Origin: Haliotis rufescens
Lineage: Eukaryota
DNA: 64,000 bases
Assembly: GCF_023055435.1 (NCBI RefSeq)
Contig: NW_025964372.1
Location: 38,564,001 to 38,628,000 of the forward strand
Direction: 5' to 3'
Shown here in pieces: positions 1 to 64,000 of the stretch. The translations under genes and the position numbers were made by a program. The notes under the pieces were generated by a model that ran no database searches, was not told the origin of the DNA, and was given only the letters and a program-made list of their open reading frames with translations. Each line of letters opens with the position of its first letter. Position 1 is the stretch's first letter.

Positions 1-85
1 TGATGGAAAAACTGCCAGTATTCGAAACAGCTCTTCTTAATATTTGAGAGTAGATAGGCCCTAAGTTTATGCTTGTATGGTAACC

Positions 86-313
86 ATGAACACACAATGC
101 CATTTAGAAAGTGGTCAAATGTAACAAATGTTACATTTGGGATAACTATTTCTGAGTAAAGTACAGATTCTCGTACATTTTCTGAGCGCCGTCCTGGATT
201 CGAACCCATACTTACAGAGTGAGTACGAGATTCTGTACTTTACTCAGAAAGTGTGATCCCAAATATAACACTTGTTACTTTTAACCACTTTCTAAATTGC
301 ATTGTGCGTTCAT
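86..313. repeat. Imperfect inverted repeat, ~90-bp arms (copies ~13100-13327, ~25893-26120, ~45293-45520)
   Basis: CTGAGTAAAGTACAGATTCTCGTAC pairs with GTACGAGATTCTGTACTTTACTCAG, and pairing extends out to ATGAAC...GTTCAT. Confidence 0.8.
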
Positions 314-412
314 AGCTTTCGGCCATGGGAGCTGTGCCAATTTACACACGTCAGAGGGGTAGAAAAAGTACGTGATCTGGACTACCAGTTATTGGATTTT
401 CATTTTGTGGAA

Positions 413-750
413 GCCTCTGTGGCTGAGTGGGTTAGATCGCTGACTATGTGTGCTGGCGATTAGGTGCCTCACTCTTGCAGTGTGGGTTCGAATCCCGGAG
501 TATTGTCGAATTATAGATTATTATTTTAATTGTTCGCAACTAGTTTTACTTCTTAACTGTGATAGTCTAGTTATTATACTGTCCGTCGTTAACAGATTTT
601 ATTCATCTAAGTTTAAATTGCATTAATGTTCTCGTCACTATATGGCTGAAATAAAAATGACGTAAAATTTTAACTCACTCACTCGAATTTCGGACGGGAC
701 TCAACCCCCAAACGTACAGGAATCTGTACTTAACTCAGAAAGTGTTACAT
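413..750 (+). mobile_element. tRNA-head SINE (family 4) interrupted by a nested ~190-bp insertion (copies ~13427, ~26220 uninterrupted, ~45620)
   Basis: Head GTGGCTGAGTGGGTTAGATCGCTGAC...GGTTCGAATCCCGGA. The nested piece ends in (ACTC)n and is flanked by TCGAAT...CGGA near-duplicates. The insert is absent at 26220-26345. Confidence 0.55.
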
Positions 751-1055
751 GGTAACCACGGCCTGTAGAAAATATAGTAAAGCGTCCATGGTTGACTTGG
801 GGTAAAGGCAAGTGGTGGTGTAGCGACTTGAATTAAATGTGTTTGATGCCAATTTGTGTGAGCATAATCCCCTAAATGTATTCTCGTACTAATCGAAAAC
901 AAAAATATACAGAAGGTCCTGTTTTGCAAAGAATGGGTTGCCTAAAATGTAGCAGCTTTGGTTGGCTCTACATATGAGGATCTGGAACCGAATTGAGCAT
1001 GATTCATTTCTTGATAAATAATCATATTATAGTGTGATCTTATCTCGATTCCATC

Positions 1056-1593
1056 CAGTGTTCATGTAGACTTTACATTTAGTGTTCATGTAGTCTTTTC
1101 ATTAAGTGTTCATGTAGTCTTTACATTTAGTGTTCATGTAGTCTTTTCATTTAGTTTTCATGTAGTCTTTACATTTAGTGTTCATGTAGTCTTTTCATTA
1201 AGTGTTCATGTAGTCTTTACATTTAGTGTTCATGTAGTCTTTTCATTTAGTGTTCATGTAGTCTTTTCATTTAGTGTTCATGTAGTCTTTTCATTTAGTG
1301 TTCACGTAGTCTTTTCATTTAGTGTTTACGTAGTCTTTTCATTTAGTGTTCATGTAGTCTTTTCATTTAGTGTTCGTGTAGTCTTTTCATTTAGTGTTCA
1401 TGCAGTCTTTACATTTAGTGTTTTTGTAGTCTTTTCATTTAGTGTTCATGTAGTCTTTTCATTTAGTGTTCGTGTAGTCTTTTCATTTCGTGTTCATGCA
1501 GTCTTTACATTTAGTGTTTTTGTAGTCTTTTCATTTAGTGTTCATGTTGTCTTTTCATTTAGTGGTCACGTAGTTTTTTCAATTGGAGTTCAT
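1056..1593. repeat. 24-bp minisatellite (GTAGTCTTTTCATTTAGTGTTCAT)n, ~22 units
   Basis: Direct tandem repeats. Confidence 0.95.
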
Positions 1594-2242
1594 ATCACCA
1601 CAAGTTGACATTTATATAGTTCGTGTCGTATCGGGGTATTGAGTGAATGCGTCACATGGTTGCTATGAGACAGGAGTGTGGACGTGAGACGCAGCAAAAC
1701 AAGAAGTGGAGAAGTATCGTCGGCTGTTACAAATGCACACGGCGCCCACAGCTTCACTTGTTGTTTTGCTGTGTGTAAATAGATGTCACGTTATTGGTCA
1801 GCTAGGGTGTTTTAGTTGAAACATTATTTATATTTCTCAATAAACCGGAGTGATAGTTTTATATCAGTCATGTAGTATACAACCCAAATGACGTGAGCAA
1901 AAACATTCTATCTTTGTAGAGAGGAAAGAGACACATCTTTCAGTGTCCCCTGCTATTTCTTGAATGACTATCTGTGGCGACTAATGGGATCGGGTATTCA
2001 GACTCGCTGACGTGGTTGTTTCATGTCTTCGTATCCCAATGCATCACTGCAGAAAATGATTGCGGGAGCGGATGTATGTTGTTTGACCAGCCGACACTAT
2101 TCCAGTTTTATCACTGCCTGTAAATAATTGAATCTTAGAAAGGCATACAAGAGGTTTAAAACAACGATCCACCCGTTAGGAGTAGGATCCCAATCAATCA
2201 GCCAGGAAACTACCCGACCCCTGTCGATCAGATCTTTCCATT

Positions 2243-2389
2243 GAGTGAGTGAGTGAGTGAGTGAGTGAGTATGGTTTGACGCCGCTTTAAGCAATTTTGC
2301 AGCCATATAAAGGCACCCATGTTGGGCATCGAACCCGGGTTTAAGGCGTGGCGAGCGAACTCCTTAACCACTAGGCTATCCCATCGCTA
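2243..2389 (-). mobile_element. Internally deleted SINE family 1 (copies ~15257-15403, ~28789-28920, ~47569-47750)
   Basis: (GAGT)n tail, ATCGAACCCGGG B-box complement and ACCACTAGGCTA A-box complement. Confidence 0.7.
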
Positions 2390-3015
2390 CTAGATCCGAC
2401 ATTTGTGGAGAACTCGTTGAGTTTGGTTGGTGGCTTTTTATGGTTCATTATTTACATAGCTGGCAACAAACAACGTTTGTTTTTTAAGAATATAAGGGGT
2501 CACAACATGCCGTGTCGTCGGTGCAGTGTCCTGTGCAGAGTTGCGTCCCTTAGGCTAACCGGAAACCTATGATTGTAAGTTCGAATCTCATATTCAACCT
2601 GATTGGGCGTTTTAGCACCATATTCGTTCTCATTGGTTTCACCAACCTCGCGGACATGTGCTATGTGGATTTAAATCTCGTTTTTGTTGTTTCTGTCAGG
2701 TACAATTGATAATTTCATCAAAATCTAAAAGGTGAAAGGCAGAGGACAATTCACCCATGTCCCAATAAAAACTGTTAGGCGTGTAACATATGGACTGTGT
2801 AACAATAGGATGGATACAAAACGAGAAGCGCTGGAAAAAATAGAGGTTGAAATGTTTAATGAAGCGTCACATGATATATGATTTACATCACACTTTTGGA
2901 ATAAAACATCTGTAGTAGTAGACATCAGCTCGACTGCTCAGTCATGGTAGTCGTAGTAGTGAGTGAGTATGGTTTTACGCCGCTTTAAGCAATAGTTCAG
3001 CAATATCACGGCGGA

Positions 3016-3230
3016 GTAGCAGTAGTTGTAGCAGTAGCAGTATTGGTATTGACAGTAGCAGTAGAAGCAGGCAGTACAATAAGTAGCAGTAGGTGTAGTA
3101 GTAGCAGTATTTGGTATTGATAGTAGTAGCAGCAGAGAGCACTAGTAGTAGCAGTAGCAGTAGTAGTGAACAGAACAGTAGCAGTAGCTGTAGTAGTAGC
3201 AGAAGCTGTAGCAGTGACGGCGATAGTGAT
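3016..3230. repeat. (AGT/AGC)n low-complexity tract downstream of FABP exon 4 (copies ~16030, ~29562, ~48373)
   Basis: Degenerate trinucleotide repeat. Confidence 0.8.
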
Positions 3231-3874
3231 AGGATTCGTATGAAGGGAAGTTGCCTGAAGGAGTACTATATGACTGGGTCTGACTATAACACATCTATAA
3301 CGTACTTTCACATTTAGTCTGTACACATGAAACAGAGCGAACATGACTATAAGTATAACAACATTGACTTGAAAAGTGGCAGGCAGGTGAAGAGGTAGTT
3401 CATCAGGTATGAAGCTGGCACGTGACTGAAGAGGAAGTCAGCGTTTTCTCAGTCTCTGTGTCTCCGTCGCGCCATCCTTGGTCTGAGCCTGGGAACAAAA
3501 ACAAGCACAGAGTAAGGCCAAGTCGTCTGAGTCACCGCAATTCGCTGTGCAGGGTTGTGTCCCTTGACGTGCCGAACTTATGATCGTGGGTTCGAATCCC
3601 AGACTCGCCTTCATAATGACGCTTGGTTTGCCGCTTAGAAGTCTTTCACAAGTAATCTCGAAGTCTGGGGCTCCCATGGACCATATAAGGCATCATTTTG
3701 CAACACTGCTGAACCGGATATACAAATACCTTGTTTAAATATTTAGTTGAGTAAAAACAATTCTTGAGCTAGCTAAGTTCTCAAAATAGTGGCTTTATTA
3801 AATAGTGTTGCGAACATTAGGCAATAAGTTCTTTACAAGTTGGCATTACATTGATGCGTGGAGCTCAATAGAAG

Positions 3875-4141
3875 TTGTGATTGACACTGCTTTTAACAGT
3901 ATTACAGTTATATCACGGCGTGTCAGCTCAATGTTGGAGGAAAGTCCGAAGTGATGCAGGTCTGTGACGTTTACCACTTCGGTGACATCCACGAGAACGG
4001 GTATGATGCTGACAAACCTAGATACATAATCGGGGCGAACCGAGATTCGAACCCACAATCATAGGTTTCTGGAGTGCCCAAGGAACGCAACTCTGCACTG
4101 CGAATCGCGGCGCCTTAGACGACTGGGCCACCCATGCCCCC
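3875..4141 (-). mobile_element. SINE family 2 in the orphan FABP intron 3 (copies ~16889-17155, ~30428-30702, ~49234-49505)
   Basis: Reverse-complement similarity to 56785-57057. Confidence 0.7.
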
Positions 4142-4437
4142 TCAATAGACGTAATCCTGATTGGGAACAACATCTGTATATTATCAGATTGCTTTAGAGC
4201 TTTGACAACGCTATCTATTTTATGACAAATCATCTCAAACGATAAGGAAAGATATATCGAATTAATGGAGCGTTACTGTATAAGAAATGAGTGTAATTAG
4301 TGAAATTATGAAGAATACTGAATAGTATTTATGAAACAGAAAGGTCATCTTACGAACGCGATATCCAACATACACAAGAGCGGATTTAAGGAATCGGATC
4401 CCACTCTAACCCTGAAGTTAAACATGTTTGTTTGTTT

Positions 4438-4557
4438 GAGTCTGGACCAGACAATCTCGTGATTGACACCATGAGCATCGATCCACGTAAATGGGATACA
4501 ATTCCAAGTCACCGAGCGTGACCACGCAATCCATTTATTCGCCTCGGACGACAAGCT
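4438..4557 (-). mobile_element. Fragment of another interspersed SINE-like repeat (copies ~17452, ~31000, ~49803; + strand relics ~1975, ~38125)
   Basis: GAGTCTGGACCAGACAATC...GAGCATCGATC...GACAAGC recurs in the units; the head of the same family is at 54310-54350. Confidence 0.5.
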
Positions 4558-5251
4558 TATGTTGCTGGGGACGTATATTCTTTACCGGAATCCCCAGGGG
4601 TAGTTAAACATGGGAACCACCCACCGTATTAATACCTCTCCCTGGGGACAAAAGATTCAGAAAAGTCTGAGAATTTCAATTTCACATGTATGTAGGTACG
4701 TTCAAAAGATTTCATTATGATATTAGATCTAGACCAAGGTAAGTATTCATTTCACTCAATACTTCACGGGCTTGTGGAGGAACTTTGGGGACGGAGCAAT
4801 GGAGTAAAATGTGCCCTACTGAAGCAATGTGTGGAGTACATGGCCATAAGTACTTTACATGCTGCACGGAAAATATTGTTCTGTCATCTCTGAGCGGTCA
4901 TTGGTTATGCTTTCCCTCTTGCTGGAAGGAGGTCGTGTCTTTATTGGTCGGTTTGTAATAACAACTACATCCCTAAAAGCGGTCGTATGTATTCACGGTA
5001 AAGGGAGGAGCGCAGTGTATACAAACAAGTGATGTTTTGACGAAGGATGAAATGACTTATTGTAATGACGAAGTCTCCATCTCTGTCCAAGTGCATGATG
5101 ACACCGTTCTTGTCTTGAGTCATCTTCTCGATGAAGAGTTCGTTTCGTAGAGGCTCTGAAACAAGTAGGAAAGTAGGAAAGATGTTTATAAACATAATGC
5201 AGATACACAGATGAATTGTTCTTGACCATAAGCGCGAGATGCCCAACTCTC

Positions 5252-7437
5252 GGTTATGGGCCGGAAGAGCGGAACCTAGCCATAATCAACTCTAAAATCT
5301 CTTCGCTTTCGTGAAGCTACAGTAAGACTGGTCACGCTACAGTAAACACGGGATATTGCTGTACCGGGACTCTCAAATTACAAGAAAAACACAGAAATGC
5401 GTATACCGTATTTACAGTAGTAATTTATTAGATGCTGAAGTATAGTATAGTTGCACAAAAGTACTTTACATTTAACAAATTTAATAACTCTAATACTTTA
5501 ATATTTCATAGATGTACATTATAATTTCTACAAAAACAACAATTACTTATATCTTAAAATATGGTTAATACATAAATACATTCTATAATAAATTTGTCAT
5601 TCACTCCAAGTGGATCAGGTCACCAACGTGATCTGTGTACTCAACGAATTGGCATCCTGCCACCCACGTTGTCGTGACGTAGTCCATGAAGGCTGCGACC
5701 CTGCGACCCGCGGGACTGTCAGCGATGGCTTGGAGCCAGATGTCGTCGACTTGTCCAAGGGAAGCAGAGGCAAGGCTGCAGCTCTTCTCACCAGTCGTCG
5801 CACTTCATCATTGTTCTTGTAGTCCGTAGCCAGACCTTCCTTCTGTACTCGACGCCAAATGCACTGGGTGAAGTGAAAATAACAGCCCCTGATCAAAGTG
5901 TTTGGAAAGGCACTCCGTACGGCATTGTGGGCCTCGATTTCAAAGTCTAACTGGAAAGTTCTTGGATTGAAGTAACAATTCTGCTGTTGAGCCATTAGAC
6001 GTAAATGTTCAAATGTCCTGGTGTACGTATTTTCGGACTTGTTCCGGAGCAGACAGTACACAAGCGGGAACATGTGGCCTTAGAATTCAGCATGCAATGT
6101 GTAGATCTGCTCAAACAGTCGTGGAGCCGAGGAGAAGGTGCCGTCACCAAACACTTCATCTGCTGCACACAGGTGCTCAATATTTGTTGTTGTGCTTGCT
6201 TGTGGGAGTGATGTTGCCATATGGGCTGTAGGGTGCTTGGATGAGGGTCGTGTTGTGGTGGTCATTTTGAGGTTTGTTTTGCATGCGGGGGTTGATGTTT
6301 TGGCTATGTGAGATGTGGGAGGGTTCGTGGTTGGTTGAGTGGCTGCTTGTGTGTGTGAGGTGGGTGCGGTTTCTCGGTAGGGGCCCCAGACAGAGCTGTC
6401 GGTTATTGGTGTGGTGTTTGTTTGTGGGATGGTGTTTGGGTGTGGTGTAGGGAGGAGTGGTTTAGATGCAGGTGTAGCAAATTTTCGTGTTTGGATTTAA
6501 GCCGTGTCTATGTTTATGTGTTTGTTGGCCTGCTGGGTGAGTGTGTTTCTGTATGGGCATTGGTTTGAAAGTGAAGTGTGGTGGGTGGATTTGCAGTGGA
6601 TGCACCAGGGTGTGCATGTGCCTGGGCAGTCTGTTTGTGCGCATTTTTTACATTTAGTTTTACGGTATGTGCATTGGGAGGCAGTGTGGTTGTATTTGAG
6701 GCACTTTGAACATTGCTTAACCTGCTTTATATAGGGTTTGACTTCTAAGTTGGTGTGGGCTCCGAAGGATATGTGTTTGGGGGCTTCAGGGAATTTAGCT
6801 GTCTTTTTGAAGTTGATTATGACAATGGAGGTTGGGACCGTTTTTCCGTTTCTAGTTGAGGTTATTCTACGCGTGCTAGTGATTAGGGGTTGAGGGTTTT
6901 GGTCTTGGTTTATGTTAGCTTCTAGAGAGTATAATTGTAAGTCCTCAGTTGTTTCCCTTGGGTTAACCCTAATTACGCCTCGTGTATATTGTTGCCAATT
7001 AGGTGTTTGTTTGATTACCGTGACGTGGAATATTTGAGTTATTTTATTTGCTGCGTTCTAAGATTCTCGGTTAGGGAAGATTATCTGGTATCCTTTGTTG
7101 GCTTTTTTAATATTGTTGTAATTTATTTTTTCTCTTTTAAACCAAAGTCCTAAACATAGATAAATAAGTTGCAATCTTTATATATACCATCAAATACATA
7201 CTGTATGTATTCTTAAGAAACGACTCTCCTCTCCTCTCCTCTCCTCTCCTGTCCTCTCCTCTCCTCTCCTCTCCTCTCCTCTGTTTGAACAGCACGGGCG
7301 CTAATCTAAACTATGGTTATCCGGTGTTTTTATAGCCATTACTGTTTTCTCGCTTTCGTGGGACAAATACCCCAACTTGGGTTTTCGCTTTACTGATACT
7401 AGGGAAAATTGGATTTTCGCTAACCCGGCACGACACC
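5252..7437 (-). mobile_element. Defective Mutator-like (MULE) DNA transposon containing a LINE ORF1 fragment
   Basis: Transposase remnants at ~5615-6200 (FGDGTF, FPLVYCLL, DFE, GCYFHFTQ, FMDYVTTTW) carry an in-frame TAA at 6080-6082 and a frameshift near 5750. The element is flanked by the direct repeat CAACTCTC (extends to CCCAACTCTC) and has weak terminal inverted similarity GGT..G.GCCGG...AGCG.AA. The empty site is visible at ~31945. Confidence 0.85.
6200..7150 (-). mobile_element. Degenerate non-LTR retrotransposon ORF1 (gag-like, I/Jockey-group type) fragment; second copy ~19215-20150
   Basis: Minus-strand translation gives TRGVIRV...RRITSTRNGKTVPTSIVIINF...VKPYIKQVKQCSKCLKYNHTASQC...CKKC...CIHCKSTHH, i.e. 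CCHC zinc knuckles, with stops and frameshifts. Confidence 0.7.
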
Positions 7438-7913
7438 CAACTCTCTTCCGTTAGCGAAGTGGGAAGCGGGACAATCTCATTAACCTTGGATCTTTGGTCT
7501 CACTACCGCTAAACGAAATACGTGATGTCAGCCCACTTTTTGGTTATGTCAGAATGACCTTTCACGCGACCAATCAGAAAGTCGCTTACCAAATCGGCCA
7601 AGTGATTNNNNNNNNNNNNNNNNNNNNNNNNNNNNNNNNNNNNNNNNNNNNNNNNNNNNNNNNNNNNNNNNNNNNNNNNNNNNNNNNNNNNNNNNNNNNN
7701 NNNNNNNNNNNNNNNNNNNNNNNNNNNNNNNNNNNNNNNNNNNNNNNNNNNNNNNNNNNNNNNNNNNNNNNNNNNNNNNNNNNNGTACAAAAATCTTGAA
7801 CGCAACGTTGAACCCCATTTTACCTCGTCTAGAACTGTTAAAAATTGACCCAGTGATTGACGGAGTTCCGTTTAATATGAACCGAAGCGCACATAAAATA
7901 TACACCTGGATAG

Positions 7914-8009
7914 CGGAAGTCTTGTCAAAACGAAACAAGGATTACAGTTGTCTGACAGGCGAAGGACGCTCTCTCGCGTCCTGTGTTCAAACCATCGGCA
8001 CCAACTCAG
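7914..8009 (+). other. Putative non-coding first exon/TSS region of G1 (equivalents end at 20999, 33003, 40098)
   Basis: A strong CAG|GTAAGG donor is conserved in all four units, preceded by a CGGAAGT (ETS-like) motif. The first coding exon starts after a TGTCAG acceptor (9530), so an upstream exon is expected. The start coordinate is a guess. Confidence 0.45.
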
Positions 8010-9214
8010 GTAAGGGGTAAACTGTTCACACAACTGTACTGAACAATGGTTTGTCTGGTGTAGAATGTGTAGCAGTATTTACCAGATTTAGTAGTTTACA
8101 CTCAGTTGTTGACAACACAGCCACGTGCACACCCTGTTTGATATACAACTGCAGATATTGTAACAGTCATTTGTCAGTCAGTCAGTATCACATAGATCAG
8201 GTGATACTTAACACAGCTGCCGACTGTCCTGTCATTACGCGTGTGACTGTTTGTGACTGAAGCCATATTGAAGTGGAAGCAAACCATGTGTGGAATCCAC
8301 AGAGTAAATCGTTACAAGGGTTTTGTGTTAGACTCTAGAGTTGTGTCCCTTTGATCATCTTGTGCAAGTCAAAACATGCACCTGTCTTCATACGTTCATT
8401 GTGACTTGAGTTGTAAACATTTATTGTTAGTGGCTTGGTCGTTGTCTCGCATATTTGTGCTTTAAACACTGAATAAGGTTGACTGTTAAAGGGCGGAAAT
8501 GTGATTTTGTTCGATTGAAATAGTGAAGTATGACACTTGAGTATGGGTAACTGGACAGTTGTTGGTGTCATCTGAACATATCCAGATGTCGACCCTCACG
8601 CTTGCAAGGGCATCTTCATCGAGGGTAAGGAAAACAATTATAGGTGACCTGCACTGTGAACACCTTAACTTGCCAATTTGACGGTTGTGGTTCTAGTTGT
8701 GTACATCTAGGCGACTATNNNNNNNNNNNNNNNNNNNNNNNNNNNNNNNNNNNNNNNNNNNNNNNNNNNNNNNNNNNNNNNNNNNNNNNNNNNNNNNNNN
8801 NNNNNNNNNNNNNNNNNNNNNNNNNNNNNNNNNNNNNNNNNNNNNNNNNTTGTGTGACTGGCTGAACAAAACGATACTCGAAGTTAACGATGTGCATTAT
8901 CTTTACAGAGTTGTGTCCCTTTGATATTCATGCTCACCATCTGCACTACAGGCATCTGATTCACTTTATATGTAAGACACTTGAGCTTTGTACCTGTGTT
9001 AAATGTGTGTCAAAAGTCGTCTTTGGGTATGCATTTTGAATAGGGTTGACTGCAAAGTTGCGTGAAATATAATTGTATAGACTAAGATAGTGATGTTTGA
9101 CACTTTACTGGATAGTTGTAGATTTCATCCAACATAAGGTATCAGAAAGTGATATCTGACCTACGAAGAAACTACCTCAATTTGCATTTATTGCTCATTT
9201 TCAGATAGGCGTGT

Positions 9215-9283
<69 letters not shown>

Positions 9284-9544
9284 AATTGTTGTCTGGCAAT
9301 GCTCAAAAGTGATTTATAAGTGCATTTGCAAAGGGCAAATCAGTGATGAACATTATGTGAATAGACTTCTGAAAGCACCATGCAAAGTGTAGCTGATTCT
9401 GTAGGTTTTGATTTAAAAGAAGTGAATTTTAATACTCATGCAGTTATTATCGAATAATGGAATGGTTATGTATATTTAAGGTTTAAATCATCTACTCACG
9501 GCTTTTGTCTGTATATTCCTGTATTGTCAGTTCCAAGCTTCGCA

Positions 9545-11395
9545 ATGTCCGGTGAGAGCCGAAAATCTGGATATGTGGACAACTGGCAGTCAGGGAAGAC
9601 TGTCACAGAGTGTAATCTGCGCATGCTCGACACGGAAGACTTCTGTGACGTCACTTTCCTGTTGGGGTCAGAGAAACAGGTGGTCCGAGCTCACCGCTAC
9701 GTTCTTGTCAGTCGCAGCTGTGTCTTCCATGCCATGCTCTGTGGCCCCCTGGCGGAGAAAGGGGAGGTAACCATTCCTGACATTGCGGCAGACATCTTCA
9801 AAGAGTTCCTGAGGTTCGATTAATCTTTTAATTTTACAAAACAATCAAATACCCAATGACAAAACACCTTCCATTTGTCTTTGCGTGATATATACCAATG
9901 TCTCAAAGTCACTTGGCAGACAGAAATGTATTCCTCCACAATGAGGGTCCATTTAATATTTCCTTGAAGTGTTCAGTCATCCTGCGTCATCAAGGTAGCC
10001 TAGTTGTATCTGTGATACATGACTACCCGACCAAGCACGTCTGAAGTAAGAATATCATGTAGGTTAACATATAAAGGTTACTATAAACGTCCTCACTACA
10101 GAATAACCAGTATGAATTATCCCACGAAACAGATTCCATTGGGTGTAAAAGGCAAAGTGGCGATGAACATGTTGTAAATGGATCACTGAAATGTCTGAAC
10201 AAGTGACATATATAAAAGACAACCTAACCTGATTGTGCTATTTGGATTTGAATTAAGTTGAAAAATATCATGAAACCTTGGTTGTAATTAATCGTAACAT
10301 GGTAATCTTACACACTGTTGTAGGTATGTGTACACAGAAAAGACTACTATCAACACTGAAACAGTCACAGGACTGATGTACACCTCCAGGAAGTATTCTC
10401 TAGATGCATTGTACGATCTGTGTGTAACGTTCCTGGAGACGTCCCTGTCAGAAGACAATGTCTGCCAGATCCTGGAGGAGTGTCATGGTTACGAGGAGCT
10501 AGACCTGGAACAGAAGGCCCTGAAGATCCTGACTGAAGGAGGGGAGAGTGTCATCAAATCTCCAGGATTTGTTAGTCTTTGTCCTGACTGTCTGGAAAAG
10601 TTCCTTAAATCAAACACTCTGAACCTGAAAGAGTCAGACATATTTGAAGCAGTCGTATCGTGGACAAAGGAGCGGTGCAGGAAGGAAGGTGTGAGTGACG
10701 CGCCTGAGAACAGACGGAGACTCCTAGGAGATATGAGGTATCAGATCCGGTTTACCAGCATCCCCCTGGAGATCCTGGTGAAAGTTGTTGGCCGATCTGG
10801 TGTGCTGACAAACAGTGAGAGAGTTCAGATAATTGACAGATCTGTTGACTCGACTGTTGATATTTCTCCATTTACAACTGTACAGAGAATGAAATCAGGC
10901 GTTGCTCAGATACAAGAGTCCTATATTTGTAAACATGTAAGCAGATTTCCATATATGTCAGAATGTTGGTATTCTGCTAATACACGCTTCAGGCATGCTA
11001 TCTCGTTTTCTGTCACTCACAGCATTCACCTGAAAGGATGTCAGCTCTTCCGTGAACAGAGTAATGAAGATATCCTACTGATTATATGGGTGTATGACCA
11101 AAATAACACAGTGGTTGCTGCACCCTTACGGAACACTTGGCTGACTCTTCACAGGAACCAAAAGATGACTGATGTCCTATTTCCCGAGTCTGTACTACTG
11201 CAGCCAAGCAAAACCTACACTCTGTGTGTGGACCTAGCTCCCGGTAAGTATTACAGCGGTGTTCATGGAAAGAAGACTGTAACCAGTGATGGAGTACAGT
11301 TCACTTTCTCACACTCCCCACTTGACACTGCAGGAACATCACCACAGTGTGGAAACATACCTGGCTTGATATTCAGCATCCCAACAGAGATGTAG
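9545..11395 (+). CDS. BTB-BACK-PHR protein, BTBD1/2/3/6-like, copy G1; join(9545..9813,10324..11395), 446 aa
   Basis: BTB motifs NWQ..., DVTFLLG, AHRYVLVSRSCVFHAM. AG|GT donor after 9813 and TAG| acceptor before 10324 rebuild FLRYVYT. BACK region (ESDIFEAVVSW, IRF) and PHR motifs (SRF..W, AISF, TYT..V, GTS...GNIPGLIF). The reading frame is open. Confidence 0.92.
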
Positions 11396-12709
11396 TGTGT
11401 GAATTCATGGTGAAACTGTCAATTCTTCCACTCAACCATGGGATGAGATAATGACCACAACATTCAGCTAACATCCTGTGTGCTGTTTGTACAGGATTTG
11501 ATGTGAATACTTTACTGAAATTTGAATTGGATGTACTTTTAAACAACACTGACAGCTTGTGCATTGTATGTTACGTTCACATGTAACATCATTTCCGTTT
11601 CATAGTTTCCATAGATTGACTGTCTGCCTGTGTGATAATGTGATTTACATATCAAATAATGAAATATTGTACTACACACTGGAGTGTTTTAATGTTTCGA
11701 TTGCAGCTTAACACATCTTCTTACATCAAGTGACGCGTGCATGTGTAAGCGTTACTGTTATGAATGTACAGAGATGTTGCTCCAAGCTGTGTACAGTGAT
11801 TAGCCCCTGCCTACAGAAACAAATACCTTGTTGGGTTGTGTTTCGCCGTTGTCAGACATTCTTTATATATAGACTCACAACACCAGATACACTTCCAAAT
11901 TTCATTTTAATCATAATATTTCAATTACTAAATACAGTTAAGTTAGCGAGAAAATAAGTCAATTCTTAACATTAAGTTCACTGATGGCCTATACTCGGTT
12001 CTCTGCAAACACGGGTTCGTCTATTCAAATAAATATAACTTTAGCCAAAAACATATTGGGAATTAGTCAGGCAGGGTAGGGTGACTACGGCAGTCTGTAA
12101 TTTGTTGTCTCCAATCTAGGACCTTTACAACTTAAACTGTAACGGATTTGTTTTCTTCTCTCATGATCAGTGTACACACACACACGCACGCACGCACACA
12201 CGCACACACACACACACACGCATGCACGCACGCACCCCAAACAAAACAAACAAACTGTCGTCATTGTTCCTGGCGTTGATAAAATACTTGGCAATTTATG
12301 AAGTCAATGTCTTGCTGAACTATGTACCAATCCAGATATGCAGAAAATTATCAGATTGTAGAGCTTTCTTTTTGATATTGCATCTTTAAATTATTGATTG
12401 TACCTACAACTCACATCAAAAGGAGGGACCATGGTGATAGAAAGCCAGCAACTCATTAATGTGATTACTACATCAATATTGACATTAAGTATGGGACATT
12501 GCACCTGTAATTCTGTTTGTGTAACCTGAACATATTATTTGAATCACCTGCGCTAGAAACATACTTTCCGTCACTACGCAAGCGAGCTACATTCATGTGA
12601 TGTTCAATATATCTCAATAAAAACTGCGGATATTATTGTTATTATTGTTAATAACCATGTCTAACCAGGTTGGCGTCTCTGCGCAGAGGGTATGGTGGCT
12701 TAGCATTGG

Positions 12710-12734
12710 TTGTTATTGTTGATCCATCGTCCAG

Positions 12735-12766
<32 letters not shown>

Positions 12767-12791
12767 CTGGACGATGGATCAACAATAACAA
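12710..12791. repeat. Perfect 82-bp palindrome with (AT)n centre (72-bp copy at 44913-44984)
   Basis: TTGTTATTGTTGATCCATCGTCCAGTT-(AT)n-AACTGGACGATGGATCAACAATAACAA. Confidence 0.95.
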
Positions 12792-14069
12792 TATTCGTTA
12801 TATATACAGTCTTTAACGAATAAGGTCAATAAAAAAGTAAAGAGACATGATAAAAAAATTAGTAAACGTTAATTGATTTTAATTAACTTGAGGAAACTAC
12901 TCATACCTTCAGAAATTTGTATTTGACCATCATTTACACACGCTACAAGATGCCCTTTTAAAAATACATACATAATTTAGTATCTAAAGAGGACCAGCCC
13001 ATACGATATTCTTATGATGGAAAAACTGCCAGTATTCGAAACAGCTCTTCTTAATATTTGAGAGTAGATAGGCCCTAAGTTTATGCTTGTATGGTAACCA
13101 TGAACACACAATGCCATTTAGAAAGTGGTCAAATGTAACAAATGTTACATTTGGGATAACTATTTCTGAGTAAAGTACAGATTCTCGTACATTTTCTGAG
13201 CGCCGTCCTGGATTCGAACCCATACTTACAGAGTGAGTACGAGATTCTGTACTTTACTCAGAAAGTGTGATCCCAAATATAACACTTGTTACTTTTAACC
13301 ACTTTCTAAATTGCATTGTGCTTTCATAGCTTTCGGCCATGGGAGCTGTGCCAATTTACACACGTCAGAGGGGTAGAAAAAGTACGTGATCTAGACTACC
13401 AGTTATTGGATTTTCATTTTGTGGAAGCCTCTGTGGCTGAGTGGGTTAGATCGCTGACTATGTGTGCTGGCGATTAGGTGCCTCACTCTTGCAGTGTGGG
13501 TTCGAATCCCGGAGTATTGTCGAATTATAGATTATTATTTTAATTGTTCGCAACTAGTTTTACTTCTAAACTGTGATAGTCTAGTTATTATACTGTCCGT
13601 CGTTAACAGAGTTTATTCATCTAAGTTTAAATTGCATTAATGTTCTCGTCACTATATGGCTGAAATAAAAATGACGTAAAATTTTAACTCACTCACTCGA
13701 ATTTCGGACGGGACTCAACCCCCAAACGTACAGGAATCTGTACTTAACTCAGAAAGTGTTACATGGTAACCACGGCCTGTAGAAAATATAGTAAAGCGTC
13801 CATGGTTGACTTGGGGTAAAGGCAAGTGGTGGTGTAGCGACTTGAATTAAATGTGTTTGATGCCAATTTGTGTGAGCATAATCCCCTAAATGTATTCTCG
13901 TACTAATCGAAAACAAAAATATACAGAAGGTCCTGTTTTGCAAAGAATGGGTTGCCTAAAATGTAGCAGCTTTGGTTGGCTCTACATATGAGGATCTGGA
14001 ACCGAATTGAGCATGATTCATTTCTTGATAAATAATCATATTATAGTGTGATCTTATCTCGATTCCATC

Positions 14070-14607
14070 CAGTGTTCATGTAGACTTTACATTTAGTGTT
14101 CATGTAGTCTTTTCATTAAGTGTTCATGTAGTCTTTACATTTAGTGTTCATGTAGTCTTTTCATTTAGTTTTCATGTAGTCTTTACATTTAGTGTTCATG
14201 TAGTCTTTTCATTAAGTGTTCATGTAGTCTTTACATTTAGTGTTCATGTAGTCTTTTCATTTAGTGTTCATGTAGTCTTTTCATTTAGTGTTCATGTAGT
14301 CTTTTCATTTAGTGTTCACGTAGTCTTTTCATTTAGTGTTTACGTAGTCTTTTCATTTAGTGTTCATGTAGTCTTTTCATTTAGTGTTCGTGTAGTCTTT
14401 TCATTTAGTGTTCATGCAGTCTTTACATTTAGTGTTTTTGTAGTCTTTTCATTTAGTGTTCATGTAGTCTTTTCATTTAGTGTTCGTGTAGTCTTTTCAT
14501 TTCGTGTTCATGCAGTCTTTACATTTAGTGTTTTTGTAGTCTTTTCATTTAGTGTTCATGTTGTCTTTTCATTTAGTGGTCACGTAGTTTTTTCAATTGG
14601 AGTTCAT
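14070..14607. repeat. 24-bp minisatellite, ~22 units
   Basis: Duplicate of 1056-1593. Confidence 0.95.
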
Positions 14608-16451
14608 ATCACCACAAGTTGACATTTATATAGTTCGTGTCGTATCGGGGTATTGAGTGAATGCGTCACATGGTTGCTATGAGACAGGAGTGTGGACGTG
14701 AGACGCAGCAAAACAAGAAGTGGAGAAGTATCGTCGGCTGTTACAAATGCACACGGCGCCCACAGCTTCACTTGTTGTTTTGCTGTGTGTAAATAGATGT
14801 CACGTTATTGGTCAGCTAGGGTGTTTTAGTTGAAACATTATTTATATTTCTCAATAAACCGGAGTGATAGTTTTATATCAGTCATGTAGTATACAACCCA
14901 AATGACGTGAACAAAAACATTCTATCTTTGTAGAGAGGAAAGAGACACATCTTTCAGTGTCCCCTGCTATTTCTTGAATGACTATCTGTGGCGACTAATG
15001 GGATCGGGTATTCAGACTCGCTGACGTGGTTGTTTCATGTCTTCGTATCCCAATGCATCACTGCAGAAAATGATTGCGGGAGCGGATGTATGTTGTTTGA
15101 CCAGCCGACACTATTCCAGTTTTATCACTGCCTGTAAATAATTGAATCTTAGAAAGGCATACAAGAGGTTTAAAACAACGATCCACCCGTTAGGAGTAGG
15201 ATCCCAATCAATCAGCCAGGAAACTACCCGACCCCTGTCGATCAGATCTTTCCATTGAGTGAGTGAGTGAGTGAGTGAGTGAGTATGGTTTGACGCCGCT
15301 TTAAGCAATTTTGCAGCCATATAAAGGCACCCATGTTGGGCATCGAACCCGGGTTTAAGGCGTGACGAGCGAACTCCTTAACCACTAGGCTATCCCATCG
15401 CTACTAGATCCGACATTTGTGGAGAACTCGTTGAGTTTGGTTGGTGGCTTTTTATGGTTCATTATTTACATAGCTGGCAACAAACAACGTTTGTTTTTTA
15501 AGAATATAAGGGGTCACAACATGCCGTGTCGTCGGTGCAGTGTCCTGTGCAGAGTTGCGTCCCTTAGGCTAACCGGAAACCTATGATTGTAAGTTCGAAT
15601 CTCATATTCAACCTGATTGGGCGTTTTAGCACCATATTCGTTCTCATTGGTTTCACCAACCTCGCGGACATGTGCTATGTGGATTTAAATCTCGTTTTTG
15701 TTGTTTCTGTCAGGTACAATTGATAATTTCATCAAAATCTAAAAGGTGAAAGGCAGAGGACAATTCACCCATGTCCCAATAAAAACTGTTAGGCGTGTAA
15801 CATATGGACTGTGTAACAATAGGATGGATACAAAACGAGAAGCGCTGGAAAAAATAGAGGTTGAAATGTTTAATGAAGCGTCACATGATATATGATTTAC
15901 ATCACACTTTTGGAATAAAACATCTGTAGTAGTAGACATCAGCTCGACTGCTCAGTCATGGTAGTCGTAGTAGTGAGTGAGTATGGTTTTACGCCGCTTT
16001 AAGCAATAGTTCAGCAATATCACGGCGGAGTAGCAGTAGTTGTAGCAGTAGCAGTATTGGTATTGACAGTAGCAGTAGAAGCAGGCAGTACAATAAGTAG
16101 CAGTAGGTGTAGTAGTAGCAGTATTTGGTATTGATAGTAGTAGCAGCAGAGAGCACTAGTAGTAGCAGTAGCAGTAGTAGTGAACAGAACAGTAGCAGTA
16201 GCTGTAGTAGTAGCAGAAGCTGTAGCAGTGACGGCGATAGTGATAGGATTCGTATGAAGGGAAGTTGCCTGAAGGAGTACTATATGACTGGGTCTGACTA
16301 TAACACATCTATAACGTACTTTCACATTTAGTCTGTACACATGAAACAGAGCGAACATGACTATAAGTATAACAACATTGACTTGAAAAGTGTGAGGCAG
16401 GTGAAGAGGTAGTTCATCAGGTATGAAGCTGGCACGTGACTGAAGAGGAAG

Positions 16452-18169
16452 TCAGCGTTTTCTCAGTCTCTGTGTCTCCGTCGCGCCATCCTTGGTCTGA
16501 GCCTGGGAACAAAAACAAGCACAGAGTAAGGCCAAGTCGTCTGAGTCACCGCAATTCGCTGTGCAGGGTTGTGTCCCTTGACGTGCCGAACTTATGATCG
16601 TGGGTTCGAATCCCAGACTCGCCTTCATAATGACGCTTGGTTTGCCGCTTAGAAGTCTTTCACAAGTAATCTCGAAGTCTGGGGCTCCCATGGACCATAT
16701 AAGGCATCATTTTGCAACACTGCTGAACCGGATATACAAATACCTTGTTTAAATATTTAGTTGAGTAAAAACAATTCTTGAGCTAGCTAAGTTCTCAAAA
16801 TAGTGGCTTTATTAAATAGTGTTGCGAACATTAGGCAATAAGTTCTTTACAAGTTGGCATTACATTGATGCGTGGAGCTCAATAGAAGTTGTGATTGACA
16901 CTGCTTTTAACAGTATTACAGTTATATCACGGCGTGTCAGCTCAATGTTGGAGGAAAGTCCGAAGTGATGCAGGTCTGTGACGTTTAGCACTTCGGTGAC
17001 ATCCACGAGAACGGGTATGATGCTGACAAACCTAGATACATAATCGGGGCGAACCGAGATTCGAACCCACAATCATAGGTTTCTGGAGTGCCCAAGGAAC
17101 GCAACTCTGCACTGCGAATCGCGGCGCCTTAGACGACTGGGCCACCCATGCCCCCTCAATAGACGTAATCCTGATTGGGAACAACATCTGTATATTATCA
17201 GATTGCTTTAGAGCTTTGACAACGCTATCTATTTTATGACAAATCATCTCAAACGATAAGGAAAGATATATCGAATTAATGGAGCGTTACTGTATAAGAA
17301 ATGAGTGTAATTGGTGAAATTATGAAGAATACTGAATAGTATTTATGAAACAGAAAGGTCATCTTAGGAACGCGATATCCAACATACACAAGAGCGGATT
17401 TAAGGAATCGGATCCCACTCCAACCCTGAAGTTAAACATGTTTGTTTGTTTGAGTCTGGACCAGACAATCTCGTGATTGACACCATGAGCATCGATCCAC
17501 GTAAATGGGATACAATTCCAAGTCACCGAGCGTGACCACGCAATCCATTTATTCGCCTCGGACGACAAGCTTATGTTGCTGGGGACGTATATTCTTTACC
17601 GGAATCCCCAGGGGTAGTTAAACATGGGAACCACCCACCGTATTAATACCTCTCCCTGGGGACAAAAGATTCAGAAAAGTCTGAGAATTTCAATTTCACA
17701 TGTATGTAGGTACGTTCAAAAGATTTCATTATGATATTAGATCTAGACCAAGGTAAGTATTCATTTCACTCAATACTTCACGGGCTTGTGGAGGAACTTT
17801 GGGGACGGAGCAATGGAGTAAAATGTGCCCTACTGAAGCAATGTGTGGAGTACATGGCCATAAGTACTTTACATGCTGCACGGAAAATATTGTTCTGTCA
17901 TCTCTGAGCGGTCATTGGTTATGCTTTCCCTCTTGCTGGAAGGAGGTCGTGTCTTTATTGGTCGGTTTGTAATAACAACTACATCCCTAAAAGCGGTCGT
18001 ATGTATTCACGGTAAAGGGAGGAGCGCAGTGTATACAAACAAGTGATGTTTTGACGAAGGATGAAATGACTTATTGTAATGACGAAGTCTCCATCTCTAT
18101 CCAAGTGCATGATGACACCGTTCTTGTCTTGAGTCATCTTCTCGATGAAGAGTTCGTTTCGTAGAGGCT
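16452..18169 (-). pseudogene. Orphan FABP-A exons 3 (18075..18169, disabled) and 4 (16452..16502, intact)
   Basis: Same lesions as the 3438-5155 copy. Confidence 0.85.
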
Positions 18170-18265
18170 CTGAAACAAGTAGGAAAGTAGGAAAGATGTT
18201 TATAAACATAATGCAGATACACAGATGAATTGTTCTTGACCATAAGCGCGAGATGCCCAACTCTC

Positions 18266-20430
18266 GGTTATGGGCCGGAAGAGCGGAACCTAGCCATAAT
18301 CAACTCTAAAATCTCTTCGCTTTCGTGAAGCTACAGTAAGACTGGTCACGCTACAGTAAACACGGGATATTGCTGTACCAGGACTCTCAAATTACAAGAA
18401 AAACACAGAAATGCGTATACCGTATTTACAGTAGTAATTTATTAGATGCTGAAGTATAGTATAGTTGCACAAAAGTACTTTACATTTAACAAATTTAATA
18501 ACTCTAATACTTTAATATTTCATAGATGTACATTATACTTTCTACAAAAACAACAATTACTTATATCTTAAAATATGGTTAATACATAAATACATTCTAT
18601 AATAAATTTGTCATTCACTCCAAGTGGATCAGGTCACCAACGTGATCTGTGTACTCAACGAATTGGCATCCTGCCACCCACGTTGTCGTGACGTAGTCCA
18701 TGAAGGCTGCGACCCTGCGACCCGCGGGACTGTCAGCGATGGCTTGGAGCCAGATGTCGTCGACTTGTCCAAGGGAAGCAGAGGCAAGGCTGCAGCTCTT
18801 CTCACCAGTCGTCGCACTTCATCATTGTTCTTGTAGTCCGTAGCCAGACCTTCCTTCTGTACTCGACGCCAAATGCACTGGGTGAAGTGAAAATAACAGC
18901 CCCTGATCAAAGTGTTTGGAAAGGCACTCCGTACGGCATTGTGGGCCTCGATTTCAAAGTCTAACTGGAAAGTTCTTGGATTGAAGTAACAATTCTGCTG
19001 TTGAGCCATTAGACGTAAATGTTCAAATGTCCTGGTGTACGTATTTTCGGACTTGTTCGGGAGCAGACAGTACACAAGCGGGAACATGTGGCCTTAGAAT
19101 TCAGCATGCAATGTGTAGATCTGCTCAAACAGTCGTGGAGCCGAGGAGAAGGTGCCGTCACCAAACACTTCATCTGCTGCACAAAGGTGCTCAATATTTG
19201 TTGTTGTGCTTGCTTATGGGAGAGTGTTGTTGCCATATGGGCTGTAGGGTGCTTGGATGAGGGTCGTGTTGTGGTGGTCATTTTGAGGTTTGTTTTGCAT
19301 GCGGGGGTTGATGTTTTGGCTATGTGAGATGTGGGAGGGTTCGTGGTTGGTTGAATGGCTGCTTGTGTGTGTGAGGTGGGTGCGGTTTCTCGGTAGGGGC
19401 CCCAGACAGAGCTGTCGGTTATTAGTGTGGTGTTTGTTTGTGGGATGGTGTTTGGGTGTGGTGTAGGGAGGAGTGGTTTAGATGCAGGTGTAGCAAATTT
19501 TCGTGTTTGGATTTAAGCCGTGTCTATGTGTATGTGTTTGTTGGCCTGCTGGGTGAGTGTGTGTCTGTTTGGGCATTGGTTTGAAAGTGAAGTGTGTTGG
19601 GTAGATTTGCAGTGGATGCACCAGGGTGTGCATGTGCCTGGGCAGTCTGTTTGTGCGCATTTTTTACATTTAGTTTTACGGTATGTGCATTGGGAGGCAG
19701 TGTGGTTGTATTTGAGGCACTTTGAACATTGCTTAACCTGCTTTATATAGGGTTTGACTTCTATACTTCACATATGTGTTTGGGGGCTTCAGGGAATTTA
19801 GCTGTCTTTTTGAAGTTGATTATGACAATGGAGGTTGGGACCGTTTTTCCGTTTCTAGTTGAGGTTATTCTACGCGTGCTAGTGATTAGGGGTTGAGGGT
19901 TTTGGTCTTGGTTTATGTTAGCTTCTAGAGAGAATAATTGTAAGTCCTCAATTGTTTCCCTTGGGTTAACCCTAATTACGCCTCGTGTATATTGTTGCCA
20001 ATTAGGTGTTTGTTTGATTACCGTGACGTGGAATATTTGAGTTATTTTATTTGCTGCGTTCTAAGATTCTCGGTTAGGGAAGATTATCTGGTATCCTTTG
20101 TTGGCTTTTTTAATATTGTTGTAATTTATTTTTTCTCTTTTAAACCAAAGTCCTAAACATAGATAAATAAGTTGCAATCTTTATATATACCATCAAATAC
20201 ATACTGTATGTATTCTTAAGAAACGACTCTCCTCTCCTCTCCTCTCCTGTCCTCTCCTCTCCTCTCCTCTCCTCTGTTTGAACAGCACGGGCGCTAATCT
20301 AAACTACAGTAATCCGGTGTTTTTATAGCCATTACTGTTTTCTCGCTTTCGTGGGACAAATACCCCAACTTGGGTTTTCGCTTTACTGAAACTAGGGAAA
20401 ATTGGATTTTCGCTAACCCGGCACGACACC
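18266..20430 (-). mobile_element. Second copy of the defective MULE (duplicated with the unit)
   Basis: Same insertion site, TSD and transposase lesions as 5252-7437. Confidence 0.85.
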
Positions 20431-21704
20431 CAACTCTCTTCCGTTAGCGAAGTGGGAAGCGGGACAATCTCATTAACCTTGGATCTTTGGTCTCACTACC
20501 GCTAAACGAAATATGTGATGTCAGCCCACTTTTTGGTTATGTCAGAATGACCTTTCACGCGACCAATCAGAAAGTCGCTTACCAGATCGGCCAAGTGATT
20601 NNNNNNNNNNNNNNNNNNNNNNNNNNNNNNNNNNNNNNNNNNNNNNNNNNNNNNNNNNNNNNNNNNNNNNNNNNNNNNNNNNNNNNNNNNNNNNNNNNNN
20701 NNNNNNNNNNNNNNNNNNNNNNNNNNNNNNNNNNNNNNNNNNNNNNNNNNNNNNNNNNNNNNNNNNNNNNNNNNNNNNNAAAAATCTTGAACGCAACGTT
20801 GAACCCCATTTCACCTCGTCTTGAACTGTAAAAAATGACCTAGTGATTGACGAAGTTCCGTTTAATATGAACCGAAGCGCACATAAAATATACACCTGAA
20901 TAGCGGAAGTCTTGTCAAAACGAAACAAGGATTACAGTTGTCTGACAGGTGAAGGACGCTCTCTCGCTCGCTGTGTTCAAACCATCGGCACCAACTCAGG
21001 TAAGGGGTAAACTGTTCACACAACTGTACTGAACAATGGTTGTATGTGTAGCAGTATTTACCAGATTTAGTAGTTTACACTCAGTTGTTGACAACACAGC
21101 CACACCCTGTTAGATATACAACTGCAGATATTGTAACAGTCATTTGTCAGTCAGTCAGTATCACATAGATCAGGTGATACTTAACACAGCTGCCGACTGT
21201 CCCGTGATTACGCGTGTGACTGTTTGTGACTGAAGCCATATTGAAGTGGAAGTAAACCATGTGTGGATTCCACAGAGTAAATCGTTACAAGGAGTTTGTG
21301 TTAGACTCTAGAGTTGTGTCCCTTTGATCATCTTGTGCCAAAAGATACCCGAAGTAAACGATGATTACAGAGTTGTGTCCCTTTGATATTCATGCTCACC
21401 ATCTGCACTTCAGGCATCTGATTCACTTTATATGTTAGACACTTGAGGTTTGTACATTTTAATGTTTAAAAGTGTGTCAGAAGTCGTCTTTGGGTATGCT
21501 TTTTTTAATAGGGTTGACTGCAAAGTTGCGTGAAATATAATTGTATAGACTAAGAAAGTGAAGTTTGACACGTTACTGGATAGTTGTAGATTCCATCCAA
21601 CATAAGGTATGAGAAACTGATATCTGACCTACGAAGAAACTACCACAATTTGCATTTATCGCTCATTTTCAGATAGGCGATTTTCACATACATACATACA
21701 TACA

Positions 21705-21740
<36 letters not shown>

Positions 21741-22057
21741 TACATGTATATATATATATGATATATAAGTTATATATAGAACCAAGGTGTTTGTTTGCAA
21801 TTAAACCATTGTTGTTCAAAAGTGATTTATAAGTGCCTTTGCAAAGGGCAAATCAGTGATTAACATTATTTGAATGGACTCCTGAAAACACCATGCAAAG
21901 TGTAGCTGTTTCTGTAGGTTTTGATGTAAAACAAGTGAATTTTAATACTCATGCAGTTATTATCGAATAATGGAATGGTTATGTATATTTAAAGTTTAAA
22001 TCATCTACTCACGGCTTTTGTCTGTATATTCCTGTATTGTCAGTTCCAAGTTTCGCA

Positions 22058-23889
22058 ATGTCCTGTGAGAGCCGAGAATCTGGATATGTGGACAACTGGC
22101 AGTCAGGGAAGACTGTCACAGAGTGTAATCTGCGTATGCTCGACACGGAAGACTTCTGTGACGTCACTTTCCTGTTGGGGTCAGAGAAACAGGTGGTCCG
22201 AGCTCACCGCTACGTTCTTGTCAGTCGCAGCTGTGTCTTCCATGCAATGTTCTGTGGCCCCCTGGCGGAGAAAGGGGAGGTAACCATTCCTGACATTGCG
22301 GCAGACATCTTCAAAGAGTTCCTGAGGTTCGATTAATCTTTTAATTTTACAAAACAATCAAATACCCAATGACAAAACACCTTCCATTTTTCTTTGCGTG
22401 ATATATACCAATGTCTCGAAGTCACTTGGCAGACAGAAATGTATTCCTCCACAATGAGGGTCAATTTAATATTTCCTTGAAGTGTTCAGTCATCCTGCTT
22501 CATCAAGGTAGCCTAGTTGTATCTGTGATACATGACTAAGAAGTAAGAATATCATGTAGGTTAACATATAAAGGTTACTATAAACGTCCTCACTACAGAA
22601 TAACCAGTATGAATTATCCCATGAAACAGATTCCATTGGGTGTAAAAGTGCCGATGAAAATGTTGTAAATGGATCACTGAAATGTCTGAACAAGTGACAA
22701 ATGTAAAAGACAACCTAACCTGATTGTGCTATTTGGATTTGAATTAAGTTGAAACCTTGGTTTTAATTAATCGTAACATTGTATTCCTACACACTGTTGT
22801 AGGTATGTGTACACAGACAAGACTACTATCAACACTGAAACAGTCACAGGACTGATGTACACCTCCAGGAAGTATTCTCTAGATGCATTGTACGATCTGT
22901 GTGTAACGTTCCTGGAGACGTCCCTGTCAGAAGATAATGCCTGCCAGATCCTGGAGCAGTGTCATGGTTACGGGGAGCTAGACCTGGAACAGAAGGCCCT
23001 GAAGATCCTGACTGAAGGAGGGGAGAGTGTCATCAAATCTCCAGGATTTGTAGGTCTTTGTCCTGACTGTCTGGAAAAGTTCCTTAAATCAAACACTCTG
23101 AACCTGAAAGAGTCCGACATATTTGAAGCAGTCGTGTCGTGGACAAAGGAGCGGTGCAGGAAGGAAGGTGTGAGTGACACGCCAGAAAACAGACGGAGAC
23201 TCCTAGGAGATATGAGGTATGAGATCCGGTTTACCAGCATCCCCCTGGAGTTCCTGGTGAAAGTTGTTGGCCGATCTGGTGTGCTGACAAACAGTGAGAG
23301 AGTTCAGATAATTGACAGATCTGTTGACTCGACTGTTGATATTTCTCCATTTACAACTGTACAGAGAATGAAATCAGGCGTTGCTCAGATACAAGAGTCC
23401 AATATTTGCAAACATGTAAGCAGATTTCCAAACATAACAGAGTGCCATTGTTATTTTCAAGGCAGCAGGCATGCTATCTCGTTTTCTGTCACTCACAGCA
23501 TTCACCTGAAAGGATGTCAGCTCTTCCGTGAAGAGATTAATGAAGACATCCTACTGAGTATATGGGTGTATGACCAAAATAACACAGTGGTTGCTGCACC
23601 CTTAAGGAACACTTTGAAGTCTCTTCACAGGAACCAAGAGATGACTGATGTCCTATTTCCCGAGTCTGTACTACTGCAGCCAAGCACAACCTACACTGTG
23701 TGTGTGGACCTAACTTCCGGGACCTATTACAGCGGGGTTTTTGGAAAGAAGACTGTTACCAGTAATGGAGTACAGTTCACATTCTCACACTCCCTACTGG
23801 ACACTGCAGGAACATCACCAGAGACAGGAAACATACCTGGCTTGATATTCAGCATCCCAAAAGAGATGAAGTGTGTGAATTCATGGTGA
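22058..23889 (+). CDS. BTB-BACK-PHR protein copy G2; join(22058..22326,22803..23889), 451 aa
   Basis: Same exon structure, splice sites and motifs as G1; intact frame. Confidence 0.92.
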
Positions 23890-24076
23890 TACTGTCAATA
23901 CATCCACTCACCCATGGGATGAGATAATGACCGCAACATTCAGCTGACATCCTATGTGCGTTTGTACAGGATTTGATGTGAATACTTTATTGAAATTTCA
24001 ATTGGATGTACTTTTAAACAACACTGACAACTTGTGCATTGTATGTTACGTTCACATGTTACATCATTTCCGTTTC

Positions 24077-24198
24077 AAACAGACAGACAGTTTATTCAGT
24101 AAGAAGGCCATAGGCCCATAATATAGACAATGGTTGATTGCATGAACTACGCATGCCAAGGAAGTAGTCGATTTAAGTTTCTCTTAGCCGTTGACTTA
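24077..24198 (-). mobile_element. Probable 5'-truncated LINE 3' tail inserted in the G2 3' flank
   Basis: Present only in G2. The minus strand reads GGCCTATGGCC...GAATAAA followed by (CTGT)n. Confidence 0.45.
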
Positions 24199-24727
24199 GA
24201 ATGACTGACTGCCTGTGAAATAATGCGATTTACATATCAAATAATCAAATATTGTACTACACACTGAAGTGTTTTAATGTTTCGATTGCAGCTTAACACA
24301 TCTTCTTACATCAAGTGACGCGTGCATGTGTAAGCGTTACTGTTATGAATGTACAGAGATGTTGCTCCAAGCTGTGTACAGTGATTAGCCCCTGCCTACA
24401 GAAACAAATACCTTGTTGGGTTGTGTTTCGCCGCCATCAGTCATTCTTAATATATAGACTAACAACACCAGATACACTTCCAAATTTCATTTTAATCATA
24501 ATATTTCATTTACTAAATACAGTTAAGTTAGCGAGAACATAAGTCAATCTTAACATTAAGTCCAAAAATGGCCTATACTCGGTTCTCTACTAACACAGGT
24601 TCGTCTATTCAAATAAATATAATTTTAGCCAAAAACATATTGGGAATTAGTCAGGCAGGGCAGGGTAGCTACGGCAGTCTGTAATTTGTTGTCTCCAATC
24701 TAGGACCTTTACAACTTCAACTGTAAC

Positions 24728-24897
24728 GGGGGGCGGTCGGGTAGCCTAGTGGTTAAAGCGTTCGCTCGTCACGCCGAAGACCCGGGTTCAAATCCTGACA
24801 TGGGTACAATGTGTGAAGCCCATTTCTGGTGTCCCCCACCGTGATATTGCTGGAATATTGCTAAAAGCGGCGTAAAACCATACTCACTCACTCACTC
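24728..24897 (+). mobile_element. Full-length tRNA-derived SINE (family 1), unit-specific insertion
   Basis: A box TAGCCTAGTGG, B-box-like GGTTCAAATCC, (ACTC)n tail and TSD TCAACTGTAACGG. The empty site is seen at ~12135, ~37077 and ~44253. Confidence 0.85.
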
Positions 24898-26654
24898 AAC
24901 TGTAACGGATTTGTTTTCTTCTCCATTGATCAGTGTATACACACACGCATGCATGCACGCACACACGCACACAAAACAAATCAAACAATCTGTCGTCATT
25001 GTTCGTGGCGTTGATAAAATATTTGGCAATATATGAAGTCAATGCCTTGCTGAACTTTGTACCAATCCACATATGCAGAAAATTATCATATTATAGAACT
25101 TTCTTTTGCAATATATGAATTCAATGCCTTGCTGAACTATGTCCCAATCCAGATATGCAGAAAATTATCAGATTATAGAACTTTCTTTTTGATATTGCAC
25201 CTTTAAATTATTGATTTTACCTACAGCTCACATAAAAAGGAGGGACCATGGTGATAGAAAGCCAGCAACCCATTATTGTGATTACTACATCAATAGTGAC
25301 ATTAAGTATGGGACATTGCACCTGTAATTCTGTTTGTGTAACCTGAACATATTATTTGAATCACCTGCGCTAGAAACATACTTTCTGTCACTACGCAAGC
25401 GAACTACATTCATGTGTTATTCAATAAATCTCAATAAAAACTGCGGATATTATTGTTATTATTGTTAATAACCATGTCTAACCAGGTTGGCGTCTCTGCG
25501 CAGAGGGTATGGTGGCTTAGCATTGGTTGTTGTTGTTAATACATCGTCCAGATTTATTGTGCCGTCCCTCATCTTTTTAATATATATTTTCGTTAGATAT
25601 AACGTCTTTAATGAATAAGGTCAATAAAAAAAGTAAAGAGACATGATAAAAAAAGGAGACGTTAATTGATTTTAATTGACTTGAGAAAACTACTCATACC
25701 TTCGGAAATGAGTATTTGACCATCATTTACAAACGCTACAAGATGCCCTTTTAAAAACACATACATAATTTAGTATCTAAAGAGGACCAGCCCATACGAT
25801 ATTCTTATCATGGAAAAACTACCAGTATTCGAAACAGCTCTTCTTAATATTTGAGAGTAGATAGGCCCTAAGTTTATGCTTGTATGGTAACCATGAACAC
25901 ACAATGCCATTTAGAAAGTGGTCAAATGTAACAAATGTTATATTTGGAATAACACTTTCTGAGTAAAGTACAGATTCTCGTACATTTTCTGAGCGCCGTC
26001 CTGGATTCGAACCCACACTGATAGAGTGAGTACGAGAGTCTGTACTTTACTCACAAAGTGTGATCCCAAATATAACACTTGTTACTTTTAACAACATTCT
26101 AAATTGCATTGTGCGTTCATAGCTTTCGGCCATGGAAGCTGTGCCAATTTACACATGTCAGAGGGGTAGACAAAGTACGTGATCTAGAATACCAGTTGTC
26201 GGATTTTCATTTTGTGGAAGCCTCTGTGGCTGAGTGGGTTAGATCGCTGACTTTGTGTGCTGGCGATTAGGTGCCTCACTCTTGCAGTGTCGGTTCGAAT
26301 CCCGGATGGGACTCAGAAATTGTCATCCCAAATATAACATTTGTTACATGGTAACCATGGCCTTTAGAAAATATAGTAAAGCGTCCATTGTTGACTTAGG
26401 GTAAAGGCAAGTGGTGGTGTAGCGACTTGAATCAAATGTGTTTGATGCCAATTTGTGTGAGCATAATCCCCTAAATGTATTCTCGATCTAATGGAAAACA
26501 AACATATACAGAAGGTACTGTTTTGCAAAGAATGGGTTGCCTAAAACGTAGCAACTTCGGTTGGCTCTAAATATGCGGATCCGGAACCGAATTGAGCATG
26601 ATTCATTTCTTGATTAATAATCATATCATAGTGTGATCTTATCTCGATTCCATT

Positions 26655-28127
26655 CAGTGTTCACGGAGTCTTTTCACTTAGTGTTCACGTAGTCTTTTCA
26701 TTTAGTGTTCATGTAGTCTTTTCATTTAGTGTTCACGTAGCCTTTTCATTTAGTGTTCACATAGTCTTTTCATTTAGTGTTCACGTAGTCTTTTCATTTA
26801 GTGTTCACGTAGTCTTTTCAGTTAGTGTTCACTTAGTCTTTTCATTTTGTGTTCACGTAGTCTTTTCATTTAGTGTTCACATAGTCTTTTCATTTAGTGT
26901 TCACATAGTCTTTTCATTTAGTGTTTTTGTAGTCTTTTCATTTAGTGTTCATGTAGACCTTCATTTAGTGTTCACGTAGCCTTTTCATTTAGTGTTCATG
27001 TAGACTTTACATTTAGCGTTCATGTCGACTTTACATTTAGTGTTCACTTAGTCTTTTCATTTTGTGTTTATGTAGACTTTTCATTTAGTGTTTACGTAGT
27101 CTTTTCATTTAGTGTTCATGTAGACTTTTCATTTAGTGTTCACTTAGTCTTTTCATTTTGTGTTCACGTAGTCTTTTCATTAAGAGTTCATGTAGTCTAT
27201 TCATTTTGTGTTCGTGTAGTCTTTTCATTTAGTGTTCACGTAGTCTTTTCATTTAGCGTTCATGTAGTCTTTTCATTTAGTGTTCATGTTGTCTCTACAT
27301 TCAGTGTTCCCGTAATCTTTTCATTTAGTGTTCACGTAGTCTTTTCATTTAGTGTTCATGTAGTCTTTTCATTTAGTGTTCACGTAGCCTTTTCATTTAG
27401 TGTTCACATAGTCTTTTCATTTAGTGTTCATGTAGTCTTTTCATTTAGTGTACACGTAGCCTTTTCATTTAGTGTTCACGTAGTCTTTTCATTTAGTGTG
27501 CATGTAGACTTTTCATTTAGTGTTCACTTAGTCTTTTCATTTTTTGTTCACATAGTCTTTCCATTAAGAGTTCATGTAGTCTATTCATTTGGTGTTCGTG
27601 TAGTCTTTTCATTTAGTGTTCACGTAGTCTTTTCATTTAGCGTTCATGTAATCTTTTCATTTAGTGTTCACGTAGTCTTTTCATTAAGTGTTCATGTAGT
27701 CTTTTCATTTAGTGTTCATGTAATCTCTACATTCAGTGTTCACGTAGTCTTTTCATTTAGTGTTCATGCAGTCTTTTCATTTAGTGTTCACGTAGTCTTT
27801 TCATTTAGTGTTCGTGTAGTCTTTTCATTTAGTGTTCATGTAGTCTCTACATTCAGTGTTCACATAGTCTTTTCATTTAGTGTTCACGTAGTCTTTTCAT
27901 TTAGTGTTCATGTAGTCTTTTCATTTAGTGTTCATGCAGTCTTTTCATTTAGTGTTCACATAGTCTTTTCATTTAGTGTTCATGTAGTCTTTTCATTTAG
28001 TGTTCATGTTATCTTTTCATTTAGTGTTCATGTAGTCTTTTCATTTAGCGTTCACGTAGTCTTTTCATTTAGTGTTCATGTAATCTTTTCATTTAGTGTT
28101 CACGTTGTTTTTTCAATGGGAGTTCAT
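26655..28127. repeat. 24-bp minisatellite, expanded, ~61 units
   Basis: Direct tandem repeats; source of the spurious 214-aa ORF. Confidence 0.95.
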
Positions 28128-29994
28128 ATCGTCACAAGTTGACATTGATATAGCTCGTGTCGTATCGGGGTATTGAGTGAATGCGTCACATGGTTGCTAT
28201 GTGACGGGAGTGTGGACGTGACACGCAGCAAAACAAGAAGTGAAGAAGTGTCGTCGGTTGTTACAAATGCACACGGCGCCCACAGCTTCACTTGTTTTGC
28301 TGTGTGTAAATAGATGTCACGTTATTGGTCAGCTAGGGTGTTTTAGTTGAAACATTATCTTTATTTCTCAATAAACCTGAGTGATAGTTTTATATCAGTC
28401 ATGTAGTATACAACCCAAATGACGTGAACAAAAACATTCTATCTTTGTAGAGAGAATAGAGACACATTTATCAGTGTCCCCTGCCATTTCTTGAATGACT
28501 ATCTGTGGCGACTAACGGGATCGGGTATTCAGACTCGCTGACGTGGTTGTTTCATGTCTTCGTATCCCAATGCATCACTGCAGGAAATGATTGCGGGAGC
28601 GGATGTATGTTGTTTGACCAGCCGACTCTATTCCAGTTTTATCACTGCCTGTAAATAATTGAATCTTAGAAAGACATACAAGAGGTTAAAAACAACGATC
28701 TACCCGTTAGGAGTAGGATGCCAAACTATCAGCCAGGTCACACATGGAAACCACCCGATCCCTATAACTCAGATCTTTCCTTTCCTTTGAGTGAGGGAGT
28801 ATGGTTTGACGCTGCTTTTAGCAATATTCCAGCCATATAAAGGCACCAATGTTGGGCATCGAACCCAGGTTTAAGGCATGACTAGTGAACTCCTTAACCA
28901 CTAGGCTATCCCATCGCTCCTAGATCCGACATTTGTGGAGAACTCGTTGAGTTTTGGTGGTGGCTTTTTATGGTTCATTATTTACATAGCTGGCAACAAA
29001 CAACGTTTGTTTTTTAAGAATTTCAGGGGTCACGCCATGCCGTGTCGTCGCTGCAGTTTCCTGTGCAGAGTTGCGTCCCTTAGGCTAACCGGAAACCTAT
29101 GATTGTCAATTCGAATCTCATATTCAACCTGATTAGGCGTTTAAGCACCATACTCGTTCTCATGGGTTTCACCAAACTCGCGGACATGTGCTGCGGGCAT
29201 TAAAATCTCCACACGTTTCATTTTTGTTTTTGTTGTTTCTGTCAGGTACAATTGACAATTTCATCCAGACCTACAAGGTGAAAGGCAGAGGACAATTCAA
29301 CCACGTCCTAATAAAAGCTGTTAGAAGTGTAACATATAGCCCGTGTAAATATAGGATGGATACAAAACGAGAAGCGCTGGAAAAAAATAGAGATTGAAAT
29401 GTTTAATGAAGCGTCACACGATATATGATTTACATCACACTTTTGGAATAAAATATCTGTAGTAGTAGACATCAGCTCGACTGCTCGGTCATGGCAGTAG
29501 GAGTAGTGAGTGAGTATGGTTTTACGCCGCTTTTAGCAATAGTTCAGCAATATCACGACGGAGTAGTTGTAGTAGCAGTAGCAGTATTGGTATTGACAGT
29601 AGCAGTAGAAGCAGGCAGTACAATAAGTAGCAGTAGGTGTAGTAGTAGCAGTATTTGGTATTGATAGTAGCAGTAGCAGCAGCACAGAGCACTGGTAGTA
29701 GCAGTAGCAGTAGTAGTGAACAGAACAGTAGCAGTAGCTGTAGTAGTTGCAGAAGCAGTAGCAGTGACGGCGACAGTGTTAGGATTCATATGAAGGCAAG
29801 CTGCCTGTAGGGGCACTATATGCCTGGGTCTGACTATAACACATAACACGTCAATAACGTACTTACACAGTCAGTCAGTACACACGAAACAGAGCGAACA
29901 TGACTATAAGTATAATAGCATTGACTTGAAAAGTGTGAGGCAGGTGAAGAGGTAGTTCATCAGGTATGAAGCTGGCACGTGACTGAAGAGGAAG

Positions 29995-31867
29995 TCAGCG
30001 TTTTCTCAGTCTCTGTGTCTGCGTCGCGCCATCCTTGGTCTGAGCCTGGGAACAGAAACAAGCACAGAGTAAGGCCAAGTCGTCTGAGTCAACACGATTC
30101 GCTGTGCAGGGTTTTGTCCCTTGACGTGCCGAACCTTATGATCGTGGGCTCGACTCCCCTTGATTATGACGCTTGGTTTGCCGCGTAGAGCTCATTCACA
30201 AGTAATCTCGAAGTCTGGGGTTCCCATGGAATATATAAGGCATCATTTTGCAACACTGCTGAACCGGAATAACAAATACCTTGTTTAAATATTTAGTTGA
30301 GTAAAAACAATTCTTGAGCTAGCTAAGTTCTCAAAACAGTGGCTTTATTAAATAGTGTTGCGAACATTAGGTAATAAGTTCTTGAACAAGTTGGCATTAT
30401 ATTGATGCATGGAGCTCAATAGAAGTAGTGAGTGAGTTGGCGTTGATGCTGCTTTTAACAGTATTCCAGTTATATCACGGCGTGTCAGCTTCATGTTGGA
30501 GGAAAGCCTGAAATGATGCGGGCCTCATACGTTTTCTACTTCGGTGAAACCTACGAGCACGGGTATGGTGCTGAAAAACCTAGATACATAATCGGGGCGA
30601 ACCGAGATTCGAACCCACAATCATAGGTTTCTGGCGTGCTTAAGGAACGCACTCTGCACTGCAAATCGCGGCGCCTTAGACGACTGGCCCACCCATGCCC
30701 CCTCAATAGACGTAATTCTGATTGGGAACAACATCTGTATATTATCAGATTGCTTTAGAGCTTTGACAACGCTACTATTTTATGACAAATCATCTCAAAC
30801 GATAAGGAAAGATATATCGAATTAATTGAGCGTTACTGTATAAGAAATGAGTGTAATTAGTGAAATTATGAAGAACACTGAATAGTATTTATTAAACAGA
30901 AAGGTCATCTTACGAACGCGATTTCCAACACACACAATAGCGGATTTAAGGAATCGGATCCCACTCCAACCCTGAAGTTAAACATGTTTGTTTGTTTGAG
31001 TCTGGACCAGACAATCTCGTGATTGACATCATGAGCATCGATCCACGTAAATGGGATACAATGACATGCAATCAGCCAAGTCACCGAGCCTGACCACGCA
31101 ATCCATTTATTCGCCTCGGACGACAAGCTTACTGTATGTTGCCGGGGACGTATATTCTTTACCGGAATCCCCAGGGGTAGTTAACCATGGGAACCACCCA
31201 TCGTATTCATACCTCTCCCTTGGGGACAAGGTGTTCAGATAAGTCCGAGAATTTCAATTTCAAATGTATGTAGGTATGTCAAACATATTTAAAAACAATA
31301 AGATTTCATTATGATAATAGACCAATGAAAATATTCATTTCAGTCAATACCTCATGGGTTGTTAAGACTCAACATTCCCCTACTAGGGGTGAATTCACAC
31401 GACCGATTGGGGGCGATGCAGTAGTGATGTGTGTGGTTTACGTCAACTCATTAAATGAGGCCGTGGTATCGCATGGAAGTGAAATAAGCCCTACTGAAGC
31501 AACGTGTTGAGTACATGGCCGTAAGACAACTTTAACATGTTGCACGGAAAATAGTGCCGTTTGTGCTGTCATCACTGAGCTCTGATTGGTCATGGTTTCC
31601 CTCTCGCTAGAACCAGGCCGTGTCTTGATTGGTTGGTTTATAATAGCAACTACATCCCAAAAAGCGTTCGTATGTATTCTCTGGTAAGGGAGGAGCGTAG
31701 TGCCTACAAACCAGTGATGTTTTGACGAAGGATGAAAGGCTGAGCTGACTTACTGTAATGACGAAGTCTCCATCTCTGTAGGTGTCCACGTCCCAGTGCA
31801 TGACGACCCCGTTCTTGTCTTGAGTCATCTTCTCGATGAAGTGATCGTTTCGTAGAGAGATCAGGCT
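29995..31867 (-). pseudogene. Orphan FABP-A exons 3 (31754..31867) and 4 (29995..30045), both intact
   Basis: Exon 3 encodes the same 38 aa as the parent and keeps the AG and GTAAGT sites. Exon 4 reads AQTKDGATQTQRLRKR* (one E>Q). The unit lacks its own exons 1-2. Confidence 0.75.
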
Positions 31868-32707
31868 CTGAAACAAGTAGGAAAGATGTTTATAAACATA
31901 ATGCAGATACACAGATGACTTGTTCTTGACCATAAGTTCGAGACGTCCAACTCTCTTCCGTTAGCGAAGTGGGAAGCGGGATAATCTCATTAACATTGGA
32001 TCTTTGGTCTTACTACCGCTAAACAAATATGTGATGTCAGCCCACTTTTTGGTTATGTCAGAATGACCTTTCACGCGACCAATCGGAGCGTCGCTTACTA
32101 GATCGGCCAAGTGATACATGGAAGGTAATTTCTAATCGTGCATCATTAGAAATGTTAACACTTGATATTCTGAACGACAGTTACGTTCGTACGACTGATT
32201 CCGTCAAAATCATCACCCATCTCTCGCTTCAATGGGTTAAACATTTAAAACAGAAGACTTTCCACACTGTCTTGCACCTTCCTTCTCGACCTTCCAGTTT
32301 CTTTAGTTTAGTGTTCAAATTTTGATTCGATATTTTTCAAAGCGAGACTGAAAAGGAAGTCGCCAGTTTGAAACTAGTGCCGTAAAGCGCTTGTGAGCTG
32401 CTTTCTGACTGGCTGATGACAACTTCTTGTGAGTAATTTCATTGGTCAGTCCTAATTCGCTTAAGTTCATTCTTATGTGACCTGCAATTGGATGTCCTGA
32501 GATCTTTGTGCAGCGGTAGCGAGCACTAGGATCTGATTTTAATGAGTGTGGAAGCGACTCGGGCTGATTTCTCCCCAAATTGACTGGTAATATTCATCCC
32601 TAAATCGTAATTTATTTGTGCAAGTGAAACCTATGCACGTTATACGAAAATACGTCAATTTGGGTACTTCTTGTTTTCCTTGCTGTCGAGCGCGTGCGAA
32701 CGCGCGG

Positions 32708-32760
<53 letters not shown>

Positions 32761-34143
32761 CACTTACATGTAAGTACAAAAATCTTGAACACAACGTTGA
32801 ACCCCATTTCACCTCGTCTAGAACTGTAAAAAAATGATCCATTGATTGACGGAGTTGTCCTCCGTTTGATATGAACTGAAGCGCACATAAAATATACACC
32901 TGGAAAGCGGAAGTCTTGTCAAAACGAAACAAGGATTACAGTTGTCAGACAGGTGAAGGACACTCTCTCGCGCCCTGTGTTCAAATCATCGGCACCAACT
33001 CAGGTAAGGGGTAAACTGTTCACACAACTGTACTGAACAATGGTTTTTCTGGTGTAGAATGTGTTGCGGTATTTACCAGATTTAGTACTGTACACTCAGT
33101 TGTTGACAACACAGCCACACCCTGTTAGATATACAACTGCAGATATTGTAACAGTCATTTGTCAGTCAGTCAGTATCACATAGATCAGGTGATACTTAAC
33201 ACAGCTGCCGACTGTCCCGTGATTACGCGTGTGACTGTTTGTGACTGAAGCCATATTGAAGTGGAAGTAAACCATGTGTGGAATCCACAGAGTAAATCGT
33301 TACAAGGAGTTTGTGTTAGACTCAAGAGTTGTGTCCCTTTGATCATCTTGTGCAAGTCAAAACATGCACCTGTCTTCATACGTTCATTGTGACTTGAGTT
33401 GTAAACATTTATGGTTAGTGGCTTGGTCGTTGTCTCGCATATTTGTGCTTTAAACACTGAATAAGGTTGACTGTTAAAGGGCGGAAATGTGATTTTGTTC
33501 GATTGAAATAGTGAAGTATGACACTTGAGTATGGGTAACTGGACAGTTGTTGGTTTCATCTGAACATATATCCAGATGTCGACCCTCACGCTTGCAAGGG
33601 CATCTTCATCGAGGGTAAGAAAAACAATTATAGGTGACCGGCACTGTGCACAAACACCTTAACTTGCCAATTTGACGGTTATGGTTCTAGTTGTGTACAT
33701 GTGGGTTTTTTTGTTATTGTTTGTTTGTTTGTTTGTTTGTTGGAGGGGGGGGGGGGGGGGGGGGGGGGGGTTGTTGGTTGGTTGTGTGACTGGCTGAACA
33801 AAACGATACTCGAGGTTAACGATGTCCATTATCTTTACAGAGTTGTGTCCTTTTGATATTCATCCTCACCATCTGCACTACAGGCATCTGATTCACTTTG
33901 TATGTAAGACACTTGAGGTTTGTACATTTTAATGTTTAAAAGTGTGTCAAAAGTCGTCTTTGGGTATGCATTTTTAATAGGGTTGCAAAGTTGCGTGAAA
34001 TATAATTGTATAGACTAAGATAGTGATGTTTGACACTTTACTGGATAGTTGTAGATTTCATCCAACATAAGGTATCAGAAACTGATATCTGACCTACGAA
34101 GAAACTACCTCAATTTGCATTTATTGCTCATTTTCAGATAGGC

Positions 34144-34213
<70 letters not shown>

Positions 34214-34474
34214 AATTGTTGTCTGGCAATGCTCAAAAGTGATTTATAAGTGCATTTGCAAAGGGCAAAACAGTGATGAACATTATGTGAATAGACTCCT
34301 GAAAACACCATGCAAAGTGTAGCTGATTCTGTAGGTTTTGATTTAAAAGAAGTGAATTTTAATACTCATGCAGTTAATATCTTATAATGGAATGGTTATG
34401 TATATTTAAGGTTTAAATCATCTACTCACGGCTTATGTCTGTATATTCCTGTATTGTCAGTTCCAAGTTTCGCA

Positions 34475-36359
34475 ATGTCCTGTGAGAGCCGAGAATCTGG
34501 ATATGTGGACAACTGGCAGTCAGGGAAGACTGTCACAGAGTGTAATCTGCGCATGCTCGACACGGAAGACTTCTGTGACGTCACTTTCTTATTGGGGTCA
34601 GAGAAACAGGTGGTCCGAGCTCACCGCTACGTTCTTGTCAGTCGCAGCTGTGTCTTCCATGCAATGTTCTGTGGCCCCCTGGCGGAGAAAGGGGAGGTAA
34701 CCATTCCTGACATTGCTGCAGACATCTTCAAAGAGTTCCTGAGGTTCGATTAATCTTTTAATTTTACAAAACAATCAAATACCCAATGACAAAACACCTT
34801 CCATTTTACTTTGCGTGATATGTACCAATGTCTCCAAGTCACTTGGCAGACAGAAATGTATTCCTCCACAATGAGAGTCAATTTAAACTGTATGAATTTG
34901 CATATTTCCTTGAAGTGTTCAGTCTTCCTGCGTCATCAAGGTAGCCTTGTTGTATCTGTAATACATGACTACCCGACCAAGCAAGTCTGAAGTAAGAATA
35001 TCATGTAGGTTAACATATACAGGTAACTATAAACGTCCTCACTACAGAATAACCAGTATAAATTATCCAACGAAACAGATTCCATTGGGTGTAAAAGTCA
35101 ATGTGGCGATGAAAATTTTGTAAATGGATCACTGAAATGTCTAAACAAGTGTCATATATATAAGACAACCTAACCTGATTGTGCTATTTGGACGTGAATT
35201 AAGTTGATAAATCTCATGAAAGCTTGGTTTTAATTACTCGTAACATTGAAATCCTACAAACTGTTGTAGGTATGTGTACACAGAGAAGACTACTATCAAC
35301 GCTGAAACAGTCACAGGACTAATGTACACCTCCAGGAAGTATTCTCTGGATGCATTGTACGATCTGTGTGTAACGTTTCTGGAGACGTCCCTGTCAGAAG
35401 ACAATGTCTGCCAGATCCTGGAGCAGTGTCATGGTTACGGGGAGCTAGACCTGGAACAGAAGGCCCTGAAGATCCTGACTGAAGGAGGGGAGAGAGTCAT
35501 CCAGTCTCCAGGGTTTGTAGATCTCTGTCCTTGTTGTCTGGAAAAGTTCCTCAAATCAAACACTCTGAACCTGAAAGAGTCCGACATATTTGAAGCAGTC
35601 GTGTCGTGGACAAAGGAGCGGTGCAGGAAGGAAGGTGTGAGTGACACGCCTGAGAACCGACGGAGACTCCTGGGAGATATGAGGTATGAGATCCGGTTTA
35701 CCAGCATCCCCCTGGAGTATCTGGTGAAGGTTGTCGGCCGATCTGGTGTGCTGACAAACAGTGAGAGAGTTCAGATAATTGACAGATCTGTTGACTCGAC
35801 TGTTGATATGTCTCCATTTACAACTGTACAGAGAAAGAAGTCGGGCGTTGCTCAGATGCAGGAGCTCAATATTTATAAACATGTAAGCAGATTTCGATAT
35901 GCGTCAGATTGTTGGTATTTTGCTGATACAATCAGCAGGCATGCTATCTCGTTTTCTGTCACTCACAACATTCACCTGAAAGGATTTCAGCTCTACCGTG
36001 AAGAGAGTAATGACGACTTCCTACTGAGTATAAGGGTGTATGACCAAAATAACATAGTTGTTGCTGAACCCTTATTGAACACATGGATGACTCTTCACAG
36101 GAACCAAGAGATGACTGATGTCCTATTTCCCGAGTCTGTACCACTGCAGCCAAGCACAACCTACAGTCTGTGTGTGGACCTACATCCCGGTAGCTATTAC
36201 ACTGGGTTTGATGGAAAGAAGACTGTAACCAGTGATGGAGTACAGTTCACATTCTCACACTCCCCACTTGACACTGCAGGAACATCACCACAGTGTGGAA
36301 ACATACCTGGCTTGATATTCAGCATCCCAACAGAGATGAAGTGTTTGAAAAGATGGTGA
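34475..36359 (+). CDS. BTB-BACK-PHR protein copy G3; join(34475..34743,35270..36359), 452 aa
   Basis: Same exon structure, splice sites and motifs as G1; intact frame. Confidence 0.92.
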
Positions 36360-38850
36360 TACTGTCAATTCTTCCACTCAACCATGGGATGAGATAATGA
36401 CCACAACATTCAGCTAACATCCTGTGTGCGTTTGTACAGGATTTGATGTGAATACTTTATTGAAATTTCAATTGGATGTACTTTTAAACAACACTGACAG
36501 CTTGTGCAATTGTATGTTACGTTCACATGTTACATCATTTTCGTTTCATAGTTTCTATAGATTGACTGTCTGCCTGTGTAATAATGCGATTTACATATCA
36601 AATAATCAAATATTGTACTACACACTGAAGTGTTTTAATGTTTCGATTGCAGCTTAACACATCTTCTTACATCAAGTGATGCGTGCATGTCTAAGCGTTA
36701 CTGTTTTGAATGTACAAAGATGTTGCTCCAAGCTGTGTACAGTGATTAGCCCCTGCCTACAGAAACAAATACCTTATTGGGTTGTGTTTCGCCGCCGTCA
36801 GACATTCTTTATATATAGACTCACAACACCAGGTACACTTCCAAATTTCATTTTAATCATCATATTTCATTAATTAAATACAGTTAAGTTAGCGAGAAAA
36901 TAAGTCAATTCTTAACATTAAGTCCAAAAATGGCATACTCGGTTCTCTGCTAACACGGGTTCGTCTATTCAAATAAATATAATGTTAGCCAAAAACATAA
37001 TGGGAATAAGTCAGGCAGGGCAGGGTAACTACGGCAGTCTGTAATCGTTGTCTCCAATCGAGGACCTTTACAACTTCAACTGTAACGGATTTGTTTTCTT
37101 CTCTAATGATCAGTGTACACACACACACGCATGCACGCACGCACGCAAACAAAACAAAACAAACAATCTGTCGACATTGTTCGTGGCGTTGATAAAATAT
37201 TTGGCAATATATGAGTTCAATGCCTTGCTGAACTATGTCCCAATCCAGATATGCAGAAAATTATCAGATTATAGAACTTTCTTTGGCAATATATTAATTC
37301 AGTGCCTTGCTGAACTATGTCCCAATCCACATATGCAGAAAATTATCAGATTATAGAACTTTCTTTGGCAATATATTAATTCAGTGCCTTGCTGAACTAT
37401 GTTCCAATCCACATATGCAGAAAATTATCAGATTATAGAACTTTCTTATTGATATTCCACTTTTAAATTATTGATTGTACCTGCAGCTCACATCAAAAGG
37501 AGGAACCATGGTGATAGAAAGCCAGCAACTCATTAATGTGATTACTACATCAATATTGACATTAAGTATGGGACATTGCACCTGTAATTCTGTTTGTGTA
37601 ACCTGAACATATGATTTGAATCACCCCCGCTAGAAACATACTCTCTTTCACTACGCAAGCAAGCTACATTCATGTGTTATTCAATAAATCGCAATACAAA
37701 CTGCAGATATTATTGTTATTATTGATAATAACCATGTCTAACTAGGGCACAGAGGGTATGGTGGCTTAAAATTGGTTGTTGGTGATCCATCGTCCATTTA
37801 CATATTGTGCCGTCCCTCATCTGTTTTATGTTCTAAATAAACCTAAAACAGTAAAAACTGTGATATATTACTACTACCCCTTGGTGACAGTTTGGTATCA
37901 TAATATAAATACATAGATTTTTCATCTCACGATATGGCTGAAATATTGGCGAAGGGAAACTAAAACTTGACTCACTCACTCATTCATTAAGATATCACTG
38001 ACGAAACAAAGAATATTTTGAGAAATGGACCATCAAACACTTGCTTCGATCTCACCCTCTAAATGTAATGTTCATCCCTCCCTCCCCCGCCAAATGGCTG
38101 ACGCACCATGTGGAGTACAACCTGGGATCATGGGATCGGGTTTTCAGACTCGCTGACCTGGTTGTTTCTTGTCTTCGTATCCGAATGCATCTCTGCAGGA
38201 AATGATTGAGGGAGCGGGTGTATGTTGTTTGACCAGCCGATAGCATCCCAGTTTTATCACTGCTTGTAGGTAATTGGTTATGATGACAAACAATCAGCCA
38301 CGTTGCCGGGGAATCTCGGAATCCCCAGGGGTAATTAACCATGGGAACCACCCATCGTATTCATACCTCTCCCTGGGGACAAGGTGTTCAGATAAGTCCG
38401 AGAATTTCAATTTCAGATGCATGTAGGTATGTCAAAATAGTTTAAAACCATAAGATTCCATTATAATATTTGACCAAGGTAAATATTCATTTCACTCAAT
38501 GCTTCACGGGTTTGTGGAGGAGCCTTGGGGGCAGTGCAGTAGTGGCGTGTGTCAACCCATTAAATGAGGCCGTGTTACCCCATAGAAGTAAAAAAGCCCT
38601 ACTGAAGCAATGTGTGGAGTACATGCCCGTAAGATAATTTTGGATGCTGCACGGAAAATATTGTGCTGTTTGTGCTATGTCATGTCTGAGCGCCCATTGG
38701 TCATGCTTTCCCTCTTGCTAGAAGCAGGTCGCGTCTTGATTGGTCGGTTTATAATAGTAGCTACTCCCAAAGCGGGAGCATGTATTCACTGGTAAGGGGG
38801 GAACAAACCAGTGATGTTTTGACGAAAGATAAAAGGCTGAGCTGACTTAC

Positions 38851-38964
38851 TGTAATGGCGAAGTGTCCATCTCTGTAGGTGTCCACGTCCGAGTGCATGA
38901 CGTCCCCGTTCTTGTCTTGAGTCATTTTCTCGATGAAGTGCTCGTTCCGTGAAGAGATCAGGCT
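38851..38964 (-). pseudogene. Orphan FABP-A exon 3 (in frame, 6 substitutions); exon 4 deleted in this unit
   Basis: Encodes SLISSRNEHFIEKMTQDKNGDVMHSDVDTYRDGHFAIT; TAG acceptor and GTAAGT donor are retained. Confidence 0.8.
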
Positions 38965-41649
38965 CTAAACAAGTCGAAACGACGTTGATGAACATAACGT
39001 AGATACACAGATGACTTGTTCTTGACCATAAGTGCGAGATGTTCAACACTGTTCCGCTAGCGTTGTCAGCCCACTTTTGGGTCATGTCAGAATGACCTTT
39101 CATCCGACCAATCAGAGTGTCGGCAAAGTGATAGTTGGATGTGATTTCTAATCCTGCAACATCAGAAATGTTAATACATGGTATTCTGAACGACAGTTAC
39201 GGTCTGTACGACTGATGCCGTCAAAATCATCACCCATCTCTCGCTTCAATGGGATAAACATTTAAAACAGAAGACTTTCCACACTGTCTTGCAAACTCGG
39301 CATCTATTAGACCTTCAAGTTTCTTTAGTTTAGTATTCAAATTTTGAATCGATATTTTTCAGAGCTAGTCTGGAATGGAAGTCGCCGGTTTGACACTGGC
39401 TGCTTTCTGACTGGCATATGTTGTAAGTAATTTCATTGGTAAGTCAAAGTTCGCGAAAGGTCGTTCTGACGTGACCTGTATTGGGATGTCCTCAGATCTC
39501 CGTGTATCGGTAGCGAGCACTAAGATCTCATTTTAATAAGATTGTAAGCGACACGTTTGATTAGGTTGTCCATTTGAATTAACGTTTCATGTGTCTGGGC
39601 AACGTAATTCGATTTTCCTCCAAATTGACAGGTTTATGCTCCTATTGCCTACAGTTCATGGTTCAGGGCACACAATTGCAAAACCTTTATCCCTAAATCG
39701 TAATTTCTCTGTGCCAGTGCACCCTGTTCACGTAAAACCAAAATACGTTATTTTTGGTATGTGTTGTTATCCTTGCTGTCACGTGGGTACGCACACACAC
39801 ACACACACATACACGCACTCGCACACGCACACACAAAGGCACACACACACACATGCACTTTCATGTAAGTACAACAATCTTGAACGAAACGTTGAACCCC
39901 ATTTCAACTCATCTGGAACTGTACAAAATCGACCCAGTGATTGACGGAGTTGTCCTCCGTTTGATATTAACTGAAGCGCACATAAAATTTACACCTTGAA
40001 AGCGGAAGTCTTGTCAAAACGAAACAAGGATTACAGTTGTCTGACAGGCGAAGGACGCTCTCTCGCGCCCTGTGTTCAAACCATCGGCACCAACTCAGGT
40101 AAGGGGTAAACTGTTCACACAACTGTACTGAACAATGGTTTGTCTGGTGTAGAATGTGTAGCGGTATTTACCAGATTTAGTAGTTTACACTCAGTTGTTG
40201 ACAACACAGCCACACCCTGTTAGATATACAACTGCATATATTGTAACAGTCATTTGTCAGTCAGTCAGCTTCACATAGATCAGGTGATACTTAACACAGC
40301 TGCCGACTGTCCTGTCATTACGTGTGTGACTGTTTGTGGCTGAAGCCATATTGAAGTGGAAGTAAACCATGTGTGGAATCCACAGAGTAAATCGTCACAA
40401 GGGTTTTGTGTTAGACTCTAGAGTTGTGTCCCTTTGATCATCTTGTGCAAGTCAAAATATGCACCTGTCTTCATACGTTCATTGTGACTTGAGTTGTAAA
40501 CATTTATTGTTAGTGGCTTGGTCGTTGTCCCGCATATTTGTGCTTTAAACTCTAAATAGGGTTGACTGTTAAAGGGACGAAATGTGATTTTCTTCGATTG
40601 AAATTGTGAAGTATGACACTTGAGTGAGTGAGTGAGTTGTGTTTAACGCCGCTTTTAACAGTATTCCTATGACACTTGAGTATGGGTAACTGGACAGTTG
40701 TTCGTTTCATCTGAACATATATCCAGATGTCGACCCTCACGCTTGCAAGGGCATCTTCATCGAGGGTAAGGAAAACATTTATGGGTGACCGGCACTGTGA
40801 ACAACTCAATTTGCCAATTTGACGGTTGTTGTTGTAGTTGTGTACATCTAAGCGACTATATGTNNNNNNNNNNNNNNNNNNNNNNNNNNNNNNNNNNNNN
40901 NNNNNNNNNNNNNNNNNNNNNNNNNNNNNNNNNNNNNNNNNNNNNNNNNNNNNNNNNNNNNNNNNNNNNNNNNNNNNNNNNNNNNNNNNNNNNNNNNNNN
41001 NNNNNNNNTGTGTGACTAGCTGAACAAAACGATACCCGAAGATAACGATGATTACAGAGTTGTGTCCTTTTGATATTCATGCTCACCATCTGCAGTACAG
41101 GCATCTGATTCACTTTATATGTAAGACACTTGAGGTTTGTACATTTTAATGTTTAAAAGTGTGTCAAAGTCGTCTTTGGGTATCTTTTGATAGGGTTGAC
41201 TGTAAAGATTCGTGACACATAATTGTATAGGCTAAGATAGTGAAGTTTGACAATTTACTGGATATTTGTAGATTTCCTCCAACATTAGGTATGAGAAACT
41301 GATATCTGGCCTTCGAAGAAAGTACCTAAATTTGCATTTACCGTTCATTTTCAGATAGGCGTGTATCATATATATATATATAAAAACAATTGTTGTCTGG
41401 CAATGCTCAAAAAGTGATTTATAAGTGCCTTTGCAAAGGGCAAAACAGTGATGAACATTATGTGAATGGACTCCTGAAAACACCATGCAAAGTGTAGCTG
41501 ATTCTGTAGGTTTTGATTTAAAACAAGTGAATTTTAATACTCATGAAGTTATTATCGAATAATGGAATGGTTATGTATATTTAAGGTTTAAATCATCTAC
41601 TCACGGCTTTTATCTGTATAATCCTGTATTGTCAGTTCCAAGCTTCGCA

Positions 41650-43515
41650 ATGTCTGGTGAGAGCCGAGAATCTGGATATGTGGACAACTGGCAGTCAGGG
41701 AAGACTGTCACAGAGTGTAATCTGTGCATGCTCGACACGGAAGACTTCTGTGACGTCACTTTCCTGTTGGGGTCAGAGAAACAGGTGGTCCGAGCTCACC
41801 GCTACGTTCTTGTCAGTCGCAGCTGTGTCTTCCATGCAATGTTTTGTGGCCCCCTTGCGGAGAAAGGGGAGGTAACCATTCCTGACATTGCGGCAGACAT
41901 CTTCAAAGAGTTCCTGAGGTTCGATTAATCTTTTAATTTTACAAAACAATCAAATACCCAATGACAAAACACCTTCCATTTTACTTTGCGTGATATATAC
42001 CAATGTCTCGAAGTCACTTGGCAGACAGAAATGTATTTCTCCACAATGAGGGTAAATTTAAACTGTATAAATTCGCATATTTCCTTGAAGTGTTCAGTAA
42101 TCCTGCGTCATCAAGGTAGCCTAGTTGTATCTGTATACATGACTACCCGACCAAGCAAGTCTGAAGTAAGAATATCATGTAGGTTAACATATAAAGGTAA
42201 CTATAAACGTCCTCACTACAGAATAACCAGTATGAATTATCCCACGAAACAAATTCCATTGGGTGTAAAAGTCAGTGTGGCGATGAACATGTTGTAAATG
42301 GATCACTGAAATGTCTGAACAAGTGACATATATATAAGACAACCTAACCTGATTGTGCTATTTGGATGTGAATTAAGTTGATAAATCTCATGAAACCTTG
42401 GTTTTAATTGCTCGTAACATTGAAATCCTACACACTGTTGTAGGTATGTGTACACAGAGAAGACTACTATCAACACTGAAACAGTCACAGGACTAATGTA
42501 CACCTCCAGGAAATATTCTCTGGATGCATTGTACGATCTGTGTGTAACGTTTCTGGAGACGTCCCTGTCAGAAGACAATGTCTGCCAGATCCTAGAGCAG
42601 TGTCATGGTTACGGGGAGGTAGACCTGGAACAGAAGGCCCTGAATATCCTGACTGAAGGAGGGGAGAGTGTCATCAAATCTCCAGGGTTTGTAGATCTTT
42701 GTCCTTGTTGTCTGGAAAAGTTCCTCAAATCAAACACTCTGAACCTGAGAGAGTCAGACATATTTGAAGCAGTCGTGTCCTGGACAAAGGAGCGGTGCAG
42801 GAAGGAAGGTGTGAGAGACACGCCTGAGAACAGACGGAGACTCCTGGGAGATATGAGGTATGAGATCCGGTTTATCAGCATGACCCTGGAGGTCCTGGTG
42901 AAGGTTGTAGGCCGATCTGGTGTGCTGACAAACAGTGAGAGAGTTCAGATAATTGACAGATCTGTTGACTCGACTGTTGATATTTCTCCATTTAAAACTG
43001 TACAGAGAATGAAATCAGGAGTTGCTCAGATACAAGAGTCCAATATTTGTAAACATGTAAGCAGATTTCAATATATGTCAGAATATTGGCATTCTGCTAA
43101 AACACGTTGCAGGCATGCTATCTCGTTTTCTGTCACTCACAACATTCACCTGAAAGGATGTCAGCTCTACCGTGAACAGGGTAATGAAGACATCCTACTG
43201 AGTATAAGGGTGAATGACCAAAATGACATAGTTGTTGCTGCACCCTTATGGAAGACATGGATGACTCGTCACAGCAACAAAGAGATGACTGATGTCCTAT
43301 TTCCCGAGTCTGTACTACTGCAGCCAAGCACAACCTACACTCTGTGTGTGGACCTACCTCCCGGTAACTATTACAGGGGGGTTGATGGAAAGAAGACTGT
43401 AACCAGTGATGGAGTACAGTTCACCTTCTCACACTCCCCACTGGACACTGCAGGAACATCACTACAGTGTGGAAACATACCTGGCTTGATATTCAGCATC
43501 CCAACAGAGATGTAG
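41650..43515 (+). CDS. BTB-BACK-PHR protein copy G4; join(41650..41918,42444..43515), 446 aa
   Basis: Same exon structure, splice sites and motifs as G1; intact frame. Confidence 0.92.
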
Positions 43516-46262
43516 TGTGTGAATTCATGGTGAAACTGTCAATTCTTCCACTCAACCATGGGATGAGATAATGACCACAACATTCAGCTAACATCCTGTG
43601 TGCTGTTTGTACAGGATTTGATGTGAATACTTTACTGAAATTTGAATTGGATGTACTTTTAAACAACACTGACAGCTTGTGCATTGTATGTTACGTTCAC
43701 ATGTAACATCATTTCCGTTTCATAGTTTCCATAGATTGACTGTCTGCCTGTGTGATAATGTTATTTACATATCAAATAATGAAATATTGTACTACACACT
43801 GGAGTGTTTTAATGTTTCGATTGCAGCTTAACACATCTTCTTACATCAAGTGACGCGTGCATGTGTAAGCGTTACTGTTTTAAATGTACAAAGATGTTGT
43901 TCCAAGCTGTGTACAGTGATTAGCCCCTGCCTACAGAAACAAATACCTTGTTGGGTTGGGTTTCGCCGCCATCAGACATTCTTAATATTTAGACTTACAA
44001 CACCAGATACACTTCCAAATTTCATTTTAATCATAATATTTCAATTACTAAATACAGTTAAGTTAGCGAGAAAATAAGTCAATTCTTAACATTAAGTTCA
44101 CTGATGGCCTATACTCGGTTCTCTGCTAACACGGGTTCGTCTATTCAAATAAATATAATTTTAGCCAAAAACATATTGGGAATTAGTCAGGCAGGGTAGG
44201 GTAACTACGGCAGTCTGTAATTTGTTGTCTCCAATCTAGGACCTTTACAACTTCAACTGTAACGGATTTGTTTTCTTCTCTCATGATCAGTGTACACACA
44301 CACACGCACGCACGCACGCACACACCCCCACACACACACGCAAGCACGCACGCACCCCAAACAAAACAAACAAACTGTCGTCATTGTTCCTGGCGTTGAT
44401 AAAATACTTGGCAATTTATGAAGTCAATGTCTTGCTGAACTATGTACCAATCCAGATATGCAGAAAATTATCAGATTATAAAACTTTTTTGGCAATATAT
44501 GAAGTCAATGTCTTGCTGAACTATGTACCAATCCAGATATTAGCAGAAAATTATCAGATTGTAGAGCTTTCTTTTTGATATTGCATCTTTAAATTATTGA
44601 TTGTACCTACAACTCACATCAAAAGGAGGGACCATGGTGATAGAAAGCCAGCAACCCATTAATGTGATTACTACATCAATATTGACATTTAGTATGGGAC
44701 ATTGCACCTGTAATTCTGTTTGTGTAACCTGAACATATTATTTGAATCACCTGCGCTAGAAACATACTTTCCGTCACTACGCAAGCAAGCTACATTCATG
44801 TGATATTCAATAAATCTCAATAAAAACTGCGGATATTATTGTTATTATTGTTAATAACCATGTCTAACCAGGTTGGCGTCTCTGCGCAGAGGGTATGGTG
44901 GCTTAGCATTGGTTGTTATTGTTGATCCATCGTCCAGTTATATATATATATATATATAACTGGACGATGGATCAACAATAACAATATTCGTTATATATAC
45001 AGTCTTTAACGAATAAGGTCAATAAAAAAGTAAAGAGACATGATAAAAAAATTAGTAAACGTTAATTGATTTTAATTAACTTGAGGAAACTACTCATACC
45101 TTCAGAAATTTGTATTTGACCATCATTTACACACGCTACAAGATGCCCTTTTAAAAATACATACATAATTTAGTATCTAAAGAGGACCAGCCCATACGAT
45201 ATTCTTATCATGGAAAAACTGCCAGTATTCGAAACAGCTCTTCTTAATATTTGAGAGTAGATAGGCCCTAAGTTTATTCTTGTATGGTAACCATGAACAC
45301 ACAATGCCATTTAGAAAGTGGTCAAATGTAACAAATGTTACATTTGGGATAACTATTTCTGAGTAAAGTACAGATTCTCGTACATTTTCTGAGCGCCGTC
45401 CTGGATTCGAACCCACACTTACAGAGTGAGTACGAGATTCTGTACTTTACTCAGAAAGTGTGATCCCAAATATAACACTTGTTACTTTTAACCACTTTCG
45501 AAATTGTATTGTGCGTTCATAGCTTTCGGCCATGGGAGCTGTGCCAATTTACACACGTCAGAGGGGTAGACAAAGTACGTGATCTGGACTACCAGTTATT
45601 GGATTTTCATTTTGTGGAAGCCTCGGTGGCTGAGTGGGTTAGATCGCTGACTATGTGTGCTGGCGATTAGGTGCCTCACTCTTGCAGTGTGGGTTCGAAT
45701 CCCGGAGTATTGTCGAATCATAGATTATTATTTTAATTGTTCGCAACTAGTTTTACTTCTAAACTGTGATAGTCTAGTTATTATACTGTCCGTCGTTAAC
45801 AGATTTTATTCATCTAAGTTTAAATTGCATTAATGTTCTCGTCACTATATGGCTGAAATAAAAATGACGTAAAATTTTAACTCACTCACTCGAATTTCGG
45901 ACGGGACTCAACCCCCAAACGTACAGGAATCTGTACTTAACTCAGAAAGTGTTACATGGTAACCACGGCCTGTAGAAAATATAGTAAAGCATCCATGGTT
46001 GACTTGGGGTAAAGGCAAGTGGTGGTGTAGCGACTTGCATTAAATGTGTTTGATGCCAATTTGTGTGAGCATAATCCCCTTAATGTATTCTCGTACTAAT
46101 CGAAAACAAAAATATACAGAAGGTCCTGTTTTGCAAAGAATGGGTTGCCTAAAATGTAGCAGCTTCGGTTGGCTCTAAATATGCGGATCTGGAACCGAAT
46201 TGAGCATGATTCATTTCTTGATAAATAATCATATTATAGTGTGATCTTATCTCGATTCCATC

Positions 46263-46920
46263 CAGTGTTCACGTAGTCTTTTCATTTAGTGTTCACGTAG
46301 TCTTTTCATTTAGTGTTCATGTAGTCTTTACATTTAGCGTTCATGTAGTCTTTTCATTTAGTGTTCATGTAGCCTTTTTATTTAGTGTTCATGTAGACTT
46401 TACATTTAGTGTTCATGTAGTCTTTTCATTAAGTGTTCATGTAGTCTTTACATTTAGCGTTCATGTAGTCTTTTCATTTAGTTTTCATGTAGTCTCTACA
46501 TTTAGTGTTCATGTAGTCTTTTCATTAAGTGTTCATGTAGTCTTTACATTTAGTGTTCATGTAGTCTTTTCATTTAGTGTTCATGTAGTCTTTTCATTTA
46601 GTGTTCATGTAGTCTTTTCATTTAGTGTTCACGTAGTCTTTTCATTTAGTGTTTACGTAGTCTTTTCATTTAGTGTTCATGTAGTCTTTTCATTTAGTGT
46701 TCGTGTAGTCTTTTCATTTAGTGTTCATGCAGTCTTTACATTTAGTGTTTTTGTAGTCTTTTCATTTAGTGTTCATGTAGTCTTTTCATTTAGTGTTCGT
46801 GTAGTCTTTTCATTTAGTGTTCATGCAGTCTTTACATTTAGTGTTTTTGTAGTCTTTTCATTTAGTGTTCATGTTGTCTTTTCATTTAGTGTTCACATAG
46901 TTTTTTCAATTGGAGTTCAT
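46263..46920. repeat. 24-bp minisatellite, ~27 units
   Basis: Direct tandem repeats. Confidence 0.95.
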
Positions 46921-48791
46921 ATCGTCACAAGTTGACATGTATATAGTTCGTGTCGTATCGGGGTATTGAGTGAATGCGTCACATGGTTGCTATGAGACAG
47001 GAGTGTGGACGTGAGACGCAGCAAAACAAGAAGTGGAGAAGTGGCGTCGGTTGTTACAAATGCACACGGCGCCCACAGCTTCACTTGTTGTTTTGCTGTG
47101 TGTAAATAGATGGCACGTTATTGGTCAGCTAGGGTGTTTTAGTTGAAACATTATCTATATTTCTCAATAAACCGGAGTGATAGTTTTATATCAGTCATGT
47201 AGTATACAACCCAAATGACGTGATCAAAAACATTCTATCTTTGTAGAGAGGAAAGAGACACATCTATCAGTGTCCCCTGCTATTTCTTGAATGACTATCT
47301 GTGGCGACTAATGGGATCGGGTATTCAGACTCGCTGACGTGGTTGTTTCATGTCTTCGTATCCCAATGCATCACTGCAGGAAATGATTGAGGGAGCGGAT
47401 GTATGTTGTTTGACCAGCCGACACTATTCCAGTTTTATCACTGCCTGTAAATATTTGAATCTTAGAAAGGCATACAAGAGGTTAAAAACAACGATCCACC
47501 CGTTAGGAGTAGGATCCCAATCAATCAGCCAGAAAACTACCCGACCCCTGTCGATCAGATCTTTCCATTGAGTGAGTGAGTGAGTGAGTGAGTGAGTGAG
47601 TGAGTGAGTGAGTGAGTGAGTGAGTGAGTTTGATTTGACGCTGCTTTTAGCAATGTTCCAGCCATATAAAGGCACCCATGTTGGGCATCGAACCCGGGTT
47701 TAAGGCGTGACGAGCGAACTCCTTAACAACTAGGCTATCCCATCGCTACTAGATCCGACATTTGTGGAGAACTCGTTGAGTTTGGTTGGTGGCTTTTTAT
47801 GGTTCATTATTTACATAGCTGGCAACAAACAACGTTTGTTTTTTAAGAATATAAGGGGTCACAACATGCCGTGTCGTCGCTGCAGTGTCCTGTGCAGAGT
47901 TGCGTCCCTTACGCTAACCGGAAACCTATGATTGTCAATTCGAATCTCATATTCAACCTGATAAGGCGTTTTAGCACAATACTCGTTCTCATGGGTTTCA
48001 CCAACCTCGCGGACATGTGCTATATGCATTTAAATCTCGTTTTTGTTGTTTCTGTCAGGTACAATTGATAATTTCATCAAAACATAAAAGGTGAAAGGCA
48101 GAGGACAATTCAACCATGTCCCAATAAAATCTGTTAGGCGTATAACATATGGACGGTGTAACAATAGGATGGATACAAAACGAGAAGCGCTGGAAAAAAT
48201 AGAGATTGAAATGTTTAATGAAGCGTCACACGATATATGATTTACATCACACTTTTGGAATAAAACATCTGTAGTAATAGACATCAGCTCGACTGCTCAG
48301 TCATGGCAGTAGGAGTAGTGAGTGAGTATGGTTTTACGCCGCTTTTGGCAATAGTTCAGCAATATCACGGCGGAGTAGCAGTAGCAGTATTGGTATTGAC
48401 AGTAGCTGTAGAAGCAGGCAGTACAATAAGTAGCAGTAGGTGTAGTAGTAGCAGTATTTGGTATTGATAGTAGCAGTAGCAGCAGCAGAGGGCACTGGTC
48501 GTAGCAGTAGTAGTGAACAGAACAGTAGCAGTAGCTGTAGTAGTAGCAGAAGCAGTAGCAGTGACGGCGATAGTGATAGGATTCATATGAAGGCAAGTTG
48601 CCTGAAGGAGTACTATATGACTGAGTCTGACTATAACACATAACACGTCAATAACGTACTTACACAGTCAGTCAGTACACATGAAACAGATCGAACATGA
48701 CTATTGGTATAATAGCATTGACTTGAAAAGTGTGAGGCAGGTGAAGAGGTAGTTCATCAGGTATGAAGCTGGCACGTGATTTAAGAGGAAG

Positions 48792-51700
48792 TCAGCGTTT
48801 TCTCAGTCTCTGTGTCTCCGTGGCGCCATCCTTGGTCTGAGCCTGGGAACAGAAACAAGCACAGAGTAAGGCCAAGTCGTCTGAGTCACCGCAATTCGCT
48901 GTGCAGGGTTGTGTCCCTTGACGTGCCGAACCTTATGATCGTGGGTTCGAATCCCATACTCGCCCAGATTATGACGCTTGGTTTGCCGCCTACAGCTCAT
49001 TCACAAGTAATCTCGAAGTCTGGGGTTCCCATGGAATATATAAGGCATCATTTTGCAACACTGCTGAACCGGAATAACAAATACCTTGTTTAAATATTTA
49101 GCTGAGTAAAAAACAATTCTTGAGCTAGCTAAGTTATCAAAACAGTGACTTTATCAAATAGTGTTGCGAACATTAGGCAATAAGTTCTTGAACAAGTTGG
49201 CATAACATTGATGCATGGAGCTCAATAGAAGAAGTGAGTGAGTTGGCGTTAACGCCGGTTTTAACAGTATTCCAGATATCACGGCGTGTCAGCTTAATGT
49301 AGGAGGAAAGTCCGAAGTGATGCAGGTCAGAGATGTTTCCCATCTGTGAATGCCACGAGCACGGGTATGGTGCTGACAAACCTAGAAACATAATCGGGGC
49401 GAACCGAGATTCGAACCTACAATCATAGGTTTCTGGCGTGCCCAAGGGACGCAACTCTGCACGGCAAATCGCGGCGCCTTGGACGACTGGGCGACCCATG
49501 CCCCCTCAATAGACGTAATCCTGATTGGGAACAACATCTGTATATTATCAGATTGCTTTAGAGCTTTGATAACGATATCTAGTTTATGACAAATCATCTC
49601 AAACGATAAGGAAAGATATATCGAATTAATGGAGCGTTACTGTATAAGAAATGAGTGTAATTAGTGAACTTATGAAGAATACTGAATAGTAGTTATGAAA
49701 CAGAAAGGTCATCTTACAAAAGCGATATCCAACATACACAATAGCGGATAAAAGGAATCGGCTTCCACTCCAACCCTGAAGTTAAACATGTTTGTTTGTT
49801 TGAGTCTGGACCAGACAATCTCGTGATTAACATCATGAGCATCGATCCACGTAAATGGGATACAATGACCTCCAATCAGCCAAGTCACCGAGCCTGACCA
49901 CACAATCCATTTATTCGCCTCGGGCGACAAGCTTATATTGCCGGGGACGTACATTCTTTACCAGGATCCCCAGGGGTAGTTAACCATGGGAACCACCCAT
50001 CGTATTCATACCTCTCCCTGGGGACAAGGTCTTCAGATAAGTCCGAGAATTTCAATTTCAAATGAATGTAGGTACGTCAAACATAGTTAAAAACAATAAG
50101 ATTTCATTATGATAATAGACCAATGAAAATATTCATTTCAGTCTATACCTCATGGGTTGTTAAGACTCAACATTCCTCCACTAGGGGTGAATTCACACGA
50201 CCGATTGGGGGCGGTGCAGTAGTGACGTGTGTGGTTCACGTCATCTCATTAAAAAGGCCGTGGTACCGCATGGAAGTCAAATAAGCCCTACTGAAGCAAC
50301 GTGTGGAGTACATGCCCGTAAGATAACTTTAACATGTTGCACGGAAAATAGTGCCGTTTGTGCTGTCATCTCTGAGCACTGATTGGTCATGGTTTCCCTC
50401 TCGCTAGAACCAGGCCGTGTCTTGATTGGTTGGTTTATAATAGCAACTGAATCTCCAAAAGCGGACGTATGTATTCACTGGTAAGGGAGGAGCGTAGTGC
50501 ATACAATCCAGTGATGTTTTGACGAAGGATGAAAGGCTGAGCTGACTTACTGTAATGACGAAGTCTCCATCTCTGTAGGTGTCCACGTCCCAGTGCATGA
50601 CGACCCCGTTCTTGTCTTGAGTCATCTTCTCGATGAAGTGATCATTTCGTAGAGAGATCAGGCTCTGTAACAAGTAGGAAAGATGGTTATAAACACAATG
50701 CAGATACACAGATGACTTGTTCTTGACCATAAGTGTGGGATGTGTAAATCTGTTGTGTTAGCGAAAGGGGAAGGGGTTCAATCTCATTATAATCAGATCG
50801 TTGTTCTCGCTACCGCTAAACAAATATGAAATGACAACCAATTTGGGGTCATGTCAGAATGATCTTCATCTGGAGTGAGTGACTGAGTATGGTTTTACGC
50901 CGCTTTTAGCAATATTCCAGCAATATCACGGCGGGGGACACCACAAATGGGCTTCACACATTGTACTCATGTCGGCGATCGAACCCGGGTCTTCGGCATG
51001 ACGAGCGAACGCTTTAACCACTAGGCTACCCGACCGCCCCTCTTCATGACATCTGGAAAGTGACAGTCGAAATGTGTAATCATGCAACCTCGAAAAGGTT
51101 AGCACGTGGTAATCCGAACGACTGTTATGGGCTCTACGACAGATTCCGTAAAAATCATCGCCCATCTCTCGCTTCAATAAACATTGGAAACGAGAAGGAC
51201 TTTCCAAGCCCGTGGGACGTCCTGTCATACAATATGGGCCATCTATGGGACATTTCAGAATTGTTTAGTGTTCAAACTTTGAATCGATAAGTCTCTCTGG
51301 ATTTTTTAAACATCTCAACTTCCGGTGTTTCAGTACCAGTAAAGAGTTTCGTCTTTATACACAATGTTCCCGATTGAGTGGGCCATGTAATTGCCTCAAA
51401 CATACCATTCAATGTGTCATTTTATGTCATTATATAATTACGTCCACTACGGCTTGGGGCGCTGGCCAAGCAGGTCAAACTTTAAACTGGCAACACCTGT
51501 GGTATGCGCAATGTAAATGTTACCGTGACACTTAACACTTCTAACTGTCAACCACTGCAGCCTTCACCTTTAATGGTAACGGAACTTGTGTGTGGATTTT
51601 AAATTTCCTTTTTTCCACTAAACAATGAAATATATATTCCGTGATGCGGTGTTACATCACGTGCTCAATGTCTTAATTTTAGACCATTTAATAGCCACCG

Positions 51701-53479
51701 GAAGAGACGTTGAGTGAGCACCTTACCGTTCCTTCCAGCTCGCTTTGTTCGCATTTTGCAATCGGAATGTTAAGTGCAATCCTTGATGTCTGACATCAAC
51801 ACTTATATGTATGTTATATTATTGCTCATTGTAAGCATATATTTTCAGTACAGCGGCAAACTGACGTTACGCGAAATGTAAAAGTCTTTTTACATACAGT
51901 CCGTATAAAATATGATCTGGTCATTGAACTGCCCGTGTAAATTTTCACGTGGATTTCAGTGAGTGAGTAACTTGGGTTTCACGACGCTTTTAACAGTATT
52001 CAAGTTATACCACGGCGCGAATTGCCACGTGGATTTTAGTGAGTGGGTAACTTGGGTTTTACGACGCTTTTAACAGTATTCAAGTTATACCACGGCGCGA
52101 ATTGTCACGTTGATTTCAGTGAGTTGGTAACTTGGGTTTTACGAAGCATTTAACGGTATTCAAGTTATACAACGCCGCGAATTGCCACGAGGATTTCAGT
52201 GAGTGAGTAACTTTGGGATCACGTCGCTTTTAACAGTATTCAAGTTATACCACAGCGCGAATTGTCACGTGGATTTCAGTGAGTGAGTAACTTTGGTTTC
52301 ACGACGCTTTTAACGGTATTCAAGTTATACCACAGCGCTAATTGTCACGTGGATTCAGTGAGTGAGACACTTAGGTATCACCACGCTTTTAACAGTATTC
52401 AAGTCATACCACGGCGCGAATTGCCACGTGGATTTCAGTGAGTGAGTAACTTGGGTTTCACGACGCTTTTAACAGTATTCAAGTTATACCACGGCGCGAA
52501 TTGCCACGTGGATTTCAGTGAGTGAGTAACTTTGGTATCACGACGCTTTTAACATTATTCAAGTTATACCACGACGCGGATTGTCACGTCGATTTCAGTG
52601 AGTGAGTAACTTGGGTTTCACGACGCTTTTCACAGTATTCAAGTTATACCACGGCGCGGATTGCCACGTGGATGTCAATTATGATTAATAAAATATAATA
52701 TTACTGTGGCACCATTCAAAACATGTTTCCACAAAATACTTACTTCCAGTGACTGCATCCAATTTGCTTGACAACGATCAAAGGATAACAAAAAATATCT
52801 CATTTTGAATTTCACTAGACCGTTAGAACCTTTTCTGTTTTCATATTATAAAATGAGGACCATTTTCAATTTCATTGATCAATTTCCACACAAATATTAT
52901 TTTATCATTTTCCACGCAAATATTATTAATGAATTTATTCATTTCAGTACTTCAGTAGATACCTGCATTACTTTATAGTATTGAAATAACTGTAAATTTG
53001 TGGTAACTGGTATTATGAAACTATATACTATATTGACTCATCAACAGTTTGAAGACAGTTGGTGTAATTAATTTTTTTTAATTTTAATCATATTTTGCGA
53101 TACTGCCAGTGACTACCAGATGCTTCTGGTGTAGCTTAGGTCTTGATACACATTATATCATAGCGGGACGTTTTCGTTACTGTTCATCGTGTCATTTTTA
53201 TTCTAAACCAGAGGACCGCCTCCGTGGTCTAGTGGTAGAGCGCCCGCCCGGAGAGTGGAAGGTACGGGGTTCGATCCCCTGCCGCGTCATTCCAAAAGAC
53301 GTTAAAAGATGTGACTTGTTGTTACCCTGTCTGGCGCTTGGCATTAAGGGGCTAAAACAAGGACTGGTCGGCTCGGAGTCAGTATACTGTGTCTGAGTGG
53401 GGTATTCATGTTAAACTGCGGCATGGTATCTCAGTGAGCTAGCACTATAAATCGGCATCAGTCCGGACTAGTACAGGCA

Positions 53480-53520
<41 letters not shown>

Positions 53521-56500
53521 GTACATGCACGTCGTTATATAAGAGCAATAATTTTGGACGCGACGTTAAACCCATTTCACCTCACCTCACCTCTAAACCA
53601 GAGACCATATGTATACCGCATCTTAGGACAAACATAGCCGCATCTTAGGACAAGCATAGCCGCATCTTTGGACAAACATAGCCGCATCTTAGGACAAGCA
53701 TAGTCGCATTTTAGGACAAGCATAGCCGCATCTTAGGACAAGCATAGTCGCATCTTAGGACAAGCATAGCCGCATCTAAGGACAAGCATAGCCGCATCTT
53801 AGGACAAGCATAGTCGCATCTTCAGACAAGCATGACGCATCTTATGACAAGCATAGTCGCATCGTAGGACAAGCATGTCGCATCGTAGGACAAGCATGTC
53901 GCATCTTAGGACAAGCATAGCCGCATCTTTAGGACAAACATAGCCGCATCTTAGGACAAACATAGCCGCATCTTAGGACAAGCATAGCCGCATCTTAGGA
54001 CAGCATAGTCGCATCTTCGGACAAGCATAGCCGCATCTTAGGACAAACATAGCCGCATCTTAGGACAAGCATAGCCGCATCTTAGGACAGCATAGTCGCA
54101 TCTTCGGACAAGCATAGCCGCATCTTAGGACAAACATAGCCGCATCTTTGGACAAACATAGCCGCATCTTAGGACAAACATAGCCGCATCTTAGGACAAG
54201 CATAGCCGCATCTTAGGACAGCATAGTCGCATCTTCGGACAAGCATAGCCGCATCTTAGGACAAACATAGCCGCATCTTTGGACAAACATAGCCGCATCT
54301 TAGGACAAGCATGGGTTCTGAAGACCAATTCTAACCCGGATCTTCACGGGTGCGTTTTTTCAGGAATGGTGGGGGGCGGTCGGGTAGCCTAGTGGTTAAA
54401 GCGTTCGCACTTCACGCCGAAGACCCGGGTTCGATTCCCGACATGGGTACAATGTGTGAAGCCCATTTCTGGTGTCCCCCGCCGTGATATTGCTGGAATA
54501 TTGCTAAAAGCGGCGTAAAACCATACTCAGTCAGTCAGTCAGTCAGGAATGGTGGGGAAACAGAGAGCCGTTTAAGCTTGGTTCCGTCTCATCATGTCAT
54601 AAGTTGTCGCACCTCACATTGAGCAGGGAACAAGAGTAAGATGTGACAGGTTGGACCGTCGCTAATAACAAATCGTGCAAATATACCTCATACAGTCGAC
54701 ATATTATCTAGCTAAGGCCTTATAGGTACATTGCTAAGTTTACTAACAAACAGTTTTACAATAAACCTTCGTTAGCACAGTGTTGAGGGTGTTTCGAGAT
54801 GTGTATAACTCTGTGTGTTTTCGATTGACCACAATTCCAATTCATGGAGTTTTATACACACTGACATCGGACTGAACTCGACTTGAGCATAGTTCGAGAC
54901 AATTGCAGTGACGATATCATATGGTGACGACAAACAAAACAATCATGATAAGAGCGAAGCGGAAATTGAAACCCGCAGTGACAGGACTCTGTCACGCCTA
55001 AGGGACGCAACTCCTCTACACAACTTATTGTTCCGTGTTAAAAGACAGTAGCGTTAATGTCAGCAAATATACAACAACCCACCGTTAGCGTTGCGGTCTT
55101 GTCGAGATCCGAATAGGTGAAGGGCACGTCCATCCTGAACTTGGTGTCAACAAACACGACGCCAGTTTCAGTGACCACCTTCATGTACCATTCGTCACCG
55201 TCACGTGACAGATGGAAGGTGTACACGAGGTTGCGAGTTGCCTCGCGTTCTGCGTCTGACATTCCTGGAAAAGAATTATCATTATTATATGGAATCCTAC
55301 ATCGTCGCGTTGTCGTCCTTTCAAAACCAATTGCAACAATGTGGAAAGGCGAGATTTTGACGTTTGTGGCGTTATCGCGTTATCGCACATTTAACGCCTT
55401 TTAAATACATTTTAGAGTGGACAATATATTTTAACCTTGAAGTTGTAGCGTTGTAAACATGAAAAATATTTTTCAGAGCGGGTCACTACGACAATTAGTC
55501 AAAATGTCGCGTGATCCATGGTTTGTTGGTTGGTTTGTTGTTTAACGCTCAGTACTCTCAGACTACCAGCAAAAATTCCCTGGCCATTTCAGTTTGACAA
55601 AGTCCAAATCCTCTCAACCAAACATCAGGACTTCACCAAAGGAAAACTCTCAGAAACTATAGAAATCCGCCGTCACAAACCTTGATCAACAGAGATCAAG
55701 GGTATTGCATCTCCACTGCCTATGAAGATCTAATCAAGCAATAGACTTTTGTGATTAGGATCCAATCAGCTTGTCACAACTGTTTAATCTTTTAATCCTT
55801 ATCCTTACTGTAATCTGGCTTCATTTCCCGTGTGCTTCATTTCCCGTGTGCTTCATTTCCTGTGTGCTTCATTGCCCGTGTGCTTCATTACCCATGTGCT
55901 TCATAACCCGTGTGCTATTTGTTCTTCTTACTGTACATTTGGCTTCATTACCCATGTGCTTCATTACCTGTGTTCTATGTGTTATTCTTACTGTACATTC
56001 GGCTTCATTACCCATGTGCTTCATTACCTATGTTCTATGTGCTATTCTTACTGTACATTTGGCTTCATTACCCATGTGCTTCATTACCTGTGTTCTATGT
56101 GTTATTCTTACTGTACATTCGGCTTCATTACCCATGTGCTTCATTACCTGTGTTCTATGTGCTATTCTTACTGTACATTTGGCTTCATTACCCATGTGCT
56201 TCATTACCTGTGTTCTATGTGTTATTCTTACTGTACATTCGGCTTCATTACCCGTGTGCTTCATTACCTATGTTCTATGTGTTATTCTTACTGTACATTT
56301 GGCTTCATTACCCATGTGCTTCATTACCTGTGTTCTATGTGTTATTCTTACTGTACATTTGGCTTCATTACCCATGTGCTTCATTACCTGTGTTCTATGT
56401 GTTATTCTTACTGTACATTTGGCTTCATTACCCATGTGCTTCATTACCTGTGTTCTATGTGTTATTCTTACTGTTCATTTGGCTTCATTACCCATGTGCT

Positions 56501-57387
56501 TCATTACCTGTGTTCTATGTGTTATTCTTACTGTACATTTGGCTTCATTACCCATGTGCTTCATTACCTGTGTTCTATGTGTTATTCTTACTGTACATTC
56601 GGCTTCATTACCCGTGTGCTTCATTACCTGTGTGCTATTTGTTATTCTAACTGTACATTTGGCTTCATCCTGTTATCTGTATGCTACTTGTTATCTACAT
56701 GTATTACCTGTTGTTGTATATGTTAATCTGCTCCTGATCACATGTCATGCATATACGTCTCGTCACTTAGTTCTTGTCACCCCAGGTGGCCCAGTCGTCT
56801 AAGGCGCCGCGATTCGCTGTGCAGAGTTGCGTCCCTTAGGCACGCCAGAAACAAACCTATGATTGTGGGTTCGAATCCCGGTTCACCCCGATTATGTTTC
56901 TAGGTTTGTCAGCACCATGCCCGTGCTCGTGGGTTTCACAGAAGCAGTAAATGTCTGAGACCTGCATCACTTCGTGCTTTCCTCCCACATTAAGCTGACA
57001 CGCCGTGATATGACTGGAATACTGTTCAAAGCGGCGTTAAACCCAACTCACTCACTCTTGTCATTCCAGCTTGATAACAGTGTGAGAATCTACATCGAAA
57101 CGTCGCTATATGTAATAAACCAGAAGTTATCTATAAAGTTGTACGTTTTCTTACCTTGTGTTGATACTGTCGCAATCATTAAATACCACCTTCAGATTTA
57201 CGTTGTTAAAGTCATACTTTGAAATCTGGGATATATTTTCATGTACAAATGTATCTGTAATTGGAGAAAAATGCGTTTATAGTATTGTTTAAAAGTAAAG
57301 AAGGTTCCTACCCATGGCTTTAGAAAACTCATCATGACCAGTGGTCAACTCGGGAACCAGTATCCAGTCTCCGACCATGTTCGCCAT
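48792..57387 (-). CDS. FABP/iLBP-like (calycin) protein A; complement join(57312..57387,55083..55264,50551..50664,48792..48842), 140 aa
   Basis: Exon peptides MANMVGDWILVPELTTGHDEFSKAMG / MSDAEREATRN...DKTATLT / SLISLRNDHF...GDFVIT / AQTKDGATETQRLRKR*. All introns are GT-AG with phases 1,0,0 and coding exon sizes 76/182/114/51. This fits the canonical 4-exon FABP layout with an N-terminal G-x-W motif and matches the + strand paralog exon for exon. Confidence 0.85.
50873..51040 (-). mobile_element. tRNA-derived SINE (family 1)
   Basis: Reverse complement of the 24728 and 54372 elements; absent from the paralogous intron copies at ~32070 and ~39100. Confidence 0.8.
51938..52675. repeat. 80-bp tandem repeat, ~9 units, SINE-tail derived
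   Basis: GAGTGAGTAA-type motif recurs at 51961, 52041, 52121, 52201, 52281 and onward. Confidence 0.9.
53214..53591 (+). mobile_element. tRNA-derived SINE (family 3, Meta-domain-like body)
   Basis: A box GTGGTCTAGTGG, B box GGTTCGATCCC, internal (CA)n, (CACCT)n tail and TSD TCTAAACCAGAG on both sides. Confidence 0.8.
53616..54312. repeat. 22-bp minisatellite (CCGCATCTTAGGACAAGCATAG)n, ~31 units
   Basis: Direct tandem repeats. Confidence 0.92.
54372..54544 (+). mobile_element. Full-length tRNA-derived SINE (family 1)
   Basis: A and B boxes (GGTTCGATTCC), (AGTC)n tail, TSD TCAGGAATGGTGGGG. Confidence 0.85.
55817..56670. repeat. 16-bp monomers grading into a 60-bp tandem repeat (~12 units) in FABP-A intron 1
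   Basis: The 60-nt period is visible line to line from 55921 to 56660; TGTGCTTCATTTCCCG monomers lie at 55831-55915. Confidence 0.92.
56785..57057 (+). mobile_element. tRNA-derived SINE (family 2, V-domain-like body)
   Basis: Head GGTGGCCCAGTCGTCTAAGGCG...GGTTCGAATCCC, body GTGGGTTTC...TTTCCTCCCACA, (ACTC)n tail. The V-domain assignment is from memory. Confidence 0.7.
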
Positions 57388-58841
57388 CGTGATGGTGTTC
57401 TTGTGAAATCCGCGGTACCTGTGGAGATATGGCGATGGTGTAGCTTATAATGTCGACGTTGGATTTGCCGAAAAGACAAGAGAACAGCTCAGATGGTCTG
57501 AATAGCCACTTGCTTTGCAGCCCGTCCAATACGATCAAAACACCACGTGTATGTAAGCCCTATAGACGCCTAGAAATATGAAATACATTATTACCGTATT
57601 TCCATTATTATATTTAATTTCATTATACGATGTATAGTCTGAAATATGTTCACTGTAAAAAACATTCAGTGTCAATTGACAGTGGCATTTCAACACTTCA
57701 GGGTAATTACTCCACCACAAGCACGTTTGATGATATGTCTTATTGAGGCTAACCACTGAAATATTAGGGATTAAATTAAATTAAAAGATTATCTTAAAAT
57801 TTATGAAAGATAAAGATTATTGACATAAAAAGGGTACATATATCTTAATGATGAACCAGCACCCGGCGTCAATTAGACGTCGACGTATATTGGAGACCGG
57901 TGTCAAATAGAGGAAATACGGTACGTGAAATAATAGATATTTATATTTGTTACACGACACGAACCAACGTTGTATAGTCCACAATCTAAAGCATCACAAA
58001 AGATCAAGATGTAGACACACGTGCCCGCACGTCGCAATAATCTTGGACGCGACATTTCACCTCACCCCAAGATGTGACATTTACGGGGGCGAGGATACAG
58101 TATTGGCACGTGTCACGTACTAGGAAAGAGGTACGCGAAACGGCGTCACGACCCACATGCTCCACGCGTCACGCCTTCTCCTGCAACAAACAACAGTGAC
58201 TGGGCGGAGGAACAGACCGACCCAAGATCCATTCATTTCGAATCTACGTGTGTAACCCGTAAATAGGGTTGACCACACAGTCCCACCACATATTTTCATA
58301 ATACTTACGTATTAAAATGCGCATGAGAAGGATAAAAAAAGACACTTACGAGTCCTAATGTGAGGTTTCCTTGACTTTAAAAACAGATAATCGACTTCGG
58401 CTGCGATCCCGGTGACATATATGTATAGAGAGCTCCAAACGCGGCCTGTGGCGGTGAGGAGTTTGTACGATAACCAAGCTCCGTCCCAGCACCTGACAAC
58501 GCGGTCAACCTAGGACCTCTACAGCTGGTAGACGGTTACGAGTTCTGTTAGGAGCGCTTTGCTCACCCGAGAGGCTATCGCTGTGAGGATCTTGTGAAAT
58601 AATATATGAATGGGGCTAACTGTGGACCAGTGTAAGCCCTTATTACCGCCCTCAATATATCCCACCTTACCACCAAGCAGGACGGCTTTAGACTGGTTCC
58701 GTGAATCCTCCGCTTGGTGTCGCTGCTCTCACTTCACAGTCTCCATTGAACGGTAACCAGTCTAACCCTGATTGCTCGCCCCACGACCGCTACACCCTCC
58801 GGCATCACTGTATCACTGATATCACACGAGAACACCTCGCG
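57388..58841. promoter_or_regulatory. Intergenic region between the divergent FABP genes (candidate bidirectional promoter); TATAAG on the - strand at ~57444-57449
   Basis: 1454 bp separate the two ATGs; a TATA-like motif lies ~60 bp upstream of the FABP-A ATG. Confidence 0.45.
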
Positions 58842-61800
58842 ATGGCGAACATGATCGGAGACTGGAAACTGGTGCCCGAACTTACCACAGGCCATGATGA
58901 GTTTGCTGCGGCGTTGGGTAAGTGTGACATATTCACTAATAATACATACACAAATCCGTCGGTAACCTAGTGTTTAAAGTGTTCGCTCGTCACGCCGAAG
59001 ACCCGTGTTCGATTCTCCACGTGGGTACAATGTGTGAAGCCCATATCTGATATCACCCGCCGTGATATTGATGGAATATTGCTAAAAGCGACAAAAAACA
59101 ATACTTACTAACTCACTAATATATATTCGCATAGTTACGCATATTTCGTTTTAATATTCAGCAATCCGTTTCTAGTATTACCCGCTGGTCCTGCCCGGCC
59201 CGACTTTTAGTCAATCCACTGTAATGATGCTGGTAAAACCACAGAATAAACACCTGTATAGTTACAAAAGAAAAATATTTTTTTAAAACAGCTACGAATT
59301 CCTGATTAAACTGATGCTGAACTCTCGACACAATCGATCCATCGTCCCACAAATAATTATATTTATGATATTTATTACCACTTGTACTGTTATGTGAAGT
59401 ACTCGAATTTTATTACTTTTTTTCACATGAGTATCGTTCCGGAAAAAAAGTAATCTCAATAAACAGACGACAGCGCTATGTCTCACTGTTGTGAAATCGT
59501 CCTAATGAGCGACGCCTGTACGACCTGTGATATCGCCCTCGGTCGTGTTGACCCTACCAGTGTATATATTGACATAGCTAGATGACCTACATAGGTGTTA
59601 TACGCGTTGAAGAAGCTTATTCAGTGACGAGAGGCCGCATAGTCATAGTACCCCCCGTAGTTCATGTTATCACAGATGTGATCAGTGACCATGTAAACAT
59701 ACAGCAAGATATTATTTACAATATAAACATATACGTACAAATCAATGCCATAGATTGAAATAGCATACAGAAGTCAAGGCAAGTCAAGTTATATTTCCTT
59801 TCTTATGTAGGGAATTGATATACATGTATATATATACTGAACAACAAAAGTTCCTGTGAAACTGAATAAGATTTAATGCAAAGTTATGTTTTTTACCAAA
59901 TCTGAAACAATTTCGGTTTGAAACAGATAAAAGACTCCTGTAAGTGTTCAAATGGTTTAATTTGCCATACTGACTTCAGAAAATGCGTGATTTCATAAAA
60001 ACAACCATGAACATGCCAAAATGTCAATTCACAAATCAATAGTGTGTGTGTCCACCTCCGGTTGCGATGCAAGCAACACATCTTCGTCTCATGGAATGGA
60101 CCAGGCGTCGCACAAAGTCCTGTGGGATATCTGTCCATATCTACCGGAGCATGTTTCGAAGAAGTTCCTGGAGTGTCTGTGGAACACGTGGTTGACGTCG
60201 AAGGCGCCGATCCATCTCATCCCACATGTGCTGGATTGGTGAGAGATCAGGGGAGCGAGCCGGCCAGGGGATGACATTCACGTTGTTTTGTTGAAGAGAA
60301 TCCTAAACAAGTCGAGCAATATGAGGCCGGGCGTTGTCATGTTGAAAGGTAATGGGCCATGACGACGCAAAAACGGTAGAACAACAGGGCCGATGATCTC
60401 GTCACGGTAGCGCTGTCCATTGAGATTTCACTCTACCACTATCAAACGGGTCCTCTGTCTTGCTGTAATCCCACCCCATACCATAACGCTGCCGCCCCCG
60501 TACCGATCTTCTTCCATGACACAATGATTGACGTAACGTTCACCTCGACGTCGGTACACCCGAATCCGTCCATCGCTGTTGCTGAGGTGAAAACGAGACT
60601 CGTCAGTGAATAGAACTTGTCCCCACTGCGTGTCTGCACCACTGTAGGCGTGCTTGACGGTGGTTTCCTGTCAAAATGGGACGCCTGGCGGGTCTTCTGG
60701 CGACAATCCCTGCACATCTGAGGCGGCGACTTACGGTTTAAGAAGATATTCGTTGAAGGCCGGGGGTGCTTCTTCCAGTCACTGTTGCTGGCTGGAATCG
60801 ATTTCGTAGGTGTGTTGTTCGAATCCAGTTGTCTTGTCGATTATTGGTTACGCGTGGCCTCTGACTGCATCCATCTGTTACCAACGTTGCCATAAACACC
60901 AAATGGTGTTTCTGTGGACGTTAAATTGTCTTGCAACATCACATTGACTCGATCCTGCTTCAAGCATACCAATGGCTCGCAGACGCTCATTTTCGGACAG
61001 GCGTGGCATTTCGTAAAGGGGAGGGGGGGGGGGGGGGGGGGGCGTCTGCACTGTCATCAACAATCTCTCATATACGCAAAACACGTATGTCAGTTAACCA
61101 TGGTTTGACCTTCATTGTAAACTCGTAAATTCGTGAATGCTCCCAAATCTCTACTTTTGATGATATCAGTGATGTCCGCGTTGCACAGAAATATGTAACC
61201 AATGAAACTTGAATTTTGGAAGCAAATACACAATGCTCCGTTTATCGTTCCAGGAATGACAGACAAGGAGCGCGAGGCAACTCGCTTCCTCGTCTACACC
61301 TTACATCTGTCACGTGACGGCGAGGAGTGGCATATGAAGGTTGACCTTGAAGATGGAAGCGTGTTTATGGACGTCAAGTTCAAGATGGGCGTTCCCTTCC
61401 ACTTTTTGAGTTTCGACAAGGTCACTAAAATGACGGTGAGTGAGGTTTTAGCAATATTCCAGCAATATCACGGCTTGGGACACCAGAGATGAACTTCACA
61501 CATTGCACCCATGTTGGCAATCGAACCTTTGGAGTGACCAGCGAACGCATTAACCACTAGGCTACCCCACCGCCCCTTCCTGATGATCCAATACAGGTGA
61601 CAGTGCTGACAGAAACACATATGTCACCAACACCCACATCCTCTTGGGCTCACTGTTTATATATTATTTGCAGTAAACGCGGTAGCTGTCTCGGTTCAGT
61701 CATGTAATAACGAAACATATCATTTATCAACAGGATTATGAATACTAGTATACAGTGNNNNNNNNNNNNNNNNNNNNNNNNNNNNNNNNNNNNNNNNNNN

Positions 61801-63768
61801 NNNNNNNNNNNNNNNNNNNNNNNNNNNNNNNNNNNNNNNNNNNNNNNNNNNNNNNNNNNNNNNNNNNNNNNNNNNNNNNNNNNNNNNNNNNNNNNNNNNN
61901 NNNNNNNNNNNNNNNNNNNNNNNNAGTGTGTGGGTATGTCCGTGTGAGTGTATGTGAGAGTGAGTGAGGTGTGAGTGTGTGTGTGCGTGTGTGTGTGTGT
62001 GTGTGTGCATGAGGTGTGGGTATGTGTGTGAGTGTGTGAGTGAGGTGTGTGATGTGTTTGAGTGAGTGAGTGAGGTGTTTGAGTGTGGGTATGTGCGTGT
62101 GTGAGTGAGTGGGGTGAGTAAGTGAGATGTGGGTATGTGTGTGTTTGTGTGTGTGTGTGTGTGTGAGTGAATGTGTGGGTATGTGTTTGAGTGTGTGTGT
62201 GAGGTGTGANNNNNNNNNNNNNNNNNNNNNNNNNNNNNNNNNNNNNNNNNNNNNNNNNNNNNNNNNNNNNNNNNNNNNNNNNNNNNNNNNNNNNNNNNNN
62301 NNNNNNNNNNNNNNNNNNNNNNNNNNNNNNNNNNNNNNNNNNNNNNNNTGTTCGTCTCGTAGTTTCAGAGTGGAAAATTGAAGCATGTTGCTAACAATAC
62401 AACTCAGTACAGCCTGGTCACGTGCATATGTATTTATGTTGTTTCAAATCTACGGCAATATTTCCAGAGTGTCATCGAGTTACGGAACGACCACTTCATT
62501 GAAAAGCTGACATCGGACAAGGATGGAGTGATCATGCAGTTGGATGTCGACACGTATCGGGATGGGGACTTCGTCATTGCGGTGAGTGAGTGAGTAGAGG
62601 AGTGAGTGAGGAGAGGAGTGAGTGAGGAGAGGAGTGAGCAGACGANNNNNNNNNNNNNNNNNNNNNNNNNNNNNNNNNNNNNNNNNNNNNNNNNNNNNNN
62701 NNNNNNNNNNNNNNNNNNNNNNNNNNNNNNNNNNNNNNNNNNNNNNNNNNNNNNNNNNNNNNNNNNNNNNNNNNNNNNNNNNNNNNNNNNNNNNNNNNNN
62801 NNNNNNNNNNNNNNNNNNNNNNNNNNNNNNNNNNNNNNNNNNNNNNNNNNNNNNNNNNNNNNNNNNNNNNNNNNNNNNNNNNNNNNNNNNNNNNNNNNNN
62901 NNNNNNNNNNNNNNNNNNNNNNNNNNGTAGAGGAGTGAGTGAGTAGAGGAGTGAGTGAGGAGAGGAGAGGAGTGAGTGAGTAGAGGAGTGAGTGAGTGAG
63001 GAGAGGAGAGGAGTGAGTAGAGGAGTGAGTGAGTAGAGGAGTGAGTGAGTAGAGCAGTGAGTGAGTAGAGGACTGAGTGAGTAGAGGAGTGAGTGAGGAG
63101 AGGAGTGAGTGAGGAGAGGAGTGAGTGAGGAGAGGAGTGAGTGAGTGAGGAGAGGAGTGAGTAGAGGAGTGAGTGAGTAGAGGNNNNNNNNNNNNNNNNN
63201 NNNNNNNNNNNNNNNNNNNNNNNNNNNNNNNNNNNNNNNNNNNNNNNNNNNNNNNNNNNNNNNNNNNNNNNNNNNNNNNNNNNNNNNNNNNNNNNNNNNN
63301 NNNNNNNNNNNNNNNNNNNNNNNNNNNNNNNNNNNNNNNNNNNNNNNNNNNNGTAGAGGAGTGAGTGAGGAGAGGAGTGAGTGAGCAGACGAGTGAGTAG
63401 AGGAGTGAGTGAGGAGAGGAGTGAGGGTGTAAATTAGTGAGAGGGTAAATGGGTGAGTGAGTATAACATTATTATGTTAACTTTCTACATTAATTCTATG
63501 TCATTGGCTTTGTCATTATGTTGTTGTCTTCTACATTCATCCCACCATATATCATGAACGCATTGTGGGGTGAATGTATATATTTACTTACTGGGCATTC
63601 ACCCGATGAAGGAGCAAGAAGTAGCTCTGTAACGTCTTACAAAGAATAAAAGAAATTGTAAAAAAACCTTCCAAATGCCTGTCAAAATCTTAACTCTGTG
63701 CTTGTTTCTGTTCCCAGACTCAGACCAAGGATGGCGCCACGGAGACCCAGAGACTGAGAAAACTCTGA
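58842..63768 (+). CDS. FABP/iLBP-like (calycin) protein B; join(58842..58917,61254..61435,62468..62581,63718..63768), 140 aa
   Basis: Exon peptides MANMIGDWKLVPELTTGHDEFAAALG / MTDKEREATRF...KVTKMT / SVIELRNDHF...GDFVIA / TQTKDGATETQRLRKL*. Donors are GTAAGT, GTGAGT and GTGAGT; acceptors are CAG. Exon sizes are identical to paralog A, with about 101/140 identical residues by hand count. Confidence 0.87.
58958..59117 (+). mobile_element. Diverged SINE family 1 in FABP-B intron 1
   Basis: Colinear similarity to the 54372 element. Confidence 0.75.
59835..61171 (-). mobile_element. Defective Tc1/mariner transposon in intron 1 of FABP-B (transposase remnant ~60036..61009)
   Basis: HTH-type start MPRLSENERLRAIGMLEAG..DVARQFNVH, catalytic-region motif WPARSPDLSPIQHMWD and C-terminus SMRRRC...GGGHTHY. 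Stops and frameshifts are present. The left TIR TACTGAACAACAAAAGT follows a TA, and a degenerate right TIR reads ACTTTTGATGATATCAGTG. Confidence 0.85.
61436..61576 (-). mobile_element. Diverged SINE family 1 abutting the FABP-B exon 2 donor
   Basis: Reverse complement of family 1, ending ACCACTAGGCTACCCCACCGCCCC; its tail end coincides with the GTGAGT donor. Confidence 0.75.
61925..62209. repeat. GT/GAGT-rich low-complexity tract between N-runs
   Basis: Direct observation. Confidence 0.85.
62582..63462. repeat. (GAGT)/(GAGGA) compound microsatellite in FABP-B intron 3, partly N
   Basis: Direct observation. Confidence 0.85.
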
Positions 63769-63860
63769 CCAGCCCCTACACCAGCCCCCACACCAGCCCC
63801 TACACCAGCCCCCACACCAGCCCCTACACCAGCCCCCACACCAGCCCCTACACCAGCCCC
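63769..63860. repeat. 12-bp repeat (CCAGCCCCYACA)n immediately after the FABP-B stop codon
   Basis: About 7.5 units alternating TACA/CACA. Confidence 0.9.
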
Positions 63861-64000
63861 TGACTGACGTGATCTCAACAATATGTCACTACCAAAACAA
63901 TGTACGGACCCCGAAAAGATTGTGTTCATTTATCATAAATAGAAACTTATTTAATCCAGACTATTCCGGATCTATGTCAGTACCGAACAAACATACAGTC

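What the first reader, a model, noticed from the sequence alone, without database searches (positions are those of the whole stretch)
10921..11760. G1 vs G4: the PHR coding sequence is far more divergent than the non-coding DNA right after the stop codon
Hand count over ~157 PHR-region codons (10922-11395 vs 43042-43515) gives ~34 differences, ~27 non-synonymous and ~7 synonymous (crude dN/dS around or above 1). The BTB exon has ~7 differences (3 N, 4 S). The ~360 nt after the stop (11396-11755 vs 43516-43875) differ at about 1 position. Coding DNA diverging more than its flank suggests selection for PHR diversity, a recombination/conversion boundary near the stop codon, or both.
Basis: seen in the sequence. 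Interest (0 to 1): 0.7.

Follow-up and report, generated by a model that had tools for sequence, protein, structure and literature searches.

The report
Abalone ubiquitin adaptors with diversifying tips
An abalone carries dozens of tandemly copied genes for a likely protein-destruction adaptor whose predicted binding loops change amino acids faster than neutral DNA, probably to catch fast-changing targets such as pathogen proteins, while the near-identical DNA after the stop codon that first drew attention is most likely a separate, ordinary swap of DNA between two copies.

Summary
The counts are exact: G1 vs G4 PHR has 34 differences in 474 nt (27 non-synonymous, 7 synonymous) and the 3' flank has 1 in 360. 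The contrast mixes two processes.

(1) Exchange. The near-identical stretch is peculiar to G1/G4 (and C, G1's 99% twin); other pairs differ by 2.8-7.2%. It starts at 11344, inside the coding sequence.

(2) Selection. G1/G4 alone is not evidence: dN/dS 1.19, p=0.83. Across six distinct copies of the array, 17% of PHR codons fit omega about 10 (2dL 55; neutral recombination simulations reach at most 24), while BTB/BACK are purifying. Three other clusters in the genome show selection in the same PHR loops, robust to silent-rate variation. Sites taken from them give omega 2.9 in this array.

PHR is not shielded from exchange: its silent divergence matches BACK's, and one public run holds a G1/G2 recombinant PHR.

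Reading: BTBD6-like, likely Cul3 adaptors diversifying one PHR face, the pattern known from nematode and plant F-box/MATH-BTB genes. I found no such report for PHR domains, and this scan had none. Targets are unknown.

The parts
9545..9813 (+). G1 coding exon 1 (BTB), ending in a phase-2 GT donor
   Evidence: Pfam BTB; spliced joint 9811>10322 GT..AG in contigs of runs X8 and X11
10324..11395 (+). G1 coding exon 2 (end of BTB, BACK, PHR, TAG); 446-aa protein, 100% identical to P0001
10922..11395 (+). G1 PHR region, codons 290-446 plus stop; 27 N and 7 S differences from G4
   Evidence: model pLDDT 93, TM 0.85 to 3NO8
10949..10990 (+). Hypervariable loop 1 (codons 299-312), with indels among copies
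11237..11266 (+). Variable loop (codons 395-404); selected sites 395, 398, 401, 404
   Evidence: 398, 400 and 401 recur in other clusters
11345..11350 (+). Codons 431-432, selected across copies; inside the G1/G4 identical tract
11344..11759 (+). G1/G4 exchange tract: 1 difference (11642) in 416 nt; last 17 codons plus 3' flank; partner 43464-43879
11760..11876 (+). Divergent patch between G1 and G4 (11 differences), followed by a block about 1-1.5% divergent to about 13700
22058..23889 (+). G2 (exons 22058-22326, 22803-23889), 451 aa
34475..36359 (+). G3 (exons 34475-34743, 35270-36359), 452 aa
41650..43515 (+). G4 (exons 41650-41918, 42444-43515), 446 aa, same sequence as P0002
43464..43879 (+). 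G4 side of the exchange tract
   Evidence: constant offset 32120

Best explanation
The window holds four of seven tandem BTB-BACK-PHR genes of an abalone whose copies have likely swapped DNA by unequal crossover or gene conversion, and whose PHR loops are likely under diversifying selection on a predicted target-binding face of a probable Cullin-3 adaptor. Shown: the array and its domains; splicing of family transcripts in guessed-RNA contigs; mosaic ancestry, with a G1/G4 near-identical tract from 11344; purifying evolution of BTB/BACK; an excess of amino-acid change at about 10-20% of PHR codons, in the same loops in four clusters. Inferred: BTB-BACK binds Cul3 as in vertebrate BTBD6. The variable loops (299-313, 333-338, 365-371, 395-404, 425-432) lie together at the end of the beta-sandwich away from BACK and form the binding face. 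Exchange shuffles these loops into new combinations, and selection keeps new amino acids there while the rest is homogenised or conserved. Most likely driver: fast-changing foreign proteins (pathogens or selfish elements) sent for ubiquitylation. Odds: exchange tract 0.9; positive selection on PHR loops 0.85; Cul3 adaptor 0.75; foreign targets 0.45.
For: Pfam BTB+BACK+PHR in all four window genes. Seven close copies and 110 matches in the genome. Six distinct copies, PHR: M0 omega 1.73, M2a vs M1a 2dL 55.4 (omega 9.7, 17% of sites), 28.4 with indel loops masked; codons 91-289: omega 0.40, 2dL 1.2. M8 vs M8a 55.3 and 28.4. With multi-nucleotide hits allowed, 40.4. 0 of 48 neutral recombination simulations reached 28.4 (maximum 24.4). 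Other clusters: S1 2dL 127, S3 75, S4 125; against a silent-rate-variation null 11.8, 25.2 and 31.1. 38 positions chosen only from S1/S3/S4 give omega 2.87 here with a free rate multiplier (2dL 6.7; with loops masked omega 4.1, 2dL 4.5), and G1/G4 has 12 N: 1 S at them. Tree-free: codon positions 1+2 carry 103 extra alleles in 312 sites vs 20 in 121 four-fold sites (p=0.002). Distal loops 1.25 vs opposite loops 0.36 extra residues per codon here, 2.61 vs 0.43 in S1, 1.29 vs 0.43 in S3, 2.39 vs 0.71 in S4. Exchange tract p=0.0002; PHI-type test p=0.0002 for exon 2 plus flank. BTB segment AM(F/L)CGPLAE aligns with AMFYGDLAE of human BTBD6.
Against: G1/G4 alone is not significant (p=0.83). On the local six copies without prior sites, a model of fast codons with omega=1 fits as well as selection (2dL 1.0; masked 0.2) and beats M2a by about 3.9 log units. 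In S1 with indel loops masked that test gives only 3.0, and four-fold sites near hot codons are more variable (5 of 6 vs 9 of 28). Whole-PHR tree-free N/S ratio 1.28, p=0.14. 24 of 48 neutral simulations exceed the nominal 5% threshold, so printed p-values are too small, and the masked value (28.4) is only just above the simulated maximum. The prior-site test was not simulated under recombination. Subfamily S2 (6 genes) shows no signal (2dL 3.3). The rest of the local PHR has omega about 1, which looks like relaxed constraint. In vertebrate Btbd6 the BTB domain, not PHR, binds the substrate Plzf (bioRxiv 10.1101/575910, passages). No target, infection data or Cul3 binding was tested. 'One face' rests on strand alternation in the model's secondary structure, not on coordinates.
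Confidence: 0.65

Rival explanations
1. Exchange plus relaxed constraint only: PHR in redundant young copies drifts neutrally, and the apparent omega above 1 comes from recombination, misaligned loops and locally high mutation or micro-conversion rates.
For: G1/G4 omega 1.19, not significant. The silent-rate null fits the local array as well. Background PHR omega about 1. Recombination inflates the test. Loop 1 has indels. 11 of the 79 loci examined had a short exon-2 frame (3 of 40; 8 of 39).
Against: S3 and S4 reject the silent-rate null (2dL 25 and 31, rate multiplier about 1.1). The same loops recur in clusters only 26-60% identical to G1. The prior-site test passes in the local array. Opposite-end surface loops do not vary. 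Four-fold sites next to local hot codons are not elevated (1 of 10 vs 6 of 37).
Confidence: 0.15
2. Positive selection is real, but the targets are the abalone's own fast-evolving proteins (for example germ-line, gamete or transposon-encoded proteins), or PHR acts in localisation or partner binding rather than substrate capture.
For: PHR of vertebrate Btbd6 is not required for Plzf binding and promotes nuclear import (passages). Nothing in my calls links these genes to infection. The 'immunity-related' label for the BTBD6 expansion in Gigantopelta is an annotation in a figure legend.
Against: Repeated birth-death clusters with a conserved cullin-side domain and a hypervariable distal domain match the pattern read as foreign-protein detection in nematodes and plants (PMC4334554 passage citing Thomas 2006). 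That link is itself called indirect (PMC1866355 passage).
Confidence: 0.17
3. The G1/G4 identical tract, or the 99% identical C/G1 unit, is an assembly artefact (collapsed or switched haplotypes).
For: Units C and G1 are 99.2% identical over 11.8 kb. G4-private letters were not seen in the laid contigs of DNA runs X2, X3 and X6, though contigs cannot show absence.
Against: The tract is only 416 nt and is flanked on both sides by G4-specific letters. Downstream similarity decays in steps (0.8-1.5%, then 2-3.5%, then 5.6-9.5%), as ancestry would. A G4-like PHR piece (43040-43140, 1 difference) is in run X9. The selection result does not depend on the tract or on C.
Confidence: 0.05

Closest known systems
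BTB-BACK-PHR (BBP) family: vertebrate BTBD1/2/3/6 (Stogios 2005, PMC1257465, passages seen; PDB 2VKP, 3NO8)
   Same: [quoted passage not shown]
   Different: That survey found 4-7 BBP genes per metazoan genome. This genome gives 110 matches to exon 2 and 75 to Pfam PHR (matches, not copy numbers, fragments included), in tandem clusters with hypervariable PHR loops.
Nematode and plant F-box and MATH-BTB adaptor expansions (Thomas 2006; not readable here; known from passages in PMC4334554 and PMC1866355)
   Same: Birth-death tandem families of cullin adaptors, with positive selection in the presumed substrate-binding domain and not in the cullin-binding domain.
   Different: The variable module here is PHR, in a mollusc, and exchange among copies is measurable in the same locus. 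No target is known.
BTBD6 family expansion in the vent snail Gigantopelta aegis (PMC7895826, section 8 read; supplements not read)
   Same: Gastropod expansion of genes annotated BTBD6, labelled immunity-related.
   Different: That section gives only a gene-count heat map; it has no selection, domain or recombination analysis. Orthology to these clusters was not tested.
Concerted evolution with diversifying selection in tandem families (e.g. MHC, plant R genes; recalled, from no call)
   Same: Mosaic copies, exchange tracts and divergence peaks at selected codons.
   Different: Here an intracellular adaptor. The silent sites of PHR show no barrier to exchange.

Membership tests
BTB-BACK-PHR (BBP) | N-terminal BTB domain | tested here: met
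   Pfam PF00651 E 1.5e-12 on G1 exon 1; BTBD6 BTB 2VKP E 5e-18
BTB-BACK-PHR (BBP) | BACK domain | tested here: met
   PF07707 E 2e-9 to 6e-9 in G1-G4
BTB-BACK-PHR (BBP) | C-terminal PHR beta-sandwich | tested here: met
   PF08005 E 1e-18 to 1e-21; model pLDDT 93.3, TM 0.85 to 3NO8. For replicate cluster S4 the four genes scanned score below the Pfam cut-off (E 0.001-0.013).
Cul3 substrate adaptor | Cul3-contact motif in BTB (phi-x-E; its role is recalled, from no call) | tested here: met
   L-A-E aligns with LAE of BTBD6 and MSE of KLHL3. L-A/V-E is in 39 of 40 loci printed; L013 has LAAE.
Cul3 substrate adaptor | Physical binding to Cul3 and ubiquitylation of a substrate | not tested
   No complex prediction was run. 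Vertebrate Btbd6 binds Cul3 through BTB-BACK (passages).
Adaptively evolving adaptor families (F-box/MATH-BTB type) | Large tandem expansion with birth-death | tested here: met
   110 matches in several clusters; 11 of 79 loci examined with a short exon-2 frame
Adaptively evolving adaptor families (F-box/MATH-BTB type) | Positive selection in the distal domain, purifying in the cullin-side domain | tested here: met
   PHR 2dL 55, 127, 75, 125 in four of five sets (S2: 3.3). BACK omega 0.38-0.61, 2dL 1.2, 15.7, 0.2, 7.7, 0.5. In the local set it is separable from silent-rate variation only with prior sites.
Adaptively evolving adaptor families (F-box/MATH-BTB type) | The variable domain binds foreign substrates | not testable with these tools
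   No target data
Gene conversion / unequal crossover tract | Pair-specific run of identity beyond chance, with conflicting ancestry along the gene | tested here: met
   Crossover and conversion cannot be told apart: 1 of 416 vs the 1.4% downstream block gives p=0.02.

The most novel reading that the evidence does not exclude
Abalone, and perhaps other gastropods, have turned the PHR domain into a variable, loop-shuffled recognition module: a repertoire of some fifty or more Cul3 adaptors that act as intracellular immune receptors, whose copy number and loop combinations differ between individuals, and whose selected sites mark the PHR ligand face.
Probability: 0.35. Interest if true: 0.78.

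Novelty: new variant of a known kind. Interest (0 to 1): 0.52.

Why it matters
What the PHR domain of BTBD1/2/3/6-type proteins binds is largely open. It was proposed as the substrate module, yet it was not needed for the Btbd6 substrate Plzf. Four abalone clusters point to the same set of loops, which gives a residue-level, testable map of the binding face and natural swap pairs (G1, G2, G4 and the X1 recombinant). If the targets are pathogen proteins, it extends the 'ubiquitin adaptors as immune receptors' idea from nematodes and plants to molluscs and gives candidates for disease-resistance variation in a farmed and threatened genus. The flank identity itself is ordinary.

Tried and rejected
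Selection from the G1/G4 pair alone: rejected (p=0.83).

Boundary at the stop codon: rejected; identity starts at 11344.

Conserved 3' UTR as the reason for flank identity: rejected; other pairs differ by 2.8-7.2% there.

PHR shielded from exchange: not supported. The PHI-type test inside PHR alone was not significant (p=0.14, 27 informative sites), so intra-PHR shuffling rests on the X1 contig and on partner switches.

Whole-domain tree-free dN/dS: not significant. Silent-rate null on the local set: not rejected without prior sites.

Sequencing runs: no holder is on record as RNA. X8, X9 and X11 are guessed RNA, so the splice joints show likely, not proven, transcripts, and of the family rather than a given copy. 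G4-private letters unseen in X2, X3 and X6 are no proof of absence.

A Cul3 complex prediction was not run; cullin C-terminal exons were located and one looks like Cul3 by recall only.

Papers: the PHR structure paper and Thomas 2006 are not held. Searches with no hits. Searches listed 4 and 1 papers, none on PHR selection by title and abstract start.

The 50%-identity library search gave only distant PHR proteins without names.

Full report
What is there. The window is G000:C594:38564001-38628000. [quoted passage not shown] It holds four two-coding-exon genes, G1-G4, each BTB-BACK-PHR by Pfam. Three more lie upstream at window positions about -26.7 kb (A), -17 kb (B) and -3.5 kb (C); C's unit is 99.2% identical to G1's over 11.8 kb. 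Exon 2 finds 110 matches in the genome and Pfam PHR finds 75; both are match counts, not copy numbers. I examined 79 loci: the 7 local genes, 33 relatives at 53-68% identity and 39 at about 26-36%. Contigs of two guessed-RNA runs (X8, X11) join 9811 to 10322 with GT..AG ends, so family members are likely spliced as predicted.

The observation. All counts hold: PHR 34 of 474, 27 N and 7 S; flank 1 of 360; exon 1 7 of 269. But PHR dN 0.079 vs dS 0.066 (omega 1.19) is not different from 1 (Fisher p=0.83). The unreported middle of the gene is also divergent: BACK part 33 of 597, intron 23 of 510, upstream 44 of 635. For this pair the outlier is the flank, not the PHR.

The flank. Over the same 360 nt, the pairs other than G1/G4, C/G4 and C/G1 differ by 2.8-7.2%. 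G1 and G4 are identical from 11344 to 11641 across 40 polymorphic sites (p=0.0002, 5000 permutations; about 0.004 for 21 pairs) and differ once more before 11760. The tract therefore begins 17 codons inside the CDS. Then come 11 differences in 11760-11876, 0.8-1.5% over 12140-13740, 2-3.5% to about 16100 and 5.6-9.5% beyond, where G1 is instead closest to B (0.8-2.5%). Informative sites switch partners along the gene. A PHI-type test is significant for exon 2 plus flank and for the flank (p=0.0002), but not for PHR alone (p=0.14) or BACK alone (p=0.08). This is a mosaic made by unequal crossover or conversion. The two cannot be separated: 1 of 416 against the 1.4% block gives p=0.02.

Is PHR shielded from exchange? 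No sign of it. Four-fold sites carry 0.170 extra alleles in PHR and 0.162 in BACK; the flank has 0.116 and the intron 0.091. In run X1 one 200-nt contig (11011-11210, depth 38.6) has G1 letters at 11057-11082, including G1's private 11082, and all six G2 letters at 11129-11162. That is a recombinant inside PHR in that sample.

Selection in the local array. I wrote GY94 site models (F3x4; naive empirical Bayes for sites) and used six copies, dropping C because its PHR equals G1's. PHR: M0 omega 1.73 (p=0.016); M2a vs M1a 2dL 55.4, with omega 9.7 at 17% of codons; 28.4 with the indel loops (300-315, 339-343) masked. Codons 91-289 (seven copies): omega 0.40, 2dL 1.2. M8 vs M8a agrees, and allowing multi-nucleotide hits leaves 40.4. 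Neutral simulations with 5-40 independent tree segments exceed the nominal threshold in 24 of 48 runs but never pass 24.4. Against this: a null with fast codons at omega 1 fits as well (2dL 1.0; masked 0.2), and the whole-domain tree-free ratio is 1.28 (p=0.14) against 0.38 for codons 91-289. A second tree-free count favours selection: codon positions 1+2 have 103 extra alleles in 312 sites against 20 in 121 four-fold sites (p=0.002), although the four-fold class is limited to otherwise invariant codons.

Replicates. Of 40 near loci, 37 had an open exon 2 (L008, L011, L036 dropped); of 39 far loci, 31. The sets were S1 (12 of 14 similar genes at 47.4-47.65 Mb; L033 and L035 left out as near-duplicates), S2 (6 genes), S3 (9 of 13 C556 loci; two short, two divergent left out) and S4 (12 of 19 loci at 45.1-45.45 Mb; six short and one duplicate left out; its PHR scores below the Pfam cut-off in the four genes scanned). 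PHR 2dL: S1 127, S2 3.3, S3 75, S4 125. BACK: 15.7, 0.2, 7.7 and 0.5, all within the range that recombination alone gave. Against the silent-rate null: S1 11.8 (3.0 with loops masked), S3 25.2 and S4 31.1, with a rate multiplier near 1.1. In S1, four-fold sites near hot codons are more variable (5 of 6 vs 9 of 28), so some hitchhiking or micro-conversion is likely. Selected positions recur in G1 numbering at 299-313, 334-336, 367-371, 395-401 and 425-432. Taking the 38 positions from S1, S3 and S4 as a fixed class gives omega 2.87 in the local array with a free rate multiplier (2dL 6.7; masked omega 4.1, 2dL 4.5). The rest of PHR sits at omega about 1, and G1/G4 shows 12 N: 1 S at the 38 against 15: 6 at the other 119. 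PHR coding DNA is more divergent than the 3' flank in 15 of 15 local pairs, 55 of 55 alignable S1 pairs (of 66), 11 of 11 S4 (of 66), 14 of 25 S3 (of 36) and 5 of 10 S2 (of 15).

Where the sites lie. The G1 PHR model (pLDDT 93.3) matches BTBD2 PHR (3NO8, TM 0.85) and both MYCBP2 PHRs. Without coordinates I assigned loops to the two ends of the sandwich by strand alternation. The assignment is an inference, was made after seeing the local and S1 sites, and counts two short strands as part of the distal end. Distal loops (57 of 153 codons) hold 15 of 16, 20 of 21, 12 of 17 and 14 of 18 selected sites, and carry 3 to 6 times more residue variants than the opposite loops in those four sets; S2 shows no such contrast.

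How it likely works. The BTB segment AM(F/L)CGPLAE aligns with human BTBD6 AMFYGDLAE and is almost invariant in 40 loci. Vertebrate Btbd6 binds Cul3 through BTB-BACK, with PHR pointing away (bioRxiv 10.1101/575910, abstract and passages). I infer a conserved cullin-docking half and a variable PHR tip that picks targets. Duplication and exchange supply and shuffle variants, and selection favours new loop residues. Foreign targets are my single best guess (0.45), by analogy only. The same preprint shows PHR is not needed for the substrate Plzf, so a partner-binding or localisation role remains open.

Against what is known. Stogios 2005 (PMC1257465, passages) found 4-7 BBP genes per metazoan genome and expected PHR to be the substrate module. 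[quoted passage not shown] A BTBD6 expansion is listed as immunity-related for Gigantopelta (PMC7895826, section 8 read; supplements not read and may bear on novelty) and is repeated in a preprint passage. BTBD2 knock-down modestly raised HIV-1 permissiveness (PMC3002306, passages). Searches for PHR selection or abalone BTB expansions found nothing relevant; most subscription papers are not covered.

Verdict. The flank is an ordinary exchange tract. The worthwhile finding is family-wide diversifying selection on PHR loops: a new variant of a known kind, interest 0.52.

Noticed in passing
window -4178..7607 vs 8850..20600 (G000:C594, upstream stretch L005-L006 and window): Unit C and unit G1 are 99.2% identical over 11.8 kb; their PHRs are identical and all 7 coding differences lie in codons 91-289. 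A very recent duplication or an uncollapsed haplotype.
   Followed up: partly
window 5615-6079 (-) and 18629-19093 (-): MULE transposase fragment (Pfam E 1e-9) present in both copies of the duplicated unit, 153 of 154 aa identical. The next ORF, 6497-7057 (-), has Cys/His motifs but no Pfam hit.
   Followed up: partly
gene A, window about -26784..-25066 (L003): The edge copy has a non-homologous intron and 5' region and no start codon at the usual place; the database protein P0004 begins at an internal Met. It looks chimeric.
   Followed up: partly
window 23869-23889 and 36339-36359: G2 and G3 read through the position of G1's stop codon and gain 5-6 C-terminal residues.
   Followed up: no
G000:C594:47.42-47.65 Mb; L021, L025, L027, L029, L034, L038: Subfamily S2, interspersed with S1, has nearly invariant PHR loops (0.09 extra residues per codon) and no selection signal; several seem to have a broken exon 1 under my reading. 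A natural control.
   Followed up: partly
L054-L058 (G000:C112:3.51-3.56 Mb): A cluster of BTB-BACK-like genes whose C-terminal domain gave no Pfam PHR hit in the one gene scanned (L054) and has long variable insertions.
   Followed up: no
window 43000-44000: G4-private letters listed were carried by none of the laid contigs of DNA runs X2, X3 and X6; X9 has a G4-like piece. A hint of presence/absence variation only.
   Followed up: partly
window 1049-1593, 14063-14607, 26648-28133, 46256-46926: A 24-bp minisatellite follows the genes in the spacers, with length varying from about 0.55 to 1.5 kb between units.
   Followed up: no

What the first reader, a model, noticed from the sequence alone, without database searches (positions are those of the whole stretch)
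9545..43515. Tandem array of BTB-BACK-PHR (Cullin-3 adaptor) genes with a constant BTB module and hypervariable PHR patches: candidate diversified recognition/ubiquitination repertoire
Seen: four intact paralogs whose BTB exon differs at only ~4 residues, while the PHR domain varies in discrete patches. After SRF: PYMSECWYSANTRF / PNITECHCYFQGS / RYASDCWYFADTIS / QYMSEYWHSAKTRC. Second patch: REQSNED / REEINED / REESNDD / REQGNED. Third: LRNTWLT / LRNTLKS / LLNTWMT / LWKTWMT. Fourth: LAPGKYYSGVH / LTSGTYYSGVF / LHPGSYYTGFD / LPPGNYYRGVD. Fifth: SPQC / SPET / SPQC / SLQC. Intervening strands (RHAISFSVTH, MTDVLFPESV, GVQFTFSHS, GNIPGLIFSIP) are invariant. Established: in BTBD1/2/3/6 proteins BTB-BACK binds Cul3 and PHR is the substrate-binding beta-sandwich, and nematode F-box and MATH-BTB expansions show a constant cullin-binding part with a positively selected substrate domain. 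Inference: this is an analogous invertebrate system, possibly targeting pathogen or transposon proteins for degradation.
Basis: partly seen in the sequence, partly recalled or inferred. Interest (0 to 1): 0.85.

Follow-up and report, generated by a model that had tools for sequence, protein, structure and literature searches.

The report
Abalone BTB-BACK-PHR genes, hypervariable PHR loops
Red abalone carries over a hundred tandemly duplicated genes for a cullin-3 ubiquitin-ligase adaptor whose ligase-docking half is kept constant while a few loops of the C-terminal PHR domain change faster than neutral DNA, which suggests a diversified set of intracellular target-recognition proteins.

Summary
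The window (Haliotis rufescens, red abalone) holds exactly four intact BTB-BACK-PHR genes. Each has canonical GT-AG introns and sits in a 7-13 kb tandem repeat unit. Both assembly gaps are intergenic. The four genes belong to a 7-gene local array and to a family with at least 110 matches genome-wide. RefSeq already names them "BTBD6-like", and BTBD6 tandem expansion is published for vent snails, so the expansion itself is not new.

What appears to be new is the selection pattern:
- BTB and BACK are under purifying selection (dN/dS 0.2-0.4).
- The PHR domain has dN/dS of about 1.5. About 15% of its codons have omega 4-10 (M2a vs M1a likelihood-ratio statistic, LRT, 57; p 5e-13).
- Amino-acid-changing divergence across the PHR is two to four times intron divergence.
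- Four independent arrays give the same result (PHR LRT 39-117; the N-terminal part is non-significant in three). The selected positions in the two nearest arrays coincide (p 2e-7).

Gene conversion between copies is evident. The stricter cross-validated test is only marginal (p 0.03 and 0.13).

The likely role is a set of Cul3 adaptors with diversified PHR specificity. The scan had earlier noted two related points on this same window, and both agree.

The parts
8899..8971 (+). G1 upstream exon 0 (approximate; 5' UTR or alternative N-terminal extension)
   Evidence: tblastn with the first 29 residues of RefSeq isoform P0003. A GT donor follows by homology with G4. The exon lies 50 nt after gap 8719-8849.
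9531..9813 (+). G1 exon 1: ATG at 9545, first 90 codons (N-terminal tail and most of the BTB domain), GT donor at 9814
   Evidence: identical to public protein P0001
10324..11395 (+). G1 exon 2: end of BTB, BACK, linker and PHR (PHR is about 10940-11392), with stop codon
   Evidence: AG acceptor at 10322-10323; Pfam BACK and PHR
10949..10990 (+). G1 hypervariable patch 1, codons 299-312 (predicted beta2-turn-beta3 hairpin)
   Evidence: Posterior above 0.9 for omega>1 at codons 299-304, 307, 309, 311 and 312. The same segment is selected in the three other arrays. Strand assignment.
11051..11071 (+). G1 patch 2, codons 333-339 (beta4/beta5 loop)
   Evidence: Variable in the alignment. Codons 334-336 are selected in the 47-Mb array.
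11126..11167 (+). G1 patch 3, codons 358-371 (end of beta6 and beta6/beta7 loop)
   Evidence: Codon 359 is selected locally and 368-371 in the 47-Mb array.
11234..11266 (+). G1 patch 4, codons 394-404 (beta8-beta9 hairpin)
   Evidence: Codons 395, 398, 401 and 404 are selected locally. Codons 393-401 are selected in the other arrays.
11339..11350 (+). G1 patch 5, codons 429-432 (long loop before the last strand)
   Evidence: Codons 431 and 432 are selected locally. Codon 432 is selected in the 47-Mb and C556 arrays.
21361..21433 (+). G2 exon 0 (starts with ATG, 24 of 24 residues identical to the N-terminus of P0003)
22044..22326 (+). G2 exon 1 (ATG at 22058)
22803..23889 (+). G2 exon 2 (BTB end, BACK, PHR; 5-residue C-terminal extension)
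33831..33903 (+). G3 exon 0 (approximate)
34461..34743 (+). G3 exon 1 (ATG at 34475)
35270..36359 (+). G3 exon 2 (BTB end, BACK, PHR; 6-residue C-terminal extension)
41048..41120 (+). G4 exon 0 (ATG at 41048, GT donor at 41121), 40 nt after the gap
41636..41918 (+). G4 exon 1 (ATG at 41650)
   Evidence: protein identical to P0002
42444..43515 (+). G4 exon 2 (BTB end, BACK, PHR)
20601..20779 (.). Assembly gap, intergenic, about 1.3 kb upstream of the G2 ATG; same relative place as gap 7608-7784
   Evidence: corresponds to a (GT)n tract in the G3 unit
40864..41008 (.). Assembly gap just upstream of G4 exon 0 (promoter region); same relative place as gap 8719-8849 in the G1 unit
   Evidence: the ungapped G3 unit has (GTTT)n + poly-G there (33700-33785)
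8850..50900 (+). Four tandem repeat units. The G1 unit spans about 8850-21364, the G2 unit 21365-33781, the G3 unit 33782-40953 (shortened to 7.2 kb), and the G4 unit from 40954 with its tail to about 50.9 kb. Positions 1-8849 are the tail of the preceding unit.
   Evidence: Self-BLAST of the window gives 90-96% identity between units.

Best explanation
The region is part of a tandem array of intact, paralogous BTBD1/2/3/6-type genes in red abalone. Seven genes lie locally, four of them in the window. They belong to a family of more than 100 loci arranged in many arrays.

The N-terminal BTB-BACK module is the part that docks on cullin-3 and dimerises. It is held nearly constant by purifying selection, and gene conversion between copies adds to its uniformity. 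A small set of positions in the C-terminal PHR beta-sandwich is driven apart by diversifying selection. These positions lie in the beta2-beta3 hairpin, the beta4/5 and beta6/7 loops, the beta8-beta9 hairpin and the loop before the last strand.

The most likely mechanism (inferred, not shown) is as follows. Each paralog is a Cul3-RBX1 substrate adaptor whose PHR loops determine which protein is bound and ubiquitinated, so the family is a germline-encoded repertoire of different specificities. Because the BTB dimer interface is the same in all copies, mixed dimers between paralogs are plausible.

The class of targets is unknown. It could be pathogen, transposon, reproductive or other fast-evolving proteins.
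For: Shown:
- Domains and fold. Pfam BTB, BACK and PHR are present in all copies. The sequence matches the BTBD6 BTB (2VKP, E 5e-18) and the BTBD2 PHR (3NO8). The AlphaFold model has pLDDT 93. It superposes on KLHL11 BTB-BACK (TM 0.73), the BTBD2 PHR (0.86), the MYCBP2 PHR (0.83-0.91) and the BTBD6 BTB (0.89).
- Intactness. All 7 local genes, and 27 of the 30 loci modelled, have an open two-exon CDS with GT-AG borders.
- Domain contrast. Pooled pN/pS is 0.23 for BTB, 0.41 for BACK, 0.50 for the linker and 1.51 for PHR. PHR dN is 0.08-0.18, against 0.02-0.07 for the intron and 0.02-0.11 for the 3' flank. Nucleotide divergence peaks inside the PHR coding part and drops right after the stop codon.
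- Site models (own implementation). In 16 simulations under the null model the largest LRT was 3.95. For the local PHR, M2a vs M1a gives LRT 56.6 (p 5e-13; omega 9.9 at 17% of codons), while BTB-BACK-linker gives 0.65. The result holds on three topologies. It also holds without patch 1 (LRT 27.6) and with M8 vs M7 or M8a.
- Replication in three other arrays. PHR LRT is 117 in the 47.4-Mb array (13 genes), 38.7 in the C556 array (11 genes) and 39.7 in the 45-Mb array (6 genes). The N-terminal part gives 12.9, 2.6 and 2.3.
- Same positions. The selected positions in the local and 47-Mb arrays overlap: 10 are shared between sets of 18 and 16 out of 152 codons (p 2e-7).
- Unambiguous single-difference codons in three independent pairs. 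Patches have 4 synonymous and 54 nonsynonymous (0.040 per synonymous site, 0.135 per nonsynonymous site; binomial p 0.005). BTB-BACK has 42 and 48 (Fisher p 1.5e-7).
- Family-wide entropy is 0.38 for BTB, 0.54 for BACK and 1.31 for PHR.

Inferred:
- Cul3 docking. The motif L69-A70-E71 aligns with the KLHL3 M-S-E Cul3-contact motif (alignment; the role of the motif is from my own knowledge of the SPOP, KLHL3 and KLHL11 complexes). Zebrafish Btbd6 BTB-BACK binds the Cul3 N-terminal domain directly (10.1101/575910).
- Dimerisation. The G1xG4 BTB heterodimer model scores 0.85 against a best control of 0.14. That mark was reached by 51 of 78 solved complexes and 2 of 108 mismatched pairs. The runs agree in at least 98% of contacts and the partner's pLDDT is at least 91. 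This shows likeness to known BTB dimers, not binding.
Against: - A stricter test lets the candidate sites have their own synonymous rate and picks them in a different array. It gives omega 5.5 (p 0.028) for the local array. For the 47-Mb array it gives only omega 1.66 (p 0.13), and the tree there is saturated.
- Recombination or gene conversion is evident. The PHR data fit the N-terminal tree worse by about 48-54 lnL units, and G1 and G4 are identical around the stop codon. Recombination can inflate site-model tests.
- 19 of 77 differing patch codons carry 2-3 changes, and multi-nucleotide changes can also inflate these tests.
- The codon models are my own code, not PAML or HyPhy.
- No RNA evidence could be obtained.
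- PHR as a substrate-binding domain is unproven in this protein family. The one case worked out uses the BTB domain instead.
- About half of the selected sites lie in predicted strands (beta2, beta9) rather than loops. Whether they form one surface is unknown.
Confidence: 0.66

Rival explanations
1. There is no adaptive diversification. The copies are redundant duplicates whose PHR loops are simply unconstrained, while repeated gene conversion homogenises the rest of the unit. The loops then look 'faster than neutral' only because the neutral yardsticks (intron, flanks, synonymous sites) were recently reset.
For: - Conversion is real. Different parts of the gene give different tree topologies. 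G1 and G4 show 0% divergence over several hundred bases around and after the stop codon.
- PHR codons outside the selected set have omega of about 0.9-1.4, which is indistinguishable from 1.
- The reverse cross-validated test is not significant (p 0.13).
Against: - With omega=1 the nonsynonymous rate per site cannot exceed the synonymous rate in the very same codons. Yet the patches show 0.135 against 0.040 (4 synonymous vs 54 nonsynonymous; p 0.005).
- M2a and M8 beat models that already include a neutral class in four independent arrays.
- Nearly all copies keep open frames and conserved core strands.
- The same positions recur in independent arrays.
Confidence: 0.12
2. Diversifying selection is real, but the PHR loops are not degradation-substrate receptors of an immune-like system. 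One possibility is that the family takes part in a reproductive or intragenomic conflict, as germline-expressed adaptors do in other tandem BTB expansions. Another is that the PHR sets localisation or binds a regulator, while substrates are captured through BTB heterodimerisation as in Btbd6-Plzf.
For: - Btbd6 binds Plzf through its BTB domain. Its PHR promotes nuclear localisation and does not bind Cul3 (10.1101/575910).
- The proteins have no signal peptide or membrane segment in the model, so they act inside the cell.
- Abalone are known for fast-evolving reproductive proteins (own knowledge).
- Nothing here links the genes to infection.
Against: - A nearly invariant BTB would give all paralogs the same BTB-mediated partners. 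That leaves the PHR diversification unexplained unless the PHR binds something that varies.
- There are no expression data to favour the germline over somatic tissues.
Confidence: 0.2
3. The copies are assembly artefacts: haplotypes or collapsed repeats laid out in tandem.
For: - The unit ahead of G1 and the G1 unit are 99.2% identical over 7.6 kb (1-7607 vs 13015-20600), with gaps at the same relative place.
- The gene upstream of the window (Gm1) differs from G1 by only 7 of 1072 bases in exon 2. That pair could be two alleles.
Against: - The four window copies differ from each other by 5-8% in nucleotides, with many indels. Unit lengths differ (12.5, 12.4 and 7.2 kb) and so do the C-terminal extensions. 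This is far above allelic divergence.
- Distinct RefSeq proteins exist for G1 and G4.
- Related arrays are annotated in three other Haliotis genomes.
Confidence: 0.02

Closest known systems
Vertebrate BTBD1/BTBD2/BTBD3/BTBD6 (BTB-BACK-PHR Cul3 adaptors)
   Same: The three domains occur in the same order. The BTB is 42% identical to the human BTBD6 BTB structure 2VKP, and the PHR superposes on the BTBD2 PHR 3NO8 (TM 0.86). RefSeq names the genes 'BTBD6-like'.
   Different: Vertebrates have four genes (10.1101/575910), and to my knowledge these are conserved and dispersed. Abalone has more than 100 in tandem arrays, with hypervariable PHR loops. One-to-one orthology to BTBD6 was not tested.
BTBD6 tandem expansion in deep-sea vent snails (Chrysomallon squamiferum 56 copies, Gigantopelta aegis 35; PMC7736800)
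   Same: It is the same gene family, also in gastropods, with tandem clusters on one chromosome.
   Different: That paper reports copy number only and reads it as nervous-system adaptation to vents. It gives no per-domain or per-site selection analysis. Abalone is a shallow-water vetigastropod with at least as many copies, which argues against a vent-specific explanation.
Nematode MATH-BTB (BATH) and F-box families; grass MATH-BTB expansion
   Same: These are lineage-specific tandem expansions of cullin adaptors. The cullin-binding domain is under purifying selection and positive selection is concentrated in the substrate-binding domain. (Thomas 2006, Genome Res, from my own knowledge; cited in PMC4334554 and PMC8120010.)
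   Different: The variable module here is a PHR beta-sandwich, not MATH or FTH/FBA2. The phylum is Mollusca. No link to immunity is known.
TRIM5/TRIM22 and fish finTRIM B30.2/SPRY E3 ligases
   Same: The ligase module is constant, and a beta-sandwich recognition domain has a few hypervariable, positively selected loops. The genes lie in tandem clusters (PMC2151084, listed; otherwise own knowledge).
   Different: The ligase type differs (RING in the same polypeptide vs a Cul3 adaptor). The fold family differs (SPRY vs PHR). Antiviral function is proven there and untested here.

Membership tests
BTBD1/2/3/6 (BTB-BACK-PHR) protein family | N-terminal BTB/POZ domain | tested here: met
   PF00651 scores E 9e-13 on exon 1 and continues into exon 2. 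The domain matches 2VKP (BTBD6 BTB) with E 5e-18 and TM 0.89.
BTBD1/2/3/6 (BTB-BACK-PHR) protein family | BACK domain directly after the BTB | tested here: met
   PF07707 scores E 2e-9 to 6e-9 in all four copies. The model superposes on KLHL11 BTB-BACK 3I3N with TM 0.73.
BTBD1/2/3/6 (BTB-BACK-PHR) protein family | C-terminal PHR (PAM/Highwire/RPM-1) beta-sandwich | tested here: met
   PF08005 scores E 1e-18 to 1e-21 over the full profile length. The model superposes on 3NO8 (TM 0.86), 3GBW (0.83) and 3HWJ (0.91).
BTBD1/2/3/6 (BTB-BACK-PHR) protein family | Binding of the cullin-3 N-terminal domain through BTB plus 3-box | not testable with these tools
   Only indirect evidence is available. 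The conserved L69-A70-E71 aligns with the KLHL3 M-S-E motif. The BTB and the first BACK helices have low entropy. Btbd6 BTB-BACK binds Cul3 in vitro (10.1101/575910). No abalone Cul3 sequence was available for a complex test.
BTBD1/2/3/6 (BTB-BACK-PHR) protein family | BTB homodimerisation | tested here: inconclusive
   The predicted G1xG4 BTB dimer scores 0.85 against a best control of 0.14. That mark was reached by 51 of 78 solved complexes and 2 of 108 mismatched pairs. The pass may reflect memory of solved BTB dimers.
Adaptively evolving cullin-adaptor expansions (MATH-BTB / F-box type) | Lineage-specific tandem expansion | tested here: met
   At least 110 matches occur in arrays on C594, C556, C112, C1 and C212. 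The local array has 7 genes.
Adaptively evolving cullin-adaptor expansions (MATH-BTB / F-box type) | Cullin-binding module under purifying selection | tested here: met
   dN/dS is 0.18-0.44 for BTB and 0.30-0.37 for BACK, within and between arrays. M2a is not better than M1a in three of the four arrays.
Adaptively evolving cullin-adaptor expansions (MATH-BTB / F-box type) | Positive selection at a subset of sites in the presumed substrate-binding domain | tested here: met
   PHR LRT is 39-117 in four arrays, with omega 3.8-9.9 at 14-18% of codons. The stricter cross-validated test gives p 0.028 and 0.13.
Adaptively evolving cullin-adaptor expansions (MATH-BTB / F-box type) | Selected sites cluster on one binding surface | tested here: inconclusive
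   The structure tool returns no coordinates. By strand parity in the DSSP string, four of the five connections at one end carry selected sites (309-311, 333-338, 365-370, 395-396). However, selected sites also lie in strands beta2 and beta9 and in three connections assigned to the other end.
Adaptively evolving cullin-adaptor expansions (MATH-BTB / F-box type) | Expression and a role in defence or conflict | not testable with these tools

The most novel reading that the evidence does not exclude
The PHR domain is a previously unrecognised hypervariable recognition scaffold. Abalone, and probably other gastropods with BTBD6 expansions, would then use more than 100 germline-encoded BTB-BACK-PHR adaptors as an intracellular, immune-like repertoire. 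This repertoire would direct pathogen, virus or transposon proteins to Cul3 for ubiquitination. Mixed dimers through the constant BTB domain would multiply the number of specificities.
Probability: 0.3. Interest if true: 0.8.

Novelty: new variant of a known kind. Interest (0 to 1): 0.62.

Why it matters
Expanded cullin adaptors with positively selected recognition domains are thought to be intracellular surveillance systems in nematodes and plants. Their targets are still mostly unknown.

This finding would add a third recognition fold (PHR) and a new phylum (Mollusca) to that class. It offers a different reading of the published gastropod BTBD6 expansions, which were attributed to the nervous system.

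It also gives the first evolutionary hint about where the PHR domain contacts its partners. The function of that domain in BTBD1/2/3/6 and in MYCBP2/Highwire/RPM-1 is poorly understood.

Abalone are farmed and are threatened by withering syndrome and herpesvirus. A diversified intracellular recognition family would therefore be a natural candidate for resistance mapping.

Tried and rejected
- **Patches imported by gene conversion from distant paralogs.** Rejected for the 20 non-local paralogs in hand. Every patch is closer to a local copy (60-95% nucleotide identity) than to any non-local one (38-81%) (the script stopped before patch 5).
- **Local hypermutation of the patches.** Nei-Gojobori pS looked raised in the patches (0.155 vs 0.041). 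Counting only single-difference codons gives 0.040 synonymous changes per site, the same as elsewhere. The excess was therefore a path-averaging effect in multi-hit codons.
- **Recent conversion between arrays as the reason for the constant BTB.** Introns are unalignable between arrays although exon 1 is 85-89% identical. Purifying selection is therefore the main cause. A between-array dS gradient remains partly unexplained (BTB 0.25 to PHR 0.89).
- **Literature.** No paper was found on positive selection in PHR domains, or on these genes in Haliotis.
- **Mapping selected sites in 3-D.** The structure tools return no coordinates, so only a strand-parity argument was possible.
- **Spliced proteins.** Searches used exon references or the public protein ids. 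Exons were joined only inside scripts for codon analysis.

Full report
**What is there**

The window is Haliotis rufescens (red abalone) sequence, at C594:38,564,001-38,628,000 of a 1.33-Gb assembly. It contains exactly four paralogous genes on the + strand:
- G1: ATG at 9545, first coding exon to 9813, second exon 10324-11395.
- G2: 22058-22326 and 22803-23889.
- G3: 34475-34743 and 35270-36359.
- G4: 41650-41918 and 42444-43515.

All have a GT donor and an AG acceptor splitting codon 90 in phase 2. All have open frames of 446-452 codons. A short conserved exon lies about 600 bp upstream of each ATG (for example 41048-41120 in G4). It matches the N-terminal extension of a RefSeq isoform.

Pfam finds BTB (interrupted by the intron), BACK and PHR in every copy.

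**Gaps**

Both flagged gaps are intergenic. Gap 20601-20779 is about 1.3 kb upstream of the G2 ATG. In the ungapped G3 unit the same place holds a (GT)n tract. Gap 40864-41008 is 40 bp upstream of G4 exon 0. In the G3 unit the same place holds (GTTT)n plus a poly-G run of more than 30 bases (33700-33785). The flanks of the gap are colinear with that unit. No coding frame depends on a gap. The promoter regions of G1 and G4 are incomplete. I did not try to fill any gap.

**Genomic setting**

The genes sit in tandem repeat units of 12.5, 12.4 and 7.2 kb that are 90-96% identical. The units also carry a 24-bp minisatellite and, in two of them, a MULE transposase fragment.

Three more copies lie upstream of the window, so the local array has seven genes. 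The nearest upstream copy is 99.3% identical to G1 in exon 2. Its unit is 99.2% identical over 7.6 kb, with gaps in the same places. That pair could be a very recent duplication or two haplotypes assembled in tandem. The four window copies differ by 5-8% with many indels, so they cannot be explained that way.

Genome-wide, a six-frame search finds at least 110 matches. They are grouped in arrays on C594 (41.3, 45.1-45.45, 47.42-47.65 and 49.36-49.42 Mb), C556 (21.74-21.90 Mb), C112, C1 and C212. Of the 30 best loci, 27 give an intact two-exon CDS with canonical splice sites.

**Identity**

[quoted passage not shown] Dozens of similar proteins are annotated in H. rufescens, H. rubra, H. asinina and H. 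cracherodii.

By sequence, the BTB matches the BTBD6 BTB structure 2VKP (E 5e-18) and the PHR matches the BTBD2 PHR 3NO8. An AlphaFold model built on 92 homologues has mean pLDDT 93. It superposes on:
- KLHL11 BTB-BACK (TM 0.73),
- BTBD2 PHR (TM 0.86, rmsd 2.1),
- MYCBP2 PHR1 and PHR2 (TM 0.83 and 0.91),
- BTBD6 BTB (TM 0.89).

Membership in the BTB-BACK-PHR family is therefore met on all three defining domains.

**Constant versus variable parts**

Nei-Gojobori counts over the seven local genes give pN/pS of 0.23 (BTB), 0.41 (BACK), 0.50 (linker) and 1.51 (PHR). PHR dN is 0.08-0.18, compared with 0.02-0.07 for the intron and 0.02-0.11 for the 3' flank. A sliding window shows 2-4% nucleotide divergence through exon 1 and the intron. 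Divergence peaks at 10-15% inside the PHR coding part and drops to 0-5% right after the stop codon.

Across 26 paralogs on this chromosome, mean identity between the local genes and the other paralogs is 84% in BTB, 75% in BACK and 41% in PHR. Introns are unalignable between arrays while exon 1 stays 85-89% identical. The constancy of the BTB is therefore mainly purifying selection.

**Formal tests**

PAML and HyPhy are not available, so I wrote a Goldman-Yang codon likelihood with M0, M1a, M2a, M7, M8 and M8a. Its behaviour under the null was checked with 16 data sets simulated under M1a, where the largest LRT was 3.95.

For six local genes:
- M2a against M1a gives LRT 53.9 on the whole gene.
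- On the PHR part with its own tree it gives 56.6 (p 5e-13), with omega 9.9 at 17% of codons.
- On BTB-BACK-linker it gives 0.65 (p 0.72).

The PHR result is stable on three different topologies (LRT 56.6-68.9). It is also stable without the indel-bearing patch 1 (27.6; p 1e-6) and with M8 against M7 or M8a (56.7 and 56.6).

Three other arrays, analysed independently, replicate it:

| Array | Genes | PHR LRT | N-terminal LRT |
|---|---|---|---|
| C594 47.42-47.64 Mb | 13 | 117 | 12.9 |
| C556 21.74-21.90 Mb (about 31% identical to G1) | 11 | 38.7 | 2.6 |
| C594 45.2-45.45 Mb (about 27% identical to G1) | 6 | 39.7 | 2.3 |

Sites with posterior above 0.9 in the local and 47-Mb arrays overlap: 10 are shared between sets of 18 and 16 among 152 codons (hypergeometric p 2e-7). 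In the two distant arrays they fall again in segments 304-313, 393-401 and 420-432.

**Caveats on selection**

*Recombination.* Gene conversion is evident. The N-terminal part and the PHR give different trees, and forcing the N-terminal tree on the PHR data costs about 48-54 lnL units. G1 and G4 are identical around and after the stop codon. Recombination can inflate site tests.

*Multi-hit codons.* 19 of 77 differing patch codons carry two or three changes.

*A stricter test.* I chose the candidate codons in one array and estimated a single omega, with their own branch lengths, in the other. The local array gave omega 5.5 (p 0.028). The 47-Mb array gave omega 1.66 (p 0.13), with a saturated tree.

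*A model-free count.* Three phylogenetically independent pairs, using only codons that differ at one base, give 4 synonymous against 54 nonsynonymous differences in the patches. That is 0.040 per synonymous site and 0.135 per nonsynonymous site (binomial p 0.005). BTB-BACK-linker gives 42 against 48 (Fisher p 1.5e-7). This count also removes an apparent excess of synonymous change in the patches seen with path-averaged counts, so local hypermutation is not needed.

*Donors.* No patch is closer to any of 20 non-local paralogs than to a local copy.

Overall I rate diversifying selection on a subset of PHR positions at about 0.85.

**Where the variable sites lie**

In the model the PHR has twelve strands. 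The selected sites are:
- 299-304, 307, 309, 311 and 312 (strand beta2, the turn and the start of beta3),
- 334-336 (beta4/5 loop),
- 359 and 368-371 (beta6 and the beta6/7 loop),
- 395, 398, 400, 401 and 404 (beta8-beta9 hairpin),
- 431-432 (the long loop before the last strand).

The three lowest-confidence blocks inside the PHR (pLDDT 84-86) coincide with patches 1-3. By strand parity, four of the five connections at one end of the sandwich carry selected sites, and three connections at the other end never do. But selected sites also lie in two strands and in three connections assigned to the other end. The tools return no coordinates, so 'one surface' remains untested.

**Mechanism**

*Shown:* the architecture, the fold, the intactness of the genes, the purifying selection on BTB-BACK and the diversifying pattern in the PHR.

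*Inferred:* the proteins dock on Cul3 through BTB plus the first BACK helices. L69-A70-E71 aligns with the M-S-E Cul3-contact motif of KLHL3 (the role of that motif is from my own knowledge). Zebrafish Btbd6 BTB-BACK binds the Cul3 N-terminal domain directly, whereas its PHR does not (10.1101/575910).

A predicted G1xG4 BTB heterodimer scored 0.85 against a best control of 0.14. That mark was reached by 51 of 78 solved complexes and 2 of 108 mismatched pairs. The runs agree in at least 98% of contacts and the partner's pLDDT is at least 91. The interface residues are almost all invariant among the copies. This shows likeness to known BTB dimers, not binding. It does make mixed dimers between paralogs plausible.

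That the PHR binds the substrate is an analogy. The same preprint shows Btbd6 capturing Plzf through the BTB domain, and it states that little is known about PHR interactions. The target class is open.

**What is known and what is new**

- The genes are annotated.
- Tandem BTBD6 expansion is published for two vent snails, with 56 and 35 copies, and was read as nervous-system adaptation (PMC7736800; repeated in 10.1101/2025.10.31.685756).
- The general principle, a constant cullin-binding module with a positively selected recognition domain in expanded adaptor families, is known from nematode MATH-BTB and F-box genes and from TRIM/SPRY ligases.
- I found no report of positive selection in a PHR domain or of this family in abalone. 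The held library lacks most subscription journals.

I therefore class this as a new variant of a known kind.

As a result there is no evidence on expression, and no nucleotide-level comparison with other Haliotis genomes.

At protein level, the partial black-abalone relative P0013 differs from G1 at six positions in the last 79 residues. Three of these are selected sites (404, 431, 432). This comes from reading side by side and is anecdotal.

**Earlier notes of the scan**

Two notes on this same window agree with what I measured. One says the PHR coding part is more divergent than the DNA after the stop codon. The other says G1 is a mosaic.

Noticed in passing
window 1-7607 vs 13015-20600: Two 7.6-kb stretches are 99.2% identical, with assembly gaps at the same relative position (7608-7784 and 20601-20779). 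The gene upstream of the window differs from G1 by 7 bases in exon 2 (4 nonsynonymous and 3 synonymous differences over the whole CDS, none in the PHR). This is either a very recent unit duplication or two haplotypes laid out in tandem.
   Followed up: partly
window 26648-28115; also 1057-1593, 14071-14607, 46264-46920: A minisatellite with a 24-bp period (86-94% between repeats) is present in every repeat unit and expanded to 1.5 kb in the G2 unit. It produces a long spurious ORF (27498-28142).
   Followed up: no
window 5615-6073 and 18629-19087, minus strand: There is a MULE transposase domain fragment (PF10551, E 7.5e-9) in the two near-identical units only. It is a transposon remnant carried along by the unit duplication.
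   Followed up: partly
window 33700-33785: A (GTTT)n tract followed by a poly-G run of more than 30 bases lies directly upstream of exon 0 of G3. The same place is an assembly gap in the G1 and G4 units, so the promoter-proximal region of this gene family is systematically hard to sequence.
   Followed up: partly
window 51940-52677, 53613-54312, 55799-56668: Three further minisatellites lie downstream of the array, with periods of about 80, 22 and 60 bp. The last gives three overlapping ORFs of 246-343 codons that are repeat artefacts.
   Followed up: no
local array vs C594 47.4-Mb array (loci L001-L028): Between arrays, synonymous divergence rises along the gene: dS is 0.25 in BTB, 0.50 in BACK, 0.70 in the linker and 0.89 in PHR. 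The introns, however, are unalignable. Part of the gradient may be a counting artefact at multi-hit codons. Otherwise it would mean exon-limited conversion or constraint on synonymous sites in the 5' part.
   Followed up: partly
window 61700-63400: Four assembly gaps are embedded in (CA)n-rich sequence at the end of the window.
   Followed up: no
G000:C6:309863-310903 vs C594:42247553-42248593: These two matches have practically identical scores (380.0 vs 380.3 bits, 53% identity to G1), one on a small contig and one on the chromosome. The small contig may be an unplaced haplotig of the same locus.
   Followed up: no
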